The notes under the pieces are model-generated. The model saw only the letters and a list, made by a program, of their open reading frames with translations. It did no database searches and had not been told where the DNA came from. The translations under genes were made by a program, and so were the position numbers. From the NCBI GenBank assembly GCA_031550925.1, contig JAVBOE010000017.1:21384-85383 (forward strand): a stretch of 64,000 bases of DNA, read 5' to 3'. This document shows positions 1-64,000 of the stretch, one piece after another. Positions within the stretch are counted from its first letter, which is position 1, and every line of letters begins with the position of its first letter. This stretch comes from Bacteroidales bacterium (lineage in GTDB: Bacteria > Bacteroidota > Bacteroidia > Bacteroidales > UBA932).

Positions 1-3000
1 CTTTTCTCCATGCTCACTTTTATGCGAGCATACCACTCTTCTACAGGTCCTTTATAAATATAGTTCTTGATTAAGGTGTTATAGAAATATTTATTATCTG
101 GCGTATTAAATTCTTTGCAAAGCAAATCGTATTCTTTGCGTATGTATGCTGTTATGTTTTTTGTACAAGAACGAAGGTCGTTGCCAAAGTCTTCAACCTT
201 TATTCTTGGTAGTATTTTTGTGGCAATTACTCCGCATTTTAAGTAGAGGGGTTGAGCCTTTGATAGTATCATCCCGTTTCCGTAAAATAGTATCGGCGTA
301 ACTTCCAGCTTCAGCTCTTCTGCTAGATAAAATGCGCCTTTATGATATCGTTGTATCTTCCCATCGTATGAGCGTGTACCTTCTGGAAATATTGCGATTG
401 AGTAGCCCTCGTTAATCTTTTTGCGCATCCGGTCGAGGTAGCTTTCATACCCTTCTCCTATATAAAAATAACCAACAAATCGGATTATTAATCCGAAAAC
501 CGGTGAGTTATGAACCCATTTGTTGGTTACCATTAATATTCTAGGACTTAATGATAGCAGGCGAAGTATATCAGTTAATGATTGATGGTTTGCAACTATT
601 ATGGATGGAACTTTAAATGTTTCGTTGGTCGTATTAATTGTATTCTTTTTTATAAAGAAGCAAGTCCATGAAATAAAACGGCAACAATACATTATAAGAT
701 AGCACATCCATAGCTTTTTTCGCTGAGTCTTTATTGGTGTAAATAAGAGTGTTATAAGAAAAGCGTGGAAAGTAAGGCACCCTACAAGAAATATTGTAAA
801 TGCATATATTGTTTGCAGTATGCCCATTACAGTGTATGGCTGTCTTCCTTTTGCTGCCGGATTGGCAATAAAGAAGTTAAAAATTACAGGCTCTAAAGTA
901 TATGCTACTAATACTACTGCAACCATTCCCAGTATTGACATGTATGATATTGAGTGTAGTGCCGGATGTTTAGCCAGTATCATTGCTCCCATTCCAACTA
1001 TAATTGTAAAGGCAGAGAAAAATATAGCGGTTTTGTGAGAGTTTAGAACTGCTTTACCTGTTCGGTATTTGTTCTGCAAACCGTCCATGATGAATATGCT
1101 GAAATCGTCGCCAATACCAAAAATGAACGTTGATAGAATAATGCTGATAATGTTGAATTGTATGCCGAATAACCCCATTATACCAATAATAATTATCCAG
1201 CTTATTATCATTGGCAAGAAGCTGATTAATGTTAACTCGATACGGCCGTATGAAATAAGAAGCGCGAAAAAGATAAGGAATGAGGAGATGTAAAGAACCA
1301 AATAAAAGTCATCGTTAACAACCGATACCCATTTGGATGTAAAGTAGGCACGGTCGAATATTACTACGTCATCATGTCCTTCAAATGCTTTATATACCTG
1401 CTCTTTATTGTTGTCGTTCAGCTTCACTATGCTTATAAGCATGGTTAGTCCGTCAGCTTCTCCATACCAATCATTTAACCTTTTACCGAAAAAGCTGTTG
1501 CCTTTGTTCAGGTCTGCTATTTCGAAAGAAGAATCTATCCAAGTGTAGAAATCGTTGAAAGCAGTGGCTCGAAAACCAAGTTTACTACTTTCTGTTTGTA
1601 TGGCTGCTTTTACAAAATCCTTTCTATCTTTAGTCCAGAAGCTGTTCCATTTTTGTATGTGCTTTTGCTGTTCTTCTTTGGTAATAAAAAAACGTTCGGC
1701 AGAGGCGTATTCAACAATCAGGCTGTCTTCTTTTAGAGCAGAGAGTTTCTTATTAGCTGCACGATAATTTTTTGTTGCTTCATCTAAATCATTTCCAACA
1801 GAAACGAACATAACATTCTTTTTGTTATCATTGTTGAATAGCTGATTTAGCTTTTGTTCAGTTTGTTTTAGATGCTTAGGTTCATAGCTAAGGTTTGTCA
1901 TGTCGCTATCAAAACCCACATACTTTGACGTGAAAAAACAGATGACGGTAATGACTATAATACCTCCGACTAACCATTTGTTTTTTTCAAAATGATATGC
2001 GTTAAAGCGCTCAATGGCGCGTAGCACTTTGCCTTGCTTCTGATGAGCTTGTCCGCTTAAAAAATGCGGTAAATATATTAAGCAGAATAAGGTTGTGCCA
2101 ATCAGGGCTAATGCGGCAAACAGTCCGATATTTTGTAGTAGGGCGGAGTTTGTAAATAGCAAACCCAGAAAAGCACCTATTGTTGTAAAACTGCCGACTG
2201 TTAAGGGATAGGCTATTTCTTTAACCAGCTGCTGTGGAGATTTTACATGATTTTGGTGCGCTATCATGTGAATAGAGTAGCTGAGTGCAATGCCCAGCAC
2301 AACGGCGCCTGCACCAACGGCAATGGCAGAAACGCTTCCTTGAATCAACGAAATAAAGCAAAGTGAAAATAAAGCACCAAATAAAACCGGAGTAATAATC
2401 AGAACTATGTCAATCTTACGTTTGAATACAAGCGACATAAAAACAACAATAACCAATAGCGATGCAATAACCGTAAGCATGGTATCGGTTTTAACTTGCC
2501 GGGCGTTATATACCGCAACAGATGGGCCTCCGAAGTATTCTATATCCAGGTTTAAGTTATTATTTTCAAGCAACTCTATTTCTTTTTCTAATGCGGTAAT
2601 CAGCACATCATTTTTTGCTGTGTTGCCCGTGCTATACATAGGTGTGATAAACATTAAAAGAGTGCTGCCATCTTCAGAAAAAATATAGCCATCGTTATAC
2701 TGATAGGTAGATTCAATTTGAAAATCCTGTAAGCCTTTTAAGGTAGATCCCGCAATGCCCAAGGGGTCGCGCATGATATACTCTTTCATTACCATACCGC
2801 TTGGAGATATAAGATTAGCGTAATTTCTACGCATTATATCCTCAATCCGGTTGTTAGATAGTAGCGAGTCTATATATTGATAATCATTGTCCGATAAGAA
2901 AAGCGGAAGGTTGTCATAAATAAAATCGCTTACCTGAGACCTTGTATCGTTACCTACTTTGAGCAGAATATCTTCGATGTATTCGTCAACCTGTTGTTGT

Positions 3001-3287
3001 AACGTTTCATTAAGCTGTTCTGCTGCCGCGATTAGGCTGTCTGTTTCTACTCCGTAATCTTTAGTAGAAAACATAACAATAATCTTATCCTTAATCTTAA
3101 GGTTATCGAATACTTTGGATATATTTTTTGTGTCTTTTGTTTTTGGGAAAAAATGGGTAATATTCTCGTCTAACTTTATTTGAAATGCAGCGTATGCCAT
3201 GCCTGTAGTAAAAATAATGAGCGACAGGTATAGCAACACTTTGCGGCGTTGAAAAAAATTATATATGCTGACAAAAAAAGACCCCAT
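1..3287 (-). CDS. MMPL/RND-type exporter fused to a PlsC-like lysophospholipid acyltransferase domain (3'-partial, continues past window start)
   Basis: Uninterrupted minus-strand frame from ATG at 3287-3285 to base 1 (at least 1095 codons). It is absent from the supplied ORF track because it has no in-window stop. My translation starts MGSFFVSIYNFFQRRKVLLYLSLIIF and has two multi-helix membrane bundles (e.g. IFGIGDDFSIFIMDG). It then shows acyltransferase motifs VANHQSLTDI (HX4D) and IFPEGTRS. Track ORFs 820-2688 (+) are antisense shadows of it. Confidence 0.85.
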   Translation of the reverse strand, partial: MGSFFVSIYNFFQRRKVLLYLSLIIFTTGMAYAAFQIKLDENITHFFPKTKDTKNISKVFDNLKIKDKIIVMFSTKDYGVETDSLIAAAEQLNETLQQQVDEYIEDILLKVGNDTRSQVSDFIYDNLPLFLSDNDYQYIDSLLSNNRIEDIMRRNYANLISPSGMVMKEYIMRDPLGIAGSTLKGLQDFQIESTYQYNDGYIFSEDGSTLLMFITPMYSTGNTAKNDVLITALEKEIELLENNNLNLDIEYFGGPSVAVYNARQVKTDTMLTVIASLLVIVVFMSLVFKRKIDIVLIITPVLFGALFSLCFISLIQGSVSAIAVGAGAVVLGIALSYSIHMIAHQNHVKSPQQLVKEIAYPLTVGSFTTIGAFLGLLFTNSALLQNIGLFAALALIGTTLFCLIYLPHFLSGQAHQKQGKVLRAIERFNAYHFEKNKWLVGGIIVITVICFFTSKYVGFDSDMTNLSYEPKHLKQTEQKLNQLFNNDNKKNVMFVSVGNDLDEATKNYRAANKKLSALKEDSLIVEYASAERFFITKEEQQKHIQKWNSFWTKDRKDFVKAAIQTESSKLGFRATAFNDFYTWIDSSFEIADLNKGNSFFGKRLNDWYGEADGLTMLISIVKLNDNNKEQVYKAFEGHDDVVIFDRAYFTSKWVSVVNDDFYLVLYISSFLIFFALLISYGRIELTLISFLPMIISWIIIIGIMGLFGIQFNIISIILSTFIFGIGDDFSIFIMDGLQNKYRTGKAVLNSHKTAIFFSAFTIIVGMGAMILAKHPALHSISYMSILGMVAVVLVAYTLEPVIFNFFIANPAAKGRQPYTVMGILQTIYAFTIFLVGCLTFHAFLITLLFTPIKTQRKKLWMCYLIMYCCRFISWTCFFIKKNTINTTNETFKVPSIIVANHQSLTDILRLLSLSPRILMVTNKWVHNSPVFGLIIRFVGYFYIGEGYESYLDRMRKKINEGYSIAIFPEGTRSYDGKIQRYHKGAFYLAEELKLEVTPILFYGNGMILSKAQPLYLKCGVIATKILPRIKVEDFGNDLRSCTKNITAYIRKEYDLLCKEFNTPDNKYFYNTLIKNYIYKGPVEEWYARIKVSMEK

Positions 3288-3295
3288 TGTAATAA

Positions 3296-4483
3296 TTAGT
3301 CGGCTATGTTTTGCGAACGTTTTCTAAAAGCTGTAAGTAATCCAAATGTAAGTAATCCTATTGTAATGCTACATATTGCTGCAAAAATAAAGCTGCCTAC
3401 AATATATTGCGTAAGGACATTCCATGCGCTCTCTAAAGATAAATCCGTAAATGCTAAACTTACAGGTTGACCTAAAGCCAAGCATCCGGTAACGTAGCTG
3501 CCATATAGCAAAAACGGTATCATTGGCGGTATGCTTATGTTTGAGGCAACCAGAGCTATCACTTTATTCAGTCTCAAAAATTGAGCAAGTACTAATGCTA
3601 AAATCATTTGGTATCCCCAAACCGGAACGATACCCATAAATACTCCTAGCATTACAGACAGAGTGATGTGCCTATTAGAATCGGGAGAGTGGGTAATGTG
3701 ATTGTGTGTAAACTTCTTGATATTAGTCCATGTCAGCGCTTTAAAGAAACGCTTTGGATATGCCCAAAAGAACGCAATAAGAACCAAAACAGTATTTACA
3801 ACGCTGATACGAAAAAAATCTCGTAACGGACGAAAATGTGATACCCGTTCTCCTTCGGGCGGATAGTAAACCTTAACAGGAATATTCTTAACAGGAATAC
3901 CTTTCCAGGCAGAGAAGACAATAATCTCCAGCTCAAACTCATACTTGGCTGTGTAGCCTTTCATACTACCTATTTTATGTAAAGGGTATAACCTATAGCC
4001 CGATTGTGTATCTGTTAGCTTTTTGCCTGTTTCAACATGATACCAAAAGTTTGAGAACTTATTGGCAAAAGTATTTTTACCGGGCATATTATTGGCAGTA
4101 AGATTTCTTGCTCCAATAAGTAGCGAATCGGGATGTTGTTCTATTTCCTCTGCAAATGTTGGTATATCAGATGGGTAGTGTTGTCCGTCAGAATCTATTG
4201 TGATTGCATAGCGGAAACCTTGTTCTTTTGCAGCAAGTAATCCGTTTTTTAGTGCACGTCCTTTACCTTTATTCTTTGGATGGGTAATTATCTGTATGCT
4301 CTCAAAGCCTTGTATAACATTGGCTGTATTGTCTGTAGAGCCATCATTTACCACTATAATATCCTGGCAGTATTCGCTTACACCTTCAATAACAGATGCT
4401 AAAGTTTTGTCGTTATTGTATGTAGGAATAATAACGACAATCCCAAGTTCTTTCAGCTTACTATGCCAAGAAATACTATTCAT
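3296..4483 (-). CDS. Family 2 glycosyltransferase with C-terminal multi-TM (DUF2062-like) domain
   Basis: GT-A motifs VVIIPTYNN, VVNDGSTDNT and TIDSDGQH. The C-terminal half is hydrophobic helices. The stop lies 9 nt from the downstream MMPL start. Confidence 0.8.
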   Translation of the reverse strand: MNSISWHSKLKELGIVVIIPTYNNDKTLASVIEGVSEYCQDIIVVNDGSTDNTANVIQGFESIQIITHPKNKGKGRALKNGLLAAKEQGFRYAITIDSDGQHYPSDIPTFAEEIEQHPDSLLIGARNLTANNMPGKNTFANKFSNFWYHVETGKKLTDTQSGYRLYPLHKIGSMKGYTAKYEFELEIIVFSAWKGIPVKNIPVKVYYPPEGERVSHFRPLRDFFRISVVNTVLVLIAFFWAYPKRFFKALTWTNIKKFTHNHITHSPDSNRHITLSVMLGVFMGIVPVWGYQMILALVLAQFLRLNKVIALVASNISIPPMIPFLLYGSYVTGCLALGQPVSLAFTDLSLESAWNVLTQYIVGSFIFAAICSITIGLLTFGLLTAFRKRSQNIAD

Positions 4484-4484
4484 C

Positions 4485-4853
4485 TCATCGCTTTTTTAGA
4501 ACGGCTTTCAGCTTAGTTACCGTCTGTTCTTTTTGCAGAATATCTGCCTGTACGTTTATGCTGCTATCTTCTCCTTCTGTCAGTACCATTATTATTTCAA
4601 TCATGTTGTCGGTCTTAGGGTTTATGACAGATAAAAACTTGCATGACTGCATTTGACTATAGCAGAGGTCGGTGTTTTTAATTTTCTCTACCCATTCCTT
4701 TACCATTTGCATTGTGCATACACCTGGAACAATGGGCTGTTCAGGAAAATGCCCTTTATATATTTCGTGATTCGCGTTTAGCTCCACTTTAATGGTGTAA
4801 TTTCCCGCGCTTTCTTGAATAGCAATAATTGTATAAAAATCTTTAAGCAACAT
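4485..4853 (-). CDS. Hotdog-fold 3-hydroxyacyl-ACP dehydratase (FabZ/FabA-like)
   Basis: HFPEQPIVPGV motif, 122 aa. There is a 1-nt gap to the downstream GT2 start. Confidence 0.75.
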   Translation of the reverse strand: MLLKDFYTIIAIQESAGNYTIKVELNANHEIYKGHFPEQPIVPGVCTMQMVKEWVEKIKNTDLCYSQMQSCKFLSVINPKTDNMIEIIMVLTEGEDSSINVQADILQKEQTVTKLKAVLKKR

Positions 4854-4867
4854 GCGATAAAATATTT

Positions 4868-5398
4868 CTATAATCTTTCAAGGTTAATAGATACACCAAT
4901 CCAAGAATGATTGATGGTCAGCTTTTCAAAGTCGTTATCTTGCGATTTATATTTCTGAAAAACACTCTTGCCAAAGTTTCTTCCTGATATTTTCTCGACA
5001 TATATTTCGTTTGATTTTGTCTTCCTAAACTTTTGATTGGCTAAAAACAGCTTCTTAAAATCGTTTTCAAACAGCATAATCACTCTTTTGTTTCGCAATG
5101 GTTCTACGCAGCTGTAAACTGTAAATTGTTCATCTTTCAATCCAAAATCAAATAGAGTAGGGCCAAAAAAAGTTGATGCTACAATACGAATTTCATCATT
5201 AGCTTTACGTTGTACAATAAGCATTCCGCTAAAGCTTTGCTTTTTAAAGCTAAGCTGCATATTGAACTTTTGCATCTCGCTATCAACGTTCAATAAGGGA
5301 GGATTGCCCGCTTCTACAGGCATTATCTTACTTGAACATGACGACAGAACAAGTAGCAAAAGAATACATAAACTAGCTAACCGAAAACTTTTCGTCAT
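4868..5398 (-). CDS. Small lipoprotein of unknown function (cluster-associated)
   Basis: The track ORF starts at 5455, but the internal ATG at 5398 gives MTKSFRLASLCILLLLVLSSC, a signal peptide plus lipobox Cys. No recognisable catalytic motif. Confidence 0.6.
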   Translation of the reverse strand: MTKSFRLASLCILLLLVLSSCSSKIMPVEAGNPPLLNVDSEMQKFNMQLSFKKQSFSGMLIVQRKANDEIRIVASTFFGPTLFDFGLKDEQFTVYSCVEPLRNKRVIMLFENDFKKLFLANQKFRKTKSNEIYVEKISGRNFGKSVFQKYKSQDNDFEKLTINHSWIGVSINLERL

Positions 5399-6005
5399 TT
5401 TGCAAAGAGTTGAATTTCTTATTGCTGAAAATGTAATCGGTGTAATCTGTTGCATTCTCTGATATTCTTAGCTTATCTACCGACATATCCTTTTTGTCAA
5501 AATAGATATGAAAATCTTTTATGTATTTCTGAACAACCTTACTTTTCGGCTTTACGATAACCAAAAAGTTTTTTGAATCTTCGAAGTACTCCAGCTCATA
5601 ATCTGATGACAGTAAAGAAATATCTCCGGACATACACGCTGTGAGCATTCCTTGCATCTCTTTCATTGTCTTGTTAGAGGCGAGATTTACAATAGATTTT
5701 TTACCATTATCTGTAATCTTCAGTTTGTCTCCATTTATCACAATTATGTAGTTCAAAGAGCCGGTATAATCAAGGCAAATCTTATTGCTATGCTTGTAGT
5801 AGAACTTACCTTTTAGCGTGATATCGCTATCAAAAACATCAAGATGTTTTATCTGAGTAAAGCTGCTTTCAATGCTTTTTACCGCTTTGGTTGATTGCCC
5901 TAATTTTTGTTCAAATGCTTGCTTATCTTCTATCTTCTTCATTTGAGCAGATAGCGATACGACAAATATTGTCAGAGTAAAAAGTGTGGCTATAATATAT
6001 TTCAT
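5373..6005 (-). CDS. LolA-like outer-membrane lipoprotein carrier family protein
   Basis: Signal peptide MKYIIATLFTLTIFVVSLSAQ. About 200 aa and beta-rich. Its position next to the exporter matches aryl-polyene clusters. The family call is from pattern and context only. Confidence 0.5.
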   Translation of the reverse strand: MKYIIATLFTLTIFVVSLSAQMKKIEDKQAFEQKLGQSTKAVKSIESSFTQIKHLDVFDSDITLKGKFYYKHSNKICLDYTGSLNYIIVINGDKLKITDNGKKSIVNLASNKTMKEMQGMLTACMSGDISLLSSDYELEYFEDSKNFLVIVKPKSKVVQKYIKDFHIYFDKKDMSVDKLRISENATDYTDYIFSNKKFNSLQNDEKFSVS

Positions 6006-6694
6006 GCTTCAAAATTCAAGTTAAATAATTCGTCAACTCTAACAAATTTATATCCTTTGTTGCTAATTAATTTGATAACACGCTCTAATGTGTCATCACT
6101 GGTTTTCAGGTCATCATGCAGTAAAATTACAGATCCGAAAGACAGCTTTTTTTCTACTCGTTTTAATACCTTACTGCTACTTTTGCAGGTATCTAAAGTG
6201 CGAATATTCCAGCCTATCGTGATGTACCTATGCTTCTTTACCATTCGCGCAATGGTTGGATTTGTTACACCAAAAGGAGGACGAAATAGCTGCGTTTTTT
6301 CTCCCGTAATATCTTCTATCTTTTTAGAGCATTCCGATGCTTCACTTGCCATTCTTTTAGCTGAATATAAGGGAAATTTACCGGAATGGTTGTGGCTGTG
6401 ATTTCCCAATAAATGCCCTTCGTTTTTAATTCGTTGTATTATATTTTCGTTTCCTGCAATTTTGCTGCCAATGCAAAAGAAACAGGCTTTGATATTGTAC
6501 TTTTTTAAAATATCTAACACTTTAGGCGTTTGTGTAGAGTCTGGACCATCATCAAATGTCAGTGCTACAACTTTTCCTGCTTTAGGATTGCGGCATAAGG
6601 CATTAAGATACACTCGCGATCTTATACTGTATGATGCATAAAAAAAGAAAAGCATCACAACAATTAGTATGCCAACCACAATCAACGTACTCAT
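6002..6694 (-). CDS. NodB-type polysaccharide deacetylase with N-terminal TM anchor
   Basis: Motifs LTFDDGPD and HSHNH. ATGA start/stop overlaps occur at both ends (6002-6005 and 6691-6694). Confidence 0.8.
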   Translation of the reverse strand: MSTLIVVGILIVVMLFFFYASYSIRSRVYLNALCRNPKAGKVVALTFDDGPDSTQTPKVLDILKKYNIKACFFCIGSKIAGNENIIQRIKNEGHLLGNHSHNHSGKFPLYSAKRMASEASECSKKIEDITGEKTQLFRPPFGVTNPTIARMVKKHRYITIGWNIRTLDTCKSSSKVLKRVEKKLSFGSVILLHDDLKTSDDTLERVIKLISNKGYKFVRVDELFNLNFEA

Positions 6695-7638
6695 TTCCCT
6701 AGCAGCATTATTGAATGATTTTCGCCATTGTAATGGTTATAAATCAATATATTTTGTATCTCGGCATTAGTTATTAAGCTATCAACCGCTATGTAAAAAG
6801 CATGTGATGAAGCCGTATGATATTCGCCACAAGCATCTTTAAATGTATGATGGGTTGCTGAATTAGATATACTATTTACTACATCTGTATATATTTTGTC
6901 TTGCTCTATATTTCCGTTTTCCCCTGTGATTATTGCATCAATATTGCTAGTCTCTATGCCTACACTTTTCAATAGGGCTTGAATATATGATGATATTTCA
7001 GCAGAATTCATTTTGCCTGATAATGCCTTAACTCCCTTAAGTTCTATGTATGTATTTGAAGGTTTATCGCTTAGAATAAAAAAGTGTGCTCCCTCTCCTA
7101 ATGTCGTGTTTTTAAGGCATCCCAACTTTTCTATGATTGCCTGAGCGGTATGGGTTACTTCATCAATAGCCCCGACAAGAACATTTTTATCGCCTTCGTT
7201 AATGCGCATCATTGCATCTATTAACGCACTCTCAAAGCTTATTCCACGATGAACAAACGTGTTGTTATATGCATGGTTGTTGGTAAGCAATGCAATCTGC
7301 GAACCAATTACATTGAATGTTGATTGAGTAAATGCTGTGGGATTCAACAATCGTTCGTCATTTTCGATAATCAAATTCAAAAACTTTTCGGTATCCTCAA
7401 GGCATCCTAAACCCGTTGCTGTTATTATAGAATCAACAGGTTTATTGTTGTTCTTTTGTAAACAAAGCAAGCCACATGCAACTCCCATTTTTACAATATG
7501 GCTCATGCGCCGACGCAGGTTGGCATTGGTAATAACGTCTTTATAGTCCGGCTCTATGGCATGTAGAATACCGCCTTCACCTATCATACCATCAGGACTA
7601 ATTGCTGTTGCTGCGTTTATGTAAACTCTTTTTTTCAT
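6691..7638 (-). CDS. Beta-ketoacyl synthase-like protein lacking the catalytic triad (chain-length-factor-like)
   Basis: Thiolase-fold-like, 315 aa. Where KS enzymes have HGTGT and GH(T/S)xGAAG, it has ITGENGN and GEYHTASS. No TACSS-type active-site Cys context. Confidence 0.65.
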   Translation of the reverse strand: MKKRVYINAATAISPDGMIGEGGILHAIEPDYKDVITNANLRRRMSHIVKMGVACGLLCLQKNNNKPVDSIITATGLGCLEDTEKFLNLIIENDERLLNPTAFTQSTFNVIGSQIALLTNNHAYNNTFVHRGISFESALIDAMMRINEGDKNVLVGAIDEVTHTAQAIIEKLGCLKNTTLGEGAHFFILSDKPSNTYIELKGVKALSGKMNSAEISSYIQALLKSVGIETSNIDAIITGENGNIEQDKIYTDVVNSISNSATHHTFKDACGEYHTASSHAFYIAVDSLITNAEIQNILIYNHYNGENHSIMLLGK

Positions 7639-7642
7639 GCCG

Positions 7643-8830
7643 TCAGCTTATTGAAGAAAAGAGTAATGACGAATCATTCCCCCCGAATCCGAATGAGTTA
7701 GACAAAACATGCTCTATCGGTAGGAGCTGTCTATATCCCAAAACAGGACTAAGTCTTGTACCTTCTATCGGATTTTTAAAGTTAAGATTAGGATATATAA
7801 TACCCATTGCCACAGAAAGAACCGATAGCACAGCCTCTATGCCCTCTGCCGCTCCCAATGTGTGACCAATAAAGGCTTTTACAGAGCTGAAAAGAGGAAT
7901 ACTATCTCCGAATAGCCTTTCAATTGCTCTTGCTTCAGACAAATCATTATTTGGTGTTCCTGTTCCATGAACGTTTATATATCCTACTTCCGAAGGTTTT
8001 ATGCCTGCCATTTCTATGCTTTGGCGCATACACTCGTATGGCCCGTCTCCATCCGGTGAAGTTGCCGTTTGGTGGTATGCATCGTTGGCATTGGCATATC
8101 CTGTGAGCAGGCAATATGGATCTGAGTATAGAGAATAATCATTTTGCAAAACAATATAGCCTGCGCCTTCTCCGATGTTGAGCCCTGCTCGTGAAGCATC
8201 AAATGGCCTGCAATGCTCACTATCCAATATCATCAATGAGTTGAAACCGTTGAGTGTAAACTTACAAAGAGAATCTACACCACCTACAATTACAGCATCC
8301 AGCAGGCCGTTTTTTATCATTCGGGCACCCATAATAATTGCATTTGCGGCAGAAGAACAAGCAGTACTTATGGTTGTAACAAACTCTGTAATGCCTAAAT
8401 ATTCGGCAATTTGCTGTGTGCTATATCCACAATCGTGTTGAGCGAATAGCTGTACATCTGCTTGCTGAGGGTTATCCTTAAAACCAGCGTAAGCCTGTTC
8501 GCTCAAATCCATTCCGCCTACTGAGGTTGAAGAGATAAATCCGGTACGAAATGCTTTTACATTATTAATTCCGGAAGTTTGCAGTGCCTCTTTTGCTGCA
8601 ACCATACCAAGCAATGTAGTGCGACTATATGTTTTTGCTGCAGGCAAGCCGAGCATTTCTTTTAGCAGGCTATTGCTCCGCTTTACTTCGCTAACAGTTG
8701 CATTAAGGGTTGTAGGGAATAGCGTAACAGGTCCCATACCATGCTTAACGGATGACAGAGCATCCAAATGCTCACGAACATTTGTGCCTATACCCGATAT
8801 TGCTCCTATGCCTGTTACGTATATTTTCAT
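7643..8830 (-). CDS. Beta-ketoacyl-ACP synthase (FabF/FabB-type KS)
   Basis: STACSSAANAI (Cys), NVHGTGTPNND, IGHTLGAAEG, FGFGGND. Confidence 0.9.
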   Translation of the reverse strand: MKIYVTGIGAISGIGTNVREHLDALSSVKHGMGPVTLFPTTLNATVSEVKRSNSLLKEMLGLPAAKTYSRTTLLGMVAAKEALQTSGINNVKAFRTGFISSTSVGGMDLSEQAYAGFKDNPQQADVQLFAQHDCGYSTQQIAEYLGITEFVTTISTACSSAANAIIMGARMIKNGLLDAVIVGGVDSLCKFTLNGFNSLMILDSEHCRPFDASRAGLNIGEGAGYIVLQNDYSLYSDPYCLLTGYANANDAYHQTATSPDGDGPYECMRQSIEMAGIKPSEVGYINVHGTGTPNNDLSEARAIERLFGDSIPLFSSVKAFIGHTLGAAEGIEAVLSVLSVAMGIIYPNLNFKNPIEGTRLSPVLGYRQLLPIEHVLSNSFGFGGNDSSLLFSSIS

Positions 8831-9084
8831 TACTTCCGGTTTGCTTGTATGTAGTCTGCCAATGTGCGGATTGAGTGAAATATCTCTTTCCCTTCCGATG
8901 GGTTCTGAATTTTTATTCCATAGCTACGCTCAAGAATTAGCATAATCTCTAGGGCATCAATTGAATCAAGTCCAAGCCCTTCGCCAAAAAGAGGAGCATC
9001 AGCATCAATATCTGCAGGTGTAATTTCTTCGAGGTTTAGCTCTTGGATAATCTGTTGTTTTAATTTTTCAATTAGCTCTTCCAT
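8830..9084 (-). CDS. Acyl carrier protein
   Basis: 84 aa with GLDSIDALE phosphopantetheine-Ser motif. 1-nt stop/start overlap with the downstream KS. Confidence 0.9.
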   Translation of the reverse strand: MEELIEKLKQQIIQELNLEEITPADIDADAPLFGEGLGLDSIDALEIMLILERSYGIKIQNPSEGKEIFHSIRTLADYIQANRK

Positions 9085-9086
9085 GG

Positions 9087-10817
9087 TTATTTTGTTTTTA
9101 TTAGTTCAAATTCTGCTTTGTAATTTCCATCTAAAAATTCGCACCAACCACATATACAAAATGATAAACCGCTGTCTTGCATGGCCAGCTGTACATATCT
9201 TTTTATGGTCTCGGGAGAGTAATTTTTTTCAATAAAAAAGGTGTTCTCTCCTTGTATTTTATGATGTATGCAAATTTCTCCTGCCACCACATTTGGCAAC
9301 GTATATACAAATACAGCAGGGCTAGCTGCCACATCTCCTCCATCGTCTATCAGCTGCTGATGCTTCTTATCTGTATCTAGCGATGCTGCTGAGTTTGATA
9401 GTATAATGCCAATTTTTGTAGGCTCTGTTTTTTCTTCATCTTTCAGCAAATAAGCAGCAGCAATATAGCCCAACTTTGACAAGTCGTCCATCTTGTAAAA
9501 CTTCATATTGCTTTCGTTGAATTTTTTGTATGCCTCACGGATAAAGGAAGAGAAGTCTGGTGCTTCTGATTTGAAAACAACCTTATTGTTAATAGTAACT
9601 ATATTATTTTCAACGATACAACGCTTTACAGAATTGCAACTTATTTTTTGTTTACTTGTATTTTTTTGTATTTTATTTTCTATGGATAAAACAATAGCAG
9701 CATTACACCCCCCGAATCCGGAGCCTGTTTTTATACACGATTTTGCAGTCGTTTTATGATGTTTGTTGCTAATCGCTAAAGGTTGAGATACGCCGTTATT
9801 TTCGTATCCAAGTGTACCAAAGACAACTTCATTTCTCAGCTGTTGTATGCTTAAAATTGATTCAACCACTCCCGATGCTCCCAATGTATGTCCTAAGTAT
9901 GGTTTGAGGCTGTTTACCATTGTGTTTTGTAGCTGTGCCCAATGAACGGCTTTCGCTTCCATTTCGTCGTTAAAAACAGTTGCTGTGCCGTGCAGGTTGA
10001 TGTATCCTATATCATCTTTAGTAAGCCCGGCATCATCTAACGCACCTTGTATGGCATAGAATAAACCATCTCCGGTGCGTGAAGGACCTGATATGTGGTT
10101 AGCATCGTTACTGATTGCTCCGCCGCATAGGGTTGCTGCATTGGGGCAATAAGCTGTGGTTAACAGTATGCTGGCACAGGCTTCTCCAAGGTTTAACCCG
10201 TCACGTTTTTCGTCATATGGGCGACAAATGTTCGGACTGACAGATTTAAAAGATACAAAACCGCTTGTGATAAAATGTGAAAGCACATCAACACCAACAA
10301 CTACAACATTCTGATAAATGTTGGCTTGTAGCAAACGCTTAGCGATGATTAATGCTGATATACCCGAAATGCAAGCGTTTGATACAACCGATACTCTATC
10401 ACCTAAATTGTAGTATGCCGAAATTTTATCTGCAATGCTCCACAAAAAAGCCGATTCGCTGATGTTTTCTGTTGCATTTTGTAGCATATCTATATTGCCC
10501 TTTGTTGTAGATATAATAAGGGCTGTATCAGATGAACTTAAGTCTGCTTTGTGCTGTTGCAACAGCTCATTTACAGATAAAATAATCAACTGCTCTGCTT
10601 TAGTGTATGCACTAAGGTTATATTTGTTTACTTGTTGGTTTAAAATTTCAGAACATATTTTTGCAGCCTGAATGGGTTGGTTTGAAATAGTACCACTTTT
10701 ATCCAGTTTAACGCCACTCTTGTATGCAAGAATAGCATCAAAATTCTGTTGGGTAGTAAATCCCAACGAGCTGATGATATTATCTGCTGCAATGTATATG
10801 TTTAGATTATTCCCCAT
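9087..10817 (-). CDS. Beta-ketoacyl-ACP synthase with about 190-aa C-terminal KS-N-terminal-like half domain
   Basis: SNACISGISAL (Cys), NLHGTATVFND, LGHTLGASG, GFGGCNAA. An extra domain follows (KMDDLSKLGYIAAAYLL, ILSNSAASLDTD, SPAVFVYTLPNVVAGEICI). The track start at 10829 is TTG, and the first ATG is at 10817. Confidence 0.8.
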   Translation of the reverse strand: MGNNLNIYIAADNIISSLGFTTQQNFDAILAYKSGVKLDKSGTISNQPIQAAKICSEILNQQVNKYNLSAYTKAEQLIILSVNELLQQHKADLSSSDTALIISTTKGNIDMLQNATENISESAFLWSIADKISAYYNLGDRVSVVSNACISGISALIIAKRLLQANIYQNVVVVGVDVLSHFITSGFVSFKSVSPNICRPYDEKRDGLNLGEACASILLTTAYCPNAATLCGGAISNDANHISGPSRTGDGLFYAIQGALDDAGLTKDDIGYINLHGTATVFNDEMEAKAVHWAQLQNTMVNSLKPYLGHTLGASGVVESILSIQQLRNEVVFGTLGYENNGVSQPLAISNKHHKTTAKSCIKTGSGFGGCNAAIVLSIENKIQKNTSKQKISCNSVKRCIVENNIVTINNKVVFKSEAPDFSSFIREAYKKFNESNMKFYKMDDLSKLGYIAAAYLLKDEEKTEPTKIGIILSNSAASLDTDKKHQQLIDDGGDVAASPAVFVYTLPNVVAGEICIHHKIQGENTFFIEKNYSPETIKRYVQLAMQDSGLSFCICGWCEFLDGNYKAEFELIKTK

Positions 10818-11248
10818 TTTTTCTTCCAATCCAAGTAGAATTCAGGATTAACCAGTTCAAGCTCACGATTTAGGTTTAGAAAAACCTGTATTGAACTTCC
10901 TGTTGCTACAACCGAATGGTCATCGGCTTTGTATATGGTATATTCGAAAAGAATTTTTGCAGCATCGGTGTTGATGTATCGGGTTTCGATAATTGCTTCG
11001 TCTCCTACGCTAAGCGGTTTTTTATACTGGCAATCTAAGCTGACAATAGGAGTCATAAAGCCATTTCTGTGCACGTCCATATAGCTTATGCCGTAGTGGT
11101 TGCCAAATGATTCGCGACCATCTTCGAAGTAACGTATATACTGACCATGCCATACAATCTGCATGAAATCTACCTCACTAAAACGAACGCGAATTGTTGT
11201 AGTATCGGTTAATGCTGCAATATTTGGTGTAATTTTTCTTTTCGACAT
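10802..11248 (-). CDS. 4HBT/YbgC-type hotdog acyl thioesterase
   Basis: RVRFSEVDFMQIVWHGQY motif, 148 aa. Confidence 0.75.
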   Translation of the reverse strand: MSKRKITPNIAALTDTTTIRVRFSEVDFMQIVWHGQYIRYFEDGRESFGNHYGISYMDVHRNGFMTPIVSLDCQYKKPLSVGDEAIIETRYINTDAAKILFEYTIYKADDHSVVATGSSIQVFLNLNRELELVNPEFYLDWKKKWGII

Positions 11249-11252
11249 TTAT

Positions 11253-11687
11253 TTACTCTTCTTTTTTCAAAAAAATCTTCATTCTGCATTCAGCCATTAG
11301 TTCGTCTGCAGCACTTGTTTTTGCTGAGATTAATGTAATATCTCCTAACTCTTGCATCACCTGAATCTCGGTATATAATTCACTACCGATTTGTGGTAAA
11401 TTATGTAGCTTAAACTTGTCAACAGAACCAATAAAGCCAAGGGAGACAGGCTCTCCTTTTTGCGTAGATATATAGCCCATGCGTGCCGCAGCCGATTGTG
11501 CAATGTGCTCAATTAATCCGACTTCTGCAAAATGATCTGATTGGCAGAAAATATTATCGGCTTGAATTGTTAAGCCCGAATATGAAGAATTACCATCAAT
11601 TCCGTAGAATTTATCAACCATGACAATGGGTGCACGTTGCGGTATTAGCTGCAGTATTTCTTCTCCTTGTAAAATAGCTTCTCGCAT
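11253..11687 (-). CDS. Hotdog-fold dehydratase (ApeI/ApeP-like)
   Basis: 144 aa with the hotdog pattern LIEHIAQSAA. Located between the thioesterase and the methyltransferase. Confidence 0.6.
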   Translation of the reverse strand: MREAILQGEEILQLIPQRAPIVMVDKFYGIDGNSSYSGLTIQADNIFCQSDHFAEVGLIEHIAQSAAARMGYISTQKGEPVSLGFIGSVDKFKLHNLPQIGSELYTEIQVMQELGDITLISAKTSAADELMAECRMKIFLKKEE

Positions 11688-11689
11688 GT

Positions 11690-12793
11690 TTAATCTTTTT
11701 TCTTACACTGAACAATGCTATGCCCCATTCCTAGGTTATCGTGAATTACTTCAACAGCAAGTCCGGCATCGCTTATGCAGCGTATCATATCTTCAGAATA
11801 ATACATTTTACTATTGCCGTTTGCCATTGCTGTAAAGTATATACTGGTTTGCGCCAAGCAGTATGATGCTGTTTCAAATCTTTGCCTATCCCAAAAAGTT
11901 TCCATGATGTAAAGACGAGCATTGCTGCTCATAGAAACAGCTGCACGCTGAAGTATGCTAACCACTTCTTCTTCCGAGAAGCAGTCGAGGAACTGGCTCA
12001 TCCATATGGCGTCATAACCTTTTGGGAAAGGAACGTTCTTATCCAATAAATTTACGCCATGACCATGAATGCGTTCCGCTCCGGTTTTACCTGCTGTGAA
12101 TTGTTTCATTAGCTCCAGCTGCTGAGGTAAATCCATGATGGTAACGTTAACTGTCGGATTATACTCAACACACTTAAGCGCCCAACGACCGGTGTTACCG
12201 CCAACATCAAGTAGGGTAGAAGGGTTATTGCCGAATACTATCTTAAGCGCTTCTTCAAAAGAACAATCAGAATAGTAGTGGTCAAAACCGAACCAGCTCT
12301 TTTGCACATGCTCTGGTAGGCTTGATAAACCTTCATATATTGTAGGCCAATCGCCAAAAACTTTTAGCCCTTCCGGCTTACCATTTAGCAACGCTTCTTC
12401 AAGATTGAATAGCCCGAGGTAGTTTACATCATGGTTAAAATCCAGGTTTACACGAGCCATTTTATCGTTTAGCAAAAACCATCCTGTTTTTGACAAAACG
12501 AAACGATTATCGTTAAGTAAAACCGTTTTTATTGTAAGCGATGATTCCAGAAGAACTTGGGTTGCGTATGGAGATAGCTTAGTGTGCTCGATGATTTCAT
12601 CTATGGTTAACCCGTCACGATTCTCGGCAAGTAAATCAAGAATGCCGAATTTTATCATTAGGCGGGATACTTGAAACACTACCGGAGCAAAAGCAATTTC
12701 TTGCGCCAACCGTTGTGCCTCTAGGGCTGTATGAGGTTCTTTTGAATATCGTTTTTTAAGTTCGTCAGATATATTCATGGTAATCGGTATCAT
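11690..12793 (-). CDS. Class I SAM-dependent methyltransferase with N-terminal winged-helix/dimerisation-like domain
   Basis: SAM motif I LLDVGGNTGRWAL. 367 aa, O-methyltransferase family-2-like layout. Confidence 0.75.
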   Translation of the reverse strand: MIPITMNISDELKKRYSKEPHTALEAQRLAQEIAFAPVVFQVSRLMIKFGILDLLAENRDGLTIDEIIEHTKLSPYATQVLLESSLTIKTVLLNDNRFVLSKTGWFLLNDKMARVNLDFNHDVNYLGLFNLEEALLNGKPEGLKVFGDWPTIYEGLSSLPEHVQKSWFGFDHYYSDCSFEEALKIVFGNNPSTLLDVGGNTGRWALKCVEYNPTVNVTIMDLPQQLELMKQFTAGKTGAERIHGHGVNLLDKNVPFPKGYDAIWMSQFLDCFSEEEVVSILQRAAVSMSSNARLYIMETFWDRQRFETASYCLAQTSIYFTAMANGNSKMYYSEDMIRCISDAGLAVEVIHDNLGMGHSIVQCKKKD

Positions 12794-12794
12794 G

Positions 12795-13679
12795 TTACCC
12801 CCAAAATTTATAGTAGTTAAACCATTGTTCGGGATATTCTTTTAGTATGCTTTCAAGCGTTTGCACGTATTGTTTTAGCTGCTCTTGTTCAGGTTTATCT
12901 CCAACTTTTCTAGCTGTTGGTTGTGCTATGCAAAAATGAAAGCGATATGTTTTATGCGGCTCCCTCATTGCAAAGTAAAAAACTACCGGGACTTTTAGTC
13001 GTGATGCCAGCAAAAACGGACCACCCGGAAATTTTGCTTCTTTTCCCATAAAAAAACAGGTCAGCAGCTTATCTTCTTTCACATAACGGTCTCCCTGAAA
13101 ACAAACGTACTCTTTGTTGTCTAACGCTGTTTTAATAGCAAAAACGTGCTCTAAATTATCGTTGTTAACCGCAACTATTTTATAATCGGCAAAAGCCTTA
13201 TTTTTTTCTAACACTTCTTTAATGCGCCTGTGCTCGGCATCGTAAAGCACTATGTTTATTTTTTTTCCATAACCCTCAAAGAACGGAGTCCCTATTTCCC
13301 AGCTGCCTACATGCGCCCCTATTATTATGGCTCCTTTATCATCGTTCAGTATTTCAAGAAATTTTTCGTAATTCTCAAACTTAAACTTGAACTTCTTTGT
13401 AAGCCCGCAACCAATGGCAACCTTATCTATTAGTATCTGTCCGAAACGATAGTAGTTCTTAAATAAAAAGCCTATGGATTTAAATACGTTTCGTTTTAGG
13501 ATTTTTCGGGAGTAAAACCACGAACTGGCTGTAGCCCTTGGTGCAAAAGGTATAAAATGGATAACAATAAAGGCAAGGAATGTATATGCAACATTAACTC
13601 CAAGATGCTTTATCAAATAGATAAAGAACAGGTATCCGAATTTTCCACCTCGTGTTTTGCCTTCCCACTCTGTAGCCAT
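12795..13679 (-). CDS. LpxL/HtrB-like lysophospholipid (lipid A-type) acyltransferase
   Basis: N-terminal TM helix and IIGAHVGSWE (HX4E) motif. Confidence 0.7.
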   Translation of the reverse strand: MATEWEGKTRGGKFGYLFFIYLIKHLGVNVAYTFLAFIVIHFIPFAPRATASSWFYSRKILKRNVFKSIGFLFKNYYRFGQILIDKVAIGCGLTKKFKFKFENYEKFLEILNDDKGAIIIGAHVGSWEIGTPFFEGYGKKINIVLYDAEHRRIKEVLEKNKAFADYKIVAVNNDNLEHVFAIKTALDNKEYVCFQGDRYVKEDKLLTCFFMGKEAKFPGGPFLLASRLKVPVVFYFAMREPHKTYRFHFCIAQPTARKVGDKPEQEQLKQYVQTLESILKEYPEQWFNYYKFWG

Positions 13680-13930
13680 TATTCCTCAACATTCATACGC
13701 GAAATAACGAAGTTGTAAAAATCCTGAACTGTTTGTACTCCAATAAAATCTTTACTGGTTACAGAAAATCCAAAATTTTGCTCAACTAAAACAACCATAT
13801 CTACCATATCTAAGCTGTCTAGCCGCAATACTTTCATCAAATTGGCATCCGGTTGAATTAATTCAATATCCGTTTCAAATTCGTCTGCTAAAGTTGCTCT
13901 AATCTTTTCGGTAATTTCTACAATTCTCAT
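13679..13930 (-). CDS. Acyl carrier protein
   Basis: 83 aa with RLDSLDMVDMV motif. 1-nt overlap with the downstream gene. Confidence 0.9.
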   Translation of the reverse strand: MRIVEITEKIRATLADEFETDIELIQPDANLMKVLRLDSLDMVDMVVLVEQNFGFSVTSKDFIGVQTVQDFYNFVISRMNVEE

Positions 13931-13960
13931 GGTTTCTGCTTAATATTGGTAATATTAAGT

Positions 13961-15184
13961 TTACTCTTTAAATTTTTTAATAATTAAGGTTGAGTTGGTT
14001 CCTCCAAAGCCAAATGAGTTGGATAGGAAGGTGTCAAACTCAATATCTACACGCTTTGAAGGAATATTGAGCAAGGAAGAAGTCTCGTCAGATTCTTCGA
14101 AGTTGATATTAGGAGCAACAAAATTATTCTGCATCATTAGGGTTGAGTAAACAATTTCGCTTGCACCTGCCATCCACATTTCGTGTCCGGTCATTGATTT
14201 AGTTGACGTAACCAGCGGACGGTATTCTCCAAAAACATCAATAATAGCTTGTGCTTCATTTAAATCGCCGATAGGCGTTGACGTTGCGTGAGCGTTGATG
14301 TATTTTATATCAGAAAGTTTTACGCCCGAAGATTCAATAGCCATCTGCAGCGATTTTTTAGAACCGTTGATGTTAGGCACAGACATGTGATCTCCGTTTG
14401 AAGAAAATCCGTAACCCATAATTTCGGCAAGAATAGGTGCTCCGCGTTTCTTCGCTGATTCGTAGCTCTCGATTACCAGACTTGCAGCACCTCCGCTCGG
14501 AACTAATCCATCGCGGTTTTTGTCGAATGGACGTGATGCTTTGTGAGGCTCATCTATGCGGGTAGAGAAGGTTCCTAACCCATCGAAGCTGCTAACCCCA
14601 AAAGGATTTACTTCTTGTGCGCCACCGCAAAGTATGCAATTTTGAAATCCATTCCCAATTAAAATGTAGGCCATACCAATAGAGTGAGAACCACTGGCGC
14701 ATGCCCCGGATATGGTAAAGCTGATACCTTTGAGCTTAAAAATAATGGAGAGGTTCATCGTTACAGTCGAGTTTAGCGCCTGAAAAACGGAACCGGCCCC
14801 TACAAGTGCTGTATTTCTCTTTGTCCTAACAGTATCACACGCTGTAATAATGGGAACAGCACTGCTGTCATTTCCATATAAAATTCCTACATCATTAGCC
14901 TCTAAAAACGCGCTGTCGATGCCTGCATTCCGAAATGCTTCTGCTGTTGCCATGTAGGCATATTCACCTTGTTCGGCAAGGTAGTTACGTTGACGCCTGT
15001 CAAGCAAAGGTTTTAAATCCGGACGCTCAATAATGCCTGTTAAGGGAGAAATAAACCCCAGCTCTTTACGTTCGGGGTCAATGCCAATGCCTGATTTTCC
15101 ATGATATAGCGAATCCTTTACCTCATTGAGATTTTTGCCTATACATGAGTATATCCCCATACCCGTTATTACAACTCTTTTCAT
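13961..15184 (-). CDS. Beta-ketoacyl-ACP synthase (KS)
   Basis: SGACASGSHSIG (Cys), NAHATSTPIGD, MTGHEMWMAGA, FGFGGTN. Confidence 0.9.
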   Translation of the reverse strand: MKRVVITGMGIYSCIGKNLNEVKDSLYHGKSGIGIDPERKELGFISPLTGIIERPDLKPLLDRRQRNYLAEQGEYAYMATAEAFRNAGIDSAFLEANDVGILYGNDSSAVPIITACDTVRTKRNTALVGAGSVFQALNSTVTMNLSIIFKLKGISFTISGACASGSHSIGMAYILIGNGFQNCILCGGAQEVNPFGVSSFDGLGTFSTRIDEPHKASRPFDKNRDGLVPSGGAASLVIESYESAKKRGAPILAEIMGYGFSSNGDHMSVPNINGSKKSLQMAIESSGVKLSDIKYINAHATSTPIGDLNEAQAIIDVFGEYRPLVTSTKSMTGHEMWMAGASEIVYSTLMMQNNFVAPNINFEESDETSSLLNIPSKRVDIEFDTFLSNSFGFGGTNSTLIIKKFKE

Positions 15185-15189
15185 TTTCG

Positions 15190-16728
15190 CTATAGCTCGA
15201 CTTCCGACAATTTGTGATTCTTCAAATACTCAACAAGTTTTTCTATATCCTTATACATTGGCTTATCTTCAACAAACACAGGGAAGATATCTCGTACTTC
15301 GGCATATATCTTTGCTGTTTTTGGAGATAGCTTTGATTGAATTTTCAGGTAATCTATGGCTTGTGCTATTGCCATAAATTGAATTGACAATACCTGAAAT
15401 GAATTCTCTATAACTGTTTTCGCAATTAGCGCCGAGTTAGTGCCCATGCTTACGATATCTTGATTGTCGTTGTTATTCGGGATGCTATGCACATACATCG
15501 GGTTCGACAACGTTTGGCACTCGGCGGTGGTTGATGTTGCCGTAAACTGTGCAGCTTGTAAACCGTAGTTAAGACCAAGCGTACCAAGATTTCCGAAAGG
15601 TGGAAGAATTTCGTTAATCTTATCATGGAAGATATAGTTAAGCTGTCGCTCGGCAAGCATGGTTAGCTTTGTAATCGCAATCTTCAGCTTATCCATTTCG
15701 TATGAAACATAATCGCCATGAAAGTTTCCGCCATGGTATATATTTTGCGAATCGGGGTCAACAATCGGATTATCACATGCCGAGTTGATTTCGTTAACCA
15801 AAACCTTTTCCGCATTTTTCAGCTCATCATATATAGGTCCTAGCACTTGTGGCACGCAACGAAGAGAATAGTATGGCTGTACTTTATGTGCAAAAATACG
15901 CTCTTCGTGCTTATGGCTATATAGCTCAATCTCTCGTTTACGAACACATTGACTGTCTTCTATCAGCTTAGTCATAATTTCGGCAATCTTGCTTTGTCCT
16001 TTGTGTCGTTTGGTATCGTTAAGCTCTTTCGCCATAAAGTCATCGTATGATGAAACGACTTCATTCACCATAACCGATGCTATAATTGACCATTGTAGCA
16101 GCTTACGGGCATATATCAGATTAACAAGCCCGATGCCTGTCATAACAGAAGTACCATTGGTTACTGATAATCCTTCGCGAATACGCATTGCAAAAGGTTT
16201 CAATCCTAGCTGTTTCATTACATCGGAACAGTTTTGAAGCTGACCATTGTAGTAAACCTCTCCTTCGCCAATAAATGTTAACGCAAGGTGTGCAAGCTGT
16301 ACCAAATCACCGCTAGCTCCAACGCTTCCATGCTCGGGAACGAATGGATATATCTCTTTATTGATAAAGTTTACAATAAGGTTAACCAGTTCAGGGTGTA
16401 CTCCCGATTTTCCTTGTAGAAAAGTATAAAGACGTGCGAGCATTGCAGCCCTCACATAAATGGGCTCTAGTGGTTTTCCCGCTCCAACCGAGTGGCTGCG
16501 AATTATGTTATACTGTAGCTCTGTTAGGGCTTTGTCGTCTATTCTGTATTGAGCCATTGGCCCAAAGCCTGTATTAATACCGTAGATAACTTTATTAGCA
16601 GAGAAATCTTCCAAAAAGTCGAAGCTTCTTTGCACTTCGGCCATGGTTTCTTTCAGGATAGCTATCGGTTGCTTATCAAATACTATATTTTTTATCGACT
16701 CTAGGTCTATCAACGCGTTTTGTTCCAT
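15190..16728 (-). CDS. MIO-dependent aromatic amino acid ammonia-lyase (HAL/TAL family; probable tyrosine ammonia-lyase of the cluster)
   Basis: GSVGASGDLVQLAHL carries the Ala-Ser-Gly MIO triad, with NTGFGPMAQ and HGGNFHG also present. It is the first gene of the polyene operon, as in flexirubin clusters. Confidence 0.85.
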   Translation of the reverse strand: MEQNALIDLESIKNIVFDKQPIAILKETMAEVQRSFDFLEDFSANKVIYGINTGFGPMAQYRIDDKALTELQYNIIRSHSVGAGKPLEPIYVRAAMLARLYTFLQGKSGVHPELVNLIVNFINKEIYPFVPEHGSVGASGDLVQLAHLALTFIGEGEVYYNGQLQNCSDVMKQLGLKPFAMRIREGLSVTNGTSVMTGIGLVNLIYARKLLQWSIIASVMVNEVVSSYDDFMAKELNDTKRHKGQSKIAEIMTKLIEDSQCVRKREIELYSHKHEERIFAHKVQPYYSLRCVPQVLGPIYDELKNAEKVLVNEINSACDNPIVDPDSQNIYHGGNFHGDYVSYEMDKLKIAITKLTMLAERQLNYIFHDKINEILPPFGNLGTLGLNYGLQAAQFTATSTTAECQTLSNPMYVHSIPNNNDNQDIVSMGTNSALIAKTVIENSFQVLSIQFMAIAQAIDYLKIQSKLSPKTAKIYAEVRDIFPVFVEDKPMYKDIEKLVEYLKNHKLSEVEL

Positions 16729-16747
16729 GTAGAAAATCGGATTATTC

Positions 16748-16778
16748 CAAACTGTAAAAGTACTATTTTATTTGCAAA
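16748..16778 (-). promoter_or_regulatory. Candidate promoter of the polyene operon (TTTG-N18-TAcagTTTG, imperfect)
   Basis: The minus strand reads cTTTTGcaaataaaatagtacttTTAcagTTTGg, about 20 nt upstream of the ATG at 16728. It has one extra base relative to the Bacteroidetes TAnnTTTG consensus. Confidence 0.35.
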
Positions 16779-17116
16779 AGCTTTAAATTTAAGCTTGAGA
16801 TATGAGTACTAGCAATCCGATTTATTTATCTAGTTGACTTACAGTGAAAAATAAGTACTTAAAAAATGCTAAATTTTCCAATACTCTGTTTCGAGCAATT
16901 TATATCTGATTTGTTTAAAAATGAGGCTTTTAAAGTGATTTAACTTGTTGAATTGAGTAGAGTAATGGAATCGCATATTGGCTTAATTCGAGAATTTTTG
17001 AACATCTGTAGATATAGGCTTGTAAAGTTCTGGAGGATATACAAACACAAGCTCTATTGCATATCAAATCAAAAAGTGTAAATATAGTTGTGGTTACAGA
17101 AACAAAAAGATTTATC

Positions 17117-17124
17117 TAAATTTG
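17117..17124 (+). promoter_or_regulatory. Bacteroidetes -7 box TAAATTTG upstream of GH92 gene
   Basis: Perfect TAnnTTTG, 31 nt upstream of the ATG at 17155. Confidence 0.45.
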
Positions 17125-17154
17125 TTTGATACAGATTAGTAAAAAGCAAATGTT

Positions 17155-19491
17155 ATGTTAAAGATTGCTCGTTTTATCACGTTTATTTTGTGTATGGGCT
17201 ATGGTGTAAATGCTGTGGCGCAAGAAAGGCTTATTGATTATGTAAACCCAATGGTTGGCACTAAAAGTATGGGGCACACGTTTCCGGGTGCTTGTTCGCC
17301 TTTTGGGTTGGTGCAGCTGAGCCCCGATACCGAAATGATACCACATAATATTGATGGAAAATATCAGCCTGAGGCTTATAGGTATTGTGCCGGATATCAG
17401 TATGGTGACAAAACGATAGTTGGCTTTAGCCACACTCATTTCAACGGTACGGGTCACTCCGATTTAGGCGATATTTTGATGGTTCCGACAACAGGCGAAG
17501 TTCAGCTGAAAATGGGTACGGTAGAAAATCCTGAAAACGGCTATCGTTCTCGTTTTAACCATGATAACGAGCATGCAGAGTTAGGTTACTATTCTGTTCT
17601 TTTAGATGATTATAATATTAAGGCTGAGCTCACGGCTACCGAGCGTACAGGTGTACATCGTTATACATACCCAAAAGGAGAGGGGCATATTATTCTTGAT
17701 TTGGCGTATGGAATTTATAGCTATGACGGAAAGGTGTTGATGGCAAACTTACGTGTTGAGGATGAATATACGCTTACAGGATATCGTATAACACAGGGGT
17801 GGTCGCGTATGAATTACGTTCATTTCGCTATTAAATTTTCAAAACCGATTAAGAATTATGGTTGCGAGAATGACGATAAACCAAAGTATATCGGGTGGTG
17901 GAGAAAGTTTGATATACAGAATAGCTTTCCGGAAATGTTTGGCAAGAAGCTTACAGCCTTTTTCACTTTTGATTTTGAAGATGGACAACCTCTTGAGGTT
18001 AAAGTGGCTTTATCGCCTGTTGATGCTTTAAGCGCGCTGAATAATATGGAGGTTGAAACATCCGGTAAAAACTTCGACCAGATAAAGCAAGATGCACAAA
18101 ACAAGTGGGAGAAGGAACTGAGCGTAATTCGTATAAAAGCAGATGAGGAACGCAAAAAAGTTTTCTATACTGCGTTGTATCGCACTATGATAAATCCATC
18201 CGTTTATCAGGATGTTGACGGACGTTATAGAGGGATTGACCACAGCATACATCAAGCCGATAAAGGAAGCATAAACTACACTATCTTTTCAGTTTGGGAT
18301 ACCTATCGGGCACAGCATCCGCTAATGAATGTCATAAAAAGAGACTATAGCAAACAGTTTGTCAATTCAATGCTAAACCATTATAAACAGAGTCCGCATG
18401 GCGCGCTTCCGGTATGGGCGCACATGGGAAATGAAAATTGGTGTATGATAGGATACCATTCGGTTTCAGTCATTTCTGATGCTATTGCTAAAGGCATTGA
18501 TATCGACAAAGAGCTGGCGTTAAAAGCATGTATTAGCAGCGCTAACGTTTCATACTACGATGGTATAAAAGAGTATAAGGAGTATGGCTATTTGCCAATG
18601 GAATTCAATAGTTCGTCAGCATCAATAACGTTAGAGTATGCGTATGATGATTGGACAATTGCAGCCTTGGCTCAACGTATGGGAAAAGCATCGGTAACAG
18701 ATGAATACAGCAAACGAGCATATAGCTATAAAAATATTTTTGATCCGAGCATTCAGTTTGCACGTCCTAAAGATAAGACAGGAGAGTTTAAAGAGCCTTT
18801 TGATGTGTTGGATACGCATAACCAAGGATTTATTGAGGGCAACTCGTGGAACTACTCATTCTATGTACCACATGATGTTAATGGTTTAATAGCATTGATG
18901 GGCGGTAAAGAACGTTTTGTGCAGCGGTTGGATTCGCTATTCACAATGACACTTCCTGCCAAATATTTCGAAAACACCGAAGATATTAACGAGGAAGGCA
19001 TTATGGGTAACTATGTGCATGGTAACGAACCCAGCCATCATGTTGCCTATCTTTATGCATGGACAGACGAGCCTTGGAAAGCGCAATACCGCTTACATGA
19101 GATAATGAGCAAGATGTATAAAAACAAACCCGATGGACTTTGTGGTAACGATGATTGTGGGCAGATGTCGGCATGGTATATCTTTTCGTCAATGGGTTTT
19201 TACCCTGTTTGTCCGGGGACGGATCAATACGTATTGGGGTCTCCCAATTCACAAGAAGCTGTTATAAATCTTGAAAATGGCAAAACATTTAAAATATTGG
19301 CACCAAAGCTTACCAATAAAAACGTATATGTAAAATCGGTTAAGCTGAATGGTGCGGACTACACCAAAGCATACATAACACATGCCGATATTATGAACGG
19401 AGGAGAGCTGTTCTTCGAGATGTCTGACAAGCCTAATAAAAAACGGACATTTGCTGATGATGAGAAGCCTTACTCATTAAGCAATAGATAG
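17155..19491 (+). CDS. GH92 family alpha-mannosidase (secreted)
   Basis: 778 aa with a signal peptide. Family-typical blocks GFSHTHFNGTG, GNEPSHH, CGNDDCGQMSAWY. Confidence 0.9.
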   Translation: MLKIARFITFILCMGYGVNAVAQERLIDYVNPMVGTKSMGHTFPGACSPFGLVQLSPDTEMIPHNIDGKYQPEAYRYCAGYQYGDKTIVGFSHTHFNGTGHSDLGDILMVPTTGEVQLKMGTVENPENGYRSRFNHDNEHAELGYYSVLLDDYNIKAELTATERTGVHRYTYPKGEGHIILDLAYGIYSYDGKVLMANLRVEDEYTLTGYRITQGWSRMNYVHFAIKFSKPIKNYGCENDDKPKYIGWWRKFDIQNSFPEMFGKKLTAFFTFDFEDGQPLEVKVALSPVDALSALNNMEVETSGKNFDQIKQDAQNKWEKELSVIRIKADEERKKVFYTALYRTMINPSVYQDVDGRYRGIDHSIHQADKGSINYTIFSVWDTYRAQHPLMNVIKRDYSKQFVNSMLNHYKQSPHGALPVWAHMGNENWCMIGYHSVSVISDAIAKGIDIDKELALKACISSANVSYYDGIKEYKEYGYLPMEFNSSSASITLEYAYDDWTIAALAQRMGKASVTDEYSKRAYSYKNIFDPSIQFARPKDKTGEFKEPFDVLDTHNQGFIEGNSWNYSFYVPHDVNGLIALMGGKERFVQRLDSLFTMTLPAKYFENTEDINEEGIMGNYVHGNEPSHHVAYLYAWTDEPWKAQYRLHEIMSKMYKNKPDGLCGNDDCGQMSAWYIFSSMGFYPVCPGTDQYVLGSPNSQEAVINLENGKTFKILAPKLTNKNVYVKSVKLNGADYTKAYITHADIMNGGELFFEMSDKPNKKRTFADDEKPYSLSNR

Positions 19492-19495
19492 AAAA

Positions 19496-19534
19496 AGAGA
19501 AGCGATTACAAAACCTTGTAATCACTTCTCTTTT
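19496..19534. terminator. Bidirectional intrinsic terminator (GH92 gene / tRNA-Pro)
   Basis: 16-bp stem agagaagcgattacaa/ttgtaatcacttctct (15/16 paired), 4-nt loop, T-runs on both strands. Confidence 0.75.
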
Positions 19535-19535
19535 G

Positions 19536-19609
19536 TCGGGGTACCAGGACTCGAACCTGGGACCCCCTGCTCCCAAAGCAGGTGCGCTAGCCAACTGCGC
19601 CACACCCCG
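19536..19609 (-). tRNA. tRNA-Pro (anticodon UGG)
   Basis: Hand-folded cloverleaf: acceptor CGGGGTG/TACCCCG, D arm GCGC-AGTTGGCTA-GCGC, anticodon loop TTTGGGA, T arm CCAGG-TTCGAGT-CCTGG. No encoded CCA. Confidence 0.9.
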
Positions 19610-19647
19610 ATAATCGTAAAAATGGTAGGCTTTCCATTTTCGAGGAG

Positions 19648-19655
19648 CAAAGGTA
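19648..19655 (-). promoter_or_regulatory. -7 box TACCTTTG upstream of tRNA-Pro(UGG)
   Basis: Perfect TAnnTTTG on the minus strand. It has the same tACCTTTGCT context as the other tRNA-Pro promoter. Confidence 0.5.
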
Positions 19656-19677
19656 TAAAAAATCCGGATATACCAAG

Positions 19678-20835
19678 CTATTTTTCTAAATCGGATATGG
19701 GAATTGTTTTCCGAATCACCTCATTTGCCTGTTTATCATTGATTATCACGTAGAAATTTTCTTTATCGCTCATGCAGTAAAAATCGATATAGCTGATATT
19801 CGCGGTATGAATTTTCCACCGCTTACGAACAATACCATCTCTGGTTACGTAGGCTACAAATAAGCTTTCGCCGGAGCTAAACGTAGAGATAAATCCTTTA
19901 GCAATAGGTATGCTAGTATGCTTATATACAGCCAAATCTTCTGCTATAGGTAGCTGTTTAATTTGCTTGTAGTCCGCGTCGAGAATTTTTACGCAAAAAG
20001 TATTCTCGTTTTTTATAATCAAGGCCAGCCTGTTGTCTATATCCAGCAGCTCAATTGAGTTGGGAATATCCTTGCTTAGTAAAGAGCCGTCTCCTTGATT
20101 TATAATAGGTATATGCCTGTTTACGGTAAAATTTCCGTTGAACTCTGTTAGAATAAATAGCCCGTTAGCTTCGTTATTTTCTTTTGCAATAGGGTGCGTG
20201 CCGGATACCTCAGTACATACTATTTGCTTGCCGTTGAAAGCTGTAGCGGTATAAGCCTTTACTAAACCAAAATTTTGAGCTAAACCTTCGGGGTACTCAA
20301 ATAAAGAGATTGGAGGGATTGCCCACACGCCCTTGTCTGTAAGGTAGCCGTAAAACAGCTTATTGTCCATATAGGCATATCCGGCTAACGATAGTATGAG
20401 CCAATGGTTATTAAAGAAGTGAAAATGAGGCAGCGATAAACCTATAGACTCTTCGCCCATGCCCTTCAGCTTATCGCCCATAAAATCTGTTATTACACCA
20501 TCTTGTAGCTTAGAGAAAACGAAGCGATTCATCAAAACATCATAAAACGCTAAGCTATGGCCTGCAAAGTTAAAAAGATGAGGCTTATAAAAAATTTCGG
20601 GTTTATACTTCTCAATGCTATCGATAGATGCTCTGTACAACCAAAGTTCTTTTCTGCTTGTTTGAGAGCTAATTAACATTAGCGTATCGCCATGTGCCTC
20701 TAAAAGCTCGTTACTTTTTGATGGAAAAAGAATTTTTTCTGGAGCATTGTACGATGCGATATTTTGAGCATTGTTGGCGCTTATAATAGCAAGCGAAGAA
20801 GCAGCAACCAAAAATACTTTTTTCAAAAGATTCAT
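19678..20835 (-). CDS. Secreted hypothetical protein (no recognisable domain)
   Basis: 385-aa ORF with signal peptide MNLLKKVFLVAASSLAIISANNAQ. No motif I can assign. Confidence 0.6.
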   Translation of the reverse strand: MNLLKKVFLVAASSLAIISANNAQNIASYNAPEKILFPSKSNELLEAHGDTLMLISSQTSRKELWLYRASIDSIEKYKPEIFYKPHLFNFAGHSLAFYDVLMNRFVFSKLQDGVITDFMGDKLKGMGEESIGLSLPHFHFFNNHWLILSLAGYAYMDNKLFYGYLTDKGVWAIPPISLFEYPEGLAQNFGLVKAYTATAFNGKQIVCTEVSGTHPIAKENNEANGLFILTEFNGNFTVNRHIPIINQGDGSLLSKDIPNSIELLDIDNRLALIIKNENTFCVKILDADYKQIKQLPIAEDLAVYKHTSIPIAKGFISTFSSGESLFVAYVTRDGIVRKRWKIHTANISYIDFYCMSDKENFYVIINDKQANEVIRKTIPISDLEK

Positions 20836-20914
20836 ATTACTAGGCTTTTAAAGTTTGCGACAAAGTTCGGTAATTTTTGTACACGGACAAATTGTTGTGA
20901 TTATGATTTATTTT

Positions 20915-20922
20915 TACCTTTG
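20915..20922 (+). promoter_or_regulatory. -7 box TACCTTTG upstream of tRNA-Pro(CGG)
   Basis: Perfect TAnnTTTG, 16 nt before the tRNA 5' end. A GTTG lies 17 nt upstream. Confidence 0.55.
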
Positions 20923-20937
20923 CTGTTCAAAATTAAT

Positions 20938-21011
20938 CGGGGTGTAGCGCAGTTGGCTAGCGCGCCACGTTCGGGACGTGGAGGCCGAAGGTTCGAGTCC
21001 TTTCACCCCGA
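20938..21011 (+). tRNA. tRNA-Pro (anticodon CGG)
   Basis: Hand-folded cloverleaf: acceptor CGGGGTG/CACCCCG, anticodon stem CCACG/CGTGG with loop TTCGGGA, T loop TTCGAGT. Confidence 0.9.
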
Positions 21012-21206
21012 CTAATATTCTGAACGACAGATTCTCAGAAAGTTATCTTGTTGTTTTTTTGCCAAGATACACTTTAGATACAATTAAAAATATCCTACGT
21101 GTTTAACGGCTTTTTCCAGCGGAATTTTTTTTATAGTGAAGAGGTTAAATTTTTTAGACAACCTCTCCCTATAAATTTTATACCTTGCGGTTAAAATCTT
21201 TTACTT

Positions 21207-22484
21207 ATGCCTAGCGAAGAGTTTTTGCAGTTTATCTGGAAGTTTGGCCTTTTTGATAAGGAAAATCTTTTTACCGTTGATGGACGAAAAGTAGAGGTTG
21301 TCTCCCTAGGCATACACAACAGCGATGCAGGTCCTGATTTTTTGAATACAAGGCTAAAAATTGACGATACCTTGTGGGCAGGAAATGTTGAGGTACACAA
21401 GCAATCTTCTGATTGGAACAAGCATAAGCACAGCTCCGATAAGGCCTATAACAATGTAATACTTCACGTTGTTGGGCGGTATGATACACCTACCATACAA
21501 GAGAATGGTGCTATTGTTCCAATAGTTGAGCTGCCATATTCTCTAAGTTTAGAGCAGAAGTATATAGAGTTGGTTGGCTCAAAGCCAATAACAGCATGTC
21601 GTCCATTCATCTCATCAATCGAGCCGTTTCCGCTTAAAAGTTTTTTGAGCAGGGTATTGGTAGAACGGTTGGAGATGAAATCTGAGCGTTTGGTAGCCAT
21701 ACTCAACCAAACAAATAACGATTGGACAGAGGTTTTTTATCGCACGCTGTTTCGTTCGTTTGGGTTTAGCATAAATGCTATTCCGTTCGAAATGCTTGCG
21801 CAGCAAACACCCTTGCTGAGTATTGCCAAGCATCGTAGTTCATTAGTTCAGCTGGAGGCTTTGCTGTTTGGGCAGGCAGGTTTCTTAGATACAAAGCCCG
21901 TAGATGATTATCACGCCAAGCTGAAAGAAGAATACGCCTTTCTTCAGAATAAGTTTAAGCTGAAGCCAATAGAAAAACATTTGTGGAAATTTCTGCGTCT
22001 CCGTCCAAGTAATTTTCCTACCATTCGTATAGCTCAGCTGGCATATTTGATGCACTATTCAAGCCATATAGTAGATAGCATAATCTCGTATAAAAATATC
22101 GACGATTACTTCAACCTGTTTGATATAAAGACTTCGGAGTATTGGGAAACACACTACGGTTTTGGCGTAGAGTCTAAGCAAAAGGTAAAGCAGCTGGGAA
22201 AGCAATCTATAGAACGAATTATTTCTAACGCAGTAGTTCCTTTCATCTTTACATACGGGAGGATGAGAGCTAATGAAGAGCTGCAAGATAAAGCATTGAC
22301 ACTATTAGAGTCATTAACTCCCGAGAGCAATGCGATTATTGAAGAATGGGCAGCTGCCGGAATTAAGGCAGAAAATGCATTCTTTAGTCAAGCTTTGTTG
22401 CAGCTAAAACAATCTTACTGCGATAAGCAAAAGTGCCTCTCATGCTTTATTGGCAGCCGGATGTTTATAGAAAAGACACCTTAA
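21207..22484 (+). CDS. DUF2851 family protein
   Basis: 425 aa. The N-terminus MPSEEFLQFIWKFGLF and the C-terminal CxxC (KQKCLSC) are as I remember for Bacteroidetes DUF2851. Function unknown. Confidence 0.65.
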   Translation: MPSEEFLQFIWKFGLFDKENLFTVDGRKVEVVSLGIHNSDAGPDFLNTRLKIDDTLWAGNVEVHKQSSDWNKHKHSSDKAYNNVILHVVGRYDTPTIQENGAIVPIVELPYSLSLEQKYIELVGSKPITACRPFISSIEPFPLKSFLSRVLVERLEMKSERLVAILNQTNNDWTEVFYRTLFRSFGFSINAIPFEMLAQQTPLLSIAKHRSSLVQLEALLFGQAGFLDTKPVDDYHAKLKEEYAFLQNKFKLKPIEKHLWKFLRLRPSNFPTIRIAQLAYLMHYSSHIVDSIISYKNIDDYFNLFDIKTSEYWETHYGFGVESKQKVKQLGKQSIERIISNAVVPFIFTYGRMRANEELQDKALTLLESLTPESNAIIEEWAAAGIKAENAFFSQALLQLKQSYCDKQKCLSCFIGSRMFIEKTP

Positions 22485-22486
22485 TT

Positions 22487-22577
22487 ACAATGTGTTAATG
22501 TGCTAATATGAGAAGGTGAGAATGAAAAGATGCACTAGCGGGTAGTATGACACAGAGAAAAATGTTTCTGCATGTTG
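22487..22577 (+). repeat. Upstream flank module of family-A repeat (copy 1), direct repeat of 26643-26729
   Basis: acaatGtgttaatgtgctaatatgaGaaGgtgagaatgaaaa matches 26643 onward at about 39/42 positions. Looser homology continues up to the palindrome. Confidence 0.7.
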
Positions 22578-22645
22578 CCCCTAAATCCCCTAAAGGGGAC
22601 TTTAAACCAGCGCCTCCGGAAAGTCCCCTTTAGGGGATTTAGGGG
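22578..22645. repeat. Family-A palindromic element, copy 1 (about 25-bp arms cccctaaatcccctaaaggggactt / aagtcccctttaggggatttagggg)
   Basis: Perfect inverted arms around the loop taaaccagcgcctccgga. The palindrome extends outward as ctgcatgttg...taacatgcag (22568-22655). Confidence 0.9.
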
Positions 22646-22702
22646 TAACATGCAGTACGCTGAATGAGGAAATACCCTAAGTCGCTGTACTCTCTTTTTC
22701 GC

Positions 22703-22710
22703 TATCTTTG
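22703..22710 (+). promoter_or_regulatory. -7 box TATCTTTG upstream of first NamZ-like gene
   Basis: Perfect TAnnTTTG, 43 nt upstream of the ATG at 22753. Confidence 0.45.
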
Positions 22711-22752
22711 TTTTTACAATAAGAGGAATGTTTCACTAATAACTATACTGCT

Positions 22753-23949
22753 ATGAAAAAATTTTTACTTGGGTTAACCATGTTAGGTTGCGTTGTGGGT
22801 ATGAGCTGCAAAGGAAAAACCCCGAACGCTGCAACCGATGAGTCCACTAAAATTATTACGGGTGCTGAGCAGCTAGACCAATATCTGCCTTTACTCGAAG
22901 GTAAAAAGGTTGGTATGATGGGCAACCAAACCTCAGAAATTGATGGTAAGCATTTGGTTGATGTCCTTTTGGAGAAAGGTGTTGATTTAAAGTTTGCCTT
23001 TGCTCCGGAGCATGGTTTCCGTGGCGATATTGAAAGAGGAGAGAAAGTAGATAACGATTTCGATAAGCAAACAGGTCTTCCGCTTTATTCTTTGTATGGA
23101 AAGCATGGCAATAACCCCGATTCGATTGTAGCATCAGTTGATATTATGATTTTTGATATACAAGATGTAGGTGCCCGCTTTTATACATATACTGCCTCAA
23201 TGCACCGTTTAATGCAGCTTTGCGCCAATACCAACAAGCCGTTAATAATACTCGATCGTCCTAACCCCAACGGCGATCAGGTGGACGGACCTGTTCGTAA
23301 AGACGATAAGTTCAAGTCGGGCATTAGCTATCATAAGGTTGCCATGATTCACGGATTAACTACCGGAGAATTGGCTCAAATGATTAACGGAGAAGGCTGG
23401 CTTGATAATGGCGCACAATGCGATATAACCATTATTCCTGTTAAAAATTATACGCATAAAATGCAGTACAAGCTACCGGTTGTTCCTTCGCCCAGCTTAC
23501 CAACTCAGCTATCAATTCGCTTATACATGTCGCTTTGCCTATTTGAGGGAACAACCATTAACGAAGGTCGCGGAACCGACTTCCCATTTGAAGTATATGG
23601 ATATCCCGATCCTTCGTTTGGTGATTTCACGTTTACACCCGGAGGTCGTCCTGGCGTAAGCGCACATGTTACACAACAAGGTAAGCTATGCTATGGTGTG
23701 GATTTACGTGGTTTAAATCCAGCAGAAGCAAAATTTACATTGAAGTATGTGCTTGATGCATACCACAAAGTTCCCAATGATTTCTTTTCTCGTCCCGAGT
23801 TCTTTGATAAGCTTGCCGGTACAGATAAGCTGCGCGAGCAGATGATTGCAGGTCTGACAGAAGAACAGATTCGCGACAGCTGGAAAGAAGAGCTTACCGA
23901 GTACAAGGCTATGCGTAAAAAATATTTGTTGTACGAAGATTTTGAATAG
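22753..23949 (+). CDS. DUF1343 / NamZ-family (exo-beta-N-acetylmuramidase-like) lipoprotein, paralog 1
   Basis: Lipobox VGMSC. Family blocks MGNQTS, APEHGFRG, FDIQDVGARFYTY, LDRPNPNG. Confidence 0.8.
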   Translation: MKKFLLGLTMLGCVVGMSCKGKTPNAATDESTKIITGAEQLDQYLPLLEGKKVGMMGNQTSEIDGKHLVDVLLEKGVDLKFAFAPEHGFRGDIERGEKVDNDFDKQTGLPLYSLYGKHGNNPDSIVASVDIMIFDIQDVGARFYTYTASMHRLMQLCANTNKPLIILDRPNPNGDQVDGPVRKDDKFKSGISYHKVAMIHGLTTGELAQMINGEGWLDNGAQCDITIIPVKNYTHKMQYKLPVVPSPSLPTQLSIRLYMSLCLFEGTTINEGRGTDFPFEVYGYPDPSFGDFTFTPGGRPGVSAHVTQQGKLCYGVDLRGLNPAEAKFTLKYVLDAYHKVPNDFFSRPEFFDKLAGTDKLREQMIAGLTEEQIRDSWKEELTEYKAMRKKYLLYEDFE

Positions 23950-24074
23950 AACAAAGATTACGTGTTAATGGTTAATCGTTAGCTGAAAAGAAGTAAGTAA
24001 TTTGATGGTTCAAATTTTTGAATTACTTATATCTTTAAATTAGTTCAAACTTTTGTTTAATACATCGCTGAGAA

Positions 24075-24848
24075 ATGAAGGGACGTGAAGACATGCAGCT
24101 GGCTGTACTTATTGATGCGGATAACGTAACCTACTCTAACATCAAAGGTATGCTGGAGGAGATTGCGAAAATAGGAAACCCGACAATAAAGAGAATCTAC
24201 GGAGATTGGACTAAGCCAGCGGTTTCGGGCTGGAAGCAGCCTTTGTTGGAGAATGCAATAACTCCTATTCAACAGTACAGCTACACTACCGGGAAAAACG
24301 CAACAGATTCTGCCATGATTATTGATGCCATGGATATTCTGCATAGTCGGCAGGTAGATGGCTTTTGCTTAGTTTCCAGCGACAGCGATTTTACCCGCTT
24401 AGCTATTAGGCTGAGGGAGGCAGGCATGCTGGTAATTGGTATCGGCGAAAGAAAAACACCTCAACCGTTTATTGTTGCTTGCGATAAGTTTATTTACCTC
24501 GAGATAATAGGAAGGGCTGATGATGCAGAAGATGCTGATAAAAGTGTTCGTTCGACTGATACAAAATCAAAAGAAGGCCCAACCGTACATTTCGAGAAGA
24601 TAGACAAGAAGCTCATTAAATTGCTAAAAACCTCGGTCGAAGATTTAGCCGACGATAATGGTTGGGCTTTTCTTGGAGATGTTGGTAACCTTATCAGCAA
24701 AAAGAAACCCGACTTTGATTCGCGTAACTATGGCTTCCCTAAGCTTACACCGTTGTTTAAATCCCTGAAAAAAGATTTTGAAATAGACGAAAGGGATACC
24801 GGCGGAGGTGGTCAGATAAGACATATTTATGTTAGAGTAAAAAAATAA
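24075..24848 (+). CDS. NYN (LabA-like) nuclease domain protein with C-terminal OST-HTH/LOTUS domain
   Basis: N-terminal LAVLIDADNV...RIYGDW...VSSDSDF (NYN acidic residues). C-terminal GWAFLGDVGNLISKKKPDFDSRNYGFPKLTPLF (LOTUS-like). An alternative ATG is at 24093. Confidence 0.75.
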   Translation: MKGREDMQLAVLIDADNVTYSNIKGMLEEIAKIGNPTIKRIYGDWTKPAVSGWKQPLLENAITPIQQYSYTTGKNATDSAMIIDAMDILHSRQVDGFCLVSSDSDFTRLAIRLREAGMLVIGIGERKTPQPFIVACDKFIYLEIIGRADDAEDADKSVRSTDTKSKEGPTVHFEKIDKKLIKLLKTSVEDLADDNGWAFLGDVGNLISKKKPDFDSRNYGFPKLTPLFKSLKKDFEIDERDTGGGGQIRHIYVRVKK

Positions 24849-24852
24849 ACAG

Positions 24853-26055
24853 ATGAAAAAGCTTATACCAATAGCATTAGTGCTGCTTTTCTTTGTTACA
24901 GGTTGCAAAGAAAAGAAAACCGAAGTAGCCGCACCCGCAATTATGACAGGTGCCGAGCAGCTGGACGAATATCTGCCTTTGCTGGAAGGCAAGACGGTAG
25001 GTGTTCTGGGTAACCAGACATCTGTTGTTGGCGATCAACATTTGGTAGATGTATTGCTAGAGAAAGGCGTAGATATTAAGTTTGTCTTTGCCCCCGAGCA
25101 TGGCTTTAGAGGCTCTGTTACCGGCGGTATTGAGATTAACAATGAGCTGGACGAAAAAACAGGATTACCCATTTATTCAGTGTACGGAACGCATGCAGCT
25201 GATGCTAAAAATGCTACAACCGACTCCCTAGTTGCTTCGGTAGATGTAATGCTGTTTGATTTGCAGGACGTGGGTGCGCGCTTTTACACCTACATTACAT
25301 CGTTGCATCAGCTTATGCAGCTATGTGCCGATAATAATACGCAGCTGATGATACTGGATCGCCCTAACCCCAACGGTGATCAGGTGGACGGACCTGTTCG
25401 TAAAAGCGATGACTTTAAGTCGGATGTCAGCTACCACAAGATCGCAATGGTGCATGGATTAACCGTTGGAGAGCTGGCACAAATGATTAACGGCGAGGGT
25501 TGGCTGAACAATGGTACTCCCTGCAAGCTTCATGTTGTTAAGGTGAAGAACTACACGCATAAGTCTATGTATGAGATACCAACAATTCCATCGCCCAGCT
25601 TGCCCAACCACTTGTCGATTCGTCTATATCCGTCGCTATGTTTGTTTGAGGCGACACCTGTAAGCGTTGCGCGTGGTACGGATTTCCCGTTTCAGGCAAT
25701 AGGATATCCCGATGAAACAATGGGCGAATTTACGTTTACACCCGAATCTAGAGAAGGGATGACTACTCCCTTACAGAACGGAAAGCTTTGCTATGGCATA
25801 GACTTACGCAACATAAATGCCGATAGCGTAAAGTTCTCGCTTAAGTATATCCTCGACTTTTACCAAAAATCACAAGGTAAATTCGAGTTCTTTTCTCGTG
25901 CTAAACGCTTCGATCAGCTTGCCGGAACAGATCAGCTGCAAGAGCAAATTAAAGCCGGATGGACGGAAGAACAAATCCGTGATAGCTGGAAAGACGACCT
26001 TGTGGCATATAAGCAAATGCGTAAGAAATACCTGCTATACGAGGACTTTGAGTAG
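24853..26055 (+). CDS. DUF1343 / NamZ-family lipoprotein, paralog 2
   Basis: Lipobox FVTGC. It has the same blocks as paralog 1 (GNQTS, APEHGFRG, FDLQDVGARFYTY, LDRPNPNG). It starts 4 nt after the NYN gene stop. Confidence 0.8.
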   Translation: MKKLIPIALVLLFFVTGCKEKKTEVAAPAIMTGAEQLDEYLPLLEGKTVGVLGNQTSVVGDQHLVDVLLEKGVDIKFVFAPEHGFRGSVTGGIEINNELDEKTGLPIYSVYGTHAADAKNATTDSLVASVDVMLFDLQDVGARFYTYITSLHQLMQLCADNNTQLMILDRPNPNGDQVDGPVRKSDDFKSDVSYHKIAMVHGLTVGELAQMINGEGWLNNGTPCKLHVVKVKNYTHKSMYEIPTIPSPSLPNHLSIRLYPSLCLFEATPVSVARGTDFPFQAIGYPDETMGEFTFTPESREGMTTPLQNGKLCYGIDLRNINADSVKFSLKYILDFYQKSQGKFEFFSRAKRFDQLAGTDQLQEQIKAGWTEEQIRDSWKDDLVAYKQMRKKYLLYEDFE

Positions 26056-26199
26056 CGTTATATAGATTTTAAGACTTAAGGATTTCAAGACTTAAAGACT
26101 TTTTATTGATAATCAAAATATTGTCTTTCTTGTAGCTGCAGCTATGTGTTAGGCTTTATATAATCTTTTCAAAGAACGATACAATCAGACTAAATTTAT

Positions 26200-26236
26200 C
26201 AAGGGTGGGTGCGTTTACCTACCCTTGTTTTGTTTA
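26200..26236 (+). terminator. Intrinsic terminator-like hairpin downstream of NamZ paralog 2
   Basis: Stem caagggtgggt/acctacccttg (10/11 paired), 6-nt loop, followed by ttttgtttagttttt. Confidence 0.5.
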
Positions 26237-26261
26237 GTTTTTGTTTAGTTTATTCTATATA

Positions 26262-26345
26262 GGGTTACCAAGCATGTTACCCTACATGTTACCTTGTATG
26301 TAACCATCTATGTTACCAAGTATGTTACCTAGAGTAACATACTTT
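26262..26345 (+). repeat. Six direct GTTACC(N6) repeats with exact 12-bp phasing plus one inverted copy
   Basis: GT(T/A)ACC begins at 26264, 26276, 26288, 26300, 26312 and 26324. An inverted copy gtaacat lies at 26334-26340. Confidence 0.85.
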
Positions 26346-26642
26346 GACTGTTAATCCGGCTTTTTAATATAATCGGTTACAAAAATCTACAGCTGTTAGC
26401 CTGATATTCGTGCGGATTATACAGCTATGCTCTCTTATTCAAATCGTTCGGCTACTTATACCTAATAGTACCGGTAGTATGTGTTGATTTGTTAGGCTTA
26501 CTCGCTTTAAAAAGAGCTGTTGTTTAGCCGGTTAGCAGCCTGATTTAGTAATCGTACATGCTAAGCAAATATAGGCTAAAAGAGAGGTTTAACCATGTAA
26601 ATAGAGCATAGGTTTTTGACATGGTTTTGACAGGAAGAAAAG

Positions 26643-26729
26643 ACAATATGTTAATGTGCTAATATGAAAATGTGAGAATGAAAAATCCAGTTCATGGGTT
26701 GATATTACTCCAAAAAGCCCAGCATGATG
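26643..26729 (+). repeat. Upstream flank module of family-A repeat (copy 2)
   Basis: Direct repeat of 22487-22577 (acaatAtgttaatgtgctaatatgaAaaTgtgagaatgaaaa...). Confidence 0.7.
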
Positions 26730-26799
26730 CCCCTAAATCCCCTAAAGGGGACTTTTTCCGGAGGTACTGGTTTAAAGTCCCCTTTAGGGGATTTAGGGG
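26730..26799. repeat. Family-A palindromic element, copy 2 (loop inverted relative to copy 1)
   Basis: Arms are identical to copy 1. The loop tttccggaggtactggttta is the reverse complement of the copy-1 loop apart from 2 substitutions and 2 extra T. Confidence 0.9.
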
Positions 26800-26954
26800 C
26801 AATTACAAAGTGCTAAATTCAACATCTTACATACATTCAGGAGATGTCTCACTACGTTCAACATGGCCTATGTTTTCGCTGTACACATATCGCAATACGC
26901 TGCGCCCCCTTTTTCGTGATACTTGATACTTGTGTTTTGATACTATTCAGCCTT

Positions 26955-27000
26955 GCTAAAAAGAAAAGAGAGCTGCAATCAACCATTGTAGCTCTCTTTT
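26955..27000 (-). terminator. Intrinsic terminator of trxA
   Basis: 16-bp stem aaaagagagctgcaat/attgtagctctctttt (one G-U pair), 5-nt loop. A T-run follows on the minus strand. Confidence 0.7.
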
Positions 27001-27019
27001 ATCCTAGGTAAGCAACGCT

Positions 27020-27337
27020 TTATAGAAGTGCTTTCAGCTTTTCAACATATACGCTTTTGGCAGCCGAGCCAACCTGTTTGTCAACAACCTTACCATCTTT
27101 AAAGAAAAGTACGGTGGGTATGTTACGGATACCAAACTTTACCGATATTTCGTTGTTAGAATCAACATCTACCTTGCCAATAACAGCTTGTCCTTCAAAT
27201 TCGGTTGCCATCTCATCAATAATAGGAGCAACCATACGGCATGGTCCGCACCATTCCGCCCAAAAATCAAGAACAACAGGCTTGCCGGCCTTTTCTACTA
27301 ATTCTGCAAAGTTTGCTGTAGTTATTTCTAATGCCAT
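27020..27337 (-). CDS. trxA: Thioredoxin
   Basis: 105 aa with the WCGPC active site (WAEWCGPCR). Confidence 0.95.
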   Translation of the reverse strand: MALEITTANFAELVEKAGKPVVLDFWAEWCGPCRMVAPIIDEMATEFEGQAVIGKVDVDSNNEISVKFGIRNIPTVLFFKDGKVVDKQVGSAAKSVYVEKLKALL

Positions 27338-27381
27338 AGTTAAAATTTTATCTGGTTATTATGTGATCATTATATTGATAA

Positions 27382-27389
27382 CAAAAGTA
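27382..27389 (-). promoter_or_regulatory. -7 box TACTTTTG upstream of trxA
   Basis: Perfect TAnnTTTG on the minus strand, 45 nt upstream of the ATG at 27337. Confidence 0.45.
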
Positions 27390-27532
27390 CATATTTTTTG
27401 TTTATGGATTTCTGTTAAAATCTGGCATTAATATACCGAAATGGTATAATAAAATCATAAAATGCAATAGGTCTGTTAATTCCGGGTATATACGAAGTCG
27501 GCGGCATATTTGCGATTTTGCCTAGAATAGTG

Positions 27533-27540
27533 TAGGTTTG
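27533..27540 (+). promoter_or_regulatory. -7 box TAGGTTTG upstream of S41 peptidase gene
   Basis: Perfect TAnnTTTG, 26 nt upstream of the ATG at 27566. Confidence 0.45.
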
Positions 27541-27565
27541 TACACTTGTAAACTTTTGAAAGTAA

Positions 27566-29236
27566 ATGATGAGCTCTTTTAGTAAAGCAAAGCATTTGGC
27601 CATTGGTATGGCTGTATTTTTCTGTGTAGGTATTGGTTCTTTGGCTGCAGCCCCTCCCGATGAGGATTTTAAGGTTGTAAAAAATCTGGATTTGTTCTTT
27701 TCGGTTTTTCGTGAGCTAAAGCTTTTCTATGTTGATGATATTAATTCTGACAAGATTATAACGGATGGTATAGAGGGAATGCTAAGCGAGCTGGATCCTT
27801 ATACTGAATATATGACCGAGGAGGAGGCTAAAGATTTTGATGTGGCAACAACCGGAGAGTATGGCGGTATAGGTTCGTTAATTCAGAAATCGGGAGACTA
27901 TACTAAAATATCGGAAGTATATAAGGGTTTTCCTGCCGATAAGGCTGGATTGATAGCGGGTGATTTGATGCTGGAAATTGATGGGGTATCGCTGAAAGGT
28001 AAATCGACAGAAGAGGTTAGCAGTATGCTTAAGGGGCAGAAAGGTACCAGCTTTAAGATGAAGGTTGCTAAAGTAAAAACAAAAGATACTGTAAGCATAA
28101 AGCTTACAAGAGAAAGAATCCATATTTCAGGAATTACATACCACAACGTTTTTCCTAATGGTGTAGGTTACATACGCCTTTCTTCCTTTACGCAGGGGTG
28201 TAGCAAAGATTTTCGCAATGCTTTTCTCGACCTCAAAAATACAGGAAAGATGAGCTCTCTTGTTATCGACCTGAGAGGAAACGGTGGAGGTGCATTGGAC
28301 GAAGCCGTAAAGATTGTTAACCTGTTCGTTCCTAAAGGAACAGAGGTTGTACGCTCTAAAGGACGTATCACAGAGTTTGACAATGTATATAAAGCCGAAG
28401 AAGAACCTATAGACACTGCCGTTCCTATTGCCGTCTTGGTTAATAGCGGAACGGCATCATCATCAGAGATTGTTGCGGGCGCAATACAAGATTTAGACAG
28501 GGGGATTGTTGTTGGTACTAGAACGTTCGGAAAGGGTTTGATACAGGCTGTAAGACCGCTTAGCTACAACGCCAAGGTAAAAATTACTACAGCTAAATAC
28601 TATACGCCGAGCGGAAGGTGTGTGCAGGCGCATAACTTCTCTAAGCGTAATACCGATGGTAGCGTTTCATTCATTCCCGATTCGCTGAAAACAATGTACC
28701 ATACTAAAGCCGGACGGGTTGTATATGACGGCGGCGGTATTCTTCCCGATGTGCAAGACTCTATCGAAACATATAGCAATATTTCTGTCAGCTTGTTATT
28801 GAGAGGGTTGATATCCGATTATTCGGTAAAATATTACTGCGAGCATGCAAGCGTTGCTGCACCTGAAACGTTTACGCTAAGCGATGCCGATTATGCCGAT
28901 TTTGTGAGCTTTTTAGAGGGTAAAGAGTACGACTATCAAACTCGCTCGGAGTCTTTGCTAAAACAGCTTAAAACCGCAGTAGAAAAAGAAAAGTATGATG
29001 ATGTGGTAGAAAAAGAAATAGCTGTATTGGAAGAAAAATTGGCTCACGATAAGAAGAAAGATTTGGAAGTATTTAAGCCCGAAATAAAGCAGCTGATAGA
29101 AGAAGAAATAGCTGTTTGCTACTACTACCAGGAGGGTAGGGTTAGGGCGTTACTTAAAGATGATAGCCAGCTTAAAAAGGCGGAAGAATATTTGCTTGCT
29201 CCCGCTAAGTATAGCGAAATACTTTCGGCTAAATAG
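27566..29236 (+). CDS. S41 family C-terminal processing (tail-specific) peptidase with PDZ domain
   Basis: Signal peptide, PDZ-like segment (GFPADKAGLIAGDLMLEIDG), and S41 blocks DLRGNGGG, SASSSEI, GTRTFGKG. Confidence 0.85.
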   Translation: MMSSFSKAKHLAIGMAVFFCVGIGSLAAAPPDEDFKVVKNLDLFFSVFRELKLFYVDDINSDKIITDGIEGMLSELDPYTEYMTEEEAKDFDVATTGEYGGIGSLIQKSGDYTKISEVYKGFPADKAGLIAGDLMLEIDGVSLKGKSTEEVSSMLKGQKGTSFKMKVAKVKTKDTVSIKLTRERIHISGITYHNVFPNGVGYIRLSSFTQGCSKDFRNAFLDLKNTGKMSSLVIDLRGNGGGALDEAVKIVNLFVPKGTEVVRSKGRITEFDNVYKAEEEPIDTAVPIAVLVNSGTASSSEIVAGAIQDLDRGIVVGTRTFGKGLIQAVRPLSYNAKVKITTAKYYTPSGRCVQAHNFSKRNTDGSVSFIPDSLKTMYHTKAGRVVYDGGGILPDVQDSIETYSNISVSLLLRGLISDYSVKYYCEHASVAAPETFTLSDADYADFVSFLEGKEYDYQTRSESLLKQLKTAVEKEKYDDVVEKEIAVLEEKLAHDKKKDLEVFKPEIKQLIEEEIAVCYYYQEGRVRALLKDDSQLKKAEEYLLAPAKYSEILSAK

Positions 29237-29348
29237 AAGATAGAGCAATGAACACAGACAAAGGACAAGGGGCAAAAAGAGTTGAAATAAATAGGTAGTA
29301 TAGAGAAGTCTTTGCTCTTTCATCCTTGTTCTATAATCTTTTAAATTA

Positions 29349-29356
29349 TATATTTG
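29349..29356 (+). promoter_or_regulatory. -7 box TATATTTG upstream of bactofilin gene
   Basis: Perfect TAnnTTTG, 24 nt upstream of the ATG at 29380. It lies inside the TTG-initiated track ORF, which argues for the shorter CDS. Confidence 0.5.
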
Positions 29357-29379
29357 TAAATACATTAATACCGACAGAT

Positions 29380-29745
29380 ATGGCAAAGGAAAATACTTAT
29401 ATAGAACCAACCAATCTGAATATTAACCGCATTTCTGAGGGGACTACGATTGTTGGCAGCGTTATCGCAAAGGGCGATCTACGTATAGATGGAAGAGTAG
29501 AGGGTACCATTAATACGACAGGAAAAGTAGTTGTTGGTAATACAGGGTACATCAAAGGAGATTTAACAGCTGGTACATTAGATATGATGGGCTATATAGA
29601 CGGCAATGTTGTTGTAACGGATGTTGTTATGATGAAGTCTTCTGCAGCTATTGATGGCAATGTATTTGCCGGTAAGCTGCTTGTTGAGTCAGGTGCTCGT
29701 ATTAACGGTCATTGCCTTATTGGTAAGAAAGAGAAGATAGACTAA
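29380..29745 (+). CDS. Bactofilin (polymer-forming cytoskeletal protein, DUF583)
   Basis: Repetitive beta-helix pattern (IVGSVIAKGDLRIDGRVEGTI, VVVGNTGYIKGDL, IDGNV). The start is moved from TTG 29326 to ATG 29380 (MAKENTY). Confidence 0.8.
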   Translation: MAKENTYIEPTNLNINRISEGTTIVGSVIAKGDLRIDGRVEGTINTTGKVVVGNTGYIKGDLTAGTLDMMGYIDGNVVVTDVVMMKSSAAIDGNVFAGKLLVESGARINGHCLIGKKEKID

Positions 29746-29837
29746 GAGACAAATGGACTTTAAGACTGGAAGACTAATAGACAAAAGAAGAGAGAGAAAA
29801 GAGTATAGAGCAAAAAGAAAAGGGAATAATAACATAT

Positions 29838-29883
29838 AAAGAACAAGGGCAGCATCTAATTTGGATGCTGCCCTTGTTCTTTT
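29838..29883. terminator. Bidirectional intrinsic terminator between convergent bactofilin and transglutaminase-like genes
   Basis: Perfect 19-bp stem aaagaacaagggcagcatc/gatgctgcccttgttcttt with a 7-nt loop. A/T runs on both sides. Confidence 0.8.
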
Positions 29884-29920
29884 AATCTTTAAGTCTTTTG
29901 CCTTAAAGCCTATAAGTCTC

Positions 29921-31366
29921 CTAGTCTAAGTATTCAACATCAAAATCCCAGCTCCATTGGTTAAAGTAGATGTTTCCGCCACGCCATTCCAGCTCTCCGC
30001 GTTGGAAGTCCACTGTCTCGCTGCGGGGATATATTTTAAGCGGGAATAATGGGCGAGAATAATCATCATTAACAATCCAGCGGTAGGCATCTATGCCGTT
30101 AGAGTAAATATACTTCTCATCATTGCCATCGAAGATATCTTTACGTCCGAATGACTGATCTACCGGAACCCAGCCTATACCTTCGTAGTAAACCTCTGCC
30201 CAATCGTGCATATTAAGGGCTTTAGGATGCATCATAAAGCCGCTCTGCCACTTAGCCGGAATACCATTATAGCGCGCAAGGGTTATAAATAGTAAGCTTA
30301 CCTGACCACAATCTCCGTGGTTGTTGGCTATAACATATTCGGGTATGTTAGTCAATGTAGAGTATTCTCTAGCTCCTGCCCATGGGTAGCTGTCGTTTAT
30401 CCAGTCAAATATTTTCTTTGTAACCAAGTATGGGTTAGTTTCGTCTCCAACAATTTGCTTAGAGAGTTCTTTTATCTTATCGGTAAATATAACGTGCGAT
30501 TCGCGTTCGGCTGTGTATGTTTTGTACAGCTCGCTATTTTTGTCGTAAGGCTTAAGCTGCTTACCTTCTAGGTTAAACCACTCGGCAGCCGATGAGTAGG
30601 TAAACTCCATAGAGAATTCTAGGGGTTTATCTTTTTCAGCAGTCTTTTCCATATACAATGTACGGTGAGGGTATGCAGCTAATGACGGGGTAATAATATA
30701 GCTCTCGCTATTTACAGCTAGCAGCTTAACGTTGGTTTGCCTGCGGTTATCTTCGCGCGGATAGGGTAGCCAGCAGCGAACAACCTCGCCGGCGGGAACA
30801 GCGTTTTCTTTGAGAACAACTTTGTAGCTAACCTTCATTTTTACAGGTTTTGCCTGTGTTTTGCCGCTTTTCTTAAGTTCGGTAATTACTTGGGGGATAT
30901 GGGTTTTAAGCGATGCGTCAGTTCCTTCGGGGGCAGGACCGTCAGCCTCTTCTTTTTTTGCTATAGCCTCTTTATTAATTAAGAAAAAGTTGCGAGCTCC
31001 TCTACCAAAATATTTCTTCTGTCCATCGATTATCATTGACTCTAGCGATTTATCTTCTTCCCACTTAGCCAGCATTTCGTCGTTTACATCAGGGTAGTAT
31101 TTCTTGATGTATTCTACAACGTAATCTTTGTCGCGACTGAAGTCGATAGCAATTCTACTCATTACATCTTTACGGAAGTTAAGATCGTAAATTTCTTCAG
31201 CACTCAAATCGTTTTGCGCAATGTATAAATCAATTGATTTTTTTGCCTTAGCAAAATCTCCGGCAGCCTCCTCTGCATTAATCTGCTCCATTGTTACAGC
31301 CTTTTGCTGATTAGAGGAGCATGCAATAGTAAACAGCAGAGATAGGATGATTATTAGGTGTTTCAT
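29921..31366 (-). CDS. Transglutaminase-like cysteine peptidase domain lipoprotein
   Basis: Lipobox FTIAC. Transglutaminase core HGDCGQVSLLF ... MHDWAEVY ... VPVD (Cys-His-Asp). Confidence 0.8.
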   Translation of the reverse strand: MKHLIIILSLLFTIACSSNQQKAVTMEQINAEEAAGDFAKAKKSIDLYIAQNDLSAEEIYDLNFRKDVMSRIAIDFSRDKDYVVEYIKKYYPDVNDEMLAKWEEDKSLESMIIDGQKKYFGRGARNFFLINKEAIAKKEEADGPAPEGTDASLKTHIPQVITELKKSGKTQAKPVKMKVSYKVVLKENAVPAGEVVRCWLPYPREDNRRQTNVKLLAVNSESYIITPSLAAYPHRTLYMEKTAEKDKPLEFSMEFTYSSAAEWFNLEGKQLKPYDKNSELYKTYTAERESHVIFTDKIKELSKQIVGDETNPYLVTKKIFDWINDSYPWAGAREYSTLTNIPEYVIANNHGDCGQVSLLFITLARYNGIPAKWQSGFMMHPKALNMHDWAEVYYEGIGWVPVDQSFGRKDIFDGNDEKYIYSNGIDAYRWIVNDDYSRPLFPLKIYPRSETVDFQRGELEWRGGNIYFNQWSWDFDVEYLD

Positions 31367-31397
31367 AATGTAGGTTTATTAGGTTATGTATTTGTTA

Positions 31398-31518
31398 TTT
31401 TGAGCAAAGCGAGAAATATCCTTAATAGAAGCACGATACAAGTATCATGAAAAAACGTTAGACTATACTTAATTCAACGTACTACTACTATTGAGGATAT
31501 TTCTCGCTTCGCTCGAAA
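31398..31518. mobile_element. MITE-like 121-bp element with about 24-bp terminal inverted repeats (family B ends, family C core)
   Basis: The left end tttgagcaaagcgagaaatatcct matches the reverse complement of the right end, tttcgagcgaagcgagaaatatcct (2 differences). The interior has gcacgatacaagtatcatg, which is the reverse complement of 37311-37329. Confidence 0.6.
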
Positions 31519-31534
31519 TAACGATAAATGTGTT

Positions 31535-32680
31535 TTACTTTATCTTTTCAACACCAAGACCCGGCTTGTCGGGAATAACAATCACTCCTTTATTGTACTC
31601 AATTCCTTTAAAAGGATCGTTAGACGAAAGAAGAGGACCGTCAAGGTCGGCAAAATCTACCATAGGCGAGAAATGGGCAGCAGCTGTAACAGCACAACCC
31701 GATTCTACCATACAACCTATCATCACGTTCATGTTTAAGGTGCGTGCCACATCAAGAATCTTATGAGCTTCGCGCATACCTGTACATTTCTGCAGCTTAA
31801 TGTTTACGCCGGAGAATACACCCTTAAACCTAGACACATCGCTTAAACGTTGGAAAGCCTCGTCGGCGTATATAGGTAGCGGACTACGTTCTGTAAGCCA
31901 AGCCGAATTTTCAATATCATTTTTAGTAAAAGGTTGCTCAATCATAACAATACCGCGCTCTTTAAGCCAGTAAGCCATCTCAAGAGCTTGATGTTTATCT
32001 TTCCATCCTTGGTTAGCATCTGCCAATATAGGCGTATTTGTTACCTGGCGGATAGTTTCGATCATTTCTTTGTCGTTATTACGTCCCAGCTTTACCTTTA
32101 AAATGTTGAACTGACCGGCTACTTCTTCGGTTTTCTTTCTTACAACATCAGCAGTATCAATACCAATGGTGTACGTTGTAGAAATGGCCTTAGCCGGATC
32201 GTATCCCCAAATCTTATACCAAGGTTGCCCGATAAGCTTACCAACTAAGTCGTGCAGCGCGATATCAATAGAAGCTTTAGCGGCACTATTGTAGATTGTA
32301 ATACCGTCAACGTAAGTAAGAATATCATCCAATAAAAATGGGCTGGAGAACTGTTCAAGATTTACCCTTTTTAAGAAAGCCATTACAGACTCTTGTGTTT
32401 CGCCTAAGTATGGAGGCATAGAGGCTTCGCCGTATCCAACTACCCCATCATATTCAATTTCTACAAGAACAAGAGGAGTAAAGGTTCTGGAGTTTTGTGC
32501 AACGGTAAAAACATGCTTTAGCTGCAAGTCGTAAGGCTTGAAGGTAAGCTTCATCTTACCGCTACCCGGCGATGTTTTTTTATTTTGAGAGAAAAGTTTT
32601 ACAGGATTACTTACGGCTAAACCTGTACCAATAGCGGCCATTGTTGCCGTTTTTAAAAAGTTTCGTCTGCTTTGTGTCAT
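31535..32680 (-). CDS. Enolase-superfamily dipeptide epimerase (L-Ala-D/L-Glu epimerase-like) with twin-arginine signal
   Basis: The N-terminus MTQSRRNFLKTATMAAIGTG is a Tat motif. MLE-subgroup layout with LKVKLG, ADANQGW and IEQP blocks. Confidence 0.75.
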   Translation of the reverse strand: MTQSRRNFLKTATMAAIGTGLAVSNPVKLFSQNKKTSPGSGKMKLTFKPYDLQLKHVFTVAQNSRTFTPLVLVEIEYDGVVGYGEASMPPYLGETQESVMAFLKRVNLEQFSSPFLLDDILTYVDGITIYNSAAKASIDIALHDLVGKLIGQPWYKIWGYDPAKAISTTYTIGIDTADVVRKKTEEVAGQFNILKVKLGRNNDKEMIETIRQVTNTPILADANQGWKDKHQALEMAYWLKERGIVMIEQPFTKNDIENSAWLTERSPLPIYADEAFQRLSDVSRFKGVFSGVNIKLQKCTGMREAHKILDVARTLNMNVMIGCMVESGCAVTAAAHFSPMVDFADLDGPLLSSNDPFKGIEYNKGVIVIPDKPGLGVEKIK

Positions 32681-32721
32681 AGTAAAGCTATTTTAGGTTC
32701 ATTTTGAAAGTTGGCGAAAGT

Positions 32722-33930
32722 TTACTCTTGTACTTGGTACAATGGATTGTTCTTGATAGACCAAACACCTTCGGTATCAACGGCTCCAATAACGCGAGAG
32801 GCACGGATGAATCTCTTTGTGTTGTACTCGTCGTAGTTAGGAGCATTAGGATCAAGGCTGTTAACTTTTACACGTCCGGCTGCATGTATAAACACCTTGT
32901 TACCAACATAGAAACCTACGTGTCCGATACGCATTTTTTTATCACCTTCAGCTTCTTTTCCAAAGAACATTAAATCTCCGGGGCGAAGATTGTCATAACC
33001 TTGAGTAATATCAACAGGTGTACCGGTATGAACTTGCTGCGAAGCATCGCGTTTTAGTATGATACCGTGCATAAACATAGTTGTTTTGGTAAATCCGCTG
33101 CAGTCCATTCCTTTTACAGATGTTCCGGCCCATAGATAAGGAATACCCATCGACATGTACGCTTTTTCTATAATACTTTCTTCGGTCAGCTTAATAGATG
33201 AAAGCCATTGCTCAAAAGGCTGACTCTGGCTTTTAAGAACGTACCCTATACGACCGTCAGGGTATGCAACTTTATAGAAACGTCCGGCATCGCCTTCATA
33301 CTTTAGCATATTGCACATAACCAGGTCAGATACTCTTTGACTTTTTTCGTCTGTTTTTTCGTATGCAAAACCGTAGTAGTCGGTAAATACTATTTTTGGT
33401 GCAACAGTCCAAGCGTTAAACTCTTCTTTGGTCATTGGATGGAAAGAAGCGGAGCTTGTCCAGCTGTGATATCCTTCGGGACCCATAACCCTATACCAGC
33501 CGCCTTTTTCTAGTACCCGAATAGGAGTGCCAAGTAATAGCTGGGTTGCCATCTCGCTTGAATATGCAGGCGTCATTCTAATGTTTGCAACTGAGAGGTT
33601 GATAACACCGTATGTTTTTCCTTCCAAGCCTTGCTCATCAGGTAGCAGCTTAATGCTATCAGCCAGCTTAGCGTTTTGTTTAGTAGCAAGATCAATTAAC
33701 TCCTGTCGAGCTTCGGGCATATTTGTGCTACCCTTAATAACAGGTGTTCCGTTTACATCAATAATTTTAATATCAAAAACGTTATCTCTCCAATCGGGGA
33801 TATACTTTTCCTTAACATTATCAAGGATAGTCTGTAGTTCTGGGTATAGCTTATCTTCCTTGCTAGAGTTCGTTCCGCAAGAGTAAAATAAAACCACACA
33901 AAGGCTTAGTAGGATAAAAAGCTTTTTCAT
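32722..33930 (-). CDS. NlpC/P60 family gamma-D-glutamyl-L-diamino acid endopeptidase with SH3-like domains (YkfC-like)
   Basis: Lipobox LFYSC. NlpC/P60 core GMDCSGF ... GHVGFYVG. Adjacent to the dipeptide epimerase, as in the B. subtilis ykfABCD logic. Confidence 0.8.
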   Translation of the reverse strand: MKKLFILLSLCVVLFYSCGTNSSKEDKLYPELQTILDNVKEKYIPDWRDNVFDIKIIDVNGTPVIKGSTNMPEARQELIDLATKQNAKLADSIKLLPDEQGLEGKTYGVINLSVANIRMTPAYSSEMATQLLLGTPIRVLEKGGWYRVMGPEGYHSWTSSASFHPMTKEEFNAWTVAPKIVFTDYYGFAYEKTDEKSQRVSDLVMCNMLKYEGDAGRFYKVAYPDGRIGYVLKSQSQPFEQWLSSIKLTEESIIEKAYMSMGIPYLWAGTSVKGMDCSGFTKTTMFMHGIILKRDASQQVHTGTPVDITQGYDNLRPGDLMFFGKEAEGDKKMRIGHVGFYVGNKVFIHAAGRVKVNSLDPNAPNYDEYNTKRFIRASRVIGAVDTEGVWSIKNNPLYQVQE

Positions 33931-34142
33931 GAGAAAGGGGGATTAAATATTTGTAGTTAGGTTACATCTCTATAGGCAAATGTAGCGATAAATTATAATA
34001 CAACAATACAAGATTTGTATTGTATAGTATTCTTTTGCACTATTACTAGCCTGTTTTTAATCATATTTTATTGTCAAGATGGGTGCGGTTATTTTTTGGT
34101 TTTGAATTTTAGTGTGATATTTGCTTTCGAAAAATAATAAGA

Positions 34143-34676
34143 ATGAGCAAAAAGCTGGCAAATAGCGAATTGAATCGCCTTAAAATCGAAGAATATAAAA
34201 CAGCGCGCAAGCATCCCATTGTTTTGGTACTGGATAATATTCGTAGTCAACATAATATAGGAGCAGCTTTTCGTACCGGAGATGCTTTTCGTATAGAGAA
34301 GGTCTATTTATGCGGAATTTGTGGTACACCGCCTAATGCAGAGATTCACAAATCTGCTTTAGGTGCTGAGGATTCGGTAGAATGGGAATACTGTAAAGAT
34401 GCTGCTGATGCTATATATAGGTTAAAAGAAGCTGGCTACACAATTGTAGGGATAGAGCAGGTTGAAAATAGTATCCCTCTAAATAAGTTTACTGTAGAAA
34501 AAGAAAAAAAGTATGCTCTTATTTTTGGAAATGAGGTAAAAGGTGTTGCTCAATCTCTAATAGATATGTGCGATTTTTGTATAGAGATACCTCAAGAAGG
34601 AACCAAGCATTCGCTTAACGTATCGGTAAGCATAGGTGTTGTTTTGTGGGATCTCTTCTGTAAGATGACAACGTAA
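34143..34676 (+). CDS. SpoU/TrmH family RNA 2'-O-methyltransferase
   Basis: 177 aa with SPOUT motifs HNIGAAFRT, LIFGNEVKGV, IPQEGTKHSLNVSVS. Confidence 0.85.
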   Translation: MSKKLANSELNRLKIEEYKTARKHPIVLVLDNIRSQHNIGAAFRTGDAFRIEKVYLCGICGTPPNAEIHKSALGAEDSVEWEYCKDAADAIYRLKEAGYTIVGIEQVENSIPLNKFTVEKEKKYALIFGNEVKGVAQSLIDMCDFCIEIPQEGTKHSLNVSVSIGVVLWDLFCKMTT

Positions 34677-34696
34677 ATTGATTGTTAGCTGCAAGT

Positions 34697-34735
34697 AAAA
34701 AGGCTTTTACCTTCAAGAGTAAAAGCCTTTTTTAT
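34697..34735. terminator. Bidirectional intrinsic terminator (trmH-like / M48 peptidase genes)
   Basis: 13-bp stem aaaaaggctttta/taaaagccttttt with a 10-nt loop and T-runs. Confidence 0.7.
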
Positions 34736-34754
34736 CGTTTTTTACTTGATGTTC

Positions 34755-35597
34755 CTACTTCTTTTTAATGCTGTTTTTTATTTGCTGATAGCGATCGGCA
34801 TAGTCGTTTCCGTTCTTAGAACCGTATGCGTGCCATGCGGCAGATATTTGCTGTACTCTATCGGCCGATGCAGGGTGAGTGCTAAAATAAGTTGCTAATC
34901 CACCTTCGCTACCAGCTCCGTCTTTTTGCAGCTTTTCAAAAAAGCCGGCAACACCAAGCGGGTTGTAGTCGGTATTGCTTAAATAATACACGGCTAAGTT
35001 GTCAGCTTCGCTTTCGTCTTTTCTGCTGAAAGCAAGACCGCCCATATTACCTGCTATTTGCGCAACCATTGTAGCCATTTCGCTGGGGTTTTGTCCTAGC
35101 AATAAGCCCGAAACATACGCAACACTGTTATTCTGAAATATCTGACGGCTAGAGTGGCGAGTAGCAGCGTGTGCAATCTCATGCGCCATAACTCCTGCCA
35201 GCTGAGCTTCGTTATCAAGATACTTAATAAGACCGGTGTAAACATATAGCTTACCACCCGGACATGCAAAAGCATTTTGTACATCATCAGCATCAATAAT
35301 CATTACAGACCAATCAAAAACATCACGATTAGCAACTACTCCCGAATTAAGGATGGTATTAGTAATACGCTTGATGTGGGTATAAGCCGTGGCGTACTTG
35401 GTTTCGTCTAAAAGGGGATAATTAGTCGGGTCTGAAGCAATTTGCGCATACATTTGGGTTCCCAAATCTTTGTCGGTAGAAACATCTGTGGGATTAATGC
35501 TGCCTAAAACGTTTGCAACATTGGTCATGGTAGAGCAGCCCATAATTGTCATGAATAGCATGGCAACTATTGAAAAAATGGTAGTTCTTTTCATCAT
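34755..35597 (-). CDS. M48 family metallopeptidase lipoprotein
   Basis: Lipobox IMGCS and HEXXH motif MAHEIAHAATRH. Confidence 0.85.
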   Translation of the reverse strand: MMKRTTIFSIVAMLFMTIMGCSTMTNVANVLGSINPTDVSTDKDLGTQMYAQIASDPTNYPLLDETKYATAYTHIKRITNTILNSGVVANRDVFDWSVMIIDADDVQNAFACPGGKLYVYTGLIKYLDNEAQLAGVMAHEIAHAATRHSSRQIFQNNSVAYVSGLLLGQNPSEMATMVAQIAGNMGGLAFSRKDESEADNLAVYYLSNTDYNPLGVAGFFEKLQKDGAGSEGGLATYFSTHPASADRVQQISAAWHAYGSKNGNDYADRYQQIKNSIKKK

Positions 35598-35848
35598 TAA
35601 TAATATAGTTTAGTGAAAATGATAATGCAAAGTTAAAATGAAATCCGATAAATCTTACTTAAATTGACGTTTTAGTGTAAAACATTTATTTTTAGAATAT
35701 TGTATGCGATGTGAACTCGGTACTTTAATGTAAAGTCTGATAAATAAATACATTTATAAGTGAGATAATATTTTGATTCTCAATAAAAATCTTTAAGTCT
35801 TATAGTCTTTAAATCTTGGAGTCTATGTAAAGTGCTAAATCATCTTGT

Positions 35849-35856
35849 TATATTTG
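35849..35856 (+). promoter_or_regulatory. -7 box TATATTTG upstream of miaB
   Basis: Perfect TAnnTTTG, 17 nt upstream of the ATG at 35873. Confidence 0.45.
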
Positions 35857-35872
35857 CACAAAATTAGTTGAG

Positions 35873-37276
35873 ATGCAAATAGGAAAGAAACAGTCAGTAA
35901 ATCAAAATATTAATCCGCAGAATATACGACCCGTTTTTAACGAGAATCAGCCCAAGCTGTATATCGAAACTTACGGTTGCCAAATGAACGTAAACGATAG
36001 TGAGGTTGTTGTTGCCATTATGCAGCAGCACGGCTATTCGGTTACCAACAGTATTGATAATGCCGATATTATTCTTGTAAATACCTGCTCTATTAGAGAT
36101 AATGCCGAACAGCGTATTTGGGGACGCTTGAGCGAGTTTAAGCAACAAAAGAAAAAACGGCCTAACGTTATTGTTGGTGTTATTGGTTGTATGGCCGAGC
36201 GCTTAAAAGAAGAGCTGATAGAGAAAGAAAAAACAGTTGACCTTGTTGTCGGTCCTGATGCATACCGAGATTTACCGGCACTTGTAGCACAGGTAGAGTC
36301 TGGGCAGAAGGGAATAAATGTATTGCTATCGCGCGAGGAGACTTATGCTGATATAAGCCCTATAAGGCTTGATAGCGTGGGTGTTTCAGCGTTTATTTCC
36401 ATTATGCGTGGATGCAATAACGTTTGCTCATACTGTGTTGTACCTTATACCAGAGGTGGAGAGCGTAGTCGTGACCCTGAAACAATTGTAAATGAAGCAA
36501 AAGTATTGCTGGATAATGGATATAAAGAGGTTACGTTATTAGGACAAAATGTAGATTCATACAAATGGGTTGACCCAAAAAATCCAACACAATCGGTAAA
36601 TTTTGCTCAGCTGTTAGAGATGGTTGCTTTGCTCAGTCCGAAGCTACGTGTACGCTTTGCGACATCGCATCCAAAGGATATGAGTAACGGTGTGCTTTAC
36701 ACCATGGCAATGTACAATAATATATGTAACTGCATTCATCTGCCCGTTCAATCCGGGAGCACACGTATGCTCGATTTGATGAATCGTAAATATAGTAGAG
36801 AAGAGTATATGGAGCGCATCAAAAAAATTCGTGAAATCATTCCCGATTGCGCAATTACAACCGATGTTATTGCCGGATTCTGTACCGAAACAGAAGACGA
36901 TCATAAGCAAACACTGTCGCTTATGCAAGAGGTAGGCTACGAATTTGCATATATGTTTAAGTACTCCGAGCGACCTAATACAAAGGCTGCGCGCCATATG
37001 CAAGATGATGTAACAGATGATATAAAGACCGAGAGGTTAAACGAAATCATTGCATTGCAAAATAAGCTGTCGGAGCTAAGCAATAAAAAAGATGTTGGTA
37101 AAACATTTGAGGTATTGGTAGAAGGGTGCTCTAAACGATCTGATGATTTTCTATCGGGGCGTACATCTCAAAATAAAGTGGTAGTATTTCCAAAGGGAAA
37201 GTACAACATTGGAGATTATGTGACAGTAAAGGTTACCGATTGCACTTCGGCTACGTTAATGGGAGAGCCTGTGTAA
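35873..37276 (+). CDS. miaB: tRNA-2-methylthio-N6-dimethylallyladenosine synthase (radical SAM methylthiotransferase)
   Basis: TYGCQMN N-terminal cluster motif, radical [15 protein letters not shown]-terminal TRAM domain. Confidence 0.9.
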
Positions 37277-37310
37277 CTTTGCTCGAAATGACGCTGTTTT
37301 TGTCGTGATA

Positions 37311-37332
37311 CATGATACTTGTATCGTGCATC
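37311..37332 (+). repeat. Family-C motif catgatacttgtatcgtgcatc (GATAC-N2-GTATC dyad)
   Basis: The 18-mer atacttgtatcgtgcatc is identical at 38864-38881. The 19-mer catgatacttgtatcgtgc is the reverse complement of 31431-31449. Confidence 0.85.
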
Positions 37333-37341
37333 TATTCCCTT

Positions 37342-38778
37342 TTACAGTTCTTTCCGCAAGCGTGCAACAGGAATATTCAGCTGCTCACGATATTTGGCTA
37401 CTGTGCGCCTTGCAATGCGGTAGCCTTTTTCGTTGAGTATAGCTGTTAGCTGTTCGTCGGTAACGGGGTTACGCTTATCCTCATTGGCAACGCACTCCGA
37501 TAGAATATTTTTTACTTCGCGGGTAGAAACTTCTTCGCCCGAATCGGTAAGCATACCTTCAGAGAAAAAGTGCTTGAGCGGGAAAATACCAAAGTGTGTT
37601 TGAATATACTTGCTGTTTACAACTCTTGATATTGTTGAGATATCCAAACCTGTGCGCTCCGCAATATCTTTTAGTATCATAGGTTTCAGCTTAGATTCGT
37701 CGCCATCGATAAAATAATCGTGCTGAAAATCTATAATGGTTTGCATCGTATTCGTCAGCGTATTTTGGCGCTGCTTTATTGATTCGATAAACCATTTAGC
37801 CGAATCTATTTTTTGCTTAATAAAGTTTACCGCTTCTTTTTCTTGCTCGTTATAAGAGCTGTTTTTGTCGGAGTAATCTTGTAGCAGCTCCGAATAGCCT
37901 TTACTTACACGTAGCTCGGGGACGTTGTAAGAGTTAAGGCTTAGCTGCAAATCCCCATCTTTCAGCTCAAGAATAAAATCGGGTATTACTTGTTGCGCTT
38001 GACTACTGTATGCATCTGTAAAATTACCGCCTGGCCTGGGGTTCAGCTTTACAATTTCGGCAATGGCATCTTTCAGCTGCTCTTCGTCTATGTCAAGCTT
38101 TGCAATAATCTTATCGTAATGCTTCTTGGTAAATGCTTCAAAGCTATTAGCGATAACCTCTTCTGCCAGCTCTACTGTTGAAGTTTGTGTTTTTGCTTTT
38201 AGCTGAAGTAGTAAACACTCTTGCAAATCTCTTGCTCCTATACCGGGAGGATCGAAGTCCTGAATAATAGCAAGCACTTCTTGTAGTTCTGCAACGCTGA
38301 CCTCCATGTTTTGCTTAAACGCCAAATCGTCCGAGATTGACTCCAAATCACGACGCAAATAACCATCATCATCTATACTCCCTACAAGAAATTTTCCGAT
38401 GCTATATTGCCTAGGACTTAGCTGACGAAAACCCAGCTGGCTATCTAAATACTGCTGTAAACTTTCTGAGGTGGACAAAGTGGAATACTCCTTCTTCTCA
38501 TCCTTCGATTGGTTATTTACCTGCAGCTTATATGATGGTGTGTCGTCTTCTTCGTTCAGGTAATCTTCTAGCGTAAACTCATCCTGCGTTTGCTCGTTTT
38601 CTGTATCAGAAGAATTTTCATCAATCTCGTGTCCTTCTTCCAATGCAGGGTTCTCTTCCAGTTCTTTTTTTATGCGTTGCTCAAGCTGCATAGTCGGCAA
38701 CTCCAGCATTTTTATCGTCTGGATTTGCAGCGGCGAGAGCTTTTGCAACATTTTTTGCTGGAGAGATTGTTTAAGCAT
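37342..38778 (-). CDS. rpoN: RNA polymerase sigma-54 factor
   Basis: 478 aa with an acidic region II and the RpoN box IARRTVAKYREQLNIP. Confidence 0.95.
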   Translation of the reverse strand: MLKQSLQQKMLQKLSPLQIQTIKMLELPTMQLEQRIKKELEENPALEEGHEIDENSSDTENEQTQDEFTLEDYLNEEDDTPSYKLQVNNQSKDEKKEYSTLSTSESLQQYLDSQLGFRQLSPRQYSIGKFLVGSIDDDGYLRRDLESISDDLAFKQNMEVSVAELQEVLAIIQDFDPPGIGARDLQECLLLQLKAKTQTSTVELAEEVIANSFEAFTKKHYDKIIAKLDIDEEQLKDAIAEIVKLNPRPGGNFTDAYSSQAQQVIPDFILELKDGDLQLSLNSYNVPELRVSKGYSELLQDYSDKNSSYNEQEKEAVNFIKQKIDSAKWFIESIKQRQNTLTNTMQTIIDFQHDYFIDGDESKLKPMILKDIAERTGLDISTISRVVNSKYIQTHFGIFPLKHFFSEGMLTDSGEEVSTREVKNILSECVANEDKRNPVTDEQLTAILNEKGYRIARRTVAKYREQLNIPVARLRKEL

Positions 38779-38863
38779 TATACGTTAATGGTAAAGCGTT
38801 AATCGTAAATAGATCCAATACATTCAAGAAATTAAAAACAAAAATCTAAATCTTCTTTTCGTA

Positions 38864-38881
38864 ATACTTGTATCGTGCATC
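38864..38881 (+). repeat. Family-C motif, direct repeat of 37315-37332
   Basis: Exact 18-nt match atacttgtatcgtgcatc on the other side of rpoN. Confidence 0.85.
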
Positions 38882-38896
38882 GTGATACTAGCCTCT

Positions 38897-40300
38897 TTAA
38901 AACTCTGCATTCTTAGGTGTACGTGGAAATGGAATAACATCGCGGATGTTTGCCATACCTGTAACAAATAGCAATAAACGCTCAAAGCCTAAACCAAAAC
39001 CGCTGTGAGGAACGGTACCAAAACGGCGCGTATCAAGGTACCACCACATATCTTTTAACGGGATTTGCAGCTCTTCGATACGTGCCATCAGCTTATCATA
39101 GTTCTCTTCACGCTGCGAACCACCAATAATTTCTCCAATTTTCGGGAAAAGCACATCCATAGCACGAACGGTTTTGCCATCCTCGTTTTGCTTCATGTAG
39201 AAAGCCTTTATCTCTTTTGGGTAGTTGGTAAGAATTACCGGCTTCTTAAAATGCTTCTCTACTAAATAACGCTCATGCTCCGATTGCAAATCTACTCCCC
39301 AGCTAACGGGATATTCAAACTTTTGCTCAGCCTTCATCAGTATTTCAACACCTTCTGTATAATCCAAGCGGACAAATTCAGTAGTCACCACGCTCTGTAA
39401 GCGTTCTAGCAGCTCCTTATCCCACATGTCATTTAAGAATTTCAGATCATCAGCGCAATTTTCTATAGCGTAACGAACAAGGTATTTGATAAAATCTTCT
39501 GCCAAATCCATGTTCTCCTTAATCTCATAGAACGCCATTTCGGGCTCTATCATCCAGAACTCTGCAAGGTGGCGAGGTGTGTTAGAGTTTTCGGCACGGA
39601 AAGTAGGACCGAAAGTATATATTTCTGATAAAGAGGTTGCCACAAGCTCACCTTCCAGCTGCCCCGAAACAGTAAGGTTAGTGTGCTTTCCAAAGAAATC
39701 TTCTGCAAAGTTTACGCTTTTATCATCCTTGCGCGGAGGGTTCTCCATATCAAGCGTAGTAACGGTAAACATGGCGCCTGCACCTTCTGCATCAGAGCCT
39801 GTAACGATGGGTGTATGTACATATACAAATCCTTTATCGTTAAAATATTTATGTATGGCAAATGCCATTGCGTGACGTATGCGTAGCACTGCACCAAACG
39901 TATTGGTACGAGGGCGTAAGTGGGCAATCTCGCGTAAAAACTCTAACGAGTGTCCTTTCTTTTGTAAAGGATACGTCTCAGGATCAGCGGTACCATATAC
40001 CTCTATGCTTGCAATTTGTATTTCTACAGGCTGACCGCTTCCGGTAGATTCAACCAGCTTACCTTTTGCACAGATTGCAGCACCTGTAGTTACCAATTTC
40101 AATAAGTCTTCGTCAAAGTTGGCAACATCAACTACAAGCTGCATATTATTTATAGTCGAACCATCGTTAAGCGCAATAAAGGCAATACTCTTATTACCAC
40201 GCTTTGTTCGTACCCAACCTTTAACGGTAACATCACGACCTATTTCTTTCGACTGTAAAAGGGCTGCTATCTTCTCGCGCCCGGGTGTTTGCATGTGCAT
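38897..40300 (-). CDS. asnS: Asparagine--tRNA ligase
   Basis: 467-aa class IIb synthetase: OB-fold N-terminus, [30 protein letters not shown]. Confidence 0.9.
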
Positions 40301-40321
40301 AGTTTGTAGTTATTTAGGAGT

Positions 40322-40352
40322 CCACCCCAACCCTCCCAAAGGGAGGGGGGTT
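40322..40352 (+). repeat. Family-E GC-rich hairpin element (monomer) between hutH and asnS
   Basis: caccccaaccctccc-aaa-gggagggg matches 59405-59437 (caccctaaccctccc-gga-gggagggg) at about 23/26 positions. Confidence 0.8.
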
Positions 40353-40369
40353 CTTTGTTTTTATTAATA

Positions 40370-41875
40370 TTATTTCTGTGGAGTTTCAAAATCTCCTTCA
40401 CGTATAAATTCAACAGTTTTTTCAATTTCAGAGTACATTACCTTGTCAACCGTAATAAACGGAACGACTTCTCTATAGCTGGCAAGCAGCTCTTCTAGGT
40501 ATGGCGATGTTTTTGCAGGACGGCGGAACTCTATTGCCTGTGCCGCATCCATCAGCTCTATTGCCAAAACTCTTTCAATGTTATCTACAACACGAAGTAG
40601 CTTAGTTGCAGCATTTGCACCCATACTCACGTGGTCTTCCTGTCCATTAGATGAAACAATAGAATCTACCGATGCCGGATGACAAAGTATCTTATTCTGG
40701 CTAACCATTGATGCAGCTGCGTATTGAGGAATCATGAATCCTGAGTTTAACCCCGGCTTTGCAACCAAAAATTCCGGTAGTCCGCGTAAACCTAGTATCA
40801 GCTGCGCTGTACGGCGTTCCGAAATATTACCCAGCTCCGCTAATGCCATCGCCAAAAAGTCTAATGCTAATGCTAAAGGCTGTCCGTGGAAGTTCCCTCC
40901 TGATAGCACTGCATCTTCATCGGGGAATACAGTTGGATTATCGGTAACCGAATTTATTTCTGTTGTAAGCACTCCCGCCACATAGCTGATAGCATCTTTT
41001 GAAGCACCATGTACTTGCGGCATACAGCGGAACGAGTAGGGGTCTTGCACATGTGTTTTTTTACGTGCAATTAGCTCACTCCCTTTTAAAATATTGCGAA
41101 TATTAAGTGCAGTTTCTATCTGTCCGCTATGCGGGCGAATGTTGTGCAGCAATGCGTTGAACGGTTCGATAATACCATCGTATGCATCAATAGATAATGC
41201 GCCGATTACATCGGCCAGCTTAGCTAGCTTAAATGCTTTAAGAAGAGCATAAACGCCATGCGCACTCATAAATTGGGTGCCGTTAAGTAGGGCAAGTCCT
41301 TCTTTAGATTGTAGCTCAATAGGCTCCCATCCGAATTCTGCCAGCACTTCTGCTGCGGCTCTTTTTTCTCCCTTATAGCGAACTTCACCTAAACCGATAA
41401 GAGGTAAAAACAGGTTCGACAAAGGAGCTAAATCGCCTGAAGCGCCTAGTGATCCACGGTCATATACGATTGGTAATACATCGTTGTTGTAAAAGTCTAT
41501 AATTCGTTGTACCGTTACTACCTGTACTCCGCTATATCCAAGCGATAGGGCATAGGCTTTTAGTAACAGCATCAGCTTAACGATTCCGGGCTGAACTTCA
41601 TCACCCATGCTGCAAGCATGAGACATTACAAGGTTTTTTTGTAGCTGTCCCAGCTCTTCTATAGATATAGATTTATTGCAGAGTGAGCCAAAGCCTGTTG
41701 TAACACCATAAATGGGCTTTTCCTGCGACTTCATTTTGTTGTCGAGATAATCTCGACATTTCTGAATCGCAGCTTTCGACTCCTCGCCAAGCACCAGCGT
41801 ATAGCCTTCGTTTAGTAGGGTTGAGATCAGCTCAAAGCTCATTATTTCAGAGCCTAAAATATGTTGTTTGCTCAT
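40370..41875 (-). CDS. hutH: Histidine ammonia-lyase (MIO enzyme)
   Basis: GSLGASGDLAPLS MIO triad, TTGFGSL, SHACSMG, GGNFHGQP. The track start at 41902 is TTG, and the first ATG is at 41875 (MSKQHILG). Confidence 0.85.
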   Translation of the reverse strand: MSKQHILGSEIMSFELISTLLNEGYTLVLGEESKAAIQKCRDYLDNKMKSQEKPIYGVTTGFGSLCNKSISIEELGQLQKNLVMSHACSMGDEVQPGIVKLMLLLKAYALSLGYSGVQVVTVQRIIDFYNNDVLPIVYDRGSLGASGDLAPLSNLFLPLIGLGEVRYKGEKRAAAEVLAEFGWEPIELQSKEGLALLNGTQFMSAHGVYALLKAFKLAKLADVIGALSIDAYDGIIEPFNALLHNIRPHSGQIETALNIRNILKGSELIARKKTHVQDPYSFRCMPQVHGASKDAISYVAGVLTTEINSVTDNPTVFPDEDAVLSGGNFHGQPLALALDFLAMALAELGNISERRTAQLILGLRGLPEFLVAKPGLNSGFMIPQYAAASMVSQNKILCHPASVDSIVSSNGQEDHVSMGANAATKLLRVVDNIERVLAIELMDAAQAIEFRRPAKTSPYLEELLASYREVVPFITVDKVMYSEIEKTVEFIREGDFETPQK

Positions 41876-41899
41876 AAACACTTTATGTTTTGAAGAAAA

Positions 41900-41907
41900 C
41901 AAAAGTA
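41900..41907 (-). promoter_or_regulatory. -7 box TACTTTTG upstream of hutH
   Basis: Perfect TAnnTTTG on the minus strand, 25 nt upstream of ATG 41875. It overlaps the TTG start proposed by the track. Confidence 0.45.
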
Positions 41908-42062
41908 GTAAAAAATAGATTCTTTAGCAGTATAACTGTTAAAGTTCACAAAAACAATATGTTGAGCCTTGTGGGTAAAAATTAACGTAAAAAATTTGAG
42001 ACACATTAACACTAAACTACCGATATTTGAGTAATAGCTATTATTTCGTAAATAAATAATCG

Positions 42063-42070
42063 TACTTTTG
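42063..42070 (+). promoter_or_regulatory. -7 box TACTTTTG upstream of ruvA
   Basis: Perfect TAnnTTTG, 33 nt upstream of the ATG at 42104. Confidence 0.45.
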
Positions 42071-42103
42071 TAAGTTAAAAGTGTTTGTTAAATATATTGC
42101 TGA

Positions 42104-42685
42104 ATGTACGAATTCATTAGAGGAGAAGTTCAGAGTTTAACACCGGCTACAGCTATTGTAGAAACGGGCGGCATAGGATATTTTATTAACATATCACTGC
42201 AAACATATACTAAGATAGGCCAAGAGCGAAAGGTTTGTTTGCTGCTCCATCATGTGGTTCGAGAAGATGCTCAGCTGCTTTTTGGCTTTTTTGATGAAGA
42301 AGAGAGGGTGATTTTCCGTCAGCTCATTAGTGTTACAGGTGTTGGTGTAAATACGGCACGCATGATACTTTCGTCCTTATCTTCATTGGATATTGCTGCT
42401 GCAATTGAGAAAGAAGATGTTTCGAAGCTGAAAGGCGTAAAAGGTATTGGCTTAAAGACGGCTCAACGCATTATAGTTGATTTGAAAGGGAAGGTACATG
42501 AAGCAACGTTAGCCGGAAAGCTGCCGAGTACTCCTGCCGGAAAGGCAAGAGAAGAAGCAATGTCGGCTTTAATTACGTTGGGTTTCTCGCGGACTGCTGT
42601 TGAGAAAGTTTTAGATTCTTTAGTAAGTGAAGGTTTGGGAAGTTCGGTGGAAGAGCTGATTAAACAATCGCTTAAACGATTATAG
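42104..42685 (+). CDS. ruvA: Holliday junction branch migration complex subunit RuvA
   Basis: MYEFIRGEV N-terminus and two helix-hairpin-helix motifs (VTGVGVNTA, VKGIGLKTAQRI). Confidence 0.92.
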   Translation: MYEFIRGEVQSLTPATAIVETGGIGYFINISLQTYTKIGQERKVCLLLHHVVREDAQLLFGFFDEEERVIFRQLISVTGVGVNTARMILSSLSSLDIAAAIEKEDVSKLKGVKGIGLKTAQRIIVDLKGKVHEATLAGKLPSTPAGKAREEAMSALITLGFSRTAVEKVLDSLVSEGLGSSVEELIKQSLKRL

Positions 42686-42750
42686 TAGATGTAAAGACAT
42701 TAAGACTTAAAGACAAATAGACAAAAGTCTTCAAAAATATACACAGAGAT

Positions 42751-45700
42751 ATGCTGAAAAAGGGCGCTCTTTTACTTTTCATCATTTTTGTATTTTGCTC
42801 AACAAAGGGTTTGGCACAGACATTATCGTCTGCTGATCAATGGTACAACCCTCTACAAGAAGAGGTTATAGAGTATAACCCTAATACCGGTAGCTACTAC
42901 TTCTATAAGCTGGAAGGGGGCAAAAAATCAATCCCGTATAAAATACTTTCGACCGAAGAATTCAGTAAATTTCAGCAGGAAAACGCCATGCGCGAAGAAT
43001 GGATTGCGCAACGAAATACATCAAACCAAGGTGTTTCCAGAGGCACTCGGGGTGGATTAATTCCTTCGGTAAGGGTTAACAGCGATTTATTTGGAGATAT
43101 ATTCGGAGGTAATGATATTACGATCACGCCACAGGGAAGTGTCGAGGCAATCTTTGGTATAACTCATACTAAGAACGACAACCCGATGATTCCCAGTCAG
43201 TATAGAGGGAGTACATCGTTTGATTTTGATACTAACCTTCAGTTTAATATTTCGGGAAATATCGGAGAGCGTTTAAAGCTGAACTTTAACTATGATACCC
43301 AAGCAACATTTGATTTCGATCAGGAAATAAAGCTGCAGTATGTTGGTCAGGAAGATGATATTTTGCAAAAGTTGGAAGCGGGAAATGTTAGCCTGCCTCT
43401 TTCGGGATCGTTGATAACAGGAAGCCAAAGCTTATTTGGTATAAAAACAGAGCTGAAGTTTGGAAAGCTAACGTTTACCGGAATTGTGTCGCAGCAAAGG
43501 TCGGAGTCTAAAGAAGTTATTATTCAGGGAGGAGCACAGAATCGCACATTTGAAATCGCCATTGATGAGTACGATGCCAATCGTCATTTCTTTTTATCGC
43601 AAGTTTTTTACGATAACTACGATAAAGCTTTAGAGCAGCTACCGCTTATTCGTTCGGGTATAAACATTACTAAAATAGAGGTTTGGGTTACTAATAAAAC
43701 CAGCCAGTTTGATAATGCCCGTAGTGTTGTAGCTTTCATGGATTTGGCAGAACCTTTTACGCTGTATGATGCCTCGTTGTCTTCAAGCCCACCGGCTAGC
43801 ACGTATCCATATGATGATGCAAATAAGCTGTTCACATCAAAAGTTAATAGAGATAATCTTCGTACTGTCAGTGATGTTACAAGTTATCTTACAGGTGTTG
43901 GATATACAGGCGGATCGAACTACGAGAAGCTTGAAAATGCGCGTAAGCTGACTCAAGGCTCAGACTACATACTGAATGCAGAGCTAGGTTATATATCGCT
44001 TACTACCGCGCTTAACTCAGACGAGGTATTGGCTGTTGCATACGAATATACATATAACGGAAAGGCCCTTAAAGTCGGAGAACTTTCTACCGATGGAATT
44101 ATTTCTCCTAAAGCGCTTATTGTAAAGCTGCTAAAAGGAACAAACTTTATCCCGAAGTTCCCGAACTGGAAGCTGATGATGAAGAACGTTTATAACTTAG
44201 ACGCATATCAGGTTAGTAAAGAGAACTTCTTGATGGATATTTACTATCAGGACAGTCAAGCAGGAACAAACTTACCATACCTTACCGAGGGCAGCATAGC
44301 AAATCAACCTCTTATTAGAGCGCTGCATTTAGATAACCTAAACTCACAAAATGATGCTTATCCCGATGGTGTGTTCGACTTTGTTGAAGGTGTTACGGTT
44401 ATTGCCAGCCAAGGGAAAATAATCTTCCCGGTAAAAGAACCTTTCGGAAGATATCTGGAGAAAAAGATTAATAACCAGTCTATCGCGGATAAATATACTT
44501 ATAAGGAGTTGTACGACTCTACGCTTACTAAGGCACGAGAGCTGGCCGAGAAAAATAAGTTTACGCTGATAGGTAGCTACCAATCGGAGGTTGCCTCAGA
44601 GATATACCTTAATGCTACCAATATACCCGAAGGCTCTGTTATTGTTACAGCCGGTAGTACTCGCCTTGTTGAAAACGTTGACTATTTGGTGAACTACACA
44701 ATGGGAACGGTGCAGATTATTAATTCATTTTATTTAGAATCTGGCGCTCCTATTAAGGTTTCGGTAGAAGACAATGGTCTGTTTAATGTAATGAGAAAGA
44801 CCATGTACGGGGCGCACCTAAACTATGAGATCAACAAAGACTTTAACGTAGGAGCAACAGTTTTAGGTTTGCATGAACGGCCGCTTACTCAAAAGCTGAC
44901 ATATGGAGACGATCCTATCTCGAATATTATGTGGGGGTTGAACTTATCATACAGAACAGAATCGAACTTTTTGACTAAAATGGTAAATAAAATACCATTC
45001 ATTAATACCCGGGCTCCTTCGTACATTAATGTTGATGCCGAATTTGCTCAGCTGCTTCCGGGGCAATCCAGCTCTGCCGACGGAAAAACATTTATTGATG
45101 ACTTTGATGGAACGCAAACAGCAATGGATTTGCGCAGCTACCTTGCATGGTCCTTATCCAGCACTCCAAGCACTTTTCCTGAATCTACGCTTAGTGATAA
45201 TCTGGAATACGGATACCGCAGGTCTAAGCTGGCATGGTACACCATATCAACAGATTTTACCCGCAATACTTCGTCAACACCCTCATACGTCCGTAATGAT
45301 AGAACTAAATATTTAGGAAATCACTATGTACGTGAAATACCAATTCAAGAAATTTACCCTAACAGAGATATTATTGCCGGAACGTCTCCCTACCTTACCA
45401 CGCTTAGCTTAGCGTACTACCCAACGATAAGAGGGCCATATAACTATCAGGCAAGCTCAAGTAAGGTTAAATCAGATGGAACGTTCTCAAATCCTGTGGA
45501 ACAGTGGGGAGGTATGATGAGACCTCTTACCGAAACGGATTTTGAGACTGCTAACTATGAGTATATCGAGTTTTGGCTGATGGATCCTTTTGTGTACAAT
45601 GAAAATGGTAAGGGCGGAGATTTATACATTAACCTTGGAAACATTTCGGAAGATATCTTAAAAGATGGGCATAAGCAGTATGAAAACGGGCTTCCTTACC

Positions 45701-48700
45701 CATTTGATATTGATAAGGTCGTAAAAACAGCATGGGGATATGTGCCAAAAGCGGCTTCTGTTACTTATGCATTTGATAATAATTTTGCGGCCAGATCTTG
45801 GCAGGATGTTGGTTTTGATGGATTGAATGATTCAACCGAACGAGTTTTCTTCGGTAGCTTCATTTCAGATCTCAGCTTCCTCGACCCTGATCCCAGAAAG
45901 AAAATTGAGGATGACCCATCTAGCGATAACTATCGTTACTACTTTGACAGCTACTACGAGACGATGGCACAGGAAAACTCAAATTTTTCCGTACTTGATG
46001 CCTACGCGGATTTCAATGGACCGGATGGAAACTCAAGAAATACAGGAGAAATGTCCACGCCTAATCCTGATGCCGAAGATTTTAATAAGGATAATACGAT
46101 GAATGAAACAGAGAGCTACTATCAGTATCGTATTAGACTTACACGTAATGACCTTGTGGTTGGACAAAACTTTATAGAAGATAAAGTAACCAGCGAAGCT
46201 TACGATAAAGATGGGGGTGTAACGGTTGACTGGTACCAGTTTAAGGTTCCGATTGCCGAATATGAGAAAGCGGTAGGAGATATAGGCGACTTTAAGTCAA
46301 TTCGTTTTATGCGAGTATTCCTAACTAATTTTGCCGATACGACATACTTGCGCTTTGGAAGCTTTGATTTGGTACGTAGCGAGTGGAGAAGATACGGCTA
46401 CTCATTAATAGAAGGACAAGAGGGATTGGCTCAACCCGAAAGCGGCAATGGGCAGTTTGATATATCTGTTGTTAATATTGAGGAAAACGGTACGAGGTCT
46501 CCTATTAACTACGTAATGCCTCCGGGTACCGTTCGTGAAATTGATCCGAGTACATATCAGGAAAATCAGCTGAATGAGCAATCAATGCAGCTGAAGGTGC
46601 TGAATTTGGGAGACGGAGAGGCTAGAGCAGCCTATAAATCTTCGCTTTTTGACTTCCGAAAATTCCGCCGCATGCAAATGGATATACATGCCGAATCGGT
46701 GGTAGGTCAGCCAAAGCTTAAAGACTATTCTGATGTATCGTTGTTTATTCGTATGGGTAGCGACTATCGCAATAACTACTATGAATATGAGATTCCGCTA
46801 AAGATTACTCTTGATGGACATAATGAGCAGCTGGATGTTTGGCCCCAGGAGAATTTTATAGATTTAGAGCTGCAGCTGCTAACCGACCTGAAGATAGAGC
46901 GCAATCAATTCGTTAAGTACAGCGGAGGATCTACCGGAATACTTTATGAAAAGACAACATCAGATGGTAAAAAGCTTCGCATCTTAGGTAATCCATCTTT
47001 AGGAACAGTACGGAACATTATGATTGGTATCCGTAACCCCAAAAAGACAGCATTGGGTAGCGATGATGGGCTTGATAAATCTGCAATTGTATGGGTTAAC
47101 GAGCTACGCCTTACCGATGTGAATAATAAGGGTGGATGGGCTGCTAACGCTCGATTCTCGACCACGTTGGCGGACTTTGGCTCGATTTCGGTTTCCGGAA
47201 ATATAAAAACAGCAGGATTTGGCGGTTTGGAAACGAGAATTAACGAGCGCTTAATGAATGACACTTATCAGTACGATATTGTTACTAATTTCGAGCTGGG
47301 TAAATTCTTCCCCGATAGATTTGGCGTTAAGATTCCAATGTTCTTTGGTTTTTCAGAGTACTACGAAACGCCATACTACAATCCTTACGATCAGGATGTG
47401 AGGCTTAAAGATGTACTTGATAGCTATGAAACAAAGAGAGAGCGCGACTCGCTCAGGCGAATGGTACAAACTCTTACGCGGCGTAAAGCATTTAGCTTGA
47501 GTAATATTAGAGTGGTGCCCGATGGCAGTATACCTCATGTGTTTTCTGTTTCAAACATCTCGGCAGGCTATGCTTTCAACGAAACGTATTCGAGGAGTTC
47601 GACTATTCAAGGTAATACACAGAAGAATTTCAACGGGGCGTTGGGGTATAACTATGATGTGCAACCGAAATTCTGGCAACCTTTTAAGAAGGTAAAGGGT
47701 AATGCTCTTGCCTTTGTTCGCGATTTTAATATAGGGCTGTACCCTAAACGGTTCAGCTTTAATACGGATATAAGCCGCTACTATAGCGAGATGCAAAACC
47801 GTAATGTATATTATCCCAATATAGAAATTCCGGCTACTTATGCCAAAGACTTTACTTGGAACAGAAGCTATATGCTGATATACGATTTGGCAAGATCGTT
47901 AAGCCTGACGTTCTCTGCTACAAATATTGCCCGCATTGATGAGCCGGAGGGTATTGTTAATAAGAGTAAAGACCCTGATGGATACAAGCAATGGCGAAGC
48001 GAGGTATGGGAGAGCATTCGAGGTTTTGGACGTAATATTCAGTATAATCAAGATCTAAGCCTTTCGTGGCAGCTTCCTTTTGGTAAAATAAAACCATTGA
48101 GCTGGATATCAAGTAGCGCAACTTACAATGCGAGATACGAGTGGGTAGCTGCACCAATATTAGCAACCGGCTCTTCATATGACGAGGGGAACACCATAAG
48201 TAATATGCAGAATATTATTTTAAACGCTAATCTAAACTTCGAGACGTTATATAATAAATCCAGCTATCTACGCTCTATCAATAATAAGTTTAATGGAGTA
48301 GGACCAAAGAAAGATTATGGTTATAAAGAGGTTCGTCACCAAGAGCCCAAGGTTAACTTCTTTGCTAACCGCAGGCGTGTAATAAAGCACAACCTTGGAA
48401 CAACAACTGTTACCACTACAATATACGATTCGGATGGTAATGAGATTAAGGGAGTAGTAGCACGAGCCATAGATAAGAATAATATAGAGGTAGTCTTTAC
48501 CGAAGATGTGCGTAATGCCAGAGTTGCTATAGTGGGACTTGTTCCCAAATCGCAGAACCCGCTTCAGTTTGCAGGAGAGCTGTTACTTCGTATCGGAATG
48601 TCGGTAAGATCGGCAAGCATTACCTATAACGAAACCAACACTTCAACCTTACCCGGATTTGAGCCCGGCAGCACTATCTTTGGGCAATCAAATCAAAGTA

Positions 48701-49977
48701 ACGGATGGGCGCCTGGTTGGGGCTTTGTACTAGGTAAGCAGGATGCTTCTTTTGTAGATAGGGCAAGAACTAAAGGATGGTTAACTACCGATCCGACCTT
48801 TATTGCTCCATACATAATGACTGAGGACAGAACGATTAATGCGAGGGTAAACGTAGAACCTATAAGAGATTTCAAGATTACACTTTCGGCATACAGGGCT
48901 TATAATAATACAGAGACTCGATATAATGTGATTGACCCATCGGGTGCGATGCAGGCATGGGGACGTTTCAGTATTTCTGTAGTCAGCATTGGATCTGCGT
49001 TTGAAAATCCGAAATCGACTAACAATTACAAATCAAGTTCTTATGATAAGTTCCTTGCCAATCGTCAAAGCATAGCATGGTTATTTGCTCGTGACCGTGC
49101 TGCACAATCTCCAACTTATAATCCCGGTAATCCAAACGTAGATGAATATCCTGATGGTTATGGGCAGTTTAACCAACAGGTACTTGTTAACTCGTTTTTG
49201 TCTGCGTATGCTGGCAAGTCTATTAATAGTAAGATGTTTAACGATTTTATATCGTTCCCGATGCCTAACTGGGATGTTGCTTATACAGGTTTGTCGCGCA
49301 TAGAAGCCTTAAAACCTATACTGCGTAGCACTACACTTCGACATTCATATACATCTAGATACTCTATAAACTCATTCTCGCTGAATAGCACTTTTGGAGA
49401 AACAATGCAAGATGGACTTAGTGCGGTAAGAAACGCGCTGAACGACTTTGTTCCTTATCGAGATATGGCCAATATCGCTATAAGCGAATCGTTGACACCT
49501 TTATTACAGGTGGACTTAGGTTTTCAGAATAACTTGCTTTTAGAGTTTGCCACTAATCGCAGAAGGCAGGTGGCGTTGAGCTTGGCTAACAACCAGATTA
49601 CAGAAGGTAGAACTAAAGAGTATGTTATAGGCGCGGGATATTTATTCGAAAACGTTCCCATCCTGTTTAACTTTGAAAGAGGAAGAGGAAAACCAAATGT
49701 ATCAACGTTAACATTGCGTTTAGACTTTCAATACTCTGACAATCTAACCATTATTAGAAGGTTAGATCAGGCTGATAACCAGGGTGATGATATTTATAAC
49801 CAGCTATCAGACGGGCGCGAGGTAATGAGCCTGGGCTTTAGAGCAGACTATAGGGTAAGCGATAGAGTAAATATGGGATTTTTCTTTAATCGTATGTTAA
49901 CAGAGCCATATGTATCGTCTATTAAAACCACTACTACAAATGCCGGTTTTAGCGTACGAGTACTATTTACACAATAG
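42751..49977 (+). CDS. sprA: Type IX secretion system translocon / gliding motility protein SprA
   Basis: 2408-aa outer-membrane protein with a signal peptide. Its size and beta-rich composition are characteristic of SprA. The C-terminal beta-strand ends in aromatic residues (RVLFTQ). Confidence 0.85.
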   Translation: MLKKGALLLFIIFVFCSTKGLAQTLSSADQWYNPLQEEVIEYNPNTGSYYFYKLEGGKKSIPYKILSTEEFSKFQQENAMREEWIAQRNTSNQGVSRGTRGGLIPSVRVNSDLFGDIFGGNDITITPQGSVEAIFGITHTKNDNPMIPSQYRGSTSFDFDTNLQFNISGNIGERLKLNFNYDTQATFDFDQEIKLQYVGQEDDILQKLEAGNVSLPLSGSLITGSQSLFGIKTELKFGKLTFTGIVSQQRSESKEVIIQGGAQNRTFEIAIDEYDANRHFFLSQVFYDNYDKALEQLPLIRSGINITKIEVWVTNKTSQFDNARSVVAFMDLAEPFTLYDASLSSSPPASTYPYDDANKLFTSKVNRDNLRTVSDVTSYLTGVGYTGGSNYEKLENARKLTQGSDYILNAELGYISLTTALNSDEVLAVAYEYTYNGKALKVGELSTDGIISPKALIVKLLKGTNFIPKFPNWKLMMKNVYNLDAYQVSKENFLMDIYYQDSQAGTNLPYLTEGSIANQPLIRALHLDNLNSQNDAYPDGVFDFVEGVTVIASQGKIIFPVKEPFGRYLEKKINNQSIADKYTYKELYDSTLTKARELAEKNKFTLIGSYQSEVASEIYLNATNIPEGSVIVTAGSTRLVENVDYLVNYTMGTVQIINSFYLESGAPIKVSVEDNGLFNVMRKTMYGAHLNYEINKDFNVGATVLGLHERPLTQKLTYGDDPISNIMWGLNLSYRTESNFLTKMVNKIPFINTRAPSYINVDAEFAQLLPGQSSSADGKTFIDDFDGTQTAMDLRSYLAWSLSSTPSTFPESTLSDNLEYGYRRSKLAWYTISTDFTRNTSSTPSYVRNDRTKYLGNHYVREIPIQEIYPNRDIIAGTSPYLTTLSLAYYPTIRGPYNYQASSSKVKSDGTFSNPVEQWGGMMRPLTETDFETANYEYIEFWLMDPFVYNENGKGGDLYINLGNISEDILKDGHKQYENGLPYPFDIDKVVKTAWGYVPKAASVTYAFDNNFAARSWQDVGFDGLNDSTERVFFGSFISDLSFLDPDPRKKIEDDPSSDNYRYYFDSYYETMAQENSNFSVLDAYADFNGPDGNSRNTGEMSTPNPDAEDFNKDNTMNETESYYQYRIRLTRNDLVVGQNFIEDKVTSEAYDKDGGVTVDWYQFKVPIAEYEKAVGDIGDFKSIRFMRVFLTNFADTTYLRFGSFDLVRSEWRRYGYSLIEGQEGLAQPESGNGQFDISVVNIEENGTRSPINYVMPPGTVREIDPSTYQENQLNEQSMQLKVLNLGDGEARAAYKSSLFDFRKFRRMQMDIHAESVVGQPKLKDYSDVSLFIRMGSDYRNNYYEYEIPLKITLDGHNEQLDVWPQENFIDLELQLLTDLKIERNQFVKYSGGSTGILYEKTTSDGKKLRILGNPSLGTVRNIMIGIRNPKKTALGSDDGLDKSAIVWVNELRLTDVNNKGGWAANARFSTTLADFGSISVSGNIKTAGFGGLETRINERLMNDTYQYDIVTNFELGKFFPDRFGVKIPMFFGFSEYYETPYYNPYDQDVRLKDVLDSYETKRERDSLRRMVQTLTRRKAFSLSNIRVVPDGSIPHVFSVSNISAGYAFNETYSRSSTIQGNTQKNFNGALGYNYDVQPKFWQPFKKVKGNALAFVRDFNIGLYPKRFSFNTDISRYYSEMQNRNVYYPNIEIPATYAKDFTWNRSYMLIYDLARSLSLTFSATNIARIDEPEGIVNKSKDPDGYKQWRSEVWESIRGFGRNIQYNQDLSLSWQLPFGKIKPLSWISSSATYNARYEWVAAPILATGSSYDEGNTISNMQNIILNANLNFETLYNKSSYLRSINNKFNGVGPKKDYGYKEVRHQEPKVNFFANRRRVIKHNLGTTTVTTTIYDSDGNEIKGVVARAIDKNNIEVVFTEDVRNARVAIVGLVPKSQNPLQFAGELLLRIGMSVRSASITYNETNTSTLPGFEPGSTIFGQSNQSNGWAPGWGFVLGKQDASFVDRARTKGWLTTDPTFIAPYIMTEDRTINARVNVEPIRDFKITLSAYRAYNNTETRYNVIDPSGAMQAWGRFSISVVSIGSAFENPKSTNNYKSSSYDKFLANRQSIAWLFARDRAAQSPTYNPGNPNVDEYPDGYGQFNQQVLVNSFLSAYAGKSINSKMFNDFISFPMPNWDVAYTGLSRIEALKPILRSTTLRHSYTSRYSINSFSLNSTFGETMQDGLSAVRNALNDFVPYRDMANIAISESLTPLLQVDLGFQNNLLLEFATNRRRQVALSLANNQITEGRTKEYVIGAGYLFENVPILFNFERGRGKPNVSTLTLRLDFQYSDNLTIIRRLDQADNQGDDIYNQLSDGREVMSLGFRADYRVSDRVNMGFFFNRMLTEPYVSSIKTTTTNAGFSVRVLFTQ

Positions 49978-50037
49978 AAAACCTTGTTTTGTACAACACT
50001 AAATTTGTACAATCTCTAAAAAACATGTAGGTTTGTA

Positions 50038-50045
50038 TGAAATTG
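50038..50045 (+). promoter_or_regulatory. -7 box TAGGTTTG upstream of gcvH (second candidate TAAATTTG at 50000-50007)
   Basis: Perfect TAnnTTTG, 44 nt upstream of the ATG at 50089. Confidence 0.4.
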
Positions 50046-50088
50046 CAAAGAATAATTTTAATACAAACAAAAATAAAAAGACAATAGT

Positions 50089-50469
50089 ATGAACTTGCCA
50101 TCAAATCTTAAGTATTCAAAGGACCACGAGTGGGTTCGCGTAGAAGGAGATGTTGCGGTAATAGGTATTACCGATTTTGCTCAAGGCCAGCTTGGCGATA
50201 GCGTTTTTGTTGACATTCAAACCGAAGGAGAAACGCTTGCTCAAGGAGAGGTGTTTGGTGCTATTGAGGCTGTAAAAACAGTATCAGACGCGCTTATGCC
50301 GGTTTCGGGAGAGATAGTAGAGGTAAACCCTACTATAGAAGGTGCTCCGGATAAGGTAAACAAAGATCCTTATGGAGAAGGTTGGATGATAAAAGTAAAA
50401 ATGAGCAACCCATCAGAGGTGGACGGTTTGATGTCTGCAGACGATTATGCTAAAATTGCGACAGAATAG
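50089..50469 (+). CDS. gcvH: Glycine cleavage system H protein
   Basis: 126 aa with the lipoyl-lysine motif EAVKTVSD. Confidence 0.95.
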   Translation: MNLPSNLKYSKDHEWVRVEGDVAVIGITDFAQGQLGDSVFVDIQTEGETLAQGEVFGAIEAVKTVSDALMPVSGEIVEVNPTIEGAPDKVNKDPYGEGWMIKVKMSNPSEVDGLMSADDYAKIATE

Positions 50470-50489
50470 TCGATGATACAAAATAAGCG

Positions 50490-50520
50490 AAGGCTACTCA
50501 AACATTGAGTAGCCTTTTTA
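50490..50520 (+). terminator. Intrinsic terminator of gcvH
   Basis: Stem aaggctactca/tgagtagcctt followed by tttta. Confidence 0.8.
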
Positions 50521-50554
50521 TTATCTTAGCATTTCAGACGCAAAAAAATTTATT

Positions 50555-51040
50555 ATGAATATTGAAAACTTTACAATTCGCGAAGCGCAGAAGGCAGATG
50601 TTCCCGCAATTCTGGAGCTTATTAAAGGATTAGCAGACTATGAAAAGCTCTCTAACGAAGTTGTTGCAACAGAAGAGCTGTTGCAAGAATGGCTGTTCGA
50701 AAAAAAGAAAGCCGAAGTTTTAATAGGGGAGTATAATGGCATACCTGTTGGCTTTGTGCTGTTTTTTCATAACTTTTCTACCTTCCTTGGACGGGCAGGG
50801 ATATATTTGGAAGATTTATTTGTAAAGCCCGAATATAGGGGAAAAGGGTTTGGTAAAGCACTATTGGTAAGGCTGGCAAAAGTTGCCGTAGAAAGAGAAT
50901 GCGGTAGGTTTGAGTGGTCGTGCTTAGATTGGAACAAACCCAGCATAGAATTCTACCTATCGATGGGCGCCAGACCAATGGATGGTTGGACTGTTTATCG
51001 GGTTACCGGCGATAAGCTTATAGAAATGGCTAAGATGTAG
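50555..51040 (+). CDS. GNAT family N-acetyltransferase (diamine/spermidine acetyltransferase-like)
   Basis: 161 aa with the acetyl-CoA binding motif RGKGFGKALL. Confidence 0.8.
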   Translation: MNIENFTIREAQKADVPAILELIKGLADYEKLSNEVVATEELLQEWLFEKKKAEVLIGEYNGIPVGFVLFFHNFSTFLGRAGIYLEDLFVKPEYRGKGFGKALLVRLAKVAVERECGRFEWSCLDWNKPSIEFYLSMGARPMDGWTVYRVTGDKLIEMAKM

Positions 51041-51130
51041 CTTCAAAGTAGCACGACACATGTATCACGTATTACGATATGTAGAACTATAGAATAACAT
51101 ATCGAGCAAAGCGAAAAGTCTGCATGTTTG

Positions 51131-51196
51131 CCCCTAAATCCCCTAAAGGGGACTTTTGGAAGTGCAGGTTTAAGTCCCCTTTAGGGGATTTAGGGG
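51131..51196. repeat. Family-A palindromic element, copy 3
   Basis: Same arms as copies 1 and 2. The loop ttttggaagtgcaggtttaa has copy-2 orientation. It is preceded by family-C-like (51045-51080) and family-B-like (51101-51117) modules. Confidence 0.9.
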
Positions 51197-51253
51197 CAAC
51201 TTAGAATGCTAAATTGCCATAGTTTAACAGGGGCTTCTTCGTTCGGAGTGACA

Positions 51254-51294
51254 TAAAAAAGCAAGGGCAACGTGAACTTCAAGCTGCCCTTGCT
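51254..51294 (-). terminator. Intrinsic terminator of uppP
   Basis: 10-bp stem agcaagggca/tgcccttgct. On the minus strand it is followed by ttttttat. Confidence 0.65.
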
Positions 51295-51315
51295 TAGTAT
51301 ATTTATCAACCAACT

Positions 51316-52116
51316 TTATGCGACTAGCTGTGAGTAGATAATGGCAAAAAGCCCCATCGCAATACAGTAGTATGCAAAGTAAACCAGCTTACCTTTTTTT
51401 ACCAGGTTAATCATCCACTTACATGCTACTAAGCCTGCTATGAATGCCGTTAAGAACCCGCAAACCAATACGGATGTGGATATGCCTGAAGCCGAAGTCG
51501 AAAATCCGCCCTTAAGTAAATCTAGCAAAGATTCGCCAAGAATAGGAATAATTACCATAAGAAAAGAGAACTTAGCCATATTCTCTTTTTTATTTCCTAG
51601 AAGCAGTCCGGTTGCAATAGTAGTGCCGGAGCGAGATAAACCTGGTAGTACGGCGCAGGCCTGTGATACACCCACTATAAAAGCATCCCTATACGATATT
51701 TTTTCTTTTTGCTTGGGCTTGGCGTAGTACGAAAAAATGAGCAAAGCAGCAGTAACAAGCAGCATGCAGCCAACAAGCAATATTCCACTCCCAAATAGCT
51801 GCTCTACATAGTCTTTAAAGAAGAAACCGACAATAGCAACAGGAATTATTGAAATAAGGATTTTTGTCAGATACTGCGTTTCATCGTTCCACTTAAACTG
51901 AAAGAATCCCCTGAATAGTAACGAAACCTCGTGCCATAATACAACCAATGTGCTAAGTACTGTGGCCGCATGTACTACAACGGTAAAAGTTAGATTTTGC
52001 GAGGGATCTACACCAAATAGTTCGCTGCCAATGGCAATATGACCGCTACTGCTAACAGGTAAAAATTCTGTTAACCCTTGTACCAACCCTAAGATAATAG
52101 CTTCAATCCAATCCAT
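51316..52116 (-). CDS. uppP: Undecaprenyl-diphosphate phosphatase
   Basis: 266-aa polytopic protein with BacA motifs [14 protein letters not shown] and PGLSRSG. Confidence 0.92.
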
Positions 52117-52376
52117 TAATCCTTTTGTTTAGGTTTACGCATAATAGCATACACTTCGAATGCAAACCCAAAAAGAACTATAATTGGGGCTAAGGTAAGT
52201 CGGCGGAAGCTAAACATATCTTCGTTAAATACGTTAGGATCGGTATTCTTACCTCCTGCCATAAGAGCAAAGCCTACTACAATAATTGCAAAGCCTATAA
52301 TAAGCAGCTTATAGTTTTCTCTCGGAATGGCAAAGCCTGTTTTTTCAGCTTTCTTTACCTCGTTTTTCTTAGCCAT
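52116..52376 (-). CDS. DUF3098 family small membrane protein
   Basis: 86 aa with two TM helices. 1-nt stop/start overlap with uppP. It sits in the conserved Bacteroidetes position between ftsX and uppP. Confidence 0.7.
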
Positions 52377-52398
52377 ATATGTGTTTATTTAAAATCGT

Positions 52399-53277
52399 TT
52401 AGTAATATAAATCGTCTGAGCCCAATCGCACATAACGACGTACAGAGAAGTAGGTGGCCAGCAGCGTAATAAGCATTCCTAAAATAATAATCGCAACGAA
52501 TACAATTAGCAGAATATTAATATCCGCAAAGTTAAGAATGTCGCCAAACTCGTTGTATAGAATGTAGATAAGTCCGCTAAGTAAGCATACCGCTAAAGCG
52601 CCGGAGAAAAATCCTTGCAAAAGGCTTTTAGTAAGGAACGGTCGCGAGATGAATGAGCGCGTAGCACCGATTAACTTCATGGTATTAATAATAAAGCGCT
52701 TAGAGTAAATTGACAGACGAATAGTGTTATTTATCAATACCATTGAAACGAATAGCAGAAGTGCCGAAAAAAGTAGCATTATAAGGCTTAACCGCTCTAT
52801 GTTATGATTCATCAAATCCAGCAAATTCTTTTGATAGTCGGCTTTTTCTACCAAAGGACTTTTTTCCAGTATGGTTTGTACGGCAGCTAGGCTGTCGGAG
52901 TTAGCATAATCCGGCTGCATTTTAACATCTATAAGTTCAGGTAGCGGATTGTAAGAAAGAAAAGATAGAAAATCCTTGCCCAGCTCTTCTTCCATTTCTT
53001 TAGCAGCTTCTTCTTTCGAAATAAATCTTGTTTCGCGTATATAGGGAGAAGCATCCAGCCCTTTCTGGAACTGAATAACATCGGCTTCTTTAGTGTTGCT
53101 ATTTAGGTAAATAGTTAGCCCTACGCTCTCTTTATAAAAATCGGATATTTGTTTGGCATTAAGGATAAATAGCCCTACAACACCCAGCAAAAACAATACT
53201 AATGAGGTACTAATAACAGACGACAGGTATGAGCTGCGGAGCCGTTTAAGGGCTTGCTTTTGTTCTTTTTTTGCCAT
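52399..53277 (-). CDS. ftsX: Cell division FtsX-like permease
   Basis: FtsX topology: TM1, a large periplasmic loop, then 3 C-terminal TM helices. The track start at 53298 is TTG, and ATG 53277 gives MAKKEQKQALKRLRSS. Confidence 0.8.
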   Translation of the reverse strand: MAKKEQKQALKRLRSSYLSSVISTSLVLFLLGVVGLFILNAKQISDFYKESVGLTIYLNSNTKEADVIQFQKGLDASPYIRETRFISKEEAAKEMEEELGKDFLSFLSYNPLPELIDVKMQPDYANSDSLAAVQTILEKSPLVEKADYQKNLLDLMNHNIERLSLIMLLFSALLLFVSMVLINNTIRLSIYSKRFIINTMKLIGATRSFISRPFLTKSLLQGFFSGALAVCLLSGLIYILYNEFGDILNFADINILLIVFVAIIILGMLITLLATYFSVRRYVRLGSDDLYY

Positions 53278-53470
53278 AGCGTATTTTATAACGTACAAAG
53301 ATAATAATATCCTTGATTCGTGTATCGTTATTCCGGTTTTTGAAGCAGGCAGGCTTTATCCGGCAATAAAATTGTACAAACAAGCAGCATCTGCTAGCTC
53401 ATTTTTTTACACTTTAACGTAATCACAACGTATTGATGTGGTTTCAGTTGCCTCGTCTGTAAAAAATTAA

Positions 53471-53478
53471 TATCTTTG
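53471..53478 (+). promoter_or_regulatory. -7 box TATCTTTG upstream of glycogen-synthase-like gene
   Basis: Perfect TAnnTTTG, 36 nt upstream of the ATG at 53514. Confidence 0.45.
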
Positions 53479-53513
53479 CACGTATTTTTCACTTACAGTA
53501 AGCAGGATTTCTA

Positions 53514-54326
53514 ATGCAAAACCCAAGAGTGCTTTTCATTTCTTCGGAGCTAATGCCGTATGTTCCCGAAAATGAAATGTCAAAAATAAACAGGCAGCTT
53601 CCTCAGGGAATACAAGAGCTAGGTAGCGAAGTACGTGTTTTTATGCCCCGCTATGGTTGCATAAACGAACGCAGAAATCAGCTACATGAGGTTATTCGTT
53701 TGTCGGGGATGAATATGATTATAGATGATACCGATCATCCTCTTATCATTAAGGTTGCGTCAATTACTTCGGCACGGATGCAGGTGTATTTTATTGATAA
53801 TGAGGATTATTTTCATCGTAAAGCAATGGTTCGTAGCGAAAGCGGAGAATTTTTTGCGGATAACGATGAGCGTATCATATTCTTTGCGAGAGGGGTGCTG
53901 GAAACAGTAAAGAAGTTGCGGTGGTCGCCTGATATTATACACTGTCATGGCTGGTTTTCGTATATGGCACCTTTATACTTGAAGAAGGTTTATCAAGACG
54001 ATCCGTTATTTGCCTCTACAAAAGTGGTGATTTCGTTATACGATGATGAGTTTTCTGAAGACCTAAACCCCGCGATGAAGAAAAAAACGTTGATGGAAGG
54101 GATTAAGTCGAAAGATGTAGATCCGCTTTCAACACCAAGCTATACCAACTTGGCAAAGCTGGCAATTAGCTATTCTGATGGGGTAATCGCAGGAGCAGAA
54201 TCGGTGAATGAAACAGCCTTGAAATATGCAAAAACACTTAAGAAACCGGTTCTTAAATACCAATCACCCGAACAGTACATACAAGAGTATGCAAAATTCT
54301 ACAATAAGATTTTAGCCAATGAATAA
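53514..54326 (+). CDS. Short glycogen/starch synthase-like protein (GT5 N-terminal Rossmann half only)
   Basis: 270 aa. VLFISSELMPYV and HCHGWFS resemble the N-terminal domain of GlgA. No C-terminal GT-B half is present. Confidence 0.7.
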   Translation: MQNPRVLFISSELMPYVPENEMSKINRQLPQGIQELGSEVRVFMPRYGCINERRNQLHEVIRLSGMNMIIDDTDHPLIIKVASITSARMQVYFIDNEDYFHRKAMVRSESGEFFADNDERIIFFARGVLETVKKLRWSPDIIHCHGWFSYMAPLYLKKVYQDDPLFASTKVVISLYDDEFSEDLNPAMKKKTLMEGIKSKDVDPLSTPSYTNLAKLAISYSDGVIAGAESVNETALKYAKTLKKPVLKYQSPEQYIQEYAKFYNKILANE

Positions 54327-55755
54327 ATCTACCAAACGACTCTCCCTGCTTTTTGTTAGCTTAATAGCCAGCTCTACTATGTTTTTTTCTTGCACCGATG
54401 TAGATAAAACTCTTGGTGTAGGCTTTATACCGGATGGTGAGCAACGTAAGTTTGATACAGTTACTATTTATCCGGATGCATATATGGTAACGATGGATTC
54501 TGTTTATACATCTACGGCCACTACGTTTATGGTTGGGTCTTATTTCGATCCTATATTTGGGCAGGTAACATCAGGAAGCGTATTCCAAGTATTGCCTTCT
54601 TATGATTCAATGAGCTTTGGTACCAATCCTACATACGAGTCTCTTATTCTTCGGCTGACTTTGAATAACTCTCCTTTAGGAGATGAAAATATTGCTCAGA
54701 AAATATCTGTATATGAATTAACGGAACGTATTTATTATGATTCTGCGTATTTTGCTTGTACGCCTCCAATGATAGGAGAGAATCCTGTTGCTATTGCCTC
54801 TACTACATACAATGGAGAAGATACGCTTAACATAGAGCTAGGAGCAACGTTTGCGAATAAGCTACTAAATGCTCCGGCGAGTGCAATGGCTTACAATAAA
54901 GATACCACATATAACTCGCCATTCTTTGACTACATGAAAGGTTTTTATATTGTAGCAGAGCCTATTACAGGGAGCACCGGGCGAATGAATTATTTTTCCC
55001 CATCGGCAGAGCTCTTCTTAACTTATAGTAACGTAGATACAGCCAATGTTACCAGAGTATATAACAATGTATATTCCTACGATTCCTATGGAAATATGTA
55101 CTACTATGCGCAATTTAATACTGTTGACCGAAAATACTCATTGGCAACTAGTCCGGATAGTATTCCGTCTATAAAGCTAAACGATACTACGGCTAACGGA
55201 CTTAACGACAAACTATACATTCAGGGTTTCTTTGGATCAACACCGTATATAAAAATAAAAGCTGAAAAGTTAAACCATTGGTTGGATAGCGTACAGCTTA
55301 ATGTTTCTCAGGCTTCAATCGTTAGGGCAGAGCTGGTAATGGAGCTGGATGACGAGTTTAGCGATTTTGATATTACCAAATATCCCAGCGCGTTGGGAGG
55401 AATGACATTGTTGAATCCATTAGTTACTTATAGCGCTTATTATGGAAATATGTACCACTCGGGATATCTTAGGTCTTTTTACTATGCCTTAAGCTCGTTT
55501 GATGGAGGTCTTAATACGTCTCTAAAAAAATACTCGTTTAACATAACGCATGAGGTATTAGAGCAGCTACGAAAGAAGACTGATTTGGAGTTTTATTTGG
55601 CCCCTTATACGTCTAACTCCAAAGATCCCGCATATAATACACTTTTATATGCGTTAGACCCAAACCAGCTTAAAGCATATAAAGCAATAGTAGGAGGAAC
55701 TACACATGCTACAAAACCTCTTAAGCTGATGATTACTTATGCTAAACCTTACTAG
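54319..55755 (+). CDS. DUF4270 family lipoprotein
   Basis: Lipobox MFFSC. 478 aa. It overlaps the preceding gene by 8 nt. The family call rests on the conserved glgA-like/DUF4270 pairing in Bacteroidetes. Confidence 0.6.
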   Translation: MNKSTKRLSLLFVSLIASSTMFFSCTDVDKTLGVGFIPDGEQRKFDTVTIYPDAYMVTMDSVYTSTATTFMVGSYFDPIFGQVTSGSVFQVLPSYDSMSFGTNPTYESLILRLTLNNSPLGDENIAQKISVYELTERIYYDSAYFACTPPMIGENPVAIASTTYNGEDTLNIELGATFANKLLNAPASAMAYNKDTTYNSPFFDYMKGFYIVAEPITGSTGRMNYFSPSAELFLTYSNVDTANVTRVYNNVYSYDSYGNMYYYAQFNTVDRKYSLATSPDSIPSIKLNDTTANGLNDKLYIQGFFGSTPYIKIKAEKLNHWLDSVQLNVSQASIVRAELVMELDDEFSDFDITKYPSALGGMTLLNPLVTYSAYYGNMYHSGYLRSFYYALSSFDGGLNTSLKKYSFNITHEVLEQLRKKTDLEFYLAPYTSNSKDPAYNTLLYALDPNQLKAYKAIVGGTTHATKPLKLMITYAKPY

Positions 55756-55773
55756 GGGTGATGATATATTGTT

Positions 55774-55803
55774 AAGCGTTAGCCCTTGCTAGCGCTTTTT
55801 TTA
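55774..55803 (+). terminator. Intrinsic terminator after DUF4270 gene
   Basis: Stem aagcgttagc/gctagcgctt (one G-U pair), 4-nt loop, T7 run. Confidence 0.8.
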
Positions 55804-55929
55804 TAGCTTAGTAGCATTATTTGATAGGATTATATAAAGTTCGACAAATAGCTGTATTTATAAATAAGACTGTATGTTGATTTTCAATAAAAGTCTTAGA
55901 ATCTTTAATCTTGGAGCTTATACAATAAT

Positions 55930-56835
55930 ATGAAGTCCGTTTTTTCTACAATAAAAACATATTTTTTGATAACCCTTGGTTGTCTCATTTATGTGTCGGC
56001 ATGGACAGTCTTTCTTATTCCCAATAAGATTGTTGGGGGTGGGGTAAGTGGTATCGCATCATTAATCTACTTTGGTACAGGCGAAGGCTTTCCGGTGAGC
56101 TATACGTTTTTTATCGTTAATGCAATCCTTGTTCTATTCGGGATGAAAAGTCTTGGTAGAGATTTTGGTATAAAAACAGTTTTTTCTATTATTATTGCTA
56201 CGCTTGGCTTTCAATACTTACCCGGAATTTTTAATAGTATAGACCCCAATTTTATTCCTAACCTATCTGAAAATGGACCGTTGACATTAGCCATATTTGG
56301 AGGGATAGTATCGGGAACAGGTGTAGGCATTAGCTTTATGCAAGGCGGTAGTACCGGTGGAACGGACATTGTTGCGTTGATGGTTAATAAACGCTACAAC
56401 GTGAGTCCCGGAAAGGTTATTGCCTATATTGACTTTATTATTATAGGTAGCTCGTTTCTCCTTTTTCAGGATATCACTAAGGTTATATACGGATATGTGC
56501 AGTTAGGGGTGATGAGCTTTGCGCTCGATTGGATTTTATCGGGTTCAAAACAATCGGTACAGATTTTTATTTTTTCGAAGAAGTATGATGAAATTGCCGA
56601 TAAAATTACAACAGAGGCGCATAGAGGTGTTTCGGTGCTTAACGCAACCGGATGGTTTACCAAAGAAGACAATAAAGTACTGATGATACTTGCCCGTAAG
56701 TACGAAGCAAATAATATATACCGTATTATTAAAAGTATAGATAAGGAGGCCTTTATTTCTGTGGGTTCGGTTATGGGCGTTTATGGTAAAGGGTTTGAAC
56801 AAATGAAAATAGCAAAGAAGAAAAAGAAGTTCTGA
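55930..56835 (+). CDS. YitT family membrane protein (DUF2179 C-terminal domain)
   Basis: Five to six TM helices followed by a soluble C-terminal domain. GGGVSGIA motif. Confidence 0.75.
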   Translation: MKSVFSTIKTYFLITLGCLIYVSAWTVFLIPNKIVGGGVSGIASLIYFGTGEGFPVSYTFFIVNAILVLFGMKSLGRDFGIKTVFSIIIATLGFQYLPGIFNSIDPNFIPNLSENGPLTLAIFGGIVSGTGVGISFMQGGSTGGTDIVALMVNKRYNVSPGKVIAYIDFIIIGSSFLLFQDITKVIYGYVQLGVMSFALDWILSGSKQSVQIFIFSKKYDEIADKITTEAHRGVSVLNATGWFTKEDNKVLMILARKYEANNIYRIIKSIDKEAFISVGSVMGVYGKGFEQMKIAKKKKKF

Positions 56836-56854
56836 TTTGTAAATAATATCGAAG

Positions 56855-58174
56855 ATGAAGAAAAAAAGTATAATACTACTTGCAGCGGCTATAGTAGCTA
56901 TTGTAGCAGGAGTTGCAGTATGGCAGCTTTGTTTTAATACGCCAAAAGAAGAAGTTGTAGAACCCATTGTTATTATCGAAGAACCGATAATCTTAGAATA
57001 TGGAATTCCTATTGATTCGTTTGATATTACGGATGGAGTTATAAAGCAAGGGCAGGTTCTTTCTCAGATATTCGCGTCTCATGGAGCAACTGCTTCTAAT
57101 ATCTCGCAGCTATCGTTGCTGACGAGAGAAGACTTCGATTTTCGTACAATAAGGGCTGGTAATGGCTATAAGGTTTTTTGCTTACCCGATTCTACCCAAA
57201 CATTATGCTATTTTGTTTATGAACAATCTCCGGTAAAGTATGCCATCTTTCATTTAAGAGATACATTTAAGATAGAATATGGAGAAAAGCCGCTTACGGT
57301 AGAACGTAAGCTGAGCGAGGCAACCATCAATACCTCGTTGTGGAATGCTGTTGCCGATAGCGGTATCAATCGCACGTTATCGTTAGATTTATCGGATGTC
57401 TATGCCTGGTCTATAGATTTTTTCGGACTTCAAAAAGGAGACAACTTTACAGCCATTTACGACGAACGATTCGTTAACGACACGGTTACTATGGGCATAG
57501 ACCATATATATGCCGCCCGTTTTAACCATGCAAAAAAAGATTATTACGCATTTTATTTTGTGCAAGACAGCATTGGCAGCTATTTCGATGAGCAAGGTAA
57601 TAGCCTTAAGAAAGCGTTTCTGAAAGCACCTTTAAAGTTCTCTCGTATATCCTCGCATTTTACGTATGCGCGCAAGCATCCTATTCTAAAAATTGTTCGA
57701 CCCCATACAGGGGTTGACTATGCTGCACCTGCCGGAACACCTGTAATGTCTATCGGAGACGGTACGGTTGTTGAAAAGCGATACACAAGCGGCGGTGGCA
57801 ATACGGTAAAGATTAAGCATAATAGCATCTATACTTCGGCATACTTGCATTTACAAGGATATGGAAAAGGAATAGCGGTTGGTAGCCGTGTAAGTCAGGG
57901 GCAGGTAATCGGATATGTTGGTAGCACAGGCCTTTCAACAGGACCACACCTCGATTTCAGAGTGTGGAAGGGTGGATCGCCTATTAATCCGTTAACTATG
58001 GAATCCCCGCCGGTAGAGCCGGTAAAAGAAGAAAATAGGGCTGCTTACGATTCTTTGGTAAATGTATGGACAACTAGATTAAATAGAGAAATAGACTTTA
58101 AGGATAAAGAAACATTTACTCATCCTATTTTCCCAACAATAGAAATAGAGTTACCCGAACCGGCAAAAGAGTAA
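56855..58174 (+). CDS. M23 family murein endopeptidase (MepM/Csd3-like)
   Basis: TM anchor. LytM motifs HTGVDYAAPAGTPV and GSTGLSTGPHLDFRV. Confidence 0.85.
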   Translation: MKKKSIILLAAAIVAIVAGVAVWQLCFNTPKEEVVEPIVIIEEPIILEYGIPIDSFDITDGVIKQGQVLSQIFASHGATASNISQLSLLTREDFDFRTIRAGNGYKVFCLPDSTQTLCYFVYEQSPVKYAIFHLRDTFKIEYGEKPLTVERKLSEATINTSLWNAVADSGINRTLSLDLSDVYAWSIDFFGLQKGDNFTAIYDERFVNDTVTMGIDHIYAARFNHAKKDYYAFYFVQDSIGSYFDEQGNSLKKAFLKAPLKFSRISSHFTYARKHPILKIVRPHTGVDYAAPAGTPVMSIGDGTVVEKRYTSGGGNTVKIKHNSIYTSAYLHLQGYGKGIAVGSRVSQGQVIGYVGSTGLSTGPHLDFRVWKGGSPINPLTMESPPVEPVKEENRAAYDSLVNVWTTRLNREIDFKDKETFTHPIFPTIEIELPEPAKE

Positions 58175-58180
58175 ACTCTT

Positions 58181-58209
58181 GTCATTTCGAGCGAAGCGAG
58201 AAATGACGC
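58181..58209 (+). repeat. Family-B motif gtcatttcgagcgaagcgagaaatgacgc (small hairpin)
   Basis: tttcgagcgaagcgagaaat equals the reverse complement of 31499-31518. Related fragments occur at 37277-37296 and 51101-51117. Confidence 0.75.
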
Positions 58210-58251
58210 TATGTCCTTGTTCTTTTATCCTTGTTCTTTGCTCTGTCTCTA

Positions 58252-59355
58252 TTACACATTAAAACGGAAATGCATAATGTCTCCGTCTTGCACTACATAT
58301 TCTTTACCCTCTACAGCCATTTTTCCCGCTTCTTTTACGGCGGCTTCAGAACCTAGCTCAATGTAATCGTTGTACTTTATTACTTCGGCACGGATGAAAC
58401 CTTTTTCAAAGTCGGTATGAATAACAGCAGCTGCTTGCGGTGCTTTAGTTCCTTTAGGGTATGTCCATGCGCGAACCTCTTGAACTCCTGCTGTAAAGTA
58501 CGTTTCAAGATCTAACAATGCGTATGCCGCTTTTATAAGACGAGATACACCTGATTCTTTTAAGCCTACTTCCTCTAAAAACATCTGGCGTTCCTCGTAG
58601 GTCTCCAGCTCCGCAATTTCAGATTCTGTTTTTGCAGCAACAACAAGTATGTCTGCGCCTTCATTTTTTATTGCTTCACGAACCATTTCTACATACTTGT
58701 TTCCGCTTACGGCGCTTGCCTCATCTACGTTACAGACGTAAAGCACAGGTTTATCGGTAAGCAGAAATAAATCATTTGCCAGCTTTTGGTCTTCTTTATT
58801 ATCCAGCTTAATAGTGCGCGCAGACTTGCCTTGTTCTAATGCAGACTTATACTGAACAAGAATATCATAAAGGCGTTTAGCCATCTTATCTCCGCCTGTT
58901 TGTGCCTGCTTTTGTACTTTTGATATGCGAGCTTCAACCGTTTCCAAATCTTTTAGCTGAAGTTCGGTATCTATAATTTCCTTATCACGAACAGGGTTAA
59001 CCGAGCCGTCTACGTGGGTTACGTTTTCGTCATCAAAGCAGCGAAGAACGTGCAGAATAGCATCTGTTTCACGAATGTTGGCAAGAAACTTATTTCCTAA
59101 ACCTTCGCCTTTACTTGCACCTTTTACCAGTCCGGCAATGTCAACTATCTCTACCGATGTGGGAACAATACGTTGAGGCTTTACCAGTTCGGCAAGTATA
59201 GTCAACCGTTCATCGGGAACGGTGATAACGCCAACGTTAGGTTCGATAGTACAAAATGGAAAATTTGCCGCCTGTGCTCTCGCATTAGACAAGCAGTTGA
59301 ATAAGGTTGACTTGCCCACGTTTGGAAGTCCTACAATACCGCACTGAAGTGCCAT
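58252..59355 (-). CDS. ychF: Redox-regulated ribosome-binding ATPase YchF
   Basis: [16 protein letters not shown]-loop. 367 aa with a C-terminal TGS-like domain. Confidence 0.95.
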
Positions 59356-59385
59356 AGCTTACTTATGTTTTTACGTTTCGGGGGG

Positions 59386-59393
59386 CAAAGGTA
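59386..59393 (-). promoter_or_regulatory. -7 box TACCTTTG upstream of ychF
   Basis: Perfect TAnnTTTG on the minus strand, 31 nt upstream of ATG 59355. It lies immediately downstream of the E2 hairpin and T-run. Confidence 0.5.
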
Positions 59394-59404
59394 CAGAAAA
59401 AAAG

Positions 59405-59488
59405 CCCACCCTAACCCTCCCGGAGGGAGGGGATTGGTTTTTTCGTCGATTAGAGCTCCCTCTCTTTTGGAGAGGGTTGGGGAGAGGC
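59405..59488. repeat. Two family-E GC-rich hairpin elements (59405-59437 and 59455-59488)
   Basis: ccctccc-gga-gggaggg followed by ccctctc-ttttg-gagaggg plus ttggggagagg. The second overlaps the 3' end of the HD-domain CDS. The first, on the minus strand, is followed by gggcttttttt and so resembles a terminator. Confidence 0.85.
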
Positions 59489-60718
59489 TTTCGGATAACA
59501 CAAAATATACTTGCGGGTTACCTTTGAAAAAGCAACAGCTTCTAAGATATCCGAAACTTCTGTAACGTCTTTCAGCTCTCCGTTGTTGAATAGAATTTTT
59601 ATGGGATTGTCGCTTTTTGCGTATGCCTTATTGCTAACATCGGTGTGTGTTACAAAGTAGCTGATGTTGTTTTCTGATATGGACAGCCGCTTCTGTACTT
59701 TTTGCTTTTCTTCGTTTACCCTTTTCTCGCTGAATGGTTCGTTGCTCATTTCAACTCTGAATAGCTTTCGCGAAAGCAAGGATTGACAAAGGTCTGATAG
59801 CACCTTGTCATGATGATTTGCCCAAACCGATATGGCGCAATCAACATCGGCATCGGTAAGCTGTGCAAAGTGTTTTAGTGGACAATCTGGAGAATTATCT
59901 ATACAGCGAAATTCTTCAATAGTAAAGGCATTATGTAAAAAGAAATCCAGCGAAGGCGACGCGAAAAGTTGCTCTCCTTCACGAACCAGCTCTTTAGCTC
60001 GTTGCAGTATTTTTATGAGCAGCTGTTCTGCCGCTATTACGGTTTTATGAAGGTAAACCTGCCAATACATGAGGTGGCGCGAAATGAGAAACTTCTCGAT
60101 AGAGTAGATGGCTTTTGCTTCCACAACCAACTCGCCATCGCTCACGTTCAGCATTTTTATTATACGTTCGAGCCCAATCATACCCTCTGCAACACCGGAG
60201 AAAAAGCTGTCGCGACTCAGGTAGTCAAGCCTGTCAACATCAAGTTGGCTAGATACTAGCTGATGTAAAAACCGTTTGTAATATGAGCCGTTAAAAATCT
60301 GCAAAGCCATATCCAGTCGTCCGTTGAGCTGCCTGTTCAGCTCGTTCATTAGTAGTAGCGACAGCTCTTCATGGTCTATATTTTCAACAATGCTGTATTC
60401 CAGCGTATGGCTGAAAGGCCCGTGCCCAATGTCATGTAGCAGAATGGCACATTGAGCCGCCTCTTTTTCTTCGTCAGTAATTATGTGCCCCTTGGATTGT
60501 AGAGCTTCTATAGCTTGTGTCATTAAATGCATTGCGCCTAACGCATGTTGAAAGCGGTTATGGCACGCGCCCGGATATACTAGGTAAGTCAGTCCGGTTT
60601 GTTTTATGTTACGCAAACGTTGCATATATGGATGAGCAATCAGCTCATAAGCCATATTTGCCGGTATGTTAATAAACCCATGAACTGGGTCGTTGATGAT
60701 TTTTTGCTTGGGATACAT
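59450..60718 (-). CDS. HD-domain phosphohydrolase (dGTPase/SAMHD1-like superfamily)
   Basis: INDPVHGFI, RFQHALGAMHL, LLHDIGHGPFSH (HD motif), DVDRLDYLSRD. The last roughly 12 codons (ASPQPSPKEREL) and the stop are encoded by repeat E2b. Confidence 0.8.
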   Translation of the reverse strand: MYPKQKIINDPVHGFINIPANMAYELIAHPYMQRLRNIKQTGLTYLVYPGACHNRFQHALGAMHLMTQAIEALQSKGHIITDEEKEAAQCAILLHDIGHGPFSHTLEYSIVENIDHEELSLLLMNELNRQLNGRLDMALQIFNGSYYKRFLHQLVSSQLDVDRLDYLSRDSFFSGVAEGMIGLERIIKMLNVSDGELVVEAKAIYSIEKFLISRHLMYWQVYLHKTVIAAEQLLIKILQRAKELVREGEQLFASPSLDFFLHNAFTIEEFRCIDNSPDCPLKHFAQLTDADVDCAISVWANHHDKVLSDLCQSLLSRKLFRVEMSNEPFSEKRVNEEKQKVQKRLSISENNISYFVTHTDVSNKAYAKSDNPIKILFNNGELKDVTEVSDILEAVAFSKVTRKYILCYPKASPQPSPKEREL

Positions 60719-60783
60719 TAGTTATGCGTTCAAATTGAGAGCAAGGTAAGGAATTTTTGGGAATAGTTTTTTCTACATCATTC

Positions 60784-60901
60784 CACCTCACCCCTCATTC
60801 CCCTCTCCCAAGGAGAGGGGACGAATACACAGTTAAAACGGTGTGCGTTTACCTTCCAAGCCTGTTCCCCTCTCCTTGGGAGAGGGGTTAGGGGTGAGGT
60901 G
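60784..60901. mobile_element. Family-E composite palindromic (MITE-like) element, 118 bp, about 37-bp imperfect terminal inverted repeats
   Basis: The ends are cacctcacccct...aggggtgaggtg. Each arm holds a 9-bp hairpin: cccctctcc-caa-ggagagggg, and the inverse with loop ttg. The arms share identical 12-nt and 22-nt blocks. Confidence 0.8.
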
Positions 60902-60915
60902 TTGTCGTAGCCTGT

Positions 60916-60947
60916 CCTCCCTCCTTTGGAGGGAGCTAGAGGGAGGT
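60916..60947. repeat. Family-E-like hairpin cctccctcc-ttt-ggagggag plus ctagagggagg
   Basis: GC-rich hairpin directly after the composite element, about 60 nt upstream of the leuS ATG. Confidence 0.7.
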
Positions 60948-61007
60948 CCCTTTGTCCTTCCACCCAAATTCACTATCTTCGCATTCATTTTTTAAGTATA
61001 AGAAGGC

Positions 61008-63776
61008 ATGGAATACAATTTTCCCGAAATTGAGAAAAAATGGCAGCTGCGTTGGATTGCCGATAAGACCTATAAGGTTACCGAAGATACATCAAAACCG
61101 AAATATTATGTGCTCGATATGTTCCCTTATCCATCAGGAGCAGGCTTGCATGTAGGGCATCCGCTGGGATATATCGCATCGGATATATACAGCCGGTATA
61201 AACATCTCAAGGGGTTCAACGTGCTTCATCCTATGGGATACGATGCTTTCGGACTTCCGGCAGAACAGTACGCCATTCAAACGGGACAACATCCGGCAAT
61301 CACTACCGAAAAAAATATACAGCGCTATCGTGAGCAAATGGATAAGCTGGGCTTCTCCTACGATTGGAGCCGCGAACTCCGTACTTGCGACCCCTCATAC
61401 TACCATTGGACACAGTGGGCGTTTATTCAAATGTTCAACTCTTACTACTGTTATGATGAACAGCAGGCAAGGCCTATAGCCGAACTTATCAGTGTGTTTG
61501 AGCAGCAGGGAACGAAAGACCTCAATATTGCACATACCGAGGAACTATACTTTACAGCCGATGAGTGGAAAGCGAAAAGCGAAAAAGAGCAACAAGAAAT
61601 TCTGTTGAACTATCGTATAGCCTACAAGGGAAATACAATGGTGAACTGGTGTTCTGCCTTGGGAACCGTGCTGGCTAACGATGAAGTAAGCGAAGGCTTG
61701 TCTATTCGCGGCGGTTATCCTGTGGAGCAAAAGATGATGAGCCAATGGTGCTTGCGTGTATCGGCATACGCTCAACGATTGCTTGAAGGTCTTGATACCA
61801 TTGATTGGACAGATGCGCTAAAGGAAACGCAGCGCAACTGGATTGGGAGAAGTGAGGGAGCTGAGATACACCTCCCCCCTGCCCCCTCCCAAGGATGGGG
61901 CAGGGGGGAGGTGGTAGTTTTCACCACCCGTCCCGATACCATCTTCGGCGTAACCTTTATGGTACTTGCACCCGAGAGCGAATATGTTTCTCAACTAGTA
62001 ACTACAGAGCAAAAAACAGAGGTAGATAAATACCTTGAGGCTGTTAAACGCCGTACCGAGCGCGAGCGTATTGCAGACAGAAAAGTAACAGGTGTATTCA
62101 CGGGTTCATACGCTATCAACCCATTGAGTAACGAAGAGATTCCGATTTGGATTTCGGATTATGTATTGGCAGGCTATGGAACAGGTGCTATTATGGCTGT
62201 TCCAGGTCACGATAGCCGCGACTATGCCTTTGCTAAACACTTTAACCTGCCTATTATTCCGCTGATTGAAGGGTGTGATATATCTGAAGAAAGCTTCGAT
62301 GCCAAAGAAGGTATTATGATGAATTCGGGCTTCTTGAATGGCCTAACAGTAAAGGAAGCCATAGAAAAGACAAAGCAGTATATTGCCGAAAATGAGTTGG
62401 GTCGGGTTAAGGTAAACTACCGTTTGCGCGATGCTATCTTCAGTCGTCAACGCTATTGGGGAGAACCATTTCCGGTGTACTATAAGGATGGAATTCCTTA
62501 CATGGTGGATGAGAAAGATTTACCCATACAGCTTCCCGAAGTGGATAAGTTTTTGCCTACTGAAACGGGCGAACCGCCATTGGGTCGTGCAAAGGACTGG
62601 ACCTACAAAGGCTATCCGCTGGAGTTAAGTACCATGCCGGGTTTTGCAGGCTCGTCGGCATACTATCTGCGTTATATGGATCCGCATAACAGTAAGGAGT
62701 TGGTTTCTAAACAAGCCGATGAATACTGGCAGGATGTTGACCTTTACATTGGAGGCACAGAGCATGCTACGGGCCACTTGGTGTATAGCCGTTTCTGGAA
62801 TAAGTTTCTGTTCGACCTTGGTATCGCTTGCAAAGACGAACCATTTAAAAAGCTGGTTAACCAAGGAATGATACAGGGTCGGTCTAACTTTGTGTACCGT
62901 ATAAAGGGTACGAATAAGTACGTATCGCATGGATTGAAAGACCAGTATGATACTACAGAGATTCATGTTGATGTAAATATTGTAGAAAACGACATACTTG
63001 ATATAGAGAAATGGCGTGAATGGTCGCCCGAATATAAGGATGCCGAGCTGATACTAGAAAACGGTAAGTACGTTTGTGGTTGGGCGGTTGAGAAGATGTC
63101 GAAATCATACTACAACGTGGTTAACCCCGATGTTATGGTTGAGCGTTATGGTGCAGATACATTACGCATGTACGAAATGTTCTTGGGGCCATTAGAGCAA
63201 TCAAAACCTTGGGACACTAAGGGTATAGATGGCGTACATCGTTTCTTGCGTAAGTTTTGGCGCTTGTTCCACGATGATAAAAATGTATTGAATGTATCTG
63301 AAGACAAAGCAACAGACAAAGAGCTGAAAGTTCTTCATAAGACGATAAAGAAGGTACAGCAAGACATTGAAACCTTCTCGTTCAATACTGCCGTCAGCGC
63401 ATTTATGATTTGCGTAAACGAGTTGGGAGACCTGAAGTGTAACAAGCGCGAAATTCTTGAACCGCTAACTATACTGCTTTCTTCTTTTGCACCTCACATC
63501 TGCGAGGAGTTGTGGGAGATGCTAGGACATAAAACAAGCATAACTAAGGCGCAATTCCCCGAGCTAAACGAGAACTATCTGGTAGAAGATACGTTTGAGT
63601 ATCCGGTATCATTCAACGGTAAAATGAGGTTTAAAAAAGCCCTTCCGTTATCGCTTACCTCTGCCGAGGTGGAGAAAGAGGTAATGACAGATGAAAATAC
63701 AGCACGTTGGCTTGAGGGTAAAACACCCAAAAAGATAGTTGTTGTAGTTGGAAAGATTGTAAATATTGTGATGTAG
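61008..63776 (+). CDS. leuS: Leucine--tRNA ligase
   Basis: HVGH (HIGH) motif, [18 protein letters not shown] (CP1 editing domain), KMSKS. Confidence 0.97.
61869..61913 (+). repeat. Family-E palindromic element inside leuS, in frame (15 codons)
   Basis: Perfect 17-nt arms cacctcccccctgcccc/ggggcaggggggaggtg with the 11-nt loop ctcccaaggat. It begins on codon 288 and is translated as [15 protein letters not shown]. Confidence 0.85.
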
Positions 63777-63818
63777 CAAAAAAGTACGATATGCGTATTG
63801 CGTATAGTGATATGCGAA

Positions 63819-63868
63819 AAAGACAAAAGAGCAAAAATCCTTATTTGGGTTTTTGCTCTTTTGTCTTT
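63819..63868. terminator. Bidirectional intrinsic terminator after leuS
   Basis: 22-bp stem aaagacaaaagagcaaaaatcc/gggtttttgctcttttgtcttt (1 mismatch) with a 6-nt loop. Confidence 0.75.
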
Positions 63869-63939
63869 CAGTCTTTAGCTTACACTCGATATGAAATAAT
63901 CTTTTATCGCAATACTCATATCACATATCGTGAAATATT

Positions 63940-64000
63940 CTACCAAATAGAAGCGCGTTCTTCGGGAGCTATGTACATGCCGTCTCCTTCTTTTACACCA
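63940..64000 (-). CDS. 3' end of an unidentified minus-strand CDS entering from the window edge
   Basis: An open frame from the window end down to stop TAG (63942-63940) reads ...GVKEGDGMYIAPEERASIW*. Too short to assign. Confidence 0.3.
   Translation of the reverse strand, partial: GVKEGDGMYIAPEERASIW

Follow-up and report, generated by a model that had tools for sequence, protein, structure and literature searches.

A flexirubin-type aryl-polyene operon in a termite-gut Bacteroidales bacterium, with a candidate ketoreductase encoded in trans

Flexirubin gene clusters have been described in Chitinophaga pinensis, where flxA-flxY are accompanied by darAB (Schoner et al. 2014, PMC3992019), and in Flavobacterium johnsoniae (Fjoh_1075-1110). 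Both of these canonical clusters contain FlxP, a NodB-family deacetylase, and FlxT, a GT2 glycosyltransferase (PMC3992019), and the carrier LolA2 and its receptor LolB2 are, according to the literature, confined to flexirubin-like loci. The tyrosine ammonia-lyase (TAL) of C. pinensis has been proven biochemically and combines a HAL-like motif 1 with a TAL-type motif 2. In proteobacteria, aryl-polyene (APE) lipids are already known to carry a sugar-bearing anchor, a sugar-phosphoglycerol, and roles for ApeD, ApeJ, ApeE and ApeF have been published (Grammbitter et al., bioRxiv 10.1101/2020.12.19.423268). Few kinds of biosynthetic cluster are as common in Bacteroidota as flexirubin-type APE clusters, and related clusters have been described from human-gut Bacteroides as persistent 'arylpolyene' BGCs. 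These were found by genome mining; pBGC-12 of B. xylanisolvens, for example, is a Bacteroidales cluster syntenic with the C. pinensis flexirubin BGC, for which no product characterisation is given (PMC12940132). A literature search found no paper characterising a Bacteroidales product of these clusters.

The stretch of DNA analyzed here (the window, 64,000 nucleotides) comes from a termite-gut Bacteroidales bacterium whose genome is a 130-contig assembly with an estimated completeness of 94.6%. A first-pass annotation had described 17 co-directional genes at positions 1-16728. The ORF listing of this region agrees: all 17 ORFs lie on the minus strand and run from 16728 towards base 1, where the final ORF is open at the window edge. 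The domain calls of that annotation were likewise all upheld by Pfam and NCBIfam, namely a MIO lyase, three ketosynthases (KS), a KS-like protein, two ACPs, two hotdog proteins, a 4HBT thioesterase, a SAM methyltransferase, an LpxL-type acyltransferase, NodB, LolA, a lipoprotein, GT2 with DUF2062, and MMPL. Direct reading confirmed the ATGA stop/start overlaps at 6002-6005 and 6691-6694 and the 1-nt TAATG overlaps at 8830 and 13679. Intergenic gaps measure 1-30 nt; depending on the start codon chosen, the thioesterase and KS2 genes overlap by 16-28 nt and the LolA2 and LolB2 genes by 26-83 nt. The last gene, flxU, ends 558 nt beyond base 1, and its whole protein was read from the extended locus. 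With flxW and flxY, found just past base 1, the full operon comprises 19-20 genes over 21 kb, and 20 of 20 reading frames are open. The genes are as follows.

15190..16728, minus strand: FlxA, tyrosine ammonia-lyase (MIO enzyme), the operon's first gene (NF053541, PF00221)
13961..15184, minus strand: KS1, FlxC-type ketosynthase, FabB/ApeR-like (Pfam KS N and C domains)
13679..13930, minus strand: ACP1 (FlxD), ApeF-like (PF00550)
12795..13679, minus strand: FlxE, LpxL-type lipid acyltransferase (PF03279)
11690..12793, minus strand: FlxJ, SAM methyltransferase, ApeB homologue, predicted ring methylation (NF053543)
11253..11687, minus strand: DH1 (FlxF), FabZ-like hotdog dehydratase (weak FabZ matches in NCBIfam and PDB)
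10802..11248, minus strand: FlxH, 4HBT thioesterase, ApeK-like (PF13279, PF03061)
9087..10829, minus strand: KS2, FlxI ketosynthase fused to a FlxL half-KS domain, 580 aa
8830..9084, minus strand: ACP2 (FlxM), ApeE-like, putative carrier of the aryl-polyene chain (PF00550, NF006617)
7643..8830, minus strand: KS3, FlxN ketosynthase, ApeO-like (FlxN clade, support 98/97)
6691..7638, minus strand: FlxO, KS-like and triad-less, chain-length-factor type, ApeC-like (PF13723)
6002..6694, minus strand: FlxP, NodB-family polysaccharide deacetylase (PF01522)
5373..6005, minus strand: LolA2, periplasmic carrier predicted to be dedicated to the pigment lipid (NF053544)
4868..5455, minus strand: LolB2, outer-membrane lipoprotein receptor, start probably 5398 (NF053540)
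4485..4853, minus strand: DH2 (FlxS), ApeI-like hotdog dehydratase (weak Pfam matches)
3296..4483, minus strand: FlxT, GT2 glycosyltransferase with a DUF2062 membrane domain (PF00535, PF09835)
1..3287, minus strand: FlxU, MMPL/RND exporter with PlsC acyltransferase and SAM methyltransferase, 1281 aa (PF03176)
Off-window, after FlxU: FlxW, C45 acyltransferase, 554 aa (NF040521, 243 bits)
Off-window, 2.3-3.6 kb beyond base 1, minus strand: FlxY, CoA ligase, 431 aa (NF053551)
Off-window, after FlxY: secreted 196-aa protein, kept at that place in a congener with 70% identity

Judged from its sequence, the 1-16728 region carries the main operon of an aryl-polyene pigment-lipid cluster of the ordinary flexirubin type; the first pass had likewise assigned it to the aryl-polyene/flexirubin clusters. 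Five flexirubin-specific NCBIfam equivalogs score above their cut-offs in the operon: FlxA (FlxA_rubin_TAL, 877 bits against 700), FlxJ (632 against 560), LolA2 (209 against 125), LolB2 (64.8 against 60; lipobox LSSC) and FlxY (722 against 520). The operon is collinear both with the C. pinensis flxA-flxY cluster as tabulated (Table S4, PMC3992019) and with a Flavobacterium-like cluster (G123), and the core of KS, ACP, dehydratase and thioesterase genes, together with the export genes for LolA2, LolB2 and FlxU, follows the flexirubin order. The KS tree, a check proposed by the first-pass annotation, gave the same answer: KS1 falls in the FlxC clade (support 100/100), sister to FabB and ApeR, KS2 in the FlxI clade (100/100) and KS3 in the FlxN clade, apart from the genome's own FabF, which groups with E. 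coli FabF. Features of the APE family are also present, with ApeO- and ApeR-type KS distinct from FabF, a triad-less ApeC-type partner, two ACPs, a hotdog pair, and an MMPL/RND exporter (FlxU) with LolA- and LolB-like partners.

Starter supply follows the flexirubin pattern. The MIO triad of FlxA, ASG, is intact; its motif 1 is HAL-like (Ser-His) and its motif 2 is Gln, versus Glu in the genome's own HutH. No ligase had been seen in 1-16728 at first pass, which holds for that region; FlxY lies past base 1 on the same strand. By homology, FlxA would deaminate tyrosine to 4-coumarate, which FlxY would activate. For chain extension, the Cys-His-His triad is intact in KS1, KS2 and KS3. In the Flavobacterium-like cluster the two parts of KS2 have separate counterparts: its N-terminal part shares 42% identity with a 378-aa KS, and its C-terminal FlxL-type half-KS domain (residues ~386-580) shares 39% with the adjacent 214-aa ORF; this domain has a profile match to the FlxL-like ORF (E 1e-62) and a weak one to the N-terminal half of FlxO. 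The FlxI-FlxL fusion occurs in 28 of 44 Bacteroidales loci. KS3 is 34% identical to ApeO and matched PDB 6qsp_A at 8.5e-53. FlxO is weakly similar to ApeC (23% identity), a motif scan of its sequence found none of the catalytic Cys/His motifs, and its sole PDB match (E 0.0045) is to chain 6qsp_B, the partner of the KS in the APE complex. ACP2 is 51% identical to E. coli ApeE (NF006617, 93 bits) and ACP1 39% identical to E. coli ApeF. DH1 had no Pfam match and is 37% identical to the Flavobacterium-like FlxF; DH2 scored 26.6 bits on PF07977 (cut-off 23) and 26.3 bits on the ApeI-like PF22818, below its cut-off of 28.5, with 6qsr_A, from another APE complex, as best PDB match. FlxJ is 49% identical to E. 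coli ApeB, and FlxH 29% identical to ApeK. By homology, we expect chain extension on ACP2 to be carried out by two KS/half-KS pairs, FlxI-FlxL (fused) and FlxN with FlxO, dehydration by the hotdog pair and ring methylation by FlxJ, and we expect FlxC to form a second acyl-chain module with the ApeF-like ACP1.

Among the anchor and export genes, FlxE shares 27% identity with the acyltransferase half of E. coli ApeJ and 41% with the Flavobacterium-like FlxE, FlxT shares 31% identity with the GT2 half of ApeJ, and FlxU matches ApeM plus ApeD in a BLAST comparison with the E. coli APE cluster. FlxP occupies the position of flxP and is 41% identical to the Flavobacterium-like copy. The NodB gene beside GT2 had been read as a sign of a special aminosugar head group; this did not hold as anything specific to Bacteroidales, as flxP and flxT occur in the canonical clusters. 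The NodB, GT2, LolA and exporter genes are standard in flexirubin clusters and no Bacteroidales peculiarity. Anchor attachment might involve FlxE, the PlsC domain of FlxU and the C45 enzyme FlxW as candidate acyltransferases, together with FlxT and FlxP, and FlxU (MMPL), LolA2 and LolB2 would carry the finished lipid to the outer membrane.

A Pfam search of the 21-kb operon found no SDR, and thus no in-cluster ketoreductase (KR) of the FlxB/ApeQ type, in line with the first-pass view of 1-16728. FlxB is present in the genome outside the cluster, on another contig (C1), where it scored 415 bits on NF053542 (cut-off 340); it is 42% identical to ApeQ and is the genome's sole KR of the ApeQ/FlxB type. 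Besides this FlxB, the genome has two other FabG-like SDRs. The gene lies within a tight 10-gene cassette that also encodes a FlxV-like flavoenzyme, a PlsC-type acyltransferase, and second copies of a FlxC-type KS, ACP, thioesterase, MMPL and LolA2. In 46 of 53 other Bacteroidales loci, the place of flxB is between flxA and flxC, which is not the case in this genus. A congener of the source genome has the identical two-locus layout. The gene order of the main operon is fully kept in a congener with 63-92% protein identity, and main operon and cassette are both intact in congener G301 (62-96%). We propose that the cassette FlxB supplies ketoreduction to the main operon in trans, on the ground that it is the sole FlxB-type gene.

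Taken together, we assign a probability of roughly 0.7 to the reading that this is the main operon of an APE lipid pathway with FlxB acting in trans and a non-resorcinol, likely sugar-glycerolipid-anchored product. The two loci could instead be independent, with the main operon borrowing a housekeeping FabG and the cassette making another, non-aryl outer-membrane lipid. The cassette encodes a KS, ACP, thioesterase, MMPL exporter, LolA-like carrier and PlsC-type acyltransferase of its own and may be a separate pathway; its KS is not a recent duplicate of KS1 in the KS tree, the genome encodes three FabG-like SDRs, and in a relative (G308) an AT-KS-ACP-MMPL-FAD-LolA cassette lies ~600 kb from the main cluster while FlxB stays beside FlxA. 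However, the cassette FlxB scores above the flexirubin FlxB cut-off and is 59-74% identical to the FlxB situated between FlxA and FlxC in other Bacteroidales loci, the cassette is without a dehydratase, and the G308 cassette holds that genome's only FlxC-type KS and ACP, which suggests one pathway split in two. We therefore regard independence as unlikely.

The resorcinol genes, which the first-pass annotation had not seen in 1-16728, were not found in the rest of the genome either: the DarB model NF053539 gave 0 matches in six-frame searches of the source genome and both congeners, one of them 99% complete, and DarA and DarB queries from a verified full cluster had no blastp or tblastn match. 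Without them a dialkylresorcinol ester of the polyene would be out of reach, and the product is probably not flexirubin proper. A classical flexirubin (an aryl-polyene ester of dialkylresorcinol) could be made only if darA/darB were among the 5% of the genome that is unassembled. A small dar locus could be missing from so fragmented an assembly, and FlxW, the proposed joiner of polyene and dialkylresorcinol, is retained. Full clusters with darAB also occur in a genome of the same family (G318) and one of the same order (G324), so that the 'Bacteroidales-type' cluster of the first-pass annotation is not a single type. Yet in other genomes darAB lies inside or adjoining the flx cluster, both flanks of which are assembled here, and 27 of the 48 FlxA-bearing genomes of the order are without DarB; we give hidden resorcinol genes very little credence. 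Decay is comparably improbable. Compared with the canonical cluster, the main operon has lost flxB, flxV, flxK, flxX and darAB, which might mark it as a silent or decaying remnant, productless in a strict gut anaerobe, but every frame is open, catalytic residues are intact, translational coupling is retained, the congener keeps every gene in order, and the missing reductase genes are retained elsewhere in the genome.

Under the preferred reading, the polyene would most likely be anchored by a glycerolipid that bears a sugar, much like the APE lipids of proteobacteria. Canonical clusters that make the dialkylresorcinol ester also have FlxP, FlxT, FlxE and FlxU, so these genes alone are no proof of a glycolipid. 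More tentatively, and with doubts that outweigh our confidence, the flexirubin machinery of this termite-gut genus may have been re-wired to a two-locus, resorcinol-free system making an undescribed aryl-polyene glycolipid. FlxT would then install an N-acetyl-hexosamine, FlxP would remove the acetyl, and FlxW, of the acyl-CoA:amine acyltransferase type, would N-acylate the freed amine, while ketoreductase, flavin desaturase/reductase and a second acyl chain would all come from the cassette. In that case, such a lipid would represent the class of product made by the clusters without DarB, which account for about half of the sampled Bacteroidales genomes that carry FlxA; FlxA exceeded its curated cut-off in 48 of 201 sampled genomes of the order. 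Tailoring and export genes, namely NodB, GT2, C45, MMPL-acyltransferase and LolA2/LolB2, are retained where the resorcinol genes are missing, and a second cassette may provide the ketoreductase, which sharpens the question of what these anaerobes make. In genome mining, a cluster called on the main locus only will appear to have parts missing. The finding is otherwise useful bookkeeping: a recognisable family member, no surprise.

The cluster thus belongs to an already known, well-annotated family, of which it is a modest variant. Unlike most of the Bacteroidales loci examined, this genus does not keep flxB in place. From the C. pinensis and F. johnsoniae clusters it differs in that darA/darB are missing from the whole genome, flxB and the flxV-like gene are on the other contig's cassette, the halogenase (flxK), flxG, the PPTase (flxX) and the ABC transporter/BtrH genes are absent, flxJ is relocated directly after flxE, and flxI and flxL are fused. 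Shared with them are families A, C, D, E, F, H, I, L, M, N, O, P, Q (LolA2), R (LolB2), S, T, U, W and Y in near-identical order, the FlxA motif pattern, and the exporter, acyltransferase and methyltransferase fusion in FlxU. In contrast to the ape clusters of E. coli CFT073 and Xenorhabdus doucetiae, where ApeH loads 4-hydroxybenzoate, the starter here would come from TAL and a PaaK-type ligase; the two parts of ApeJ are encoded by separate genes, the counterparts of ApeM and ApeD by a single fused gene, the KR lies outside the operon, and a NodB deacetylase, a C45 acyltransferase and a second KS/half-KS pair are additional. Nevertheless, the type II PKS logic is common to both, as are the ApeO-like KS with its ApeC-like partner, the ApeE- and ApeF-like ACPs, the ApeI-like dehydratase, the ApeB-like methyltransferase, the ApeK-like thioesterase, the ApeR/FabB-like second KS, the ApeJ functions (GT2 and lipid acyltransferase) and the MMPL/LolA/LolB-like export set.

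We compared the proteins of the operon with the flexirubin-specific equivalog models of NCBIfam, which carry curated cut-offs in bits. Five of them (FlxA, FlxJ, LolA2, LolB2 and FlxY) score above the cut-offs: the ammonia-lyase FlxA reaches 877 bits (cut-off 700), FlxJ 632 bits (560), and the putative pigment-lipid carrier and receptor LolA2 and LolB2 209 bits (125) and 64.8 bits (60), respectively. The gene order, A, C, D, E, [J], F, H, I+L, M, N, O, P, Q, R, S, T, U, W, Y, is almost gene for gene that of the flx cluster of C. pinensis (Schoner et al. 2014, PMC3992019, Table S4), and the same order is found in a complete Flavobacterium-like comparison cluster (G123). Together, the equivalog scores and the collinearity bear out the aryl-polyene/flexirubin assignment of the first-pass annotation, whose domain calls are all backed by Pfam and NCBIfam. 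The cluster is of an already known type, correctly recognised and readily annotated; its local variations are the absence of dar (dialkylresorcinol, DAR) genes, the placement of the ketoreductase (KR) and a flavoenzyme in a second cassette, and a fusion of FlxI with FlxL. In G123, FlxI is a separate 378-aa ketosynthase (KS; 42% identity) and FlxL an adjacent 214-aa ORF (39%), whereas here a single 580-aa protein (KS2) matches the two, and the comparison shows it to be an FlxI-FlxL fusion. Of 44 Bacteroidales loci, 28 have this arrangement. The FlxL domain is a half-KS, since its profile gives a weak match to the N-terminal half of the KS-like protein FlxO.

The source assembly comprises 2.51 Mb in 130 contigs, and the window corresponds to C73:21384-85383 in it. 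The ORF listing agrees with the earlier description of 17 tightly packed, co-directional genes across 1-16728; they run on the minus strand from 16728 to base 1, with spacers of 1-30 nt, and the last ORF is open at the window edge. The four overlaps named previously (6002-6005, 6691-6694, 8830 and 13679) are all present on direct reading, and the genes continue past base 1 as follows.

6005-6002 and 6694-6691, minus strand: ATGA stop/start overlaps
8832-8828 and 13681-13677, minus strand: TAATG overlaps
to 558 nt past base 1, minus strand: FlxU, last gene of the window, 1281 aa, MMPL exporter + PlsC acyltransferase + SAM methyltransferase
beyond base 1, 1-nt overlap with FlxU, minus strand: FlxW, C45/AAT family, 554 aa
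beyond base 1, 90-nt gap after FlxW, minus strand: FlxY, PaaK-type ligase, FlxY equivalog 722 bits (cut-off 520)
L003 1116-1706 (~3.7-4.3 kb beyond base 1), 68 nt after FlxY, minus strand: secreted 196-aa protein

FlxU is described in the published flx table in just these terms (Schoner et al. 2014, PMC3992019, Table S4). With FlxW and FlxY, and possibly the 196-aa gene, the operon amounts to 19-20 genes. The reported lack of a loading ligase therefore holds within the window but not for the cluster: the "missing" enzyme is merely off-window, as FlxY on the same strand. The 196-aa protein has no Pfam or NCBIfam match; its gene occupies the same place after FlxY in the congener G301 (70% identity), and an Alistipes locus (L046) has a relative (31% identical) immediately upstream of FlxA. 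Convergent tsf/rpsB lie beyond this gene. A promoter and terminator scan of the operon end gave sites no more numerous than in shuffled sequence, with one weak hairpin at the FlxY stop. On the upstream flank, a GH92 alpha-mannosidase gene (17155-19491, plus strand) is oriented divergently to the operon, and the AT-rich spacer of 426 nt between them presumably holds both promoters. The congener carries ~1 kb extra between KS3 and the KS-like gene (C43:13532-14564) and ~0.8 kb extra between the C45 gene and FlxY (C43:2926-3716), both lacking in the window's genome.

Motif inspection agrees with the earlier count of three catalytic KS and one triad-less KS-like protein: Cys-His-His is kept in all three full KS, and the 315-aa FlxO has none of the three triad motifs. 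The first-pass annotation had proposed a KS phylogeny as a check on the assignment. In a maximum-likelihood tree of 31 KS, KS1 falls in the FlxC clade (100/100 support), which is sister to FabB and ApeR, KS2 in the FlxI clade (100/100) and KS3 in the FlxN clade (98/97); the genome's own housekeeping FabF pairs with E. coli FabF (97/94). The cluster KS do not group with housekeeping FabF/FabB, and the tree rules out that identity for them.

FlxA has the MIO triad, with a HAL-like Ser-His at motif 1 and Gln at motif 2. The Ser-His could be held against tyrosine ammonia-lyase (TAL) activity, but the biochemically proven TAL of C. pinensis shows the same motif pattern, and it is motif 2 that parts FlxA from the genome's own HutH, which has Glu there. 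The latter, a second MIO lyase at 40370-41875 on the minus strand (33% identical to FlxA), is an ordinary histidine ammonia-lyase and serves as an internal control. In Tannerella forsythia and Tannerella MAGs (L014, L016, L017, L018 and L021), one or two FlxY-type ligase genes directly follow FlxA, and no KS, ACP or export genes occur in the 10-kb flanks of these loci; by sequence, such FlxA-FlxY genes would encode a stand-alone tyrosine-to-coumaroyl-CoA pair.

No SDR/KR was found between FlxA and the KS, across the operon or on either flank. The earlier statement that a KR is lacking thus stands for the operon but not for the genome, where one of three FabG-like proteins (C1:17267-17995) passes the FlxB equivalog with 415 bits (cut-off 340). 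It belongs to a cassette on another contig.

C1:16373-27014 (L084 6373-17014), minus strand: 10 co-directional genes, spacers 15-118 nt
genes 1-4: PlsC-type acyltransferase (460 aa), FlxC-type KS, ACP, 4HBT thioesterase
genes 5-7: MMPL + methyltransferase (1002 aa), small EamA/SMR-like protein, CrtD/FlxV-like flavoenzyme
genes 8-10: LolA2-like protein, FlxB, 271-aa SDR

The cassette KS is 67% identical to KS1. G123 likewise has a 271-aa SDR, at its end after FlxY, and comparison with that cluster shows that everything the main operon lacks in this respect (FlxB, FlxV and this SDR) is encoded in the cassette. A binning contaminant was considered and rejected, as the GC content agrees (0.396 versus 0.401 for the genome) and the congener assembly has both loci, in the same order and at 62-96% identity. 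Of 53 Bacteroidales loci, 46 have FlxB placed between FlxA and FlxC and 7 lack it there, as this operon does; 8 of 10 FlxB-bearing relatives have it in that position too. A control search of Bacteroides thetaiotaomicron gave no FlxA or FlxB match. A member of the same family (G308) has a shorter cassette ~600 kb from its main cluster, holding its only FlxC-type KS and ACP, a layout that suggests one pathway split between two loci. The cassette on C1 may complete this pathway as its second half, or it may serve a separate lipid pathway.

DarA and DarB, not seen earlier in the visible stretch, are absent from the genome assembly as a whole. The G123 DarB, checked with the DarB model (694 bits, cut-off 550), and the adjacent DarA gave no match in the genome by blastp or tblastn, nor did the DarB model in six frames of this genome and two congeners; the DarA candidate of G123 has no NCBIfam model, so its absence is a BLAST result alone. 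Complete clusters with FlxV, C45, FlxY, DarA, DarB, a BtrH-like peptidase and an ABC transporter are found in the same family (G318, C3:33001-65000) and the same order (G324, C6:34001-68000). The lack is therefore not order-wide, and the dar genes appear to have been lost from this lineage rather than never present. Among 201 genomes sampled across the order, FlxA exceeds its cut-off in 48 and DarB in 24; DarB is present in 21 of the 48 FlxA genomes and absent from 27.

By homology, FlxA and FlxY would supply a 4-coumaroyl starter, which the KS/half-KS pairs, ACP2, the KR in trans, the dehydratase pair and the methyltransferase would convert to a methylated aryl polyene; the MMPL protein, LolA2 and LolB2 (the latter two known in the literature only from flexirubin-like loci) would export the lipid to the outer membrane. 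As resorcinol is absent, the polyene is probably attached to a glycerolipid or sugar anchor. Genome mining is reported to have revealed 'arylpolyene' clusters in Bacteroides that are syntenic with that of C. pinensis (PMC12940132), and members of the flexirubin gene-cluster cloud come from five classes of the phylum. No paper characterising a Bacteroidales product was found in the literature searched, in keeping with the earlier view that such products are chemically uncharacterised.

The ape cluster of E. coli CFT073 was located in RefSeq and its proteins compared by BLAST. FlxJ is 49% identical to ApeB, ACP2 51% to ApeE, ACP1 39% to ApeF, KS3 34% to ApeO and FlxO 23% to ApeC. The two halves of E. 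coli ApeJ are matched here by a separate GT2 and LpxL-type acyltransferase, while ApeM and ApeD are both matched by the single FlxU. The sole PDB relative of FlxO (6qsp_B) and the best one of the dehydratase DH2 (6qsr_A) are single chains from the APE complexes of X. doucetiae. In that organism ApeJ esterifies the polyene to GalNAc-phosphate-glycerol, and ApeD attaches a second conjugated chain built on ApeF (Grammbitter et al., bioRxiv 10.1101/2020.12.19.423268). Homologues for all these functions are in the operon, which additionally has a NodB deacetylase and a C45 acyl-CoA:amine-type acyltransferase; hence the de-N-acetylated aminosugar head group first read from NodB beside GT2 is possible. 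That pairing is, however, not specific to the lineage or a Bacteroidales novelty, since flxP and flxT are canonical and the same genes occur in clusters whose known product is a plain DAR ester.

What the first reader, a model, noticed from the sequence alone, without database searches (positions are those of the whole stretch)
22568..22655. Family-A palindromic element whose central loop is flipped between copies while flanks stay co-linear
Three copies (22578-22645, 26730-26799, 51131-51196) have identical roughly 25-bp arms, cccctaaatcccctaaaggggactt / aagtcccctttaggggatttagggg. Each arm contains its own cccc-taaa-gggg mini-hairpin. The copy-1 loop, taaaccagcgcctccgga, is the reverse complement of the copy-2 loop, tccggaggtactggttta, with 2 substitutions. 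Yet the 90 bp upstream of copies 1 and 2 are direct repeats. So either the hairpin inverts in place through arm-arm recombination, like the flip/flop isomers of viral hairpin termini, or it inserts in either orientation into one preferred target. Both point to an active DNA-level mechanism rather than a passive terminator.
Basis: seen in the sequence. Interest (0 to 1): 0.6.

Follow-up and report, generated by a model that had tools for sequence, protein, structure and literature searches.

The report
REP-like palindrome linked to DUF559 nuclease
Three perfect 66-70-base hairpins in a termite-gut Bacteroidales genome belong to a family of palindromic repeats found across Bacteroidota, whose arms elsewhere bracket a small Vsr-like (DUF559) endonuclease gene; the flipped loop in one copy looks like the footprint of a replication template switch, not of a dedicated flip-flop machine.

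Summary
There are three copies with identical 25-nt arms (6 arm hits, 0 expected). The copy-1 loop is the reverse complement of the copy-2 loop (16/20). Copy 3 has the orientation of copy 2.

The "90-bp co-linear flank" is really a 42-nt repeat module (39/42) plus a non-significant spacer.

The arm is not private to this genome. The exact 25-mer occurs in more than 120 loci across Bacteroidota orders and in a few Pseudomonadota.

In other genomes the same arm pair encloses a DUF559 (Vsr-like PD-(D/E)XK) endonuclease gene. Arm-type motifs are about 80-fold enriched within 250 nt of DUF559 genes, as single arms, doublets and tandem arrays. That layout resembles REPs around RAYT genes. No HUH/RAYT, Rfam family or terminator signature fits. 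No paper I could search describes this link.

The flip comes with a duplicated, inverted copy of the left flank, so the arms grow from 25 to 36 nt. An orthologous pair of loci in two other genomes shows the same double signature. That is the known product of polymerase template switching at inverted repeats.

So the family looks active at the DNA level, but the flip itself needs no dedicated enzyme. The window holds no DUF559 gene, and read-level heterogeneity could not be tested.

The parts
22568..22655 (.). Copy 1, whole palindrome. Arms are 22578-22602 and 22621-22645, extended to 36 nt by CTGCATGTTG / TAACATGCAG. The loop is 22603-22620 (TAAACCAGCGCCTCCGGA), flipped relative to copies 2 and 3.
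   Evidence: (I6)
26730..26799 (.). Copy 2. Arms are 26730-26754 and 26775-26799. The loop is 26755-26774 (TTTCCGGAGGTACTGGTTTA).
51131..51196 (.). Copy 3. Arms are 51131-51155 and 51172-51196. The loop is 51156-51171 (TTGGAAGTGCAGGTTT), in the same orientation as copy 2.
22487..22528 (+). 42-nt repeat module, 49 nt upstream of copy 1. It is the conserved part of the 'co-linear upstream flank'.
   Evidence: D9; 39/42 to 26643-26684. Its word depth in run X1 is about 65 against about 9 for unique flanks, and its other copies have diverse neighbours. It is absent from GTDB representatives apart from 3 chance hits, and from JGI metagenomes.
26643..26684 (+). Second copy of the 42-nt module, 45 nt upstream of copy 2.
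26800..26819 (+). Right-flank motif CAATTACAAAGTGCTAAATT. Copy 3 shares it (51197-51215, CAACTTAGAATGCTAAATT). In copy 1 it is replaced by the reverse complement of the left flank.
   Evidence: (R2 vs R3, p=0.01; R1 vs rc(L1)/rc(L3), p=0.008)
51120..51130 (+). Left-flank motif CTGCATGTTTG. It is shared with copy 1 (22568-22577, CTGCATGTTG) and, more weakly, with copy 2 (26722-26729, GCATGATG).
   Evidence: D4; L1 vs L3, p=0.009
60784..60901 (.). A fourth palindromic doublet with the same architecture but another arm variant: CCCCT-CATT-CCCCTCTCC-CAAG-GAGAGGGG ... CCCCTCTCC-TTGG-GAGAGGGG-TT-AGGGG. It has a 44-nt spacer and a 7-nt palindromic flank extension (cacctca/tgaggtg).
   Evidence: (I23); read directly from the sequence

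Best explanation
The three hairpins are REPIN-like doublets. The repeated unit is the 25-nt arm (C4-TAAAT-C4-TAAA-G4-ACTT, carrying its own 4-bp mini-hairpin). Two inverted arms around a short variable spacer make the long hairpin.

The arm belongs to a superfamily of variants (C4-6 / N2-6 / C4-6 / N3-5 / G4-6) that is spread over Bacteroidota. The cognate gene of this superfamily appears to be a small DUF559 (Vsr-like PD-(D/E)XK) endonuclease. In other genomes that gene sits between exactly these arms and is surrounded by single arms, doublets and tandem arrays, as RAYT genes are surrounded by REPs.

Inferred: the gene-less hairpins in the window are non-autonomous copies. They are spread, or kept perfect, in trans by such a nuclease encoded elsewhere in the genome. 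The nuclease probably nicks at or near the arm, followed by copying or repair.

The flipped loop of copy 1 is a secondary event. A polymerase template switch between the two perfect arms during replication copied the spacer from the opposite strand. It ran 10 nt past the arm into the left flank before switching back. This inverted the loop and lengthened the palindrome from 25 to 36 nt.

Shown: the anatomy, the cross-taxon conservation, the DUF559 association, and the flip-plus-flank-duplication signature at two independent places. Inferred: that DUF559 acts on the arms, and that the flips arose by template switching.
For: 1. Family
Hosts include Bacteroidales, Prolixibacteraceae/Marinilabiliales, Cytophagales (Larkinella, Spirosoma), Pedobacter, Chitinophagales/Saprospiraceae, Flavobacteriaceae, Balneolaceae, Thiotrichaceae and Pseudomonadota MAGs.
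- It pairs with itself around spacers of 14-430 nt, or with variant arms such as AGCCCCCTTTAGGGGGTTGGGGG.

2. DUF559
- The identical arm pair encloses a 119-144-aa DUF559 gene in L045 (twice, in tandem), L064 and L240 (PF04480, E = 4e-32 to 8e-35).
- Among ORFs within 300 nt of the exact arm in 120 arm-centred loci, DUF559 is the only recurrent small nuclease.
- Around 80 DUF559 genes of this clade there are 167 arm motifs in 244.5 kb, against 0 in 504 kb of control Bacteroidota loci.
- 26 of the 80 genes are bracketed on both sides within 160 nt.
- Density is 80 arms within 250 nt of the gene ends of 57 loci (about 2.8/kb). The background in arm-bearing genomes is 0.034/kb, and density decays with distance.
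- Arrays resemble REPtrons or BIMEs (L232, L217).
- 78 of 80 genes keep an open frame with the D...ExDG..H core. The closest solved structure is 3HRL, E = 5.5e-17.

3. Constraint on the arms
- Three cassettes, two of them labelled as different orders (Bacteroidales and Cytophagales), have 25/25 identical arms on both sides. The enclosed gene is only about 50% identical at protein level, and the outside flanks are unrelated.

4. Vertical inheritance, as for RAYTs
- The DUF559 locus is syntenic in several Pedobacter species, inside the his operon, with different arm variants per species.

5. Mobility
- The closest relative has a 78-nt DUF2851-NamZ spacer without the element (L123). A second empty site is L099 against L027.

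6. Same community
- The only run that holds the window also holds a contig with a DUF559 gene flanked by family-A arms.

7. Flip
- Copy 1 has the form Lf-arm-rc(loop)-arm'-rc(Lf).
- L072 and L088 are orthologous loci with flanks 83-84% identical and co-linear. The 60-nt element is reverse-complemented (56/61 against 43/66 direct). L088 also carries an extra 12 nt, an imperfect inverted copy of the right flank, which itself is retained.
- Spacer inversion, arm homogenisation and arm expansion are described outcomes of template switching at inverted repeats (PMC8604942, PMC13100816, PMC8794818).
Against: - The window has no DUF559 gene. The rest of the source genome is not in any collection I could search, so the cognate nuclease of these three copies is not shown.
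- No biochemical evidence exists that DUF559 binds or cuts the arms.
- The DUF559 sample was seeded from arm-associated genes, so the enrichment holds for this clade, not for all DUF559.
- Identical arms next to proteins only 50% identical is not the tight co-evolution seen in REP-RAYT pairs. It could mean that a host factor, not DUF559, reads the arms.
- No target-site duplication or other insertion footprint was found.
- The flip evidence is two cases, without an outgroup. Independent insertion at a strongly preferred palindromic target is not excluded.
- The loop orientation in the window rests on one assembly.
Confidence: 0.5

Rival explanations
1. The element inserts as a unit in either orientation into a preferred (palindromic) target. 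Copy 1 is simply an insertion in the opposite orientation.
For: The right flank of copy 1 (AACATGCAG) equals the reverse complement of the left-flank motif of copies 1 and 3 (p=0.008), as expected if that motif travels with the element. The family shows presence/absence at orthologous sites. CTGCATG...CATGCAG could be read as a split palindromic target.
Against: The left flank of copy 1 is the co-linear motif TCTGCATGTT (p=0.009). It is not the reverse complement of the right-flank motif of copies 2/3 (not significant). So only half of the prediction is met. In L072/L088 the same 95%-identical composite sits at the same orthologous position in both orientations. That would need two independent hits at one nucleotide position. 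No target-site duplications were seen.
Confidence: 0.2
2. Conservative inversion in place, either by arm-arm recombination (RecA or a site-specific invertase) or by cruciform processing. This would resemble flip/flop isomers of viral hairpin termini.
For: Perfect 25-36-bp inverted arms. The loop is reverse-complemented with flanks otherwise in place.
Against: Both flipped cases carry a duplicated inverted copy of one flank while the original is kept. Conservative inversion cannot create that. A 16-20-bp spacer is, from general knowledge, too short for duplex arms to synapse. Viral flip/flop arises by hairpin transfer at the ends of linear replicons, whereas these copies are internal, between housekeeping genes. 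No recombinase lies beside any copy. No inversion of the 400-nt DUF559 cassettes was seen among the DUF559 loci that share flanks (syntenic groups in Pedobacter, Chitinophagaceae and Flavobacterium).
Confidence: 0.05
3. A passive host element: a transcription terminator, an mRNA-stabilising hairpin or a protein-binding site. It would be kept by host selection at each locus and not be mobile.
For: All three copies are intergenic and lie 3' of at least one gene. The arm words are abundant in metatranscriptome contigs of the same study. Very stable hairpin.
Against: There is no T tract after the stem, and no terminator call. Separate GC-stem/T-tail hairpins lie at 51258-51296 and about 26958-27000. 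The element is absent from the orthologous spacer of the closest relative. The same arm appears across orders and phyla, around DUF559 genes, in tandem arrays and in frame inside a hisIE-like ORF. Secondary co-option as an RNA element is not excluded.
Confidence: 0.1
4. [quoted passage not shown]
For: REPIN-like doublet architecture. PMC6006769 reports Bacteroidetes RAYTs with atypical flanking structures whose sequences are not given.
Against: There is no GT[AG]G tetranucleotide at the foot; the flank is TTG|CCCC. No open frame of 100-399 aa with an HUH...Y(I/V)xxNP signature was found in 1.72 Mb, which includes 120 arm-centred loci. REPs are species-specific, whereas this arm is identical across orders.
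Confidence: 0.07
5. The loop orientation of copy 1 is an assembly artefact: a palindromic bubble resolved the wrong way.
For: Arms of 25-36 nt are as long as short assembly k-mers. The k=31 Logan contigs of run X1 break inside the arm.
Against: The two arm-flank junctions of copy 1 differ (TTG|CCCC against TTA|CCCC on the other strand). So any read or k-mer above about 31 nt fixes the orientation. The flank palindromisation is independent of loop orientation. The L072/L088 inversion involves two different arms and cannot be such an ambiguity.
Confidence: 0.05

Closest known systems
REP / REPIN elements with their RAYT (TnpA_REP) genes: REPtrons and BIMEs
   Same: The unit is a short palindrome. 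Dispersed inverted doublets form long hairpins. Copies are extragenic and occasionally lie in frame inside genes. One small nuclease gene is flanked by single units, doublets and arrays of the repeat. That gene sits at a syntenic locus in related species, with repeat variants differing between species and between paralogues.
   Different: The associated gene is a PD-(D/E)XK, Vsr-like DUF559, not an HUH Y1 transposase. There is no GT[AG]G guide tetranucleotide. The arm sequence is identical across orders and even phyla, whereas REPs are species-specific (PMC6006769).
Template-switch mutations at inverted repeats (quasipalindrome correction, spacer inversion, arm expansion)
   Same: Copy 1 and L088 show exactly the described products: an inverted spacer or element, plus an extension of the palindrome by an inverted copy of one flank, with the original flank kept (PMC8604942, PMC13100816, PMC8794818).
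   Different: This is a mutational process, not an element family. It explains the flip. It does not explain the spread or the conservation of the arms.
MITEs (miniature inverted-repeat transposable elements)
   Same: 25-bp terminal inverted repeats around a short non-coding interior. A longer version carries a gene between the same repeats. Presence/absence polymorphism.
   Different: No target-site duplication. The gene-bearing version encodes no DDE or other known transposase. Left and right arms of different variants are freely combined, and arms occur singly and in tandem arrays.
Vsr / DUF559 / DUF2726 clade of PD-(D/E)XK nucleases, which includes the homing endonuclease I-Bth0305I (PDB 3r3p)
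   Same: The partner protein is a member (PF04480; 3HRL, E = 5.5e-17). The clade already holds a sequence-specific nicking repair enzyme and a selfish homing endonuclease (PMC3424549).
   Different: No member has been reported with cognate flanking palindromic repeats, and the DUF559 activity is untested.
Flip/flop hairpin termini of parvoviruses and poxviruses
   Same: Two loop orientations occur between identical arms.
   Different: Those lie at the ends of linear replicons and flip by nick-and-copy hairpin transfer at every replication round. These copies are internal chromosomal sites, and no evidence of two states at one locus could be obtained.

Membership tests
REP/REPIN-RAYT system | Short (20-40 nt) palindromic unit, mostly extragenic, many copies, often as inverted doublets | tested here: met
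   The 25-nt arm has its own mini-hairpin. There are three inverted doublets in 64 kb, all intergenic. The arm word depth is 2,000-16,000 against about 9 for unique sequence in the source metagenome.
REP/REPIN-RAYT system | GT[AG]G guide tetranucleotide at the 5' foot of the hairpin (PMC6006769) | tested here: not met
   The foot is TTG|CCCC, ATG|CCCC or AA|CCCC. There is no GTAG or GTGG.
REP/REPIN-RAYT system | Cognate HUH Y1 transposase (RAYT) gene flanked by the repeats | tested here: not met
   No open frame of 100-399 aa with an HUH...Y(I/V)xxNP signature in 1.72 Mb of arm-centred loci, DUF559-centred loci, control loci and the window (a crude motif test). The flanked gene is DUF559. The rest of the source genome could not be examined.
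REP/REPIN-RAYT system | Repeat sequence specific to a species or narrow lineage | tested here: not met
   The exact 25-mer occurs in many families and orders of Bacteroidota and in Thiotrichaceae and Pseudomonadota MAGs.
MITE | Terminal inverted repeats | tested here: met
   Perfect 25-bp inverted arms. The same arms bound a 400-430-nt gene-bearing version.
MITE | Target-site duplication (direct repeat) flanking the element | tested here: not met
   Flanks are unrelated or inverted, never direct.
MITE | Autonomous partner IS with the same ends that encodes a transposase | tested here: not met
   The only gene found between the arms is DUF559, which is not a known transposase family.
Intrinsic (Rho-independent) terminator | GC-rich stem, loop of 3-8 nt, followed by a T tract | tested here: not met
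   No terminator-like call was made at copies 1 and 3. The tails are TAACATG and CAACTTA. Separate stem-plus-T hairpins lie nearby.
Known RNA family (Rfam 15) | Match at or above the gathering score | tested here: not met
   Only two tRNAs reach gathering score in the window. At the element there are only sub-threshold generic hairpin (miRNA precursor) matches, 40 bits against a threshold of 79.
Invertible DNA switch / viral flip-flop hairpin | A dedicated recombinase or terminal-resolution nickase, and two states at one locus in a population | not testable with these tools
   No recombinase lies next to any copy. Only one run holds the sequence, and it is kept as k=31 contigs that break in the arm.
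Template-switch mutation product | Spacer inverted between inverted repeats, with arm homogenisation or expansion by an inverted copy of one flank | tested here: met
   In copy 1 the loop is reverse-complemented and the arms go from 25 to 36 nt, with the left flank kept. In L088 against L072 the element is reverse-complemented, 12 nt forming an imperfect inverted copy of the right flank are added, and the right flank is kept.
DUF559 / Vsr-like PD-(D/E)XK nuclease (the partner gene, in other genomes) | Pfam PF04480 match above threshold, with the conserved D...ExDG..H core | tested here: met
   110.9 and 119.4 bits against a cut-off of 20.6. 78 of 80 loci keep the open frame and motif. PDB 3HRL, E = 5.5e-17.

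The most novel reading that the evidence does not exclude
Bacteroidota, and some other phyla, may harbour a second kind of REPIN-RAYT-like system. A vertically inherited Vsr-like DUF559 endonuclease, not an HUH transposase, would be the cognate enzyme of a superfamily of palindromic doublets. It would spread them, or keep them perfect, through nick-initiated copying or gene conversion. That would give DUF559, a very large family of unknown function, its first biological role. It would also explain the SPFRGLGG/PLNPLKG-type pseudo-peptides that such arms produce when translated (seen at the tail of the L045 ORFs; their wider presence in Bacteroidota annotations is my recollection, not tested here).
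Probability: 0.4. Interest if true: 0.8.

Novelty: new variant of a known kind. Interest (0 to 1): 0.6.

Why it matters
- If DUF559 is the enzyme behind these repeats, a widespread domain of unknown function gets a testable role.
- The REP/RAYT paradigm of a domesticated nuclease with cognate genomic palindromes would then have arisen a second time, from an unrelated nuclease fold.
- The arms are conserved to the base across orders while their cargo drifts. That is unusual for bacterial interspersed repeats and suggests a very specific protein-DNA recognition that could be exploited.
- The flip-plus-arm-extension footprints are clean natural examples of template-switch mutation making palindromes grow.
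- For genome annotation, these arms explain spurious ORF extensions and in-frame insertions.

Tried and rejected
- Rfam at gathering score and at permissive E-values: only generic hairpin matches.
- Loop-specific hairpin pattern in GTDB representatives and in JGI metagenomes: 0 hits, so the source genome is not there.
- Exact-protein look-ups of two flanking genes: only one Logan run, with 1-1.6-kb contigs that end inside the arm.
- Laying contigs of the single DNA run and two RNA runs on copies 1 and 2: the arm is a high-copy repeat in that community. No contig crosses a copy, so flip/flop heterogeneity cannot be read.
- The 42-nt upstream module in GTDB and JGI: 3 chance-level hits and 0 hits.
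- RAYT/IS200 signature scan: none.
- Systematic search for further orthologous pairs with arms on both sides: few pairs. L011/L105 share an orthologous hairpin, but the loops are too diverged to orient (31/55 against 27/55).
- Cassette inversion among syntenic DUF559 loci: none.
- Literature: 25 papers mention DUF559 and 7 mention COG2852, none in connection with repeats. Searches for 'Vsr-like' with 'inverted repeats', 'REPIN' with 'Bacteroidota', and the arm sequence itself gave nothing relevant.
- A triplex or G-quadruplex reading of the C4/G4 runs was considered but not tested.
- Co-linearity of the distal right flank of copy 1 (GCTGAAT against GCTAAAT) looked suggestive by eye but is not significant.
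Full report
**Observation**

The 25-nt arm CCCCTAAATCCCCTAAAGGGGACTT occurs six times in the window with no mismatch. These form three inverted pairs, at 22578-22645, 26730-26799 and 51131-51196. None is expected by chance (sequences).

Each arm holds a CCCC-TAAA-GGGG mini-palindrome. These are the only six such sites in 64 kb. The copies fold as single strands at -33 to -41 kcal/mol, z = -9 to -13.

The loops compare as follows:

| Comparison | Identity |
|---|---|
| Copy 1 vs reverse complement of copy 2 | 16/20 |
| Copy 1 vs copy 2, direct | 9/21 |
| Copy 2 vs copy 3, direct | 13/20 |
| Copy 1 vs reverse complement of copy 3 | 12/18 |

So copy 1 is flipped relative to the other two.

The "90 bp of co-linear upstream flank" needs qualifying. 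It is 68/96 overall and breaks into three parts:
- a 42-nt module, 39/42 identical;
- a spacer no better than shuffled sequence, 23/43;
- GCATG(T/A)TG next to the arm.

The copy-1 palindrome is also longer than reported: 36-nt arms at 97% complementarity (I6).

**Context**

The window is about 40% G+C and codes for Bacteroidota-type genes: DUF2851, two NamZ paralogues around an NYN-LOTUS gene, an S41 protease, GcvH, a GNAT and UppP/BacA.

The closest DUF2851 protein in the GTDB representatives is 76% identical. It comes from a MAG labelled Prevotellaceae; I take the isolate name to indicate a termite-gut origin, but that was not checked. The only public run that holds the sequence is an invertebrate-gut metagenome.

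All three copies are intergenic. In the relative (L123) the DUF2851-NamZ spacer is 78 nt and lacks the 42-nt module, the hairpin and its right flank. So about 200 nt are extra in the window.

None of the copies has a T tail, and the terminator scan finds nothing at them. Ordinary GC-stem/T-tail hairpins lie separately at 51258-51296 and near 26958-27000. Rfam gives no family.

**The family**

Hosts include Bacteroidales, Prolixibacteraceae and other Marinilabiliales, Larkinella, Spirosoma, Pedobacter, Chitinophagales/Saprospiraceae, Flavobacteriaceae, Balneolaceae, Thiotrichaceae and Pseudomonadota MAGs.

There the arm occurs in three forms:
- alone;
- paired with itself around spacers of 14 to 430 nt;
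- paired with related arms such as AGCCCCCTTTAGGGGGTTGGGGG.

The general design is a C run, 2-6 nt, a C run, a 3-5-nt loop, and a G run. A fourth doublet of this design, with other arms, lies at 60784-60901 in the window.

In run X1, the run that holds the window, the arm words have depths of 2,000-16,000 against about 9 for unique flanks. The 42-nt module has a depth of about 65, and its other copies have diverse neighbours. So the "co-linear flank" is itself a small dispersed repeat. It is absent from GTDB representatives and from JGI metagenomes.

**The associated gene**

Where the arm pair encloses about 400 nt, the insert is a DUF559 gene. This is seen in L045 (two tandem cassettes), L064 and L240. 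The Pfam match to PF04480 scores E = 4e-32 to 8e-35.

In 120 arm-centred loci, DUF559 is the only recurrent small nuclease within 300 nt of the arm. The other recurrent neighbours are ABC and efflux genes.

I then fetched 80 loci of this DUF559 clade. The counts are:

| Measure | Result |
|---|---|
| Arm motifs around the 80 genes | 167 in 244.5 kb |
| Arm motifs in control Bacteroidota loci | 0 in 504 kb (some controls are from the same genomes) |
| Genes with an arm within 160 nt upstream / downstream / both | 32 / 38 / 26 of 80 |
| Density within 250 nt of gene ends | about 2.8 per kb, falling with distance |
| Background in arm-bearing genomes | 0.034 per kb |

Some loci carry arrays:
- L232 has tandem left-type arms upstream and more than ten right-type units with a 69-nt period downstream.
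- L217 has the order LLL RRR gene R LLL RR.

Further properties of the gene:
- 78 of 80 copies keep an open frame with the D...ExDG..H core.
- The nearest solved structure is 3HRL. A survey of PD-(D/E)XK enzymes places DUF559 with Vsr and the homing endonuclease of PDB entry 3r3p (PMC3424549).
- Three cassettes, two of them labelled as different orders, have 25/25 identical arms on both sides. Their proteins are about 50% identical and the outside DNA is unrelated. So the arms are under much stronger constraint than the gene they enclose.
- In Pedobacter the DUF559 locus is syntenic between species, inside the his operon, with different arm variants per species. One right-type arm lies in frame in the N-terminus of a hisIE-like ORF.
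- Two DUF559 paralogues in one MAG carry different arm variants (L231 and L232).
- A contig of run X1 carries a DUF559 gene with family-A arms on both sides. Its depth (22 against 9) shows that it comes from another organism of the same community.

This layout is that of REPs around RAYT genes, with a different enzyme. No HUH/Y1 signature was found in 1.72 Mb of sampled DNA. The GT[AG]G foot that defines REPs is also absent.

**The flip**

Read on the + strand, copies 1 and 3 share the left motif TCTGCATGTT (p=0.009). Copies 2 and 3 share the right motif CAAyT..TGCTAAATT (p=0.01).

In copy 1 the right motif is replaced by AACATGCAG, the reverse complement of its own left flank (p=0.008). The left flank of copy 1 does not resemble the reverse complement of the right motif. 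So copy 1 reads: left flank, arm, reverse-complemented loop, arm, reverse-complemented left flank.

A whole-element insertion in the other orientation predicts only half of that structure. A conservative inversion predicts no duplication of the flank.

A template switch predicts all of it in one step. In that event:
1. The nascent strand leaves its template in one arm.
2. It pairs with the complementary arm of the other strand.
3. It copies the spacer and arm, and then 10 nt of flank.
4. It returns to its original template.

The same double signature appears at an orthologous locus in two other genomes, L072 and L088:
- The flanks are co-linear at 83-84% identity.
- A 60-nt composite (a family-A arm plus a B-type arm) is reverse-complemented, 56/61 against 43/66 direct. 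All three differences lie in the two tetraloops.
- L088 has 12 extra nucleotides on the left (ATACGGGATCAA) that form an imperfect inverted copy of its right flank (ATCCCGTAT; the last three bases do not pair). That right flank is retained.
- The two arms differ there, so this cannot be an assembly ambiguity.

Spacer inversion, arm homogenisation and arm expansion are described consequences of template switching between inverted repeats (PMC8604942, PMC13100816, PMC8794818). Among the DUF559 loci that share flanks with one another (syntenic groups in Pedobacter, Chitinophagaceae and Flavobacterium), no 400-nt cassette is inverted. That fits a short-range replication error better than an invertase.

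**Conclusion on mechanism**

I read the elements as REPIN-like, non-autonomous doublets of a superfamily whose cognate protein is a DUF559 nuclease. I read the flipped loop as a template-switch footprint. The first part rests on association and conservation, not on activity. The second rests on two footprints.

However, the flip does not by itself show a dedicated enzyme.

**Caveats**

- The window has no DUF559 gene, and the rest of the genome is not available.
- The DUF559 sample was seeded from arm-associated genes.
- Identical arms next to diverged proteins could mean that a host factor reads the arms.
- No insertion footprint was found.
- Read-level heterogeneity could not be examined.
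- The literature I could search holds nothing on DUF559 and repeats. Subscription journals are not covered.

Noticed in passing
window 60784-60901: Another palindromic doublet with the same design but different arms (CCCCT-CATT-CCCCTCTCC-CAAG-GAGAGGGG / CCCCTCTCC-TTGG-GAGAGGGG-TT-AGGGG). It has a 44-nt spacer and a 7-nt palindromic flank extension (cacctca/tgaggtg).
   Followed up: partly
window 22487-22528 and 26643-26684: A 42-nt module (ACAATrTGTTAATGTGCTAATATGArAAkGTGAGAATGAAAA) lies 45-49 nt upstream of copies 1 and 2. It is multi-copy in the source metagenome with diverse neighbours, and absent from GTDB representatives and JGI metagenomes. Its function is unknown.
   Followed up: partly
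window 31394-31522, 58181-58204, 37311-37336, 38856-38881: A different palindromic repeat family carries the motif GAGCGAAGCGAGAAAT in 38-nt inverted arms at 31394-31431/31485-31522, with a single arm at 58181-58204. A second short motif, CACGATACAAGTATCA, is shared by three sites.
   Followed up: no
window 26058-26103, 29747-29787, 42687-42727, 35785-35830 (inverted): Runs of AGAC with an 8-nt period (AGACTTAAAGAC...) lie just after or before genes. Three of them adjoin a 60-80-nt segment that is about 76% conserved (26101-26182, 35728-35789 and 55811-55892, the latter two inverted).
   Followed up: no
window 26262-26342: Iteron-like run of six or seven ATGTTACC / GTAACAT units at a spacing of about 12 nt, inside the 1-kb non-coding stretch between NamZ2 and the thioredoxin-like ORF.
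   Followed up: no
window 19535-21012: Two tRNA-Pro genes (anticodons TGG and CGG) lie in inverted orientation, 79% complementary over 80 nt. They flank a 385-aa ORF (19678-20835, minus strand) with no Pfam match.
   Followed up: no
window 22753-26055: Two NamZ (exo-beta-N-acetylmuramidase) paralogues, about 75% identical in their best DNA segments, flank an NYN-LOTUS gene. Copy 1 lies upstream of the first paralogue and copy 2 downstream of the second.
   Followed up: no
L263 1420-3320 (Pedobacter sp. UBA4863); also L226: The DUF559 cassette sits inside the histidine operon. Its frame runs through an arm (…ASPLRGGGG…) into hisF. A right-type arm lies in frame in the N-terminus of the hisIE-like ORF (…GKTPPSGGWGVPVIVQD…). 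P. chinensis (L248) has another palindrome family at that spot.
   Followed up: partly
L232 1190-3010: A DUF559 gene has tandem left-type arms upstream. Downstream there are more than ten right-type arm units of 29 nt, each followed by a near-identical 40-nt spacer (69-nt period). The look is superficially CRISPR-like, but the spacers are all the same.
   Followed up: partly
window 22657-22795: The Logan contigs of the only run that holds the window give almost no cover here (depth 0-6), although both neighbouring unique stretches have depth of about 9. This may be a strain difference or dropped short contigs.
   Followed up: no

Follow-up and report, generated by a model that had tools for sequence, protein, structure and literature searches.

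In the 64-kb stretch of DNA analysed here (the window), which comes from an AT-rich genome, leuS, the gene of leucyl-tRNA synthetase (LeuRS), contains an extremely GC-rich 45-bp palindrome in its reading frame, at a hairpin where related leuS genes carry an in-frame DUF559 nuclease between similar arms (Table 1). With some caution, we lean towards the view that the palindrome is such a cassette minus its nuclease, imported by gene conversion and now tolerated as a Pro/Gly-rich loop.

Table 1. Features of the window discussed in the text.
Feature	Position	Strand	Description
leuS, leucyl-tRNA synthetase, 922 aa	61008..63776	+	matches Pfam LeuRS domains
45-bp palindromic element, in frame in leuS	61869..61913	+	cacctcccccctgccccctcccaaggatggggcaggggggaggtg; product of 15 residues, aa 288-302 of LeuRS
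Left arm of the 45-bp element	61869..61889	+	outer arm CACCTCCCCCCTG, then left half of inner hairpin CCCCCTCC
Right arm of the 45-bp element	61893..61913	+	GGATGGGG + CAGGGGGGAGGTG; reverse complement of the left arm with 1 mismatch (inner part)
End pattern of the palindrome family			CACCTCNCCCC...GGGGNGAGGTG
Intergenic 118-bp family copy	60784..60901	.	outer arms CACCTCACCCCT / AGGGGTGAGGTG; 44-nt centre; two inner hairpins, CCCCTCTCC-CAA-GGAGAGGGG and CCCCTCTCC-TTG-GGAGAGGGG
GC-rich hairpin unit adjoining the 118-bp copy	60905..60950	.	CCTCCCTCC-TTT-GGAGGGAG...; looser relative
Two further hairpin units, interval between ychF and an HD-domain gene	59400..59480	.	

A palindrome in place of a native hairpin

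The preliminary description had reported a 45-bp unit with perfect 17-nt inverted arms that reads as 15 codons within leuS, and the exact sequence bears this out, with an intact reading frame in which codon 288 is the first of the element. The outer 17 nt of the arms are perfectly complementary, and the repeat search extends the pairing to 21 nt at 95% identity around a 3-nt loop. The element begins with CACC, finishes with GGTG and is free of stop codons in all six frames. A chance palindrome can be ruled out, since dinucleotide shuffles of the window give an expectation of 0.02 for the 17-mer arm and the 85-nt RNA around the element folds at -54.6 kcal/mol (z = -5.7), which none of 200 shuffles equalled; by an arithmetic estimate, 64 kb should contain about 7e-5 inverted repeats with perfect 17-nt arms and a short spacer. 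The element is bordered by GAGATA and GTAGTT, and 33 bp of host leuS sequence are absent at the site. A target-site duplication, as is a feature of MITEs, was found neither here nor at the copies L083, L127 and 60784-60901.

The site lies between the conserved LeuRS blocks WIGRSEGAE and FTTRPDT and aligns to a 21-residue segment of the Thermus thermophilus LeuRS structure 1H3N, in a length-variable loop at the beginning of the CP1 editing domain, which agrees with the location proposed for it earlier, in a loop leading towards that domain. AlphaFold modelling of the whole LeuRS, from a shallow alignment (pLDDT 61, pTM 0.43), gave only a strand-loop-strand at residues ~279-306. The closest LeuRS relatives are from Bacteroidales, at no more than 77% identity in the genome scan. 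A native 13-residue β-hairpin (xFKVKDSDxEFTI) is kept at this position by most orthologs (72 of the 120 closest LeuRS sequences, and 64 of the 72 readable named Bacteroidales genomes), so that the leuS allele of the window is the derived one. The 15 residues had been taken for an insertion; in the ortholog alignment they instead substitute for about 11 of the 13 native hairpin residues, with a net gain of 4. An intein was considered for the segment and rejected, as it opens with His and is followed by Val, where inteins need a Cys, Ser or Thr nucleophile, and lies in a protein for which Pfam yields LeuRS domains only.

DUF559 nucleases at the same site in relatives

Among the 120 closest LeuRS sequences, 32 have a DUF559 domain (PF04480/PF18741) read in frame at the hairpin site, with similar arms on either side, and a leuS gene (L088) that is ~41% identical to that of the window likewise has one there. 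DUF559 is the sole protein observed between these arms; protein searches with short queries returned short proteins only and missed the LeuRS-embedded copies. Full-length forms with the left arm of the window (L001, L174, L177, L203) each code for a DUF559 nuclease and not for a known transposase. An intron- or intein-borne nuclease was rejected for them, as DUF559 and LeuRS form one continuous ORF, no intein domain appears in the precomputed Pfam lists of full alleles, and Rfam searches of these four gave no intron family.

The left arm CACCTCCCCC..GCCCCCTC is common to the nuclease-less, or solo, alleles (window, L002, L205-L207) and to the full alleles L001 and L174, and the junctions AE[IL]/HLP...GEV/V[VA][VI]F (slashes marking the borders) are identical in all of them. 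These solo alleles bear directly on whether the element could be an assembly artefact, a chimera or a chance palindrome, a possibility we regard as negligible. The window is a single assembly, and the only identical protein on record is encoded on a single NCBI contig that is probably identical with it, but the reading frame runs unbroken through the element, the chance expectation is negligible, and solo alleles with the same junctions come from four independent metagenome assemblies; an artefact is effectively refuted by the intact frame together with these independent alleles.

The same comparison bears on a selected role for the RNA hairpin as an attenuator, pause site or mRNA stability element. 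Its stem is very stable (-46.8 kcal/mol in the solo allele of the window), and the sequence after it, GUAGUUUUC, has 5 U among its first 8 bases and a loose likeness to an intrinsic terminator. Such a role is nevertheless very improbable: most orthologs lack the hairpin, the stem decays in relatives (-35.5, -34.7, -25.7 and -25.3 kcal/mol in the other solo alleles) with compensatory changes absent, a consensus terminator scan does not call it, Rfam gives only sub-threshold matches to animal microRNA hairpins, and the GTTTTC after it encodes a Val-Phe pair conserved in the native protein. At the mRNA level, the hairpin (about -47 kcal/mol) is a side effect; its structure is not conserved in relatives, and ribosomes or polymerase may be slowed by it. 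Some relatives, RFSLSPQGKGEFTVF for example, look like copies that have decayed further, and such a decay series fits the remnant reading.

The LeuRS-resident DUF559 nuclease looks functional, judging from sequence conservation and a structural model. In 9 LeuRS-resident lineages, every residue that is invariant in the family (E, D, H, D and others) is retained, the DUF559 family profile matches PDB 3HRL (3e-27) and 3R3P, the catalytic domain of I-Bth0305I (3e-7), and the AlphaFold model of the domain (pLDDT 87) resembles 3HRL, 3R3P (TM 0.77) and Vsr.

There are also signs that nuclease-bearing leuS alleles spread by gene conversion between leuS alleles. A native and a full allele (P0010 and P0005) have 4 amino acid differences outside the site, and their DNA (L204 and L203, alleles of one species from the sister samples ERZ27245258 and ERZ27245259) diverges by ~2.5% overall; in this pair, the only one compared, the 37 nt immediately upstream of the cassette differ at 9 positions and the 78 nt downstream are identical, which makes a one-sided co-conversion tract next to the cassette. 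Two further alleles (P0033 and P0061) have 7 amino acid differences outside the site and carry different cassettes, whose nuclease domains are less than 50% identical. In a LeuRS tree computed with the site masked, element-bearing alleles are scattered. Together, the co-conversion tract and this patchy distribution indicate that the cassette has spread among the relatives by gene conversion.

The DUF559 domains of the P0059 group are 60% identical to copies in other genes and less than 50% identical to those of other LeuRS groups, which weakens a model of one site-specific homing enzyme, and in a neighbour-joining tree of shallow resolution and biased sampling the LeuRS-resident copies do not clearly form one clade. 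Free-standing DUF559 genes occur with such hairpins in other arrangements (L119, L154). These two observations, as well as a differing right arm in the window (see below), count against reading the 45-bp element as a remnant.

The palindrome could also have come first, the solo form being the older leuS resident and a landing site into which DUF559 genes insert, with the window as an unoccupied target. The association of DUF559 genes with such hairpins across many contexts and arrangements would fit this order of events, as would the occupation of the same leuS hairpin by different DUF559 lineages and the arm modules shared by cassettes with different cargo. We nonetheless hold it to be improbable. 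Full cassette types P0061, P0086 and P0063 are directly flanked by native-like strand residues (xFKxx ... xTVF), which points to entry into the native hairpin and not into an HLPLAPS palindrome, and full cassettes show two complete inner hairpins, not one split hairpin. In the solo allele L002, furthermore, the left and right arms are unequal, as they are in full cassettes, and this, together with the two inner hairpins of the full forms, is accounted for better by deletion from a cassette than by insertion into a loop.

A dispersed family and the origin of the 45-bp copy

The 45-bp element had been linked to intergenic elements about 1 kb upstream and, through them, to a dispersed palindromic family, and both proposals hold. 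When the 118-bp copy is collapsed between its inner hairpins, the resulting 52-mer is identical to the leuS element in 37 of 45 bases, a score reached by none of 2000 shuffles, and the termini CACCTCNCCCC occur in the window only in these two, plus one match with 1 mismatch. One of the more distant hairpin units (59455-59480) provides the stop codon and the 11 codons before it (SPQPSPKEREL) in the HD-domain ORF at 59450-60718 on the minus strand. Beyond the window, the arm was found at no fewer than 53 low-GC metagenome loci (≥ 53), where the family has an architecture of outer arm plus inner hairpin and copies of 45 bp (solo copies at L127 and L197) and ~120 bp; the 118-bp and ~120-bp forms end in the same terminal repeats as the leuS element. 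The comparison with Rickettsia palindromic elements (RPEs) made at the outset is likewise strengthened, as family members also appear to lie in frame in other protein-coding genes: nuclease-less copies were identified from their sequences in the genes of EPSP synthase, Mfd (one site, two contigs), an MgsA/RarA-like protein and DegT, and putative in-frame copies occupy other sites of leuS (L090, L088). One distant LeuRS gene holds four in-frame family copies.

This dispersal makes it conceivable that a non-autonomous, MITE- or REP-like palindrome hopped into leuS, unrelated to any endonuclease cassette, and that only a copy in frame and in a loop survived selection. The many loci with 45-bp solos and ~120-bp forms, the nuclease-less copies in EPSP synthase, Mfd, MgsA/RarA, DegT and elsewhere in leuS, and the related copy 1 kb upstream all agree with such a history, as do the perfect arms of the window element and its first 27 nt, which are identical (27/27) to the terminal repeat of the ~120-bp in-frame copy in EPSP synthase (L083). 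We still judge it unlikely, since nuclease-bearing alleles from several other LeuRS lineages have both junctions and the frame in common with the window and lack the same 11 native codons, which is not expected from independent hops; in addition, no target-site duplication is visible and there is no known transposase partner. The original proposal that a dispersed palindrome had colonised a permissive loop thus stands in part: the family and the length-variable loop are there, but a fresh local hop of the intergenic neighbour is probably wrong, because both junctions match those of nuclease-bearing leuS alleles from other lineages. That proposal had been framed without the nuclease-bearing full-length form found at the same leuS site in relatives.

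In the explanation that we prefer, a nuclease-less remnant, the target of the cassette would be the tip of the first β-hairpin of the CP1 editing domain. A full cassette, as found in relatives, consists, in order, of an outer arm, an inner hairpin, a DUF559 ORF of the Vsr-like, EDxHD type in the leuS frame, a second inner hairpin and a second outer arm; its arms are GC-rich, stop-free in any frame and code for Pro/Gly-rich linkers, and it takes the place of 11 native hairpin codons. First, homing-like gene conversion would carry the cassette between leuS alleles, presumably also in the lineage of the window. Second, the inner hairpins, which are also direct repeats, may have recombined with deletion of the nuclease ORF, which would leave an outer arm, one hairpin and an outer arm, that is, 45 bp. 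On this account the remnant is translated, as its sequence suggests, as a 15-residue loop at a place where length variation is tolerated, and the solo allele would be immune to re-cutting, since the native target sequence is gone. There is no DUF559 gene in the 64-kb window, where tblastn of nine DUF559 inserts matched palindrome-encoded flanks only, so that for this lineage we infer the full cassette. The right arm of the window element, GGGGCAGGGGGGAGGTG, complements the left arm of that element exactly, where known full cassettes have GGGGATTTAGGGGAGGTG, which goes against the remnant reading. The identity of the left 27 nt to the nuclease-less copy L083 suggests that the arms may have been derived from, or converted by, another family member.

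Known systems and implications

Since 2000, Rickettsia has been known to carry palindromic elements in frame in essential genes, with a length of roughly 100-150 bp. To our knowledge, how such elements move and why they are tolerated has been unclear to date, and we know of no nuclease-bearing full-length form of an RPE. By analogy, the leuS palindrome resembles an RPE, but with a candidate mobilising enzyme attached. Both families consist of dispersed palindromes found in intergenic regions and in frame in genes, including essential ones, to which they add a peptide; RPEs are hosted by Rickettsia and the family described here by Bacteroidales, and RPEs differ from the window element in that the latter is 45 bp long, stands out by its GC content and replaces native residues. 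Of the 526 RPEs of Rickettsia bellii, 53 fall within protein-coding genes (PMC1458961).

The closest parallel on the side of the enzyme is I-Bth0305I, an EDxHD/Vsr-like homing endonuclease (Taylor et al., 2011, PMC3239194) whose catalytic domain is homologous to the leuS DUF559 in sequence and predicted fold. EDxHD homing endonucleases and leuS cassettes have in common a fixed site in a conserved gene, presence polymorphism and an adjoining co-conversion tract. Known EDxHD/Vsr-like members reside in group I introns, beside split inteins, or are free-standing (PMC3239194; Dassa et al., 2009, PMC2677866), whereas the leuS nuclease is translated within the host polypeptide and lies between inverted repeats that contain hairpins; the copy in the window, moreover, differs from EDxHD homing genes in its 45 bp and the absence of the nuclease. 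The ShiLan domain of a phage DNA methylase, which leaves the host frame open, is neither intein nor intron, evolves in a homing-like manner and is believed to protrude from the host protein as a loop (PMC11855218), is similar to the leuS cassette as an in-frame, non-spliced, homing-like insertion. Its HNH nuclease, however, is encoded in another frame than the host, while the leuS nuclease shares the host frame and belongs to a different nuclease family, and ShiLan has neither the palindromic arms nor the miniature derivatives of the leuS family.

Miniature elements provide two more comparisons, 1) MITEs, which like the leuS family are short, mostly intergenic and bounded by terminal inverted repeats, and 2) REPs and their composites (BIMEs). 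Some Coxiella QMITEs are in frame within ORFs or contribute C-terminal residues together with a stop codon (PMC5896051), of which the unit at 59455-59480 is the C-terminal case in the window, and the leuS element itself is MITE-like in its shortness, its terminal inverted repeats (21 nt, 95%) and the absence of a transposase. The leuS family departs from MITEs in having no target-site duplication, no known IS-type transposase partner and DUF559 as its sole observed coding partner, and in that every terminal repeat holds its own hairpin. With REPs and BIMEs it shares short, GC-rich, multicopy palindromes, composite units and a dedicated nuclease-type gene flanked by repeats, but the associated protein has a Vsr-like PD-(D/E)XK-type fold, in contrast to the tyrosine (HUH) transposase of the REP/RAYT system, which is IS200/IS605-like. 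REPs lie outside genes, and one of their ends has a GTAG or CGTC tetranucleotide (PMC3733652); membership of the leuS element was rejected, as it begins with CACC, ends with GGTG and is intragenic.

A literature search found no published description of this element. It is possible, and we advance it as a tentative proposal, that it represents an undescribed class of mobile element, a never-spliced, in-frame homing cassette with an EDxHD nuclease between stop-free hairpin repeats that code for flexible linkers; the palindromes would be its decayed form. Besides LeuRS, the hosts of this class would probably include conserved loops of a RecG-like helicase, MetH, BirA and UDP-GlcNAc 2-epimerase.

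Bacteroidales now show a phenomenon of the RPE type together with a candidate explanation, in that relatives encode, at the same codons, a conserved and apparently functional endonuclease akin to a proven homing endonuclease. If this explanation is true, a cassette expressed within its host protein subsequently loses its nuclease and gives rise to RPE-like palindromic peptides, which would supply in-frame palindromic elements with a concrete origin and a mobilising enzyme. For annotation, Pro/Gly-rich segments and nested DUF559 domains present a hazard, as it is easy to take them for errors of assembly, fused genes or insertions peculiar to one species. If confirmed, the native, full and solo leuS alleles of sister samples would be directly testable reagents, homing nucleases would have a third lodging in essential genes besides introns and inteins, and selfish DNA would have a route by which to make new loops in conserved proteins.

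A palindrome within the leuS coding sequence

The 45-bp palindrome (cacctcccccctgccccctcccaaggatggggcaggggggaggtg) begins at codon 288 of the leucyl-tRNA synthetase (LeuRS) gene and encodes 15 residues. Its outer 17 nt are fully complementary, the repeat finder extends the arms to 21 nt (95%) with a 3-nt loop, and all six of its frames are free of stop codons, so that the arms, reading frame and host ORF are as the preliminary description had them. Only 0.02 occurrences of such an arm are expected in the shuffled window, and the 85 nt spanning the element fold at -54.6 kcal/mol (z = -5.7). The kinship then proposed with the intergenic copy about 1 kb upstream is borne out by a common design: collapsed between its inner hairpins, that copy becomes a 52-mer identical to the leuS 45-mer at 37 positions, a score equalled by none of 2000 shuffles.

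Features discussed in the text, in window coordinates
Feature	Position	Strand	Details
Other repeat family, three intergenic copies	22568-22655, 26728-26801, 51128-51199		outer arm and inner hairpin: GCCCCTAAATCCCCTAAAGGGGAC, 16-18 nt, reverse complement
HD-domain gene, 3' end	59450-59480 of ORF 59450-60718	minus	ends ...SPQPSPKEREL and stop
Intergenic 118-bp copy	60784-60901		outer arms CACCTCACCCCT / AGGGGTGAGGTG; inner hairpin within each arm; 44-nt centre
leuS host ORF	61008-63776	+	922 aa; Pfam LeuRS editing domain, class I synthetase core, anticodon-binding domain
leuS palindrome	61869-61913		45 bp
Sequence after the 17-bp GC stem	61914-61922		GTAGTTTTC; 5 T in the first 8 bases

The same description took the 15 residues for an insertion. 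Among the 120 closest proteins (74-100% identical to the window LeuRS), 72 have 13 residues between AE[MIL] and FTTR, typically QFKVKDSDLEFTI, against 17 in the window protein; extra sequence is thus present, yet the 15 palindrome-encoded residues stand in for about 11 native ones, a replacement with a net gain of four. The 13-residue form occurs in 64 of the 72 readable leuS loci of named Bacteroidales genomes (including Dysgonomonas, Parabacteroides, Paludibacter, Barnesiella, Bacteroides and Prevotellaceae MAGs), from which we infer that this native hairpin is the ancestral state. Mapped onto the structure of Thermus thermophilus LeuRS (1H3N), the site corresponds to a 21-residue stretch, which we take to be the first β-hairpin of the CP1 editing domain, directly past the N-terminal linker strand. 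In more distant bacteria the length of the segment ranges from 12 to 22 residues, which fits a permissive loop; the AlphaFold model of the whole LeuRS is poor (pLDDT 61) and shows no more than a strand-loop-strand at the site. We also observed predicted proteins of 90-160 aa (P0255, P0251, P0276, P0330 and others) that cover only this part of the editing domain and lie on long contigs (up to 1 Mb); these may reflect leuS genes split or frameshifted near the site, or gene-calling artefacts.

Nuclease-bearing alleles at the same hairpin

In 32 of the 120 closest LeuRS, which are 1057-1093 aa long, a DUF559/REase_MTES_1575 domain (PF04480, PF18741) bordered by Pro/Gly-rich peptides sits in frame at the very hairpin that carries the element. 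The DNA of one such full allele (metagenome locus L001) runs from an outer arm and inner hairpin (left end CACCTCCCCCTTGCCCCCTCCAAAGGAGGG) through the nuclease ORF to a second inner hairpin and outer arm (right end CCCCTCCTTGGGAGGGGATTTAGGGGAGGTT). Junctions, frame and loss of native codons are common to the full alleles L001 and L174 and to the solo alleles, which have the palindrome without a nuclease (the window copy and, from four other assemblies, L002, L205, L206 and L207); the 64-kb window holds no DUF559 gene. Since the arms of L002 are unequal in the same way as those of full cassettes, and each of the latter contains both inner hairpins intact, the solo form is explained more simply by deletion between the inner hairpins than by insertion into a loop. 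The right arm of the window copy exactly complements its own left arm and differs from that of known full cassettes. Its arms match a nuclease-free copy of about 120 bp in another gene (L083); they may have been swapped between family members, or the element may have inserted independently at this same junction.

If solo alleles arose by deletion, invasion would be followed by nuclease loss and then by drift. This course fits the solo hairpin energies (-46.8 for the perfect window copy, then -35.5, -34.7, -25.7 and -25.3 kcal/mol, with uncompensated mismatches) and the loops of some relatives that resemble further decay (e.g., RFSLSPQGKGEFTVF); the window copy would be young. The stem may affect transcription or translation. 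Together with GTAGTTTTC it bears a loose likeness to an intrinsic terminator oriented with the transcription of an essential gene, and the GTTTTC that follows it is a conserved Val-Phe codon pair. A selected RNA function is unsupported: most orthologs are without the element, relatives show a decaying stem, no call was made at the stem by the terminator scan (whose limit the loop exceeds), and the 45-mer matched no Rfam family.

Single hairpin units also seem to be gained or lost individually, as P0086-type (1087 aa) and P0087-type (1074 aa) LeuRS-DUF559 proteins are near-identical except for one 13-residue unit (DLSPNPSTEGERE, 39 bp) adjoining the left arm, and P0115 contains two copies of the unit PTPTLPQGEGE. 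Such hairpins also border free-standing DUF559 genes, though arranged differently; at L119 (1050-1870, minus strand) the gene lies between direct repeats of about 45 bp that hold the hairpin CCCCCGCCGGCGGGGG, with a CACCTCCCCC arm immediately upstream, a layout unlike the inverted arms in leuS.

A profile of 40 free-standing relatives matches PDB 3HRL (E = 3e-27) and 3R3P (E = 3e-7), the latter being the catalytic domain of the homing endonuclease I-Bth0305I, and the AlphaFold model of the nuclease (pLDDT 87) matches 3HRL, 3R3P (TM 0.77) and Vsr, in line with published work that assigns DUF559 to the Vsr-like EDxHD homing endonuclease family (PMC3424549, PMC9403480, PMC3239194). Nine LeuRS-resident lineages retain all the family-invariant residues. 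Neither an intein domain nor an intron RNA family was detected in full alleles, so LeuRS and the predicted nuclease are probably translated as one polypeptide. DUF559 domains with the same kind of flanks are also nested in UDP-GlcNAc 2-epimerase, RecG-like helicase, MetH and BirA fragments, and the LeuRS-resident nucleases do not form a clear single clade.

Probable exchange between leuS alleles

In a LeuRS tree that leaves the site masked, native alleles are interspersed with full and solo ones. Outside the site, 4 residues distinguish the native P0010 from the full P0005; their DNA (L204 and L203) diverges by about 2.5% overall, with 9 differences in the 37 nt directly upstream of the cassette and none over 78 nt downstream, a pattern that we read as a one-sided co-conversion tract. 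P0033 and P0061, with 7 residues differing outside the site, carry different cassettes, whose nuclease domains are <50% identical and whose flanks are unlike. Because a lost cassette could not restore the native hairpin, this patchy distribution implies that cassettes would have been imported repeatedly through homing-like recombination between leuS alleles. Native-like strand residues are retained at either edge of several cassette types, which thus entered a native hairpin independently.

A dispersed family and its closest parallels

A metagenome scan with CACCTCCCCCNNGCCCCCTC returned at least 120 loci, of which many high-GC matches look like low-complexity sequence or other repeat families. 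Among the matches listed, the inner hairpin follows the arm in 39 of 62 occurrences (53 low-GC loci), and we found both 45-bp solos (L127, L197) and two-ended forms of about 120 bp (L083, L199, L201); over its left 27 nt the leuS element of the window has the same sequence as the end of the L083 copy. The window also holds another repeat family, in whose copies the CCCCTAAATCCCC motif resembles the right arm of DUF559 cassettes (GGGGATTTAGGGG).

In related low-GC contigs, family copies lie in frame in genes for EPSP synthase (an entire copy of about 120 bp), an MgsA/RarA-like ATPase and a DegT aminotransferase. The Mfd/TRCF genes of L183 and L199 carry elements of about 120 bp in frame at the same position, right before ...FSTEPQLSY, with different inserted sequences and frames, which suggests a second recurrent site, as in leuS. 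Within leuS itself, L090 has a copy at a second site, near residue 155, and L088 (Ga0155294_125, minus strand), whose LeuRS is only ~41% identical to that of the window, has the family in frame at four sites: a DUF559 cassette occupies the same hairpin, and palindrome peptides lie at three other places in the protein (TPPPSPLQRKGKSKVLPFGEDIGGV, NLPPTPFPRKGGRITKVLPLGEDLGEV, TSPQLSPKGREKLKSPPLGEVGGG). These copies across several genes make the analogy first drawn with Rickettsia palindromic elements an apt one; R. bellii has 53 of its 526 such elements within protein-coding genes (PMC1458961). As a second case of palindrome-derived coding sequence in the window, the last 11 codons and the stop of the HD-domain ORF come from a GC-rich hairpin unit belonging to the intergenic repeat cluster.

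The window element thus resembles a Rickettsia palindromic element or an in-frame MITE (PMC5896051), although it shows no target-site duplication such as classical MITEs have, and its full forms encode a DUF559 nuclease, which is not a known transposase. REP/RAYT, intein and intron membership failed on their defining tests. The full form resembles a homing endonuclease gene that does without splicing. Of the precedents found, the closest is ShiLan, an insertion in a phage methylase (PMC11855218) whose HNH nuclease lies in another frame; full-text literature searches turned up neither DUF559 cassettes nor these palindromes described within genes of Bacteroidales. We tentatively propose, as a possibility rather than as our expectation, that the family represents an in-frame, unspliced homing cassette that would decay into peptides like those of Rickettsia palindromic elements.
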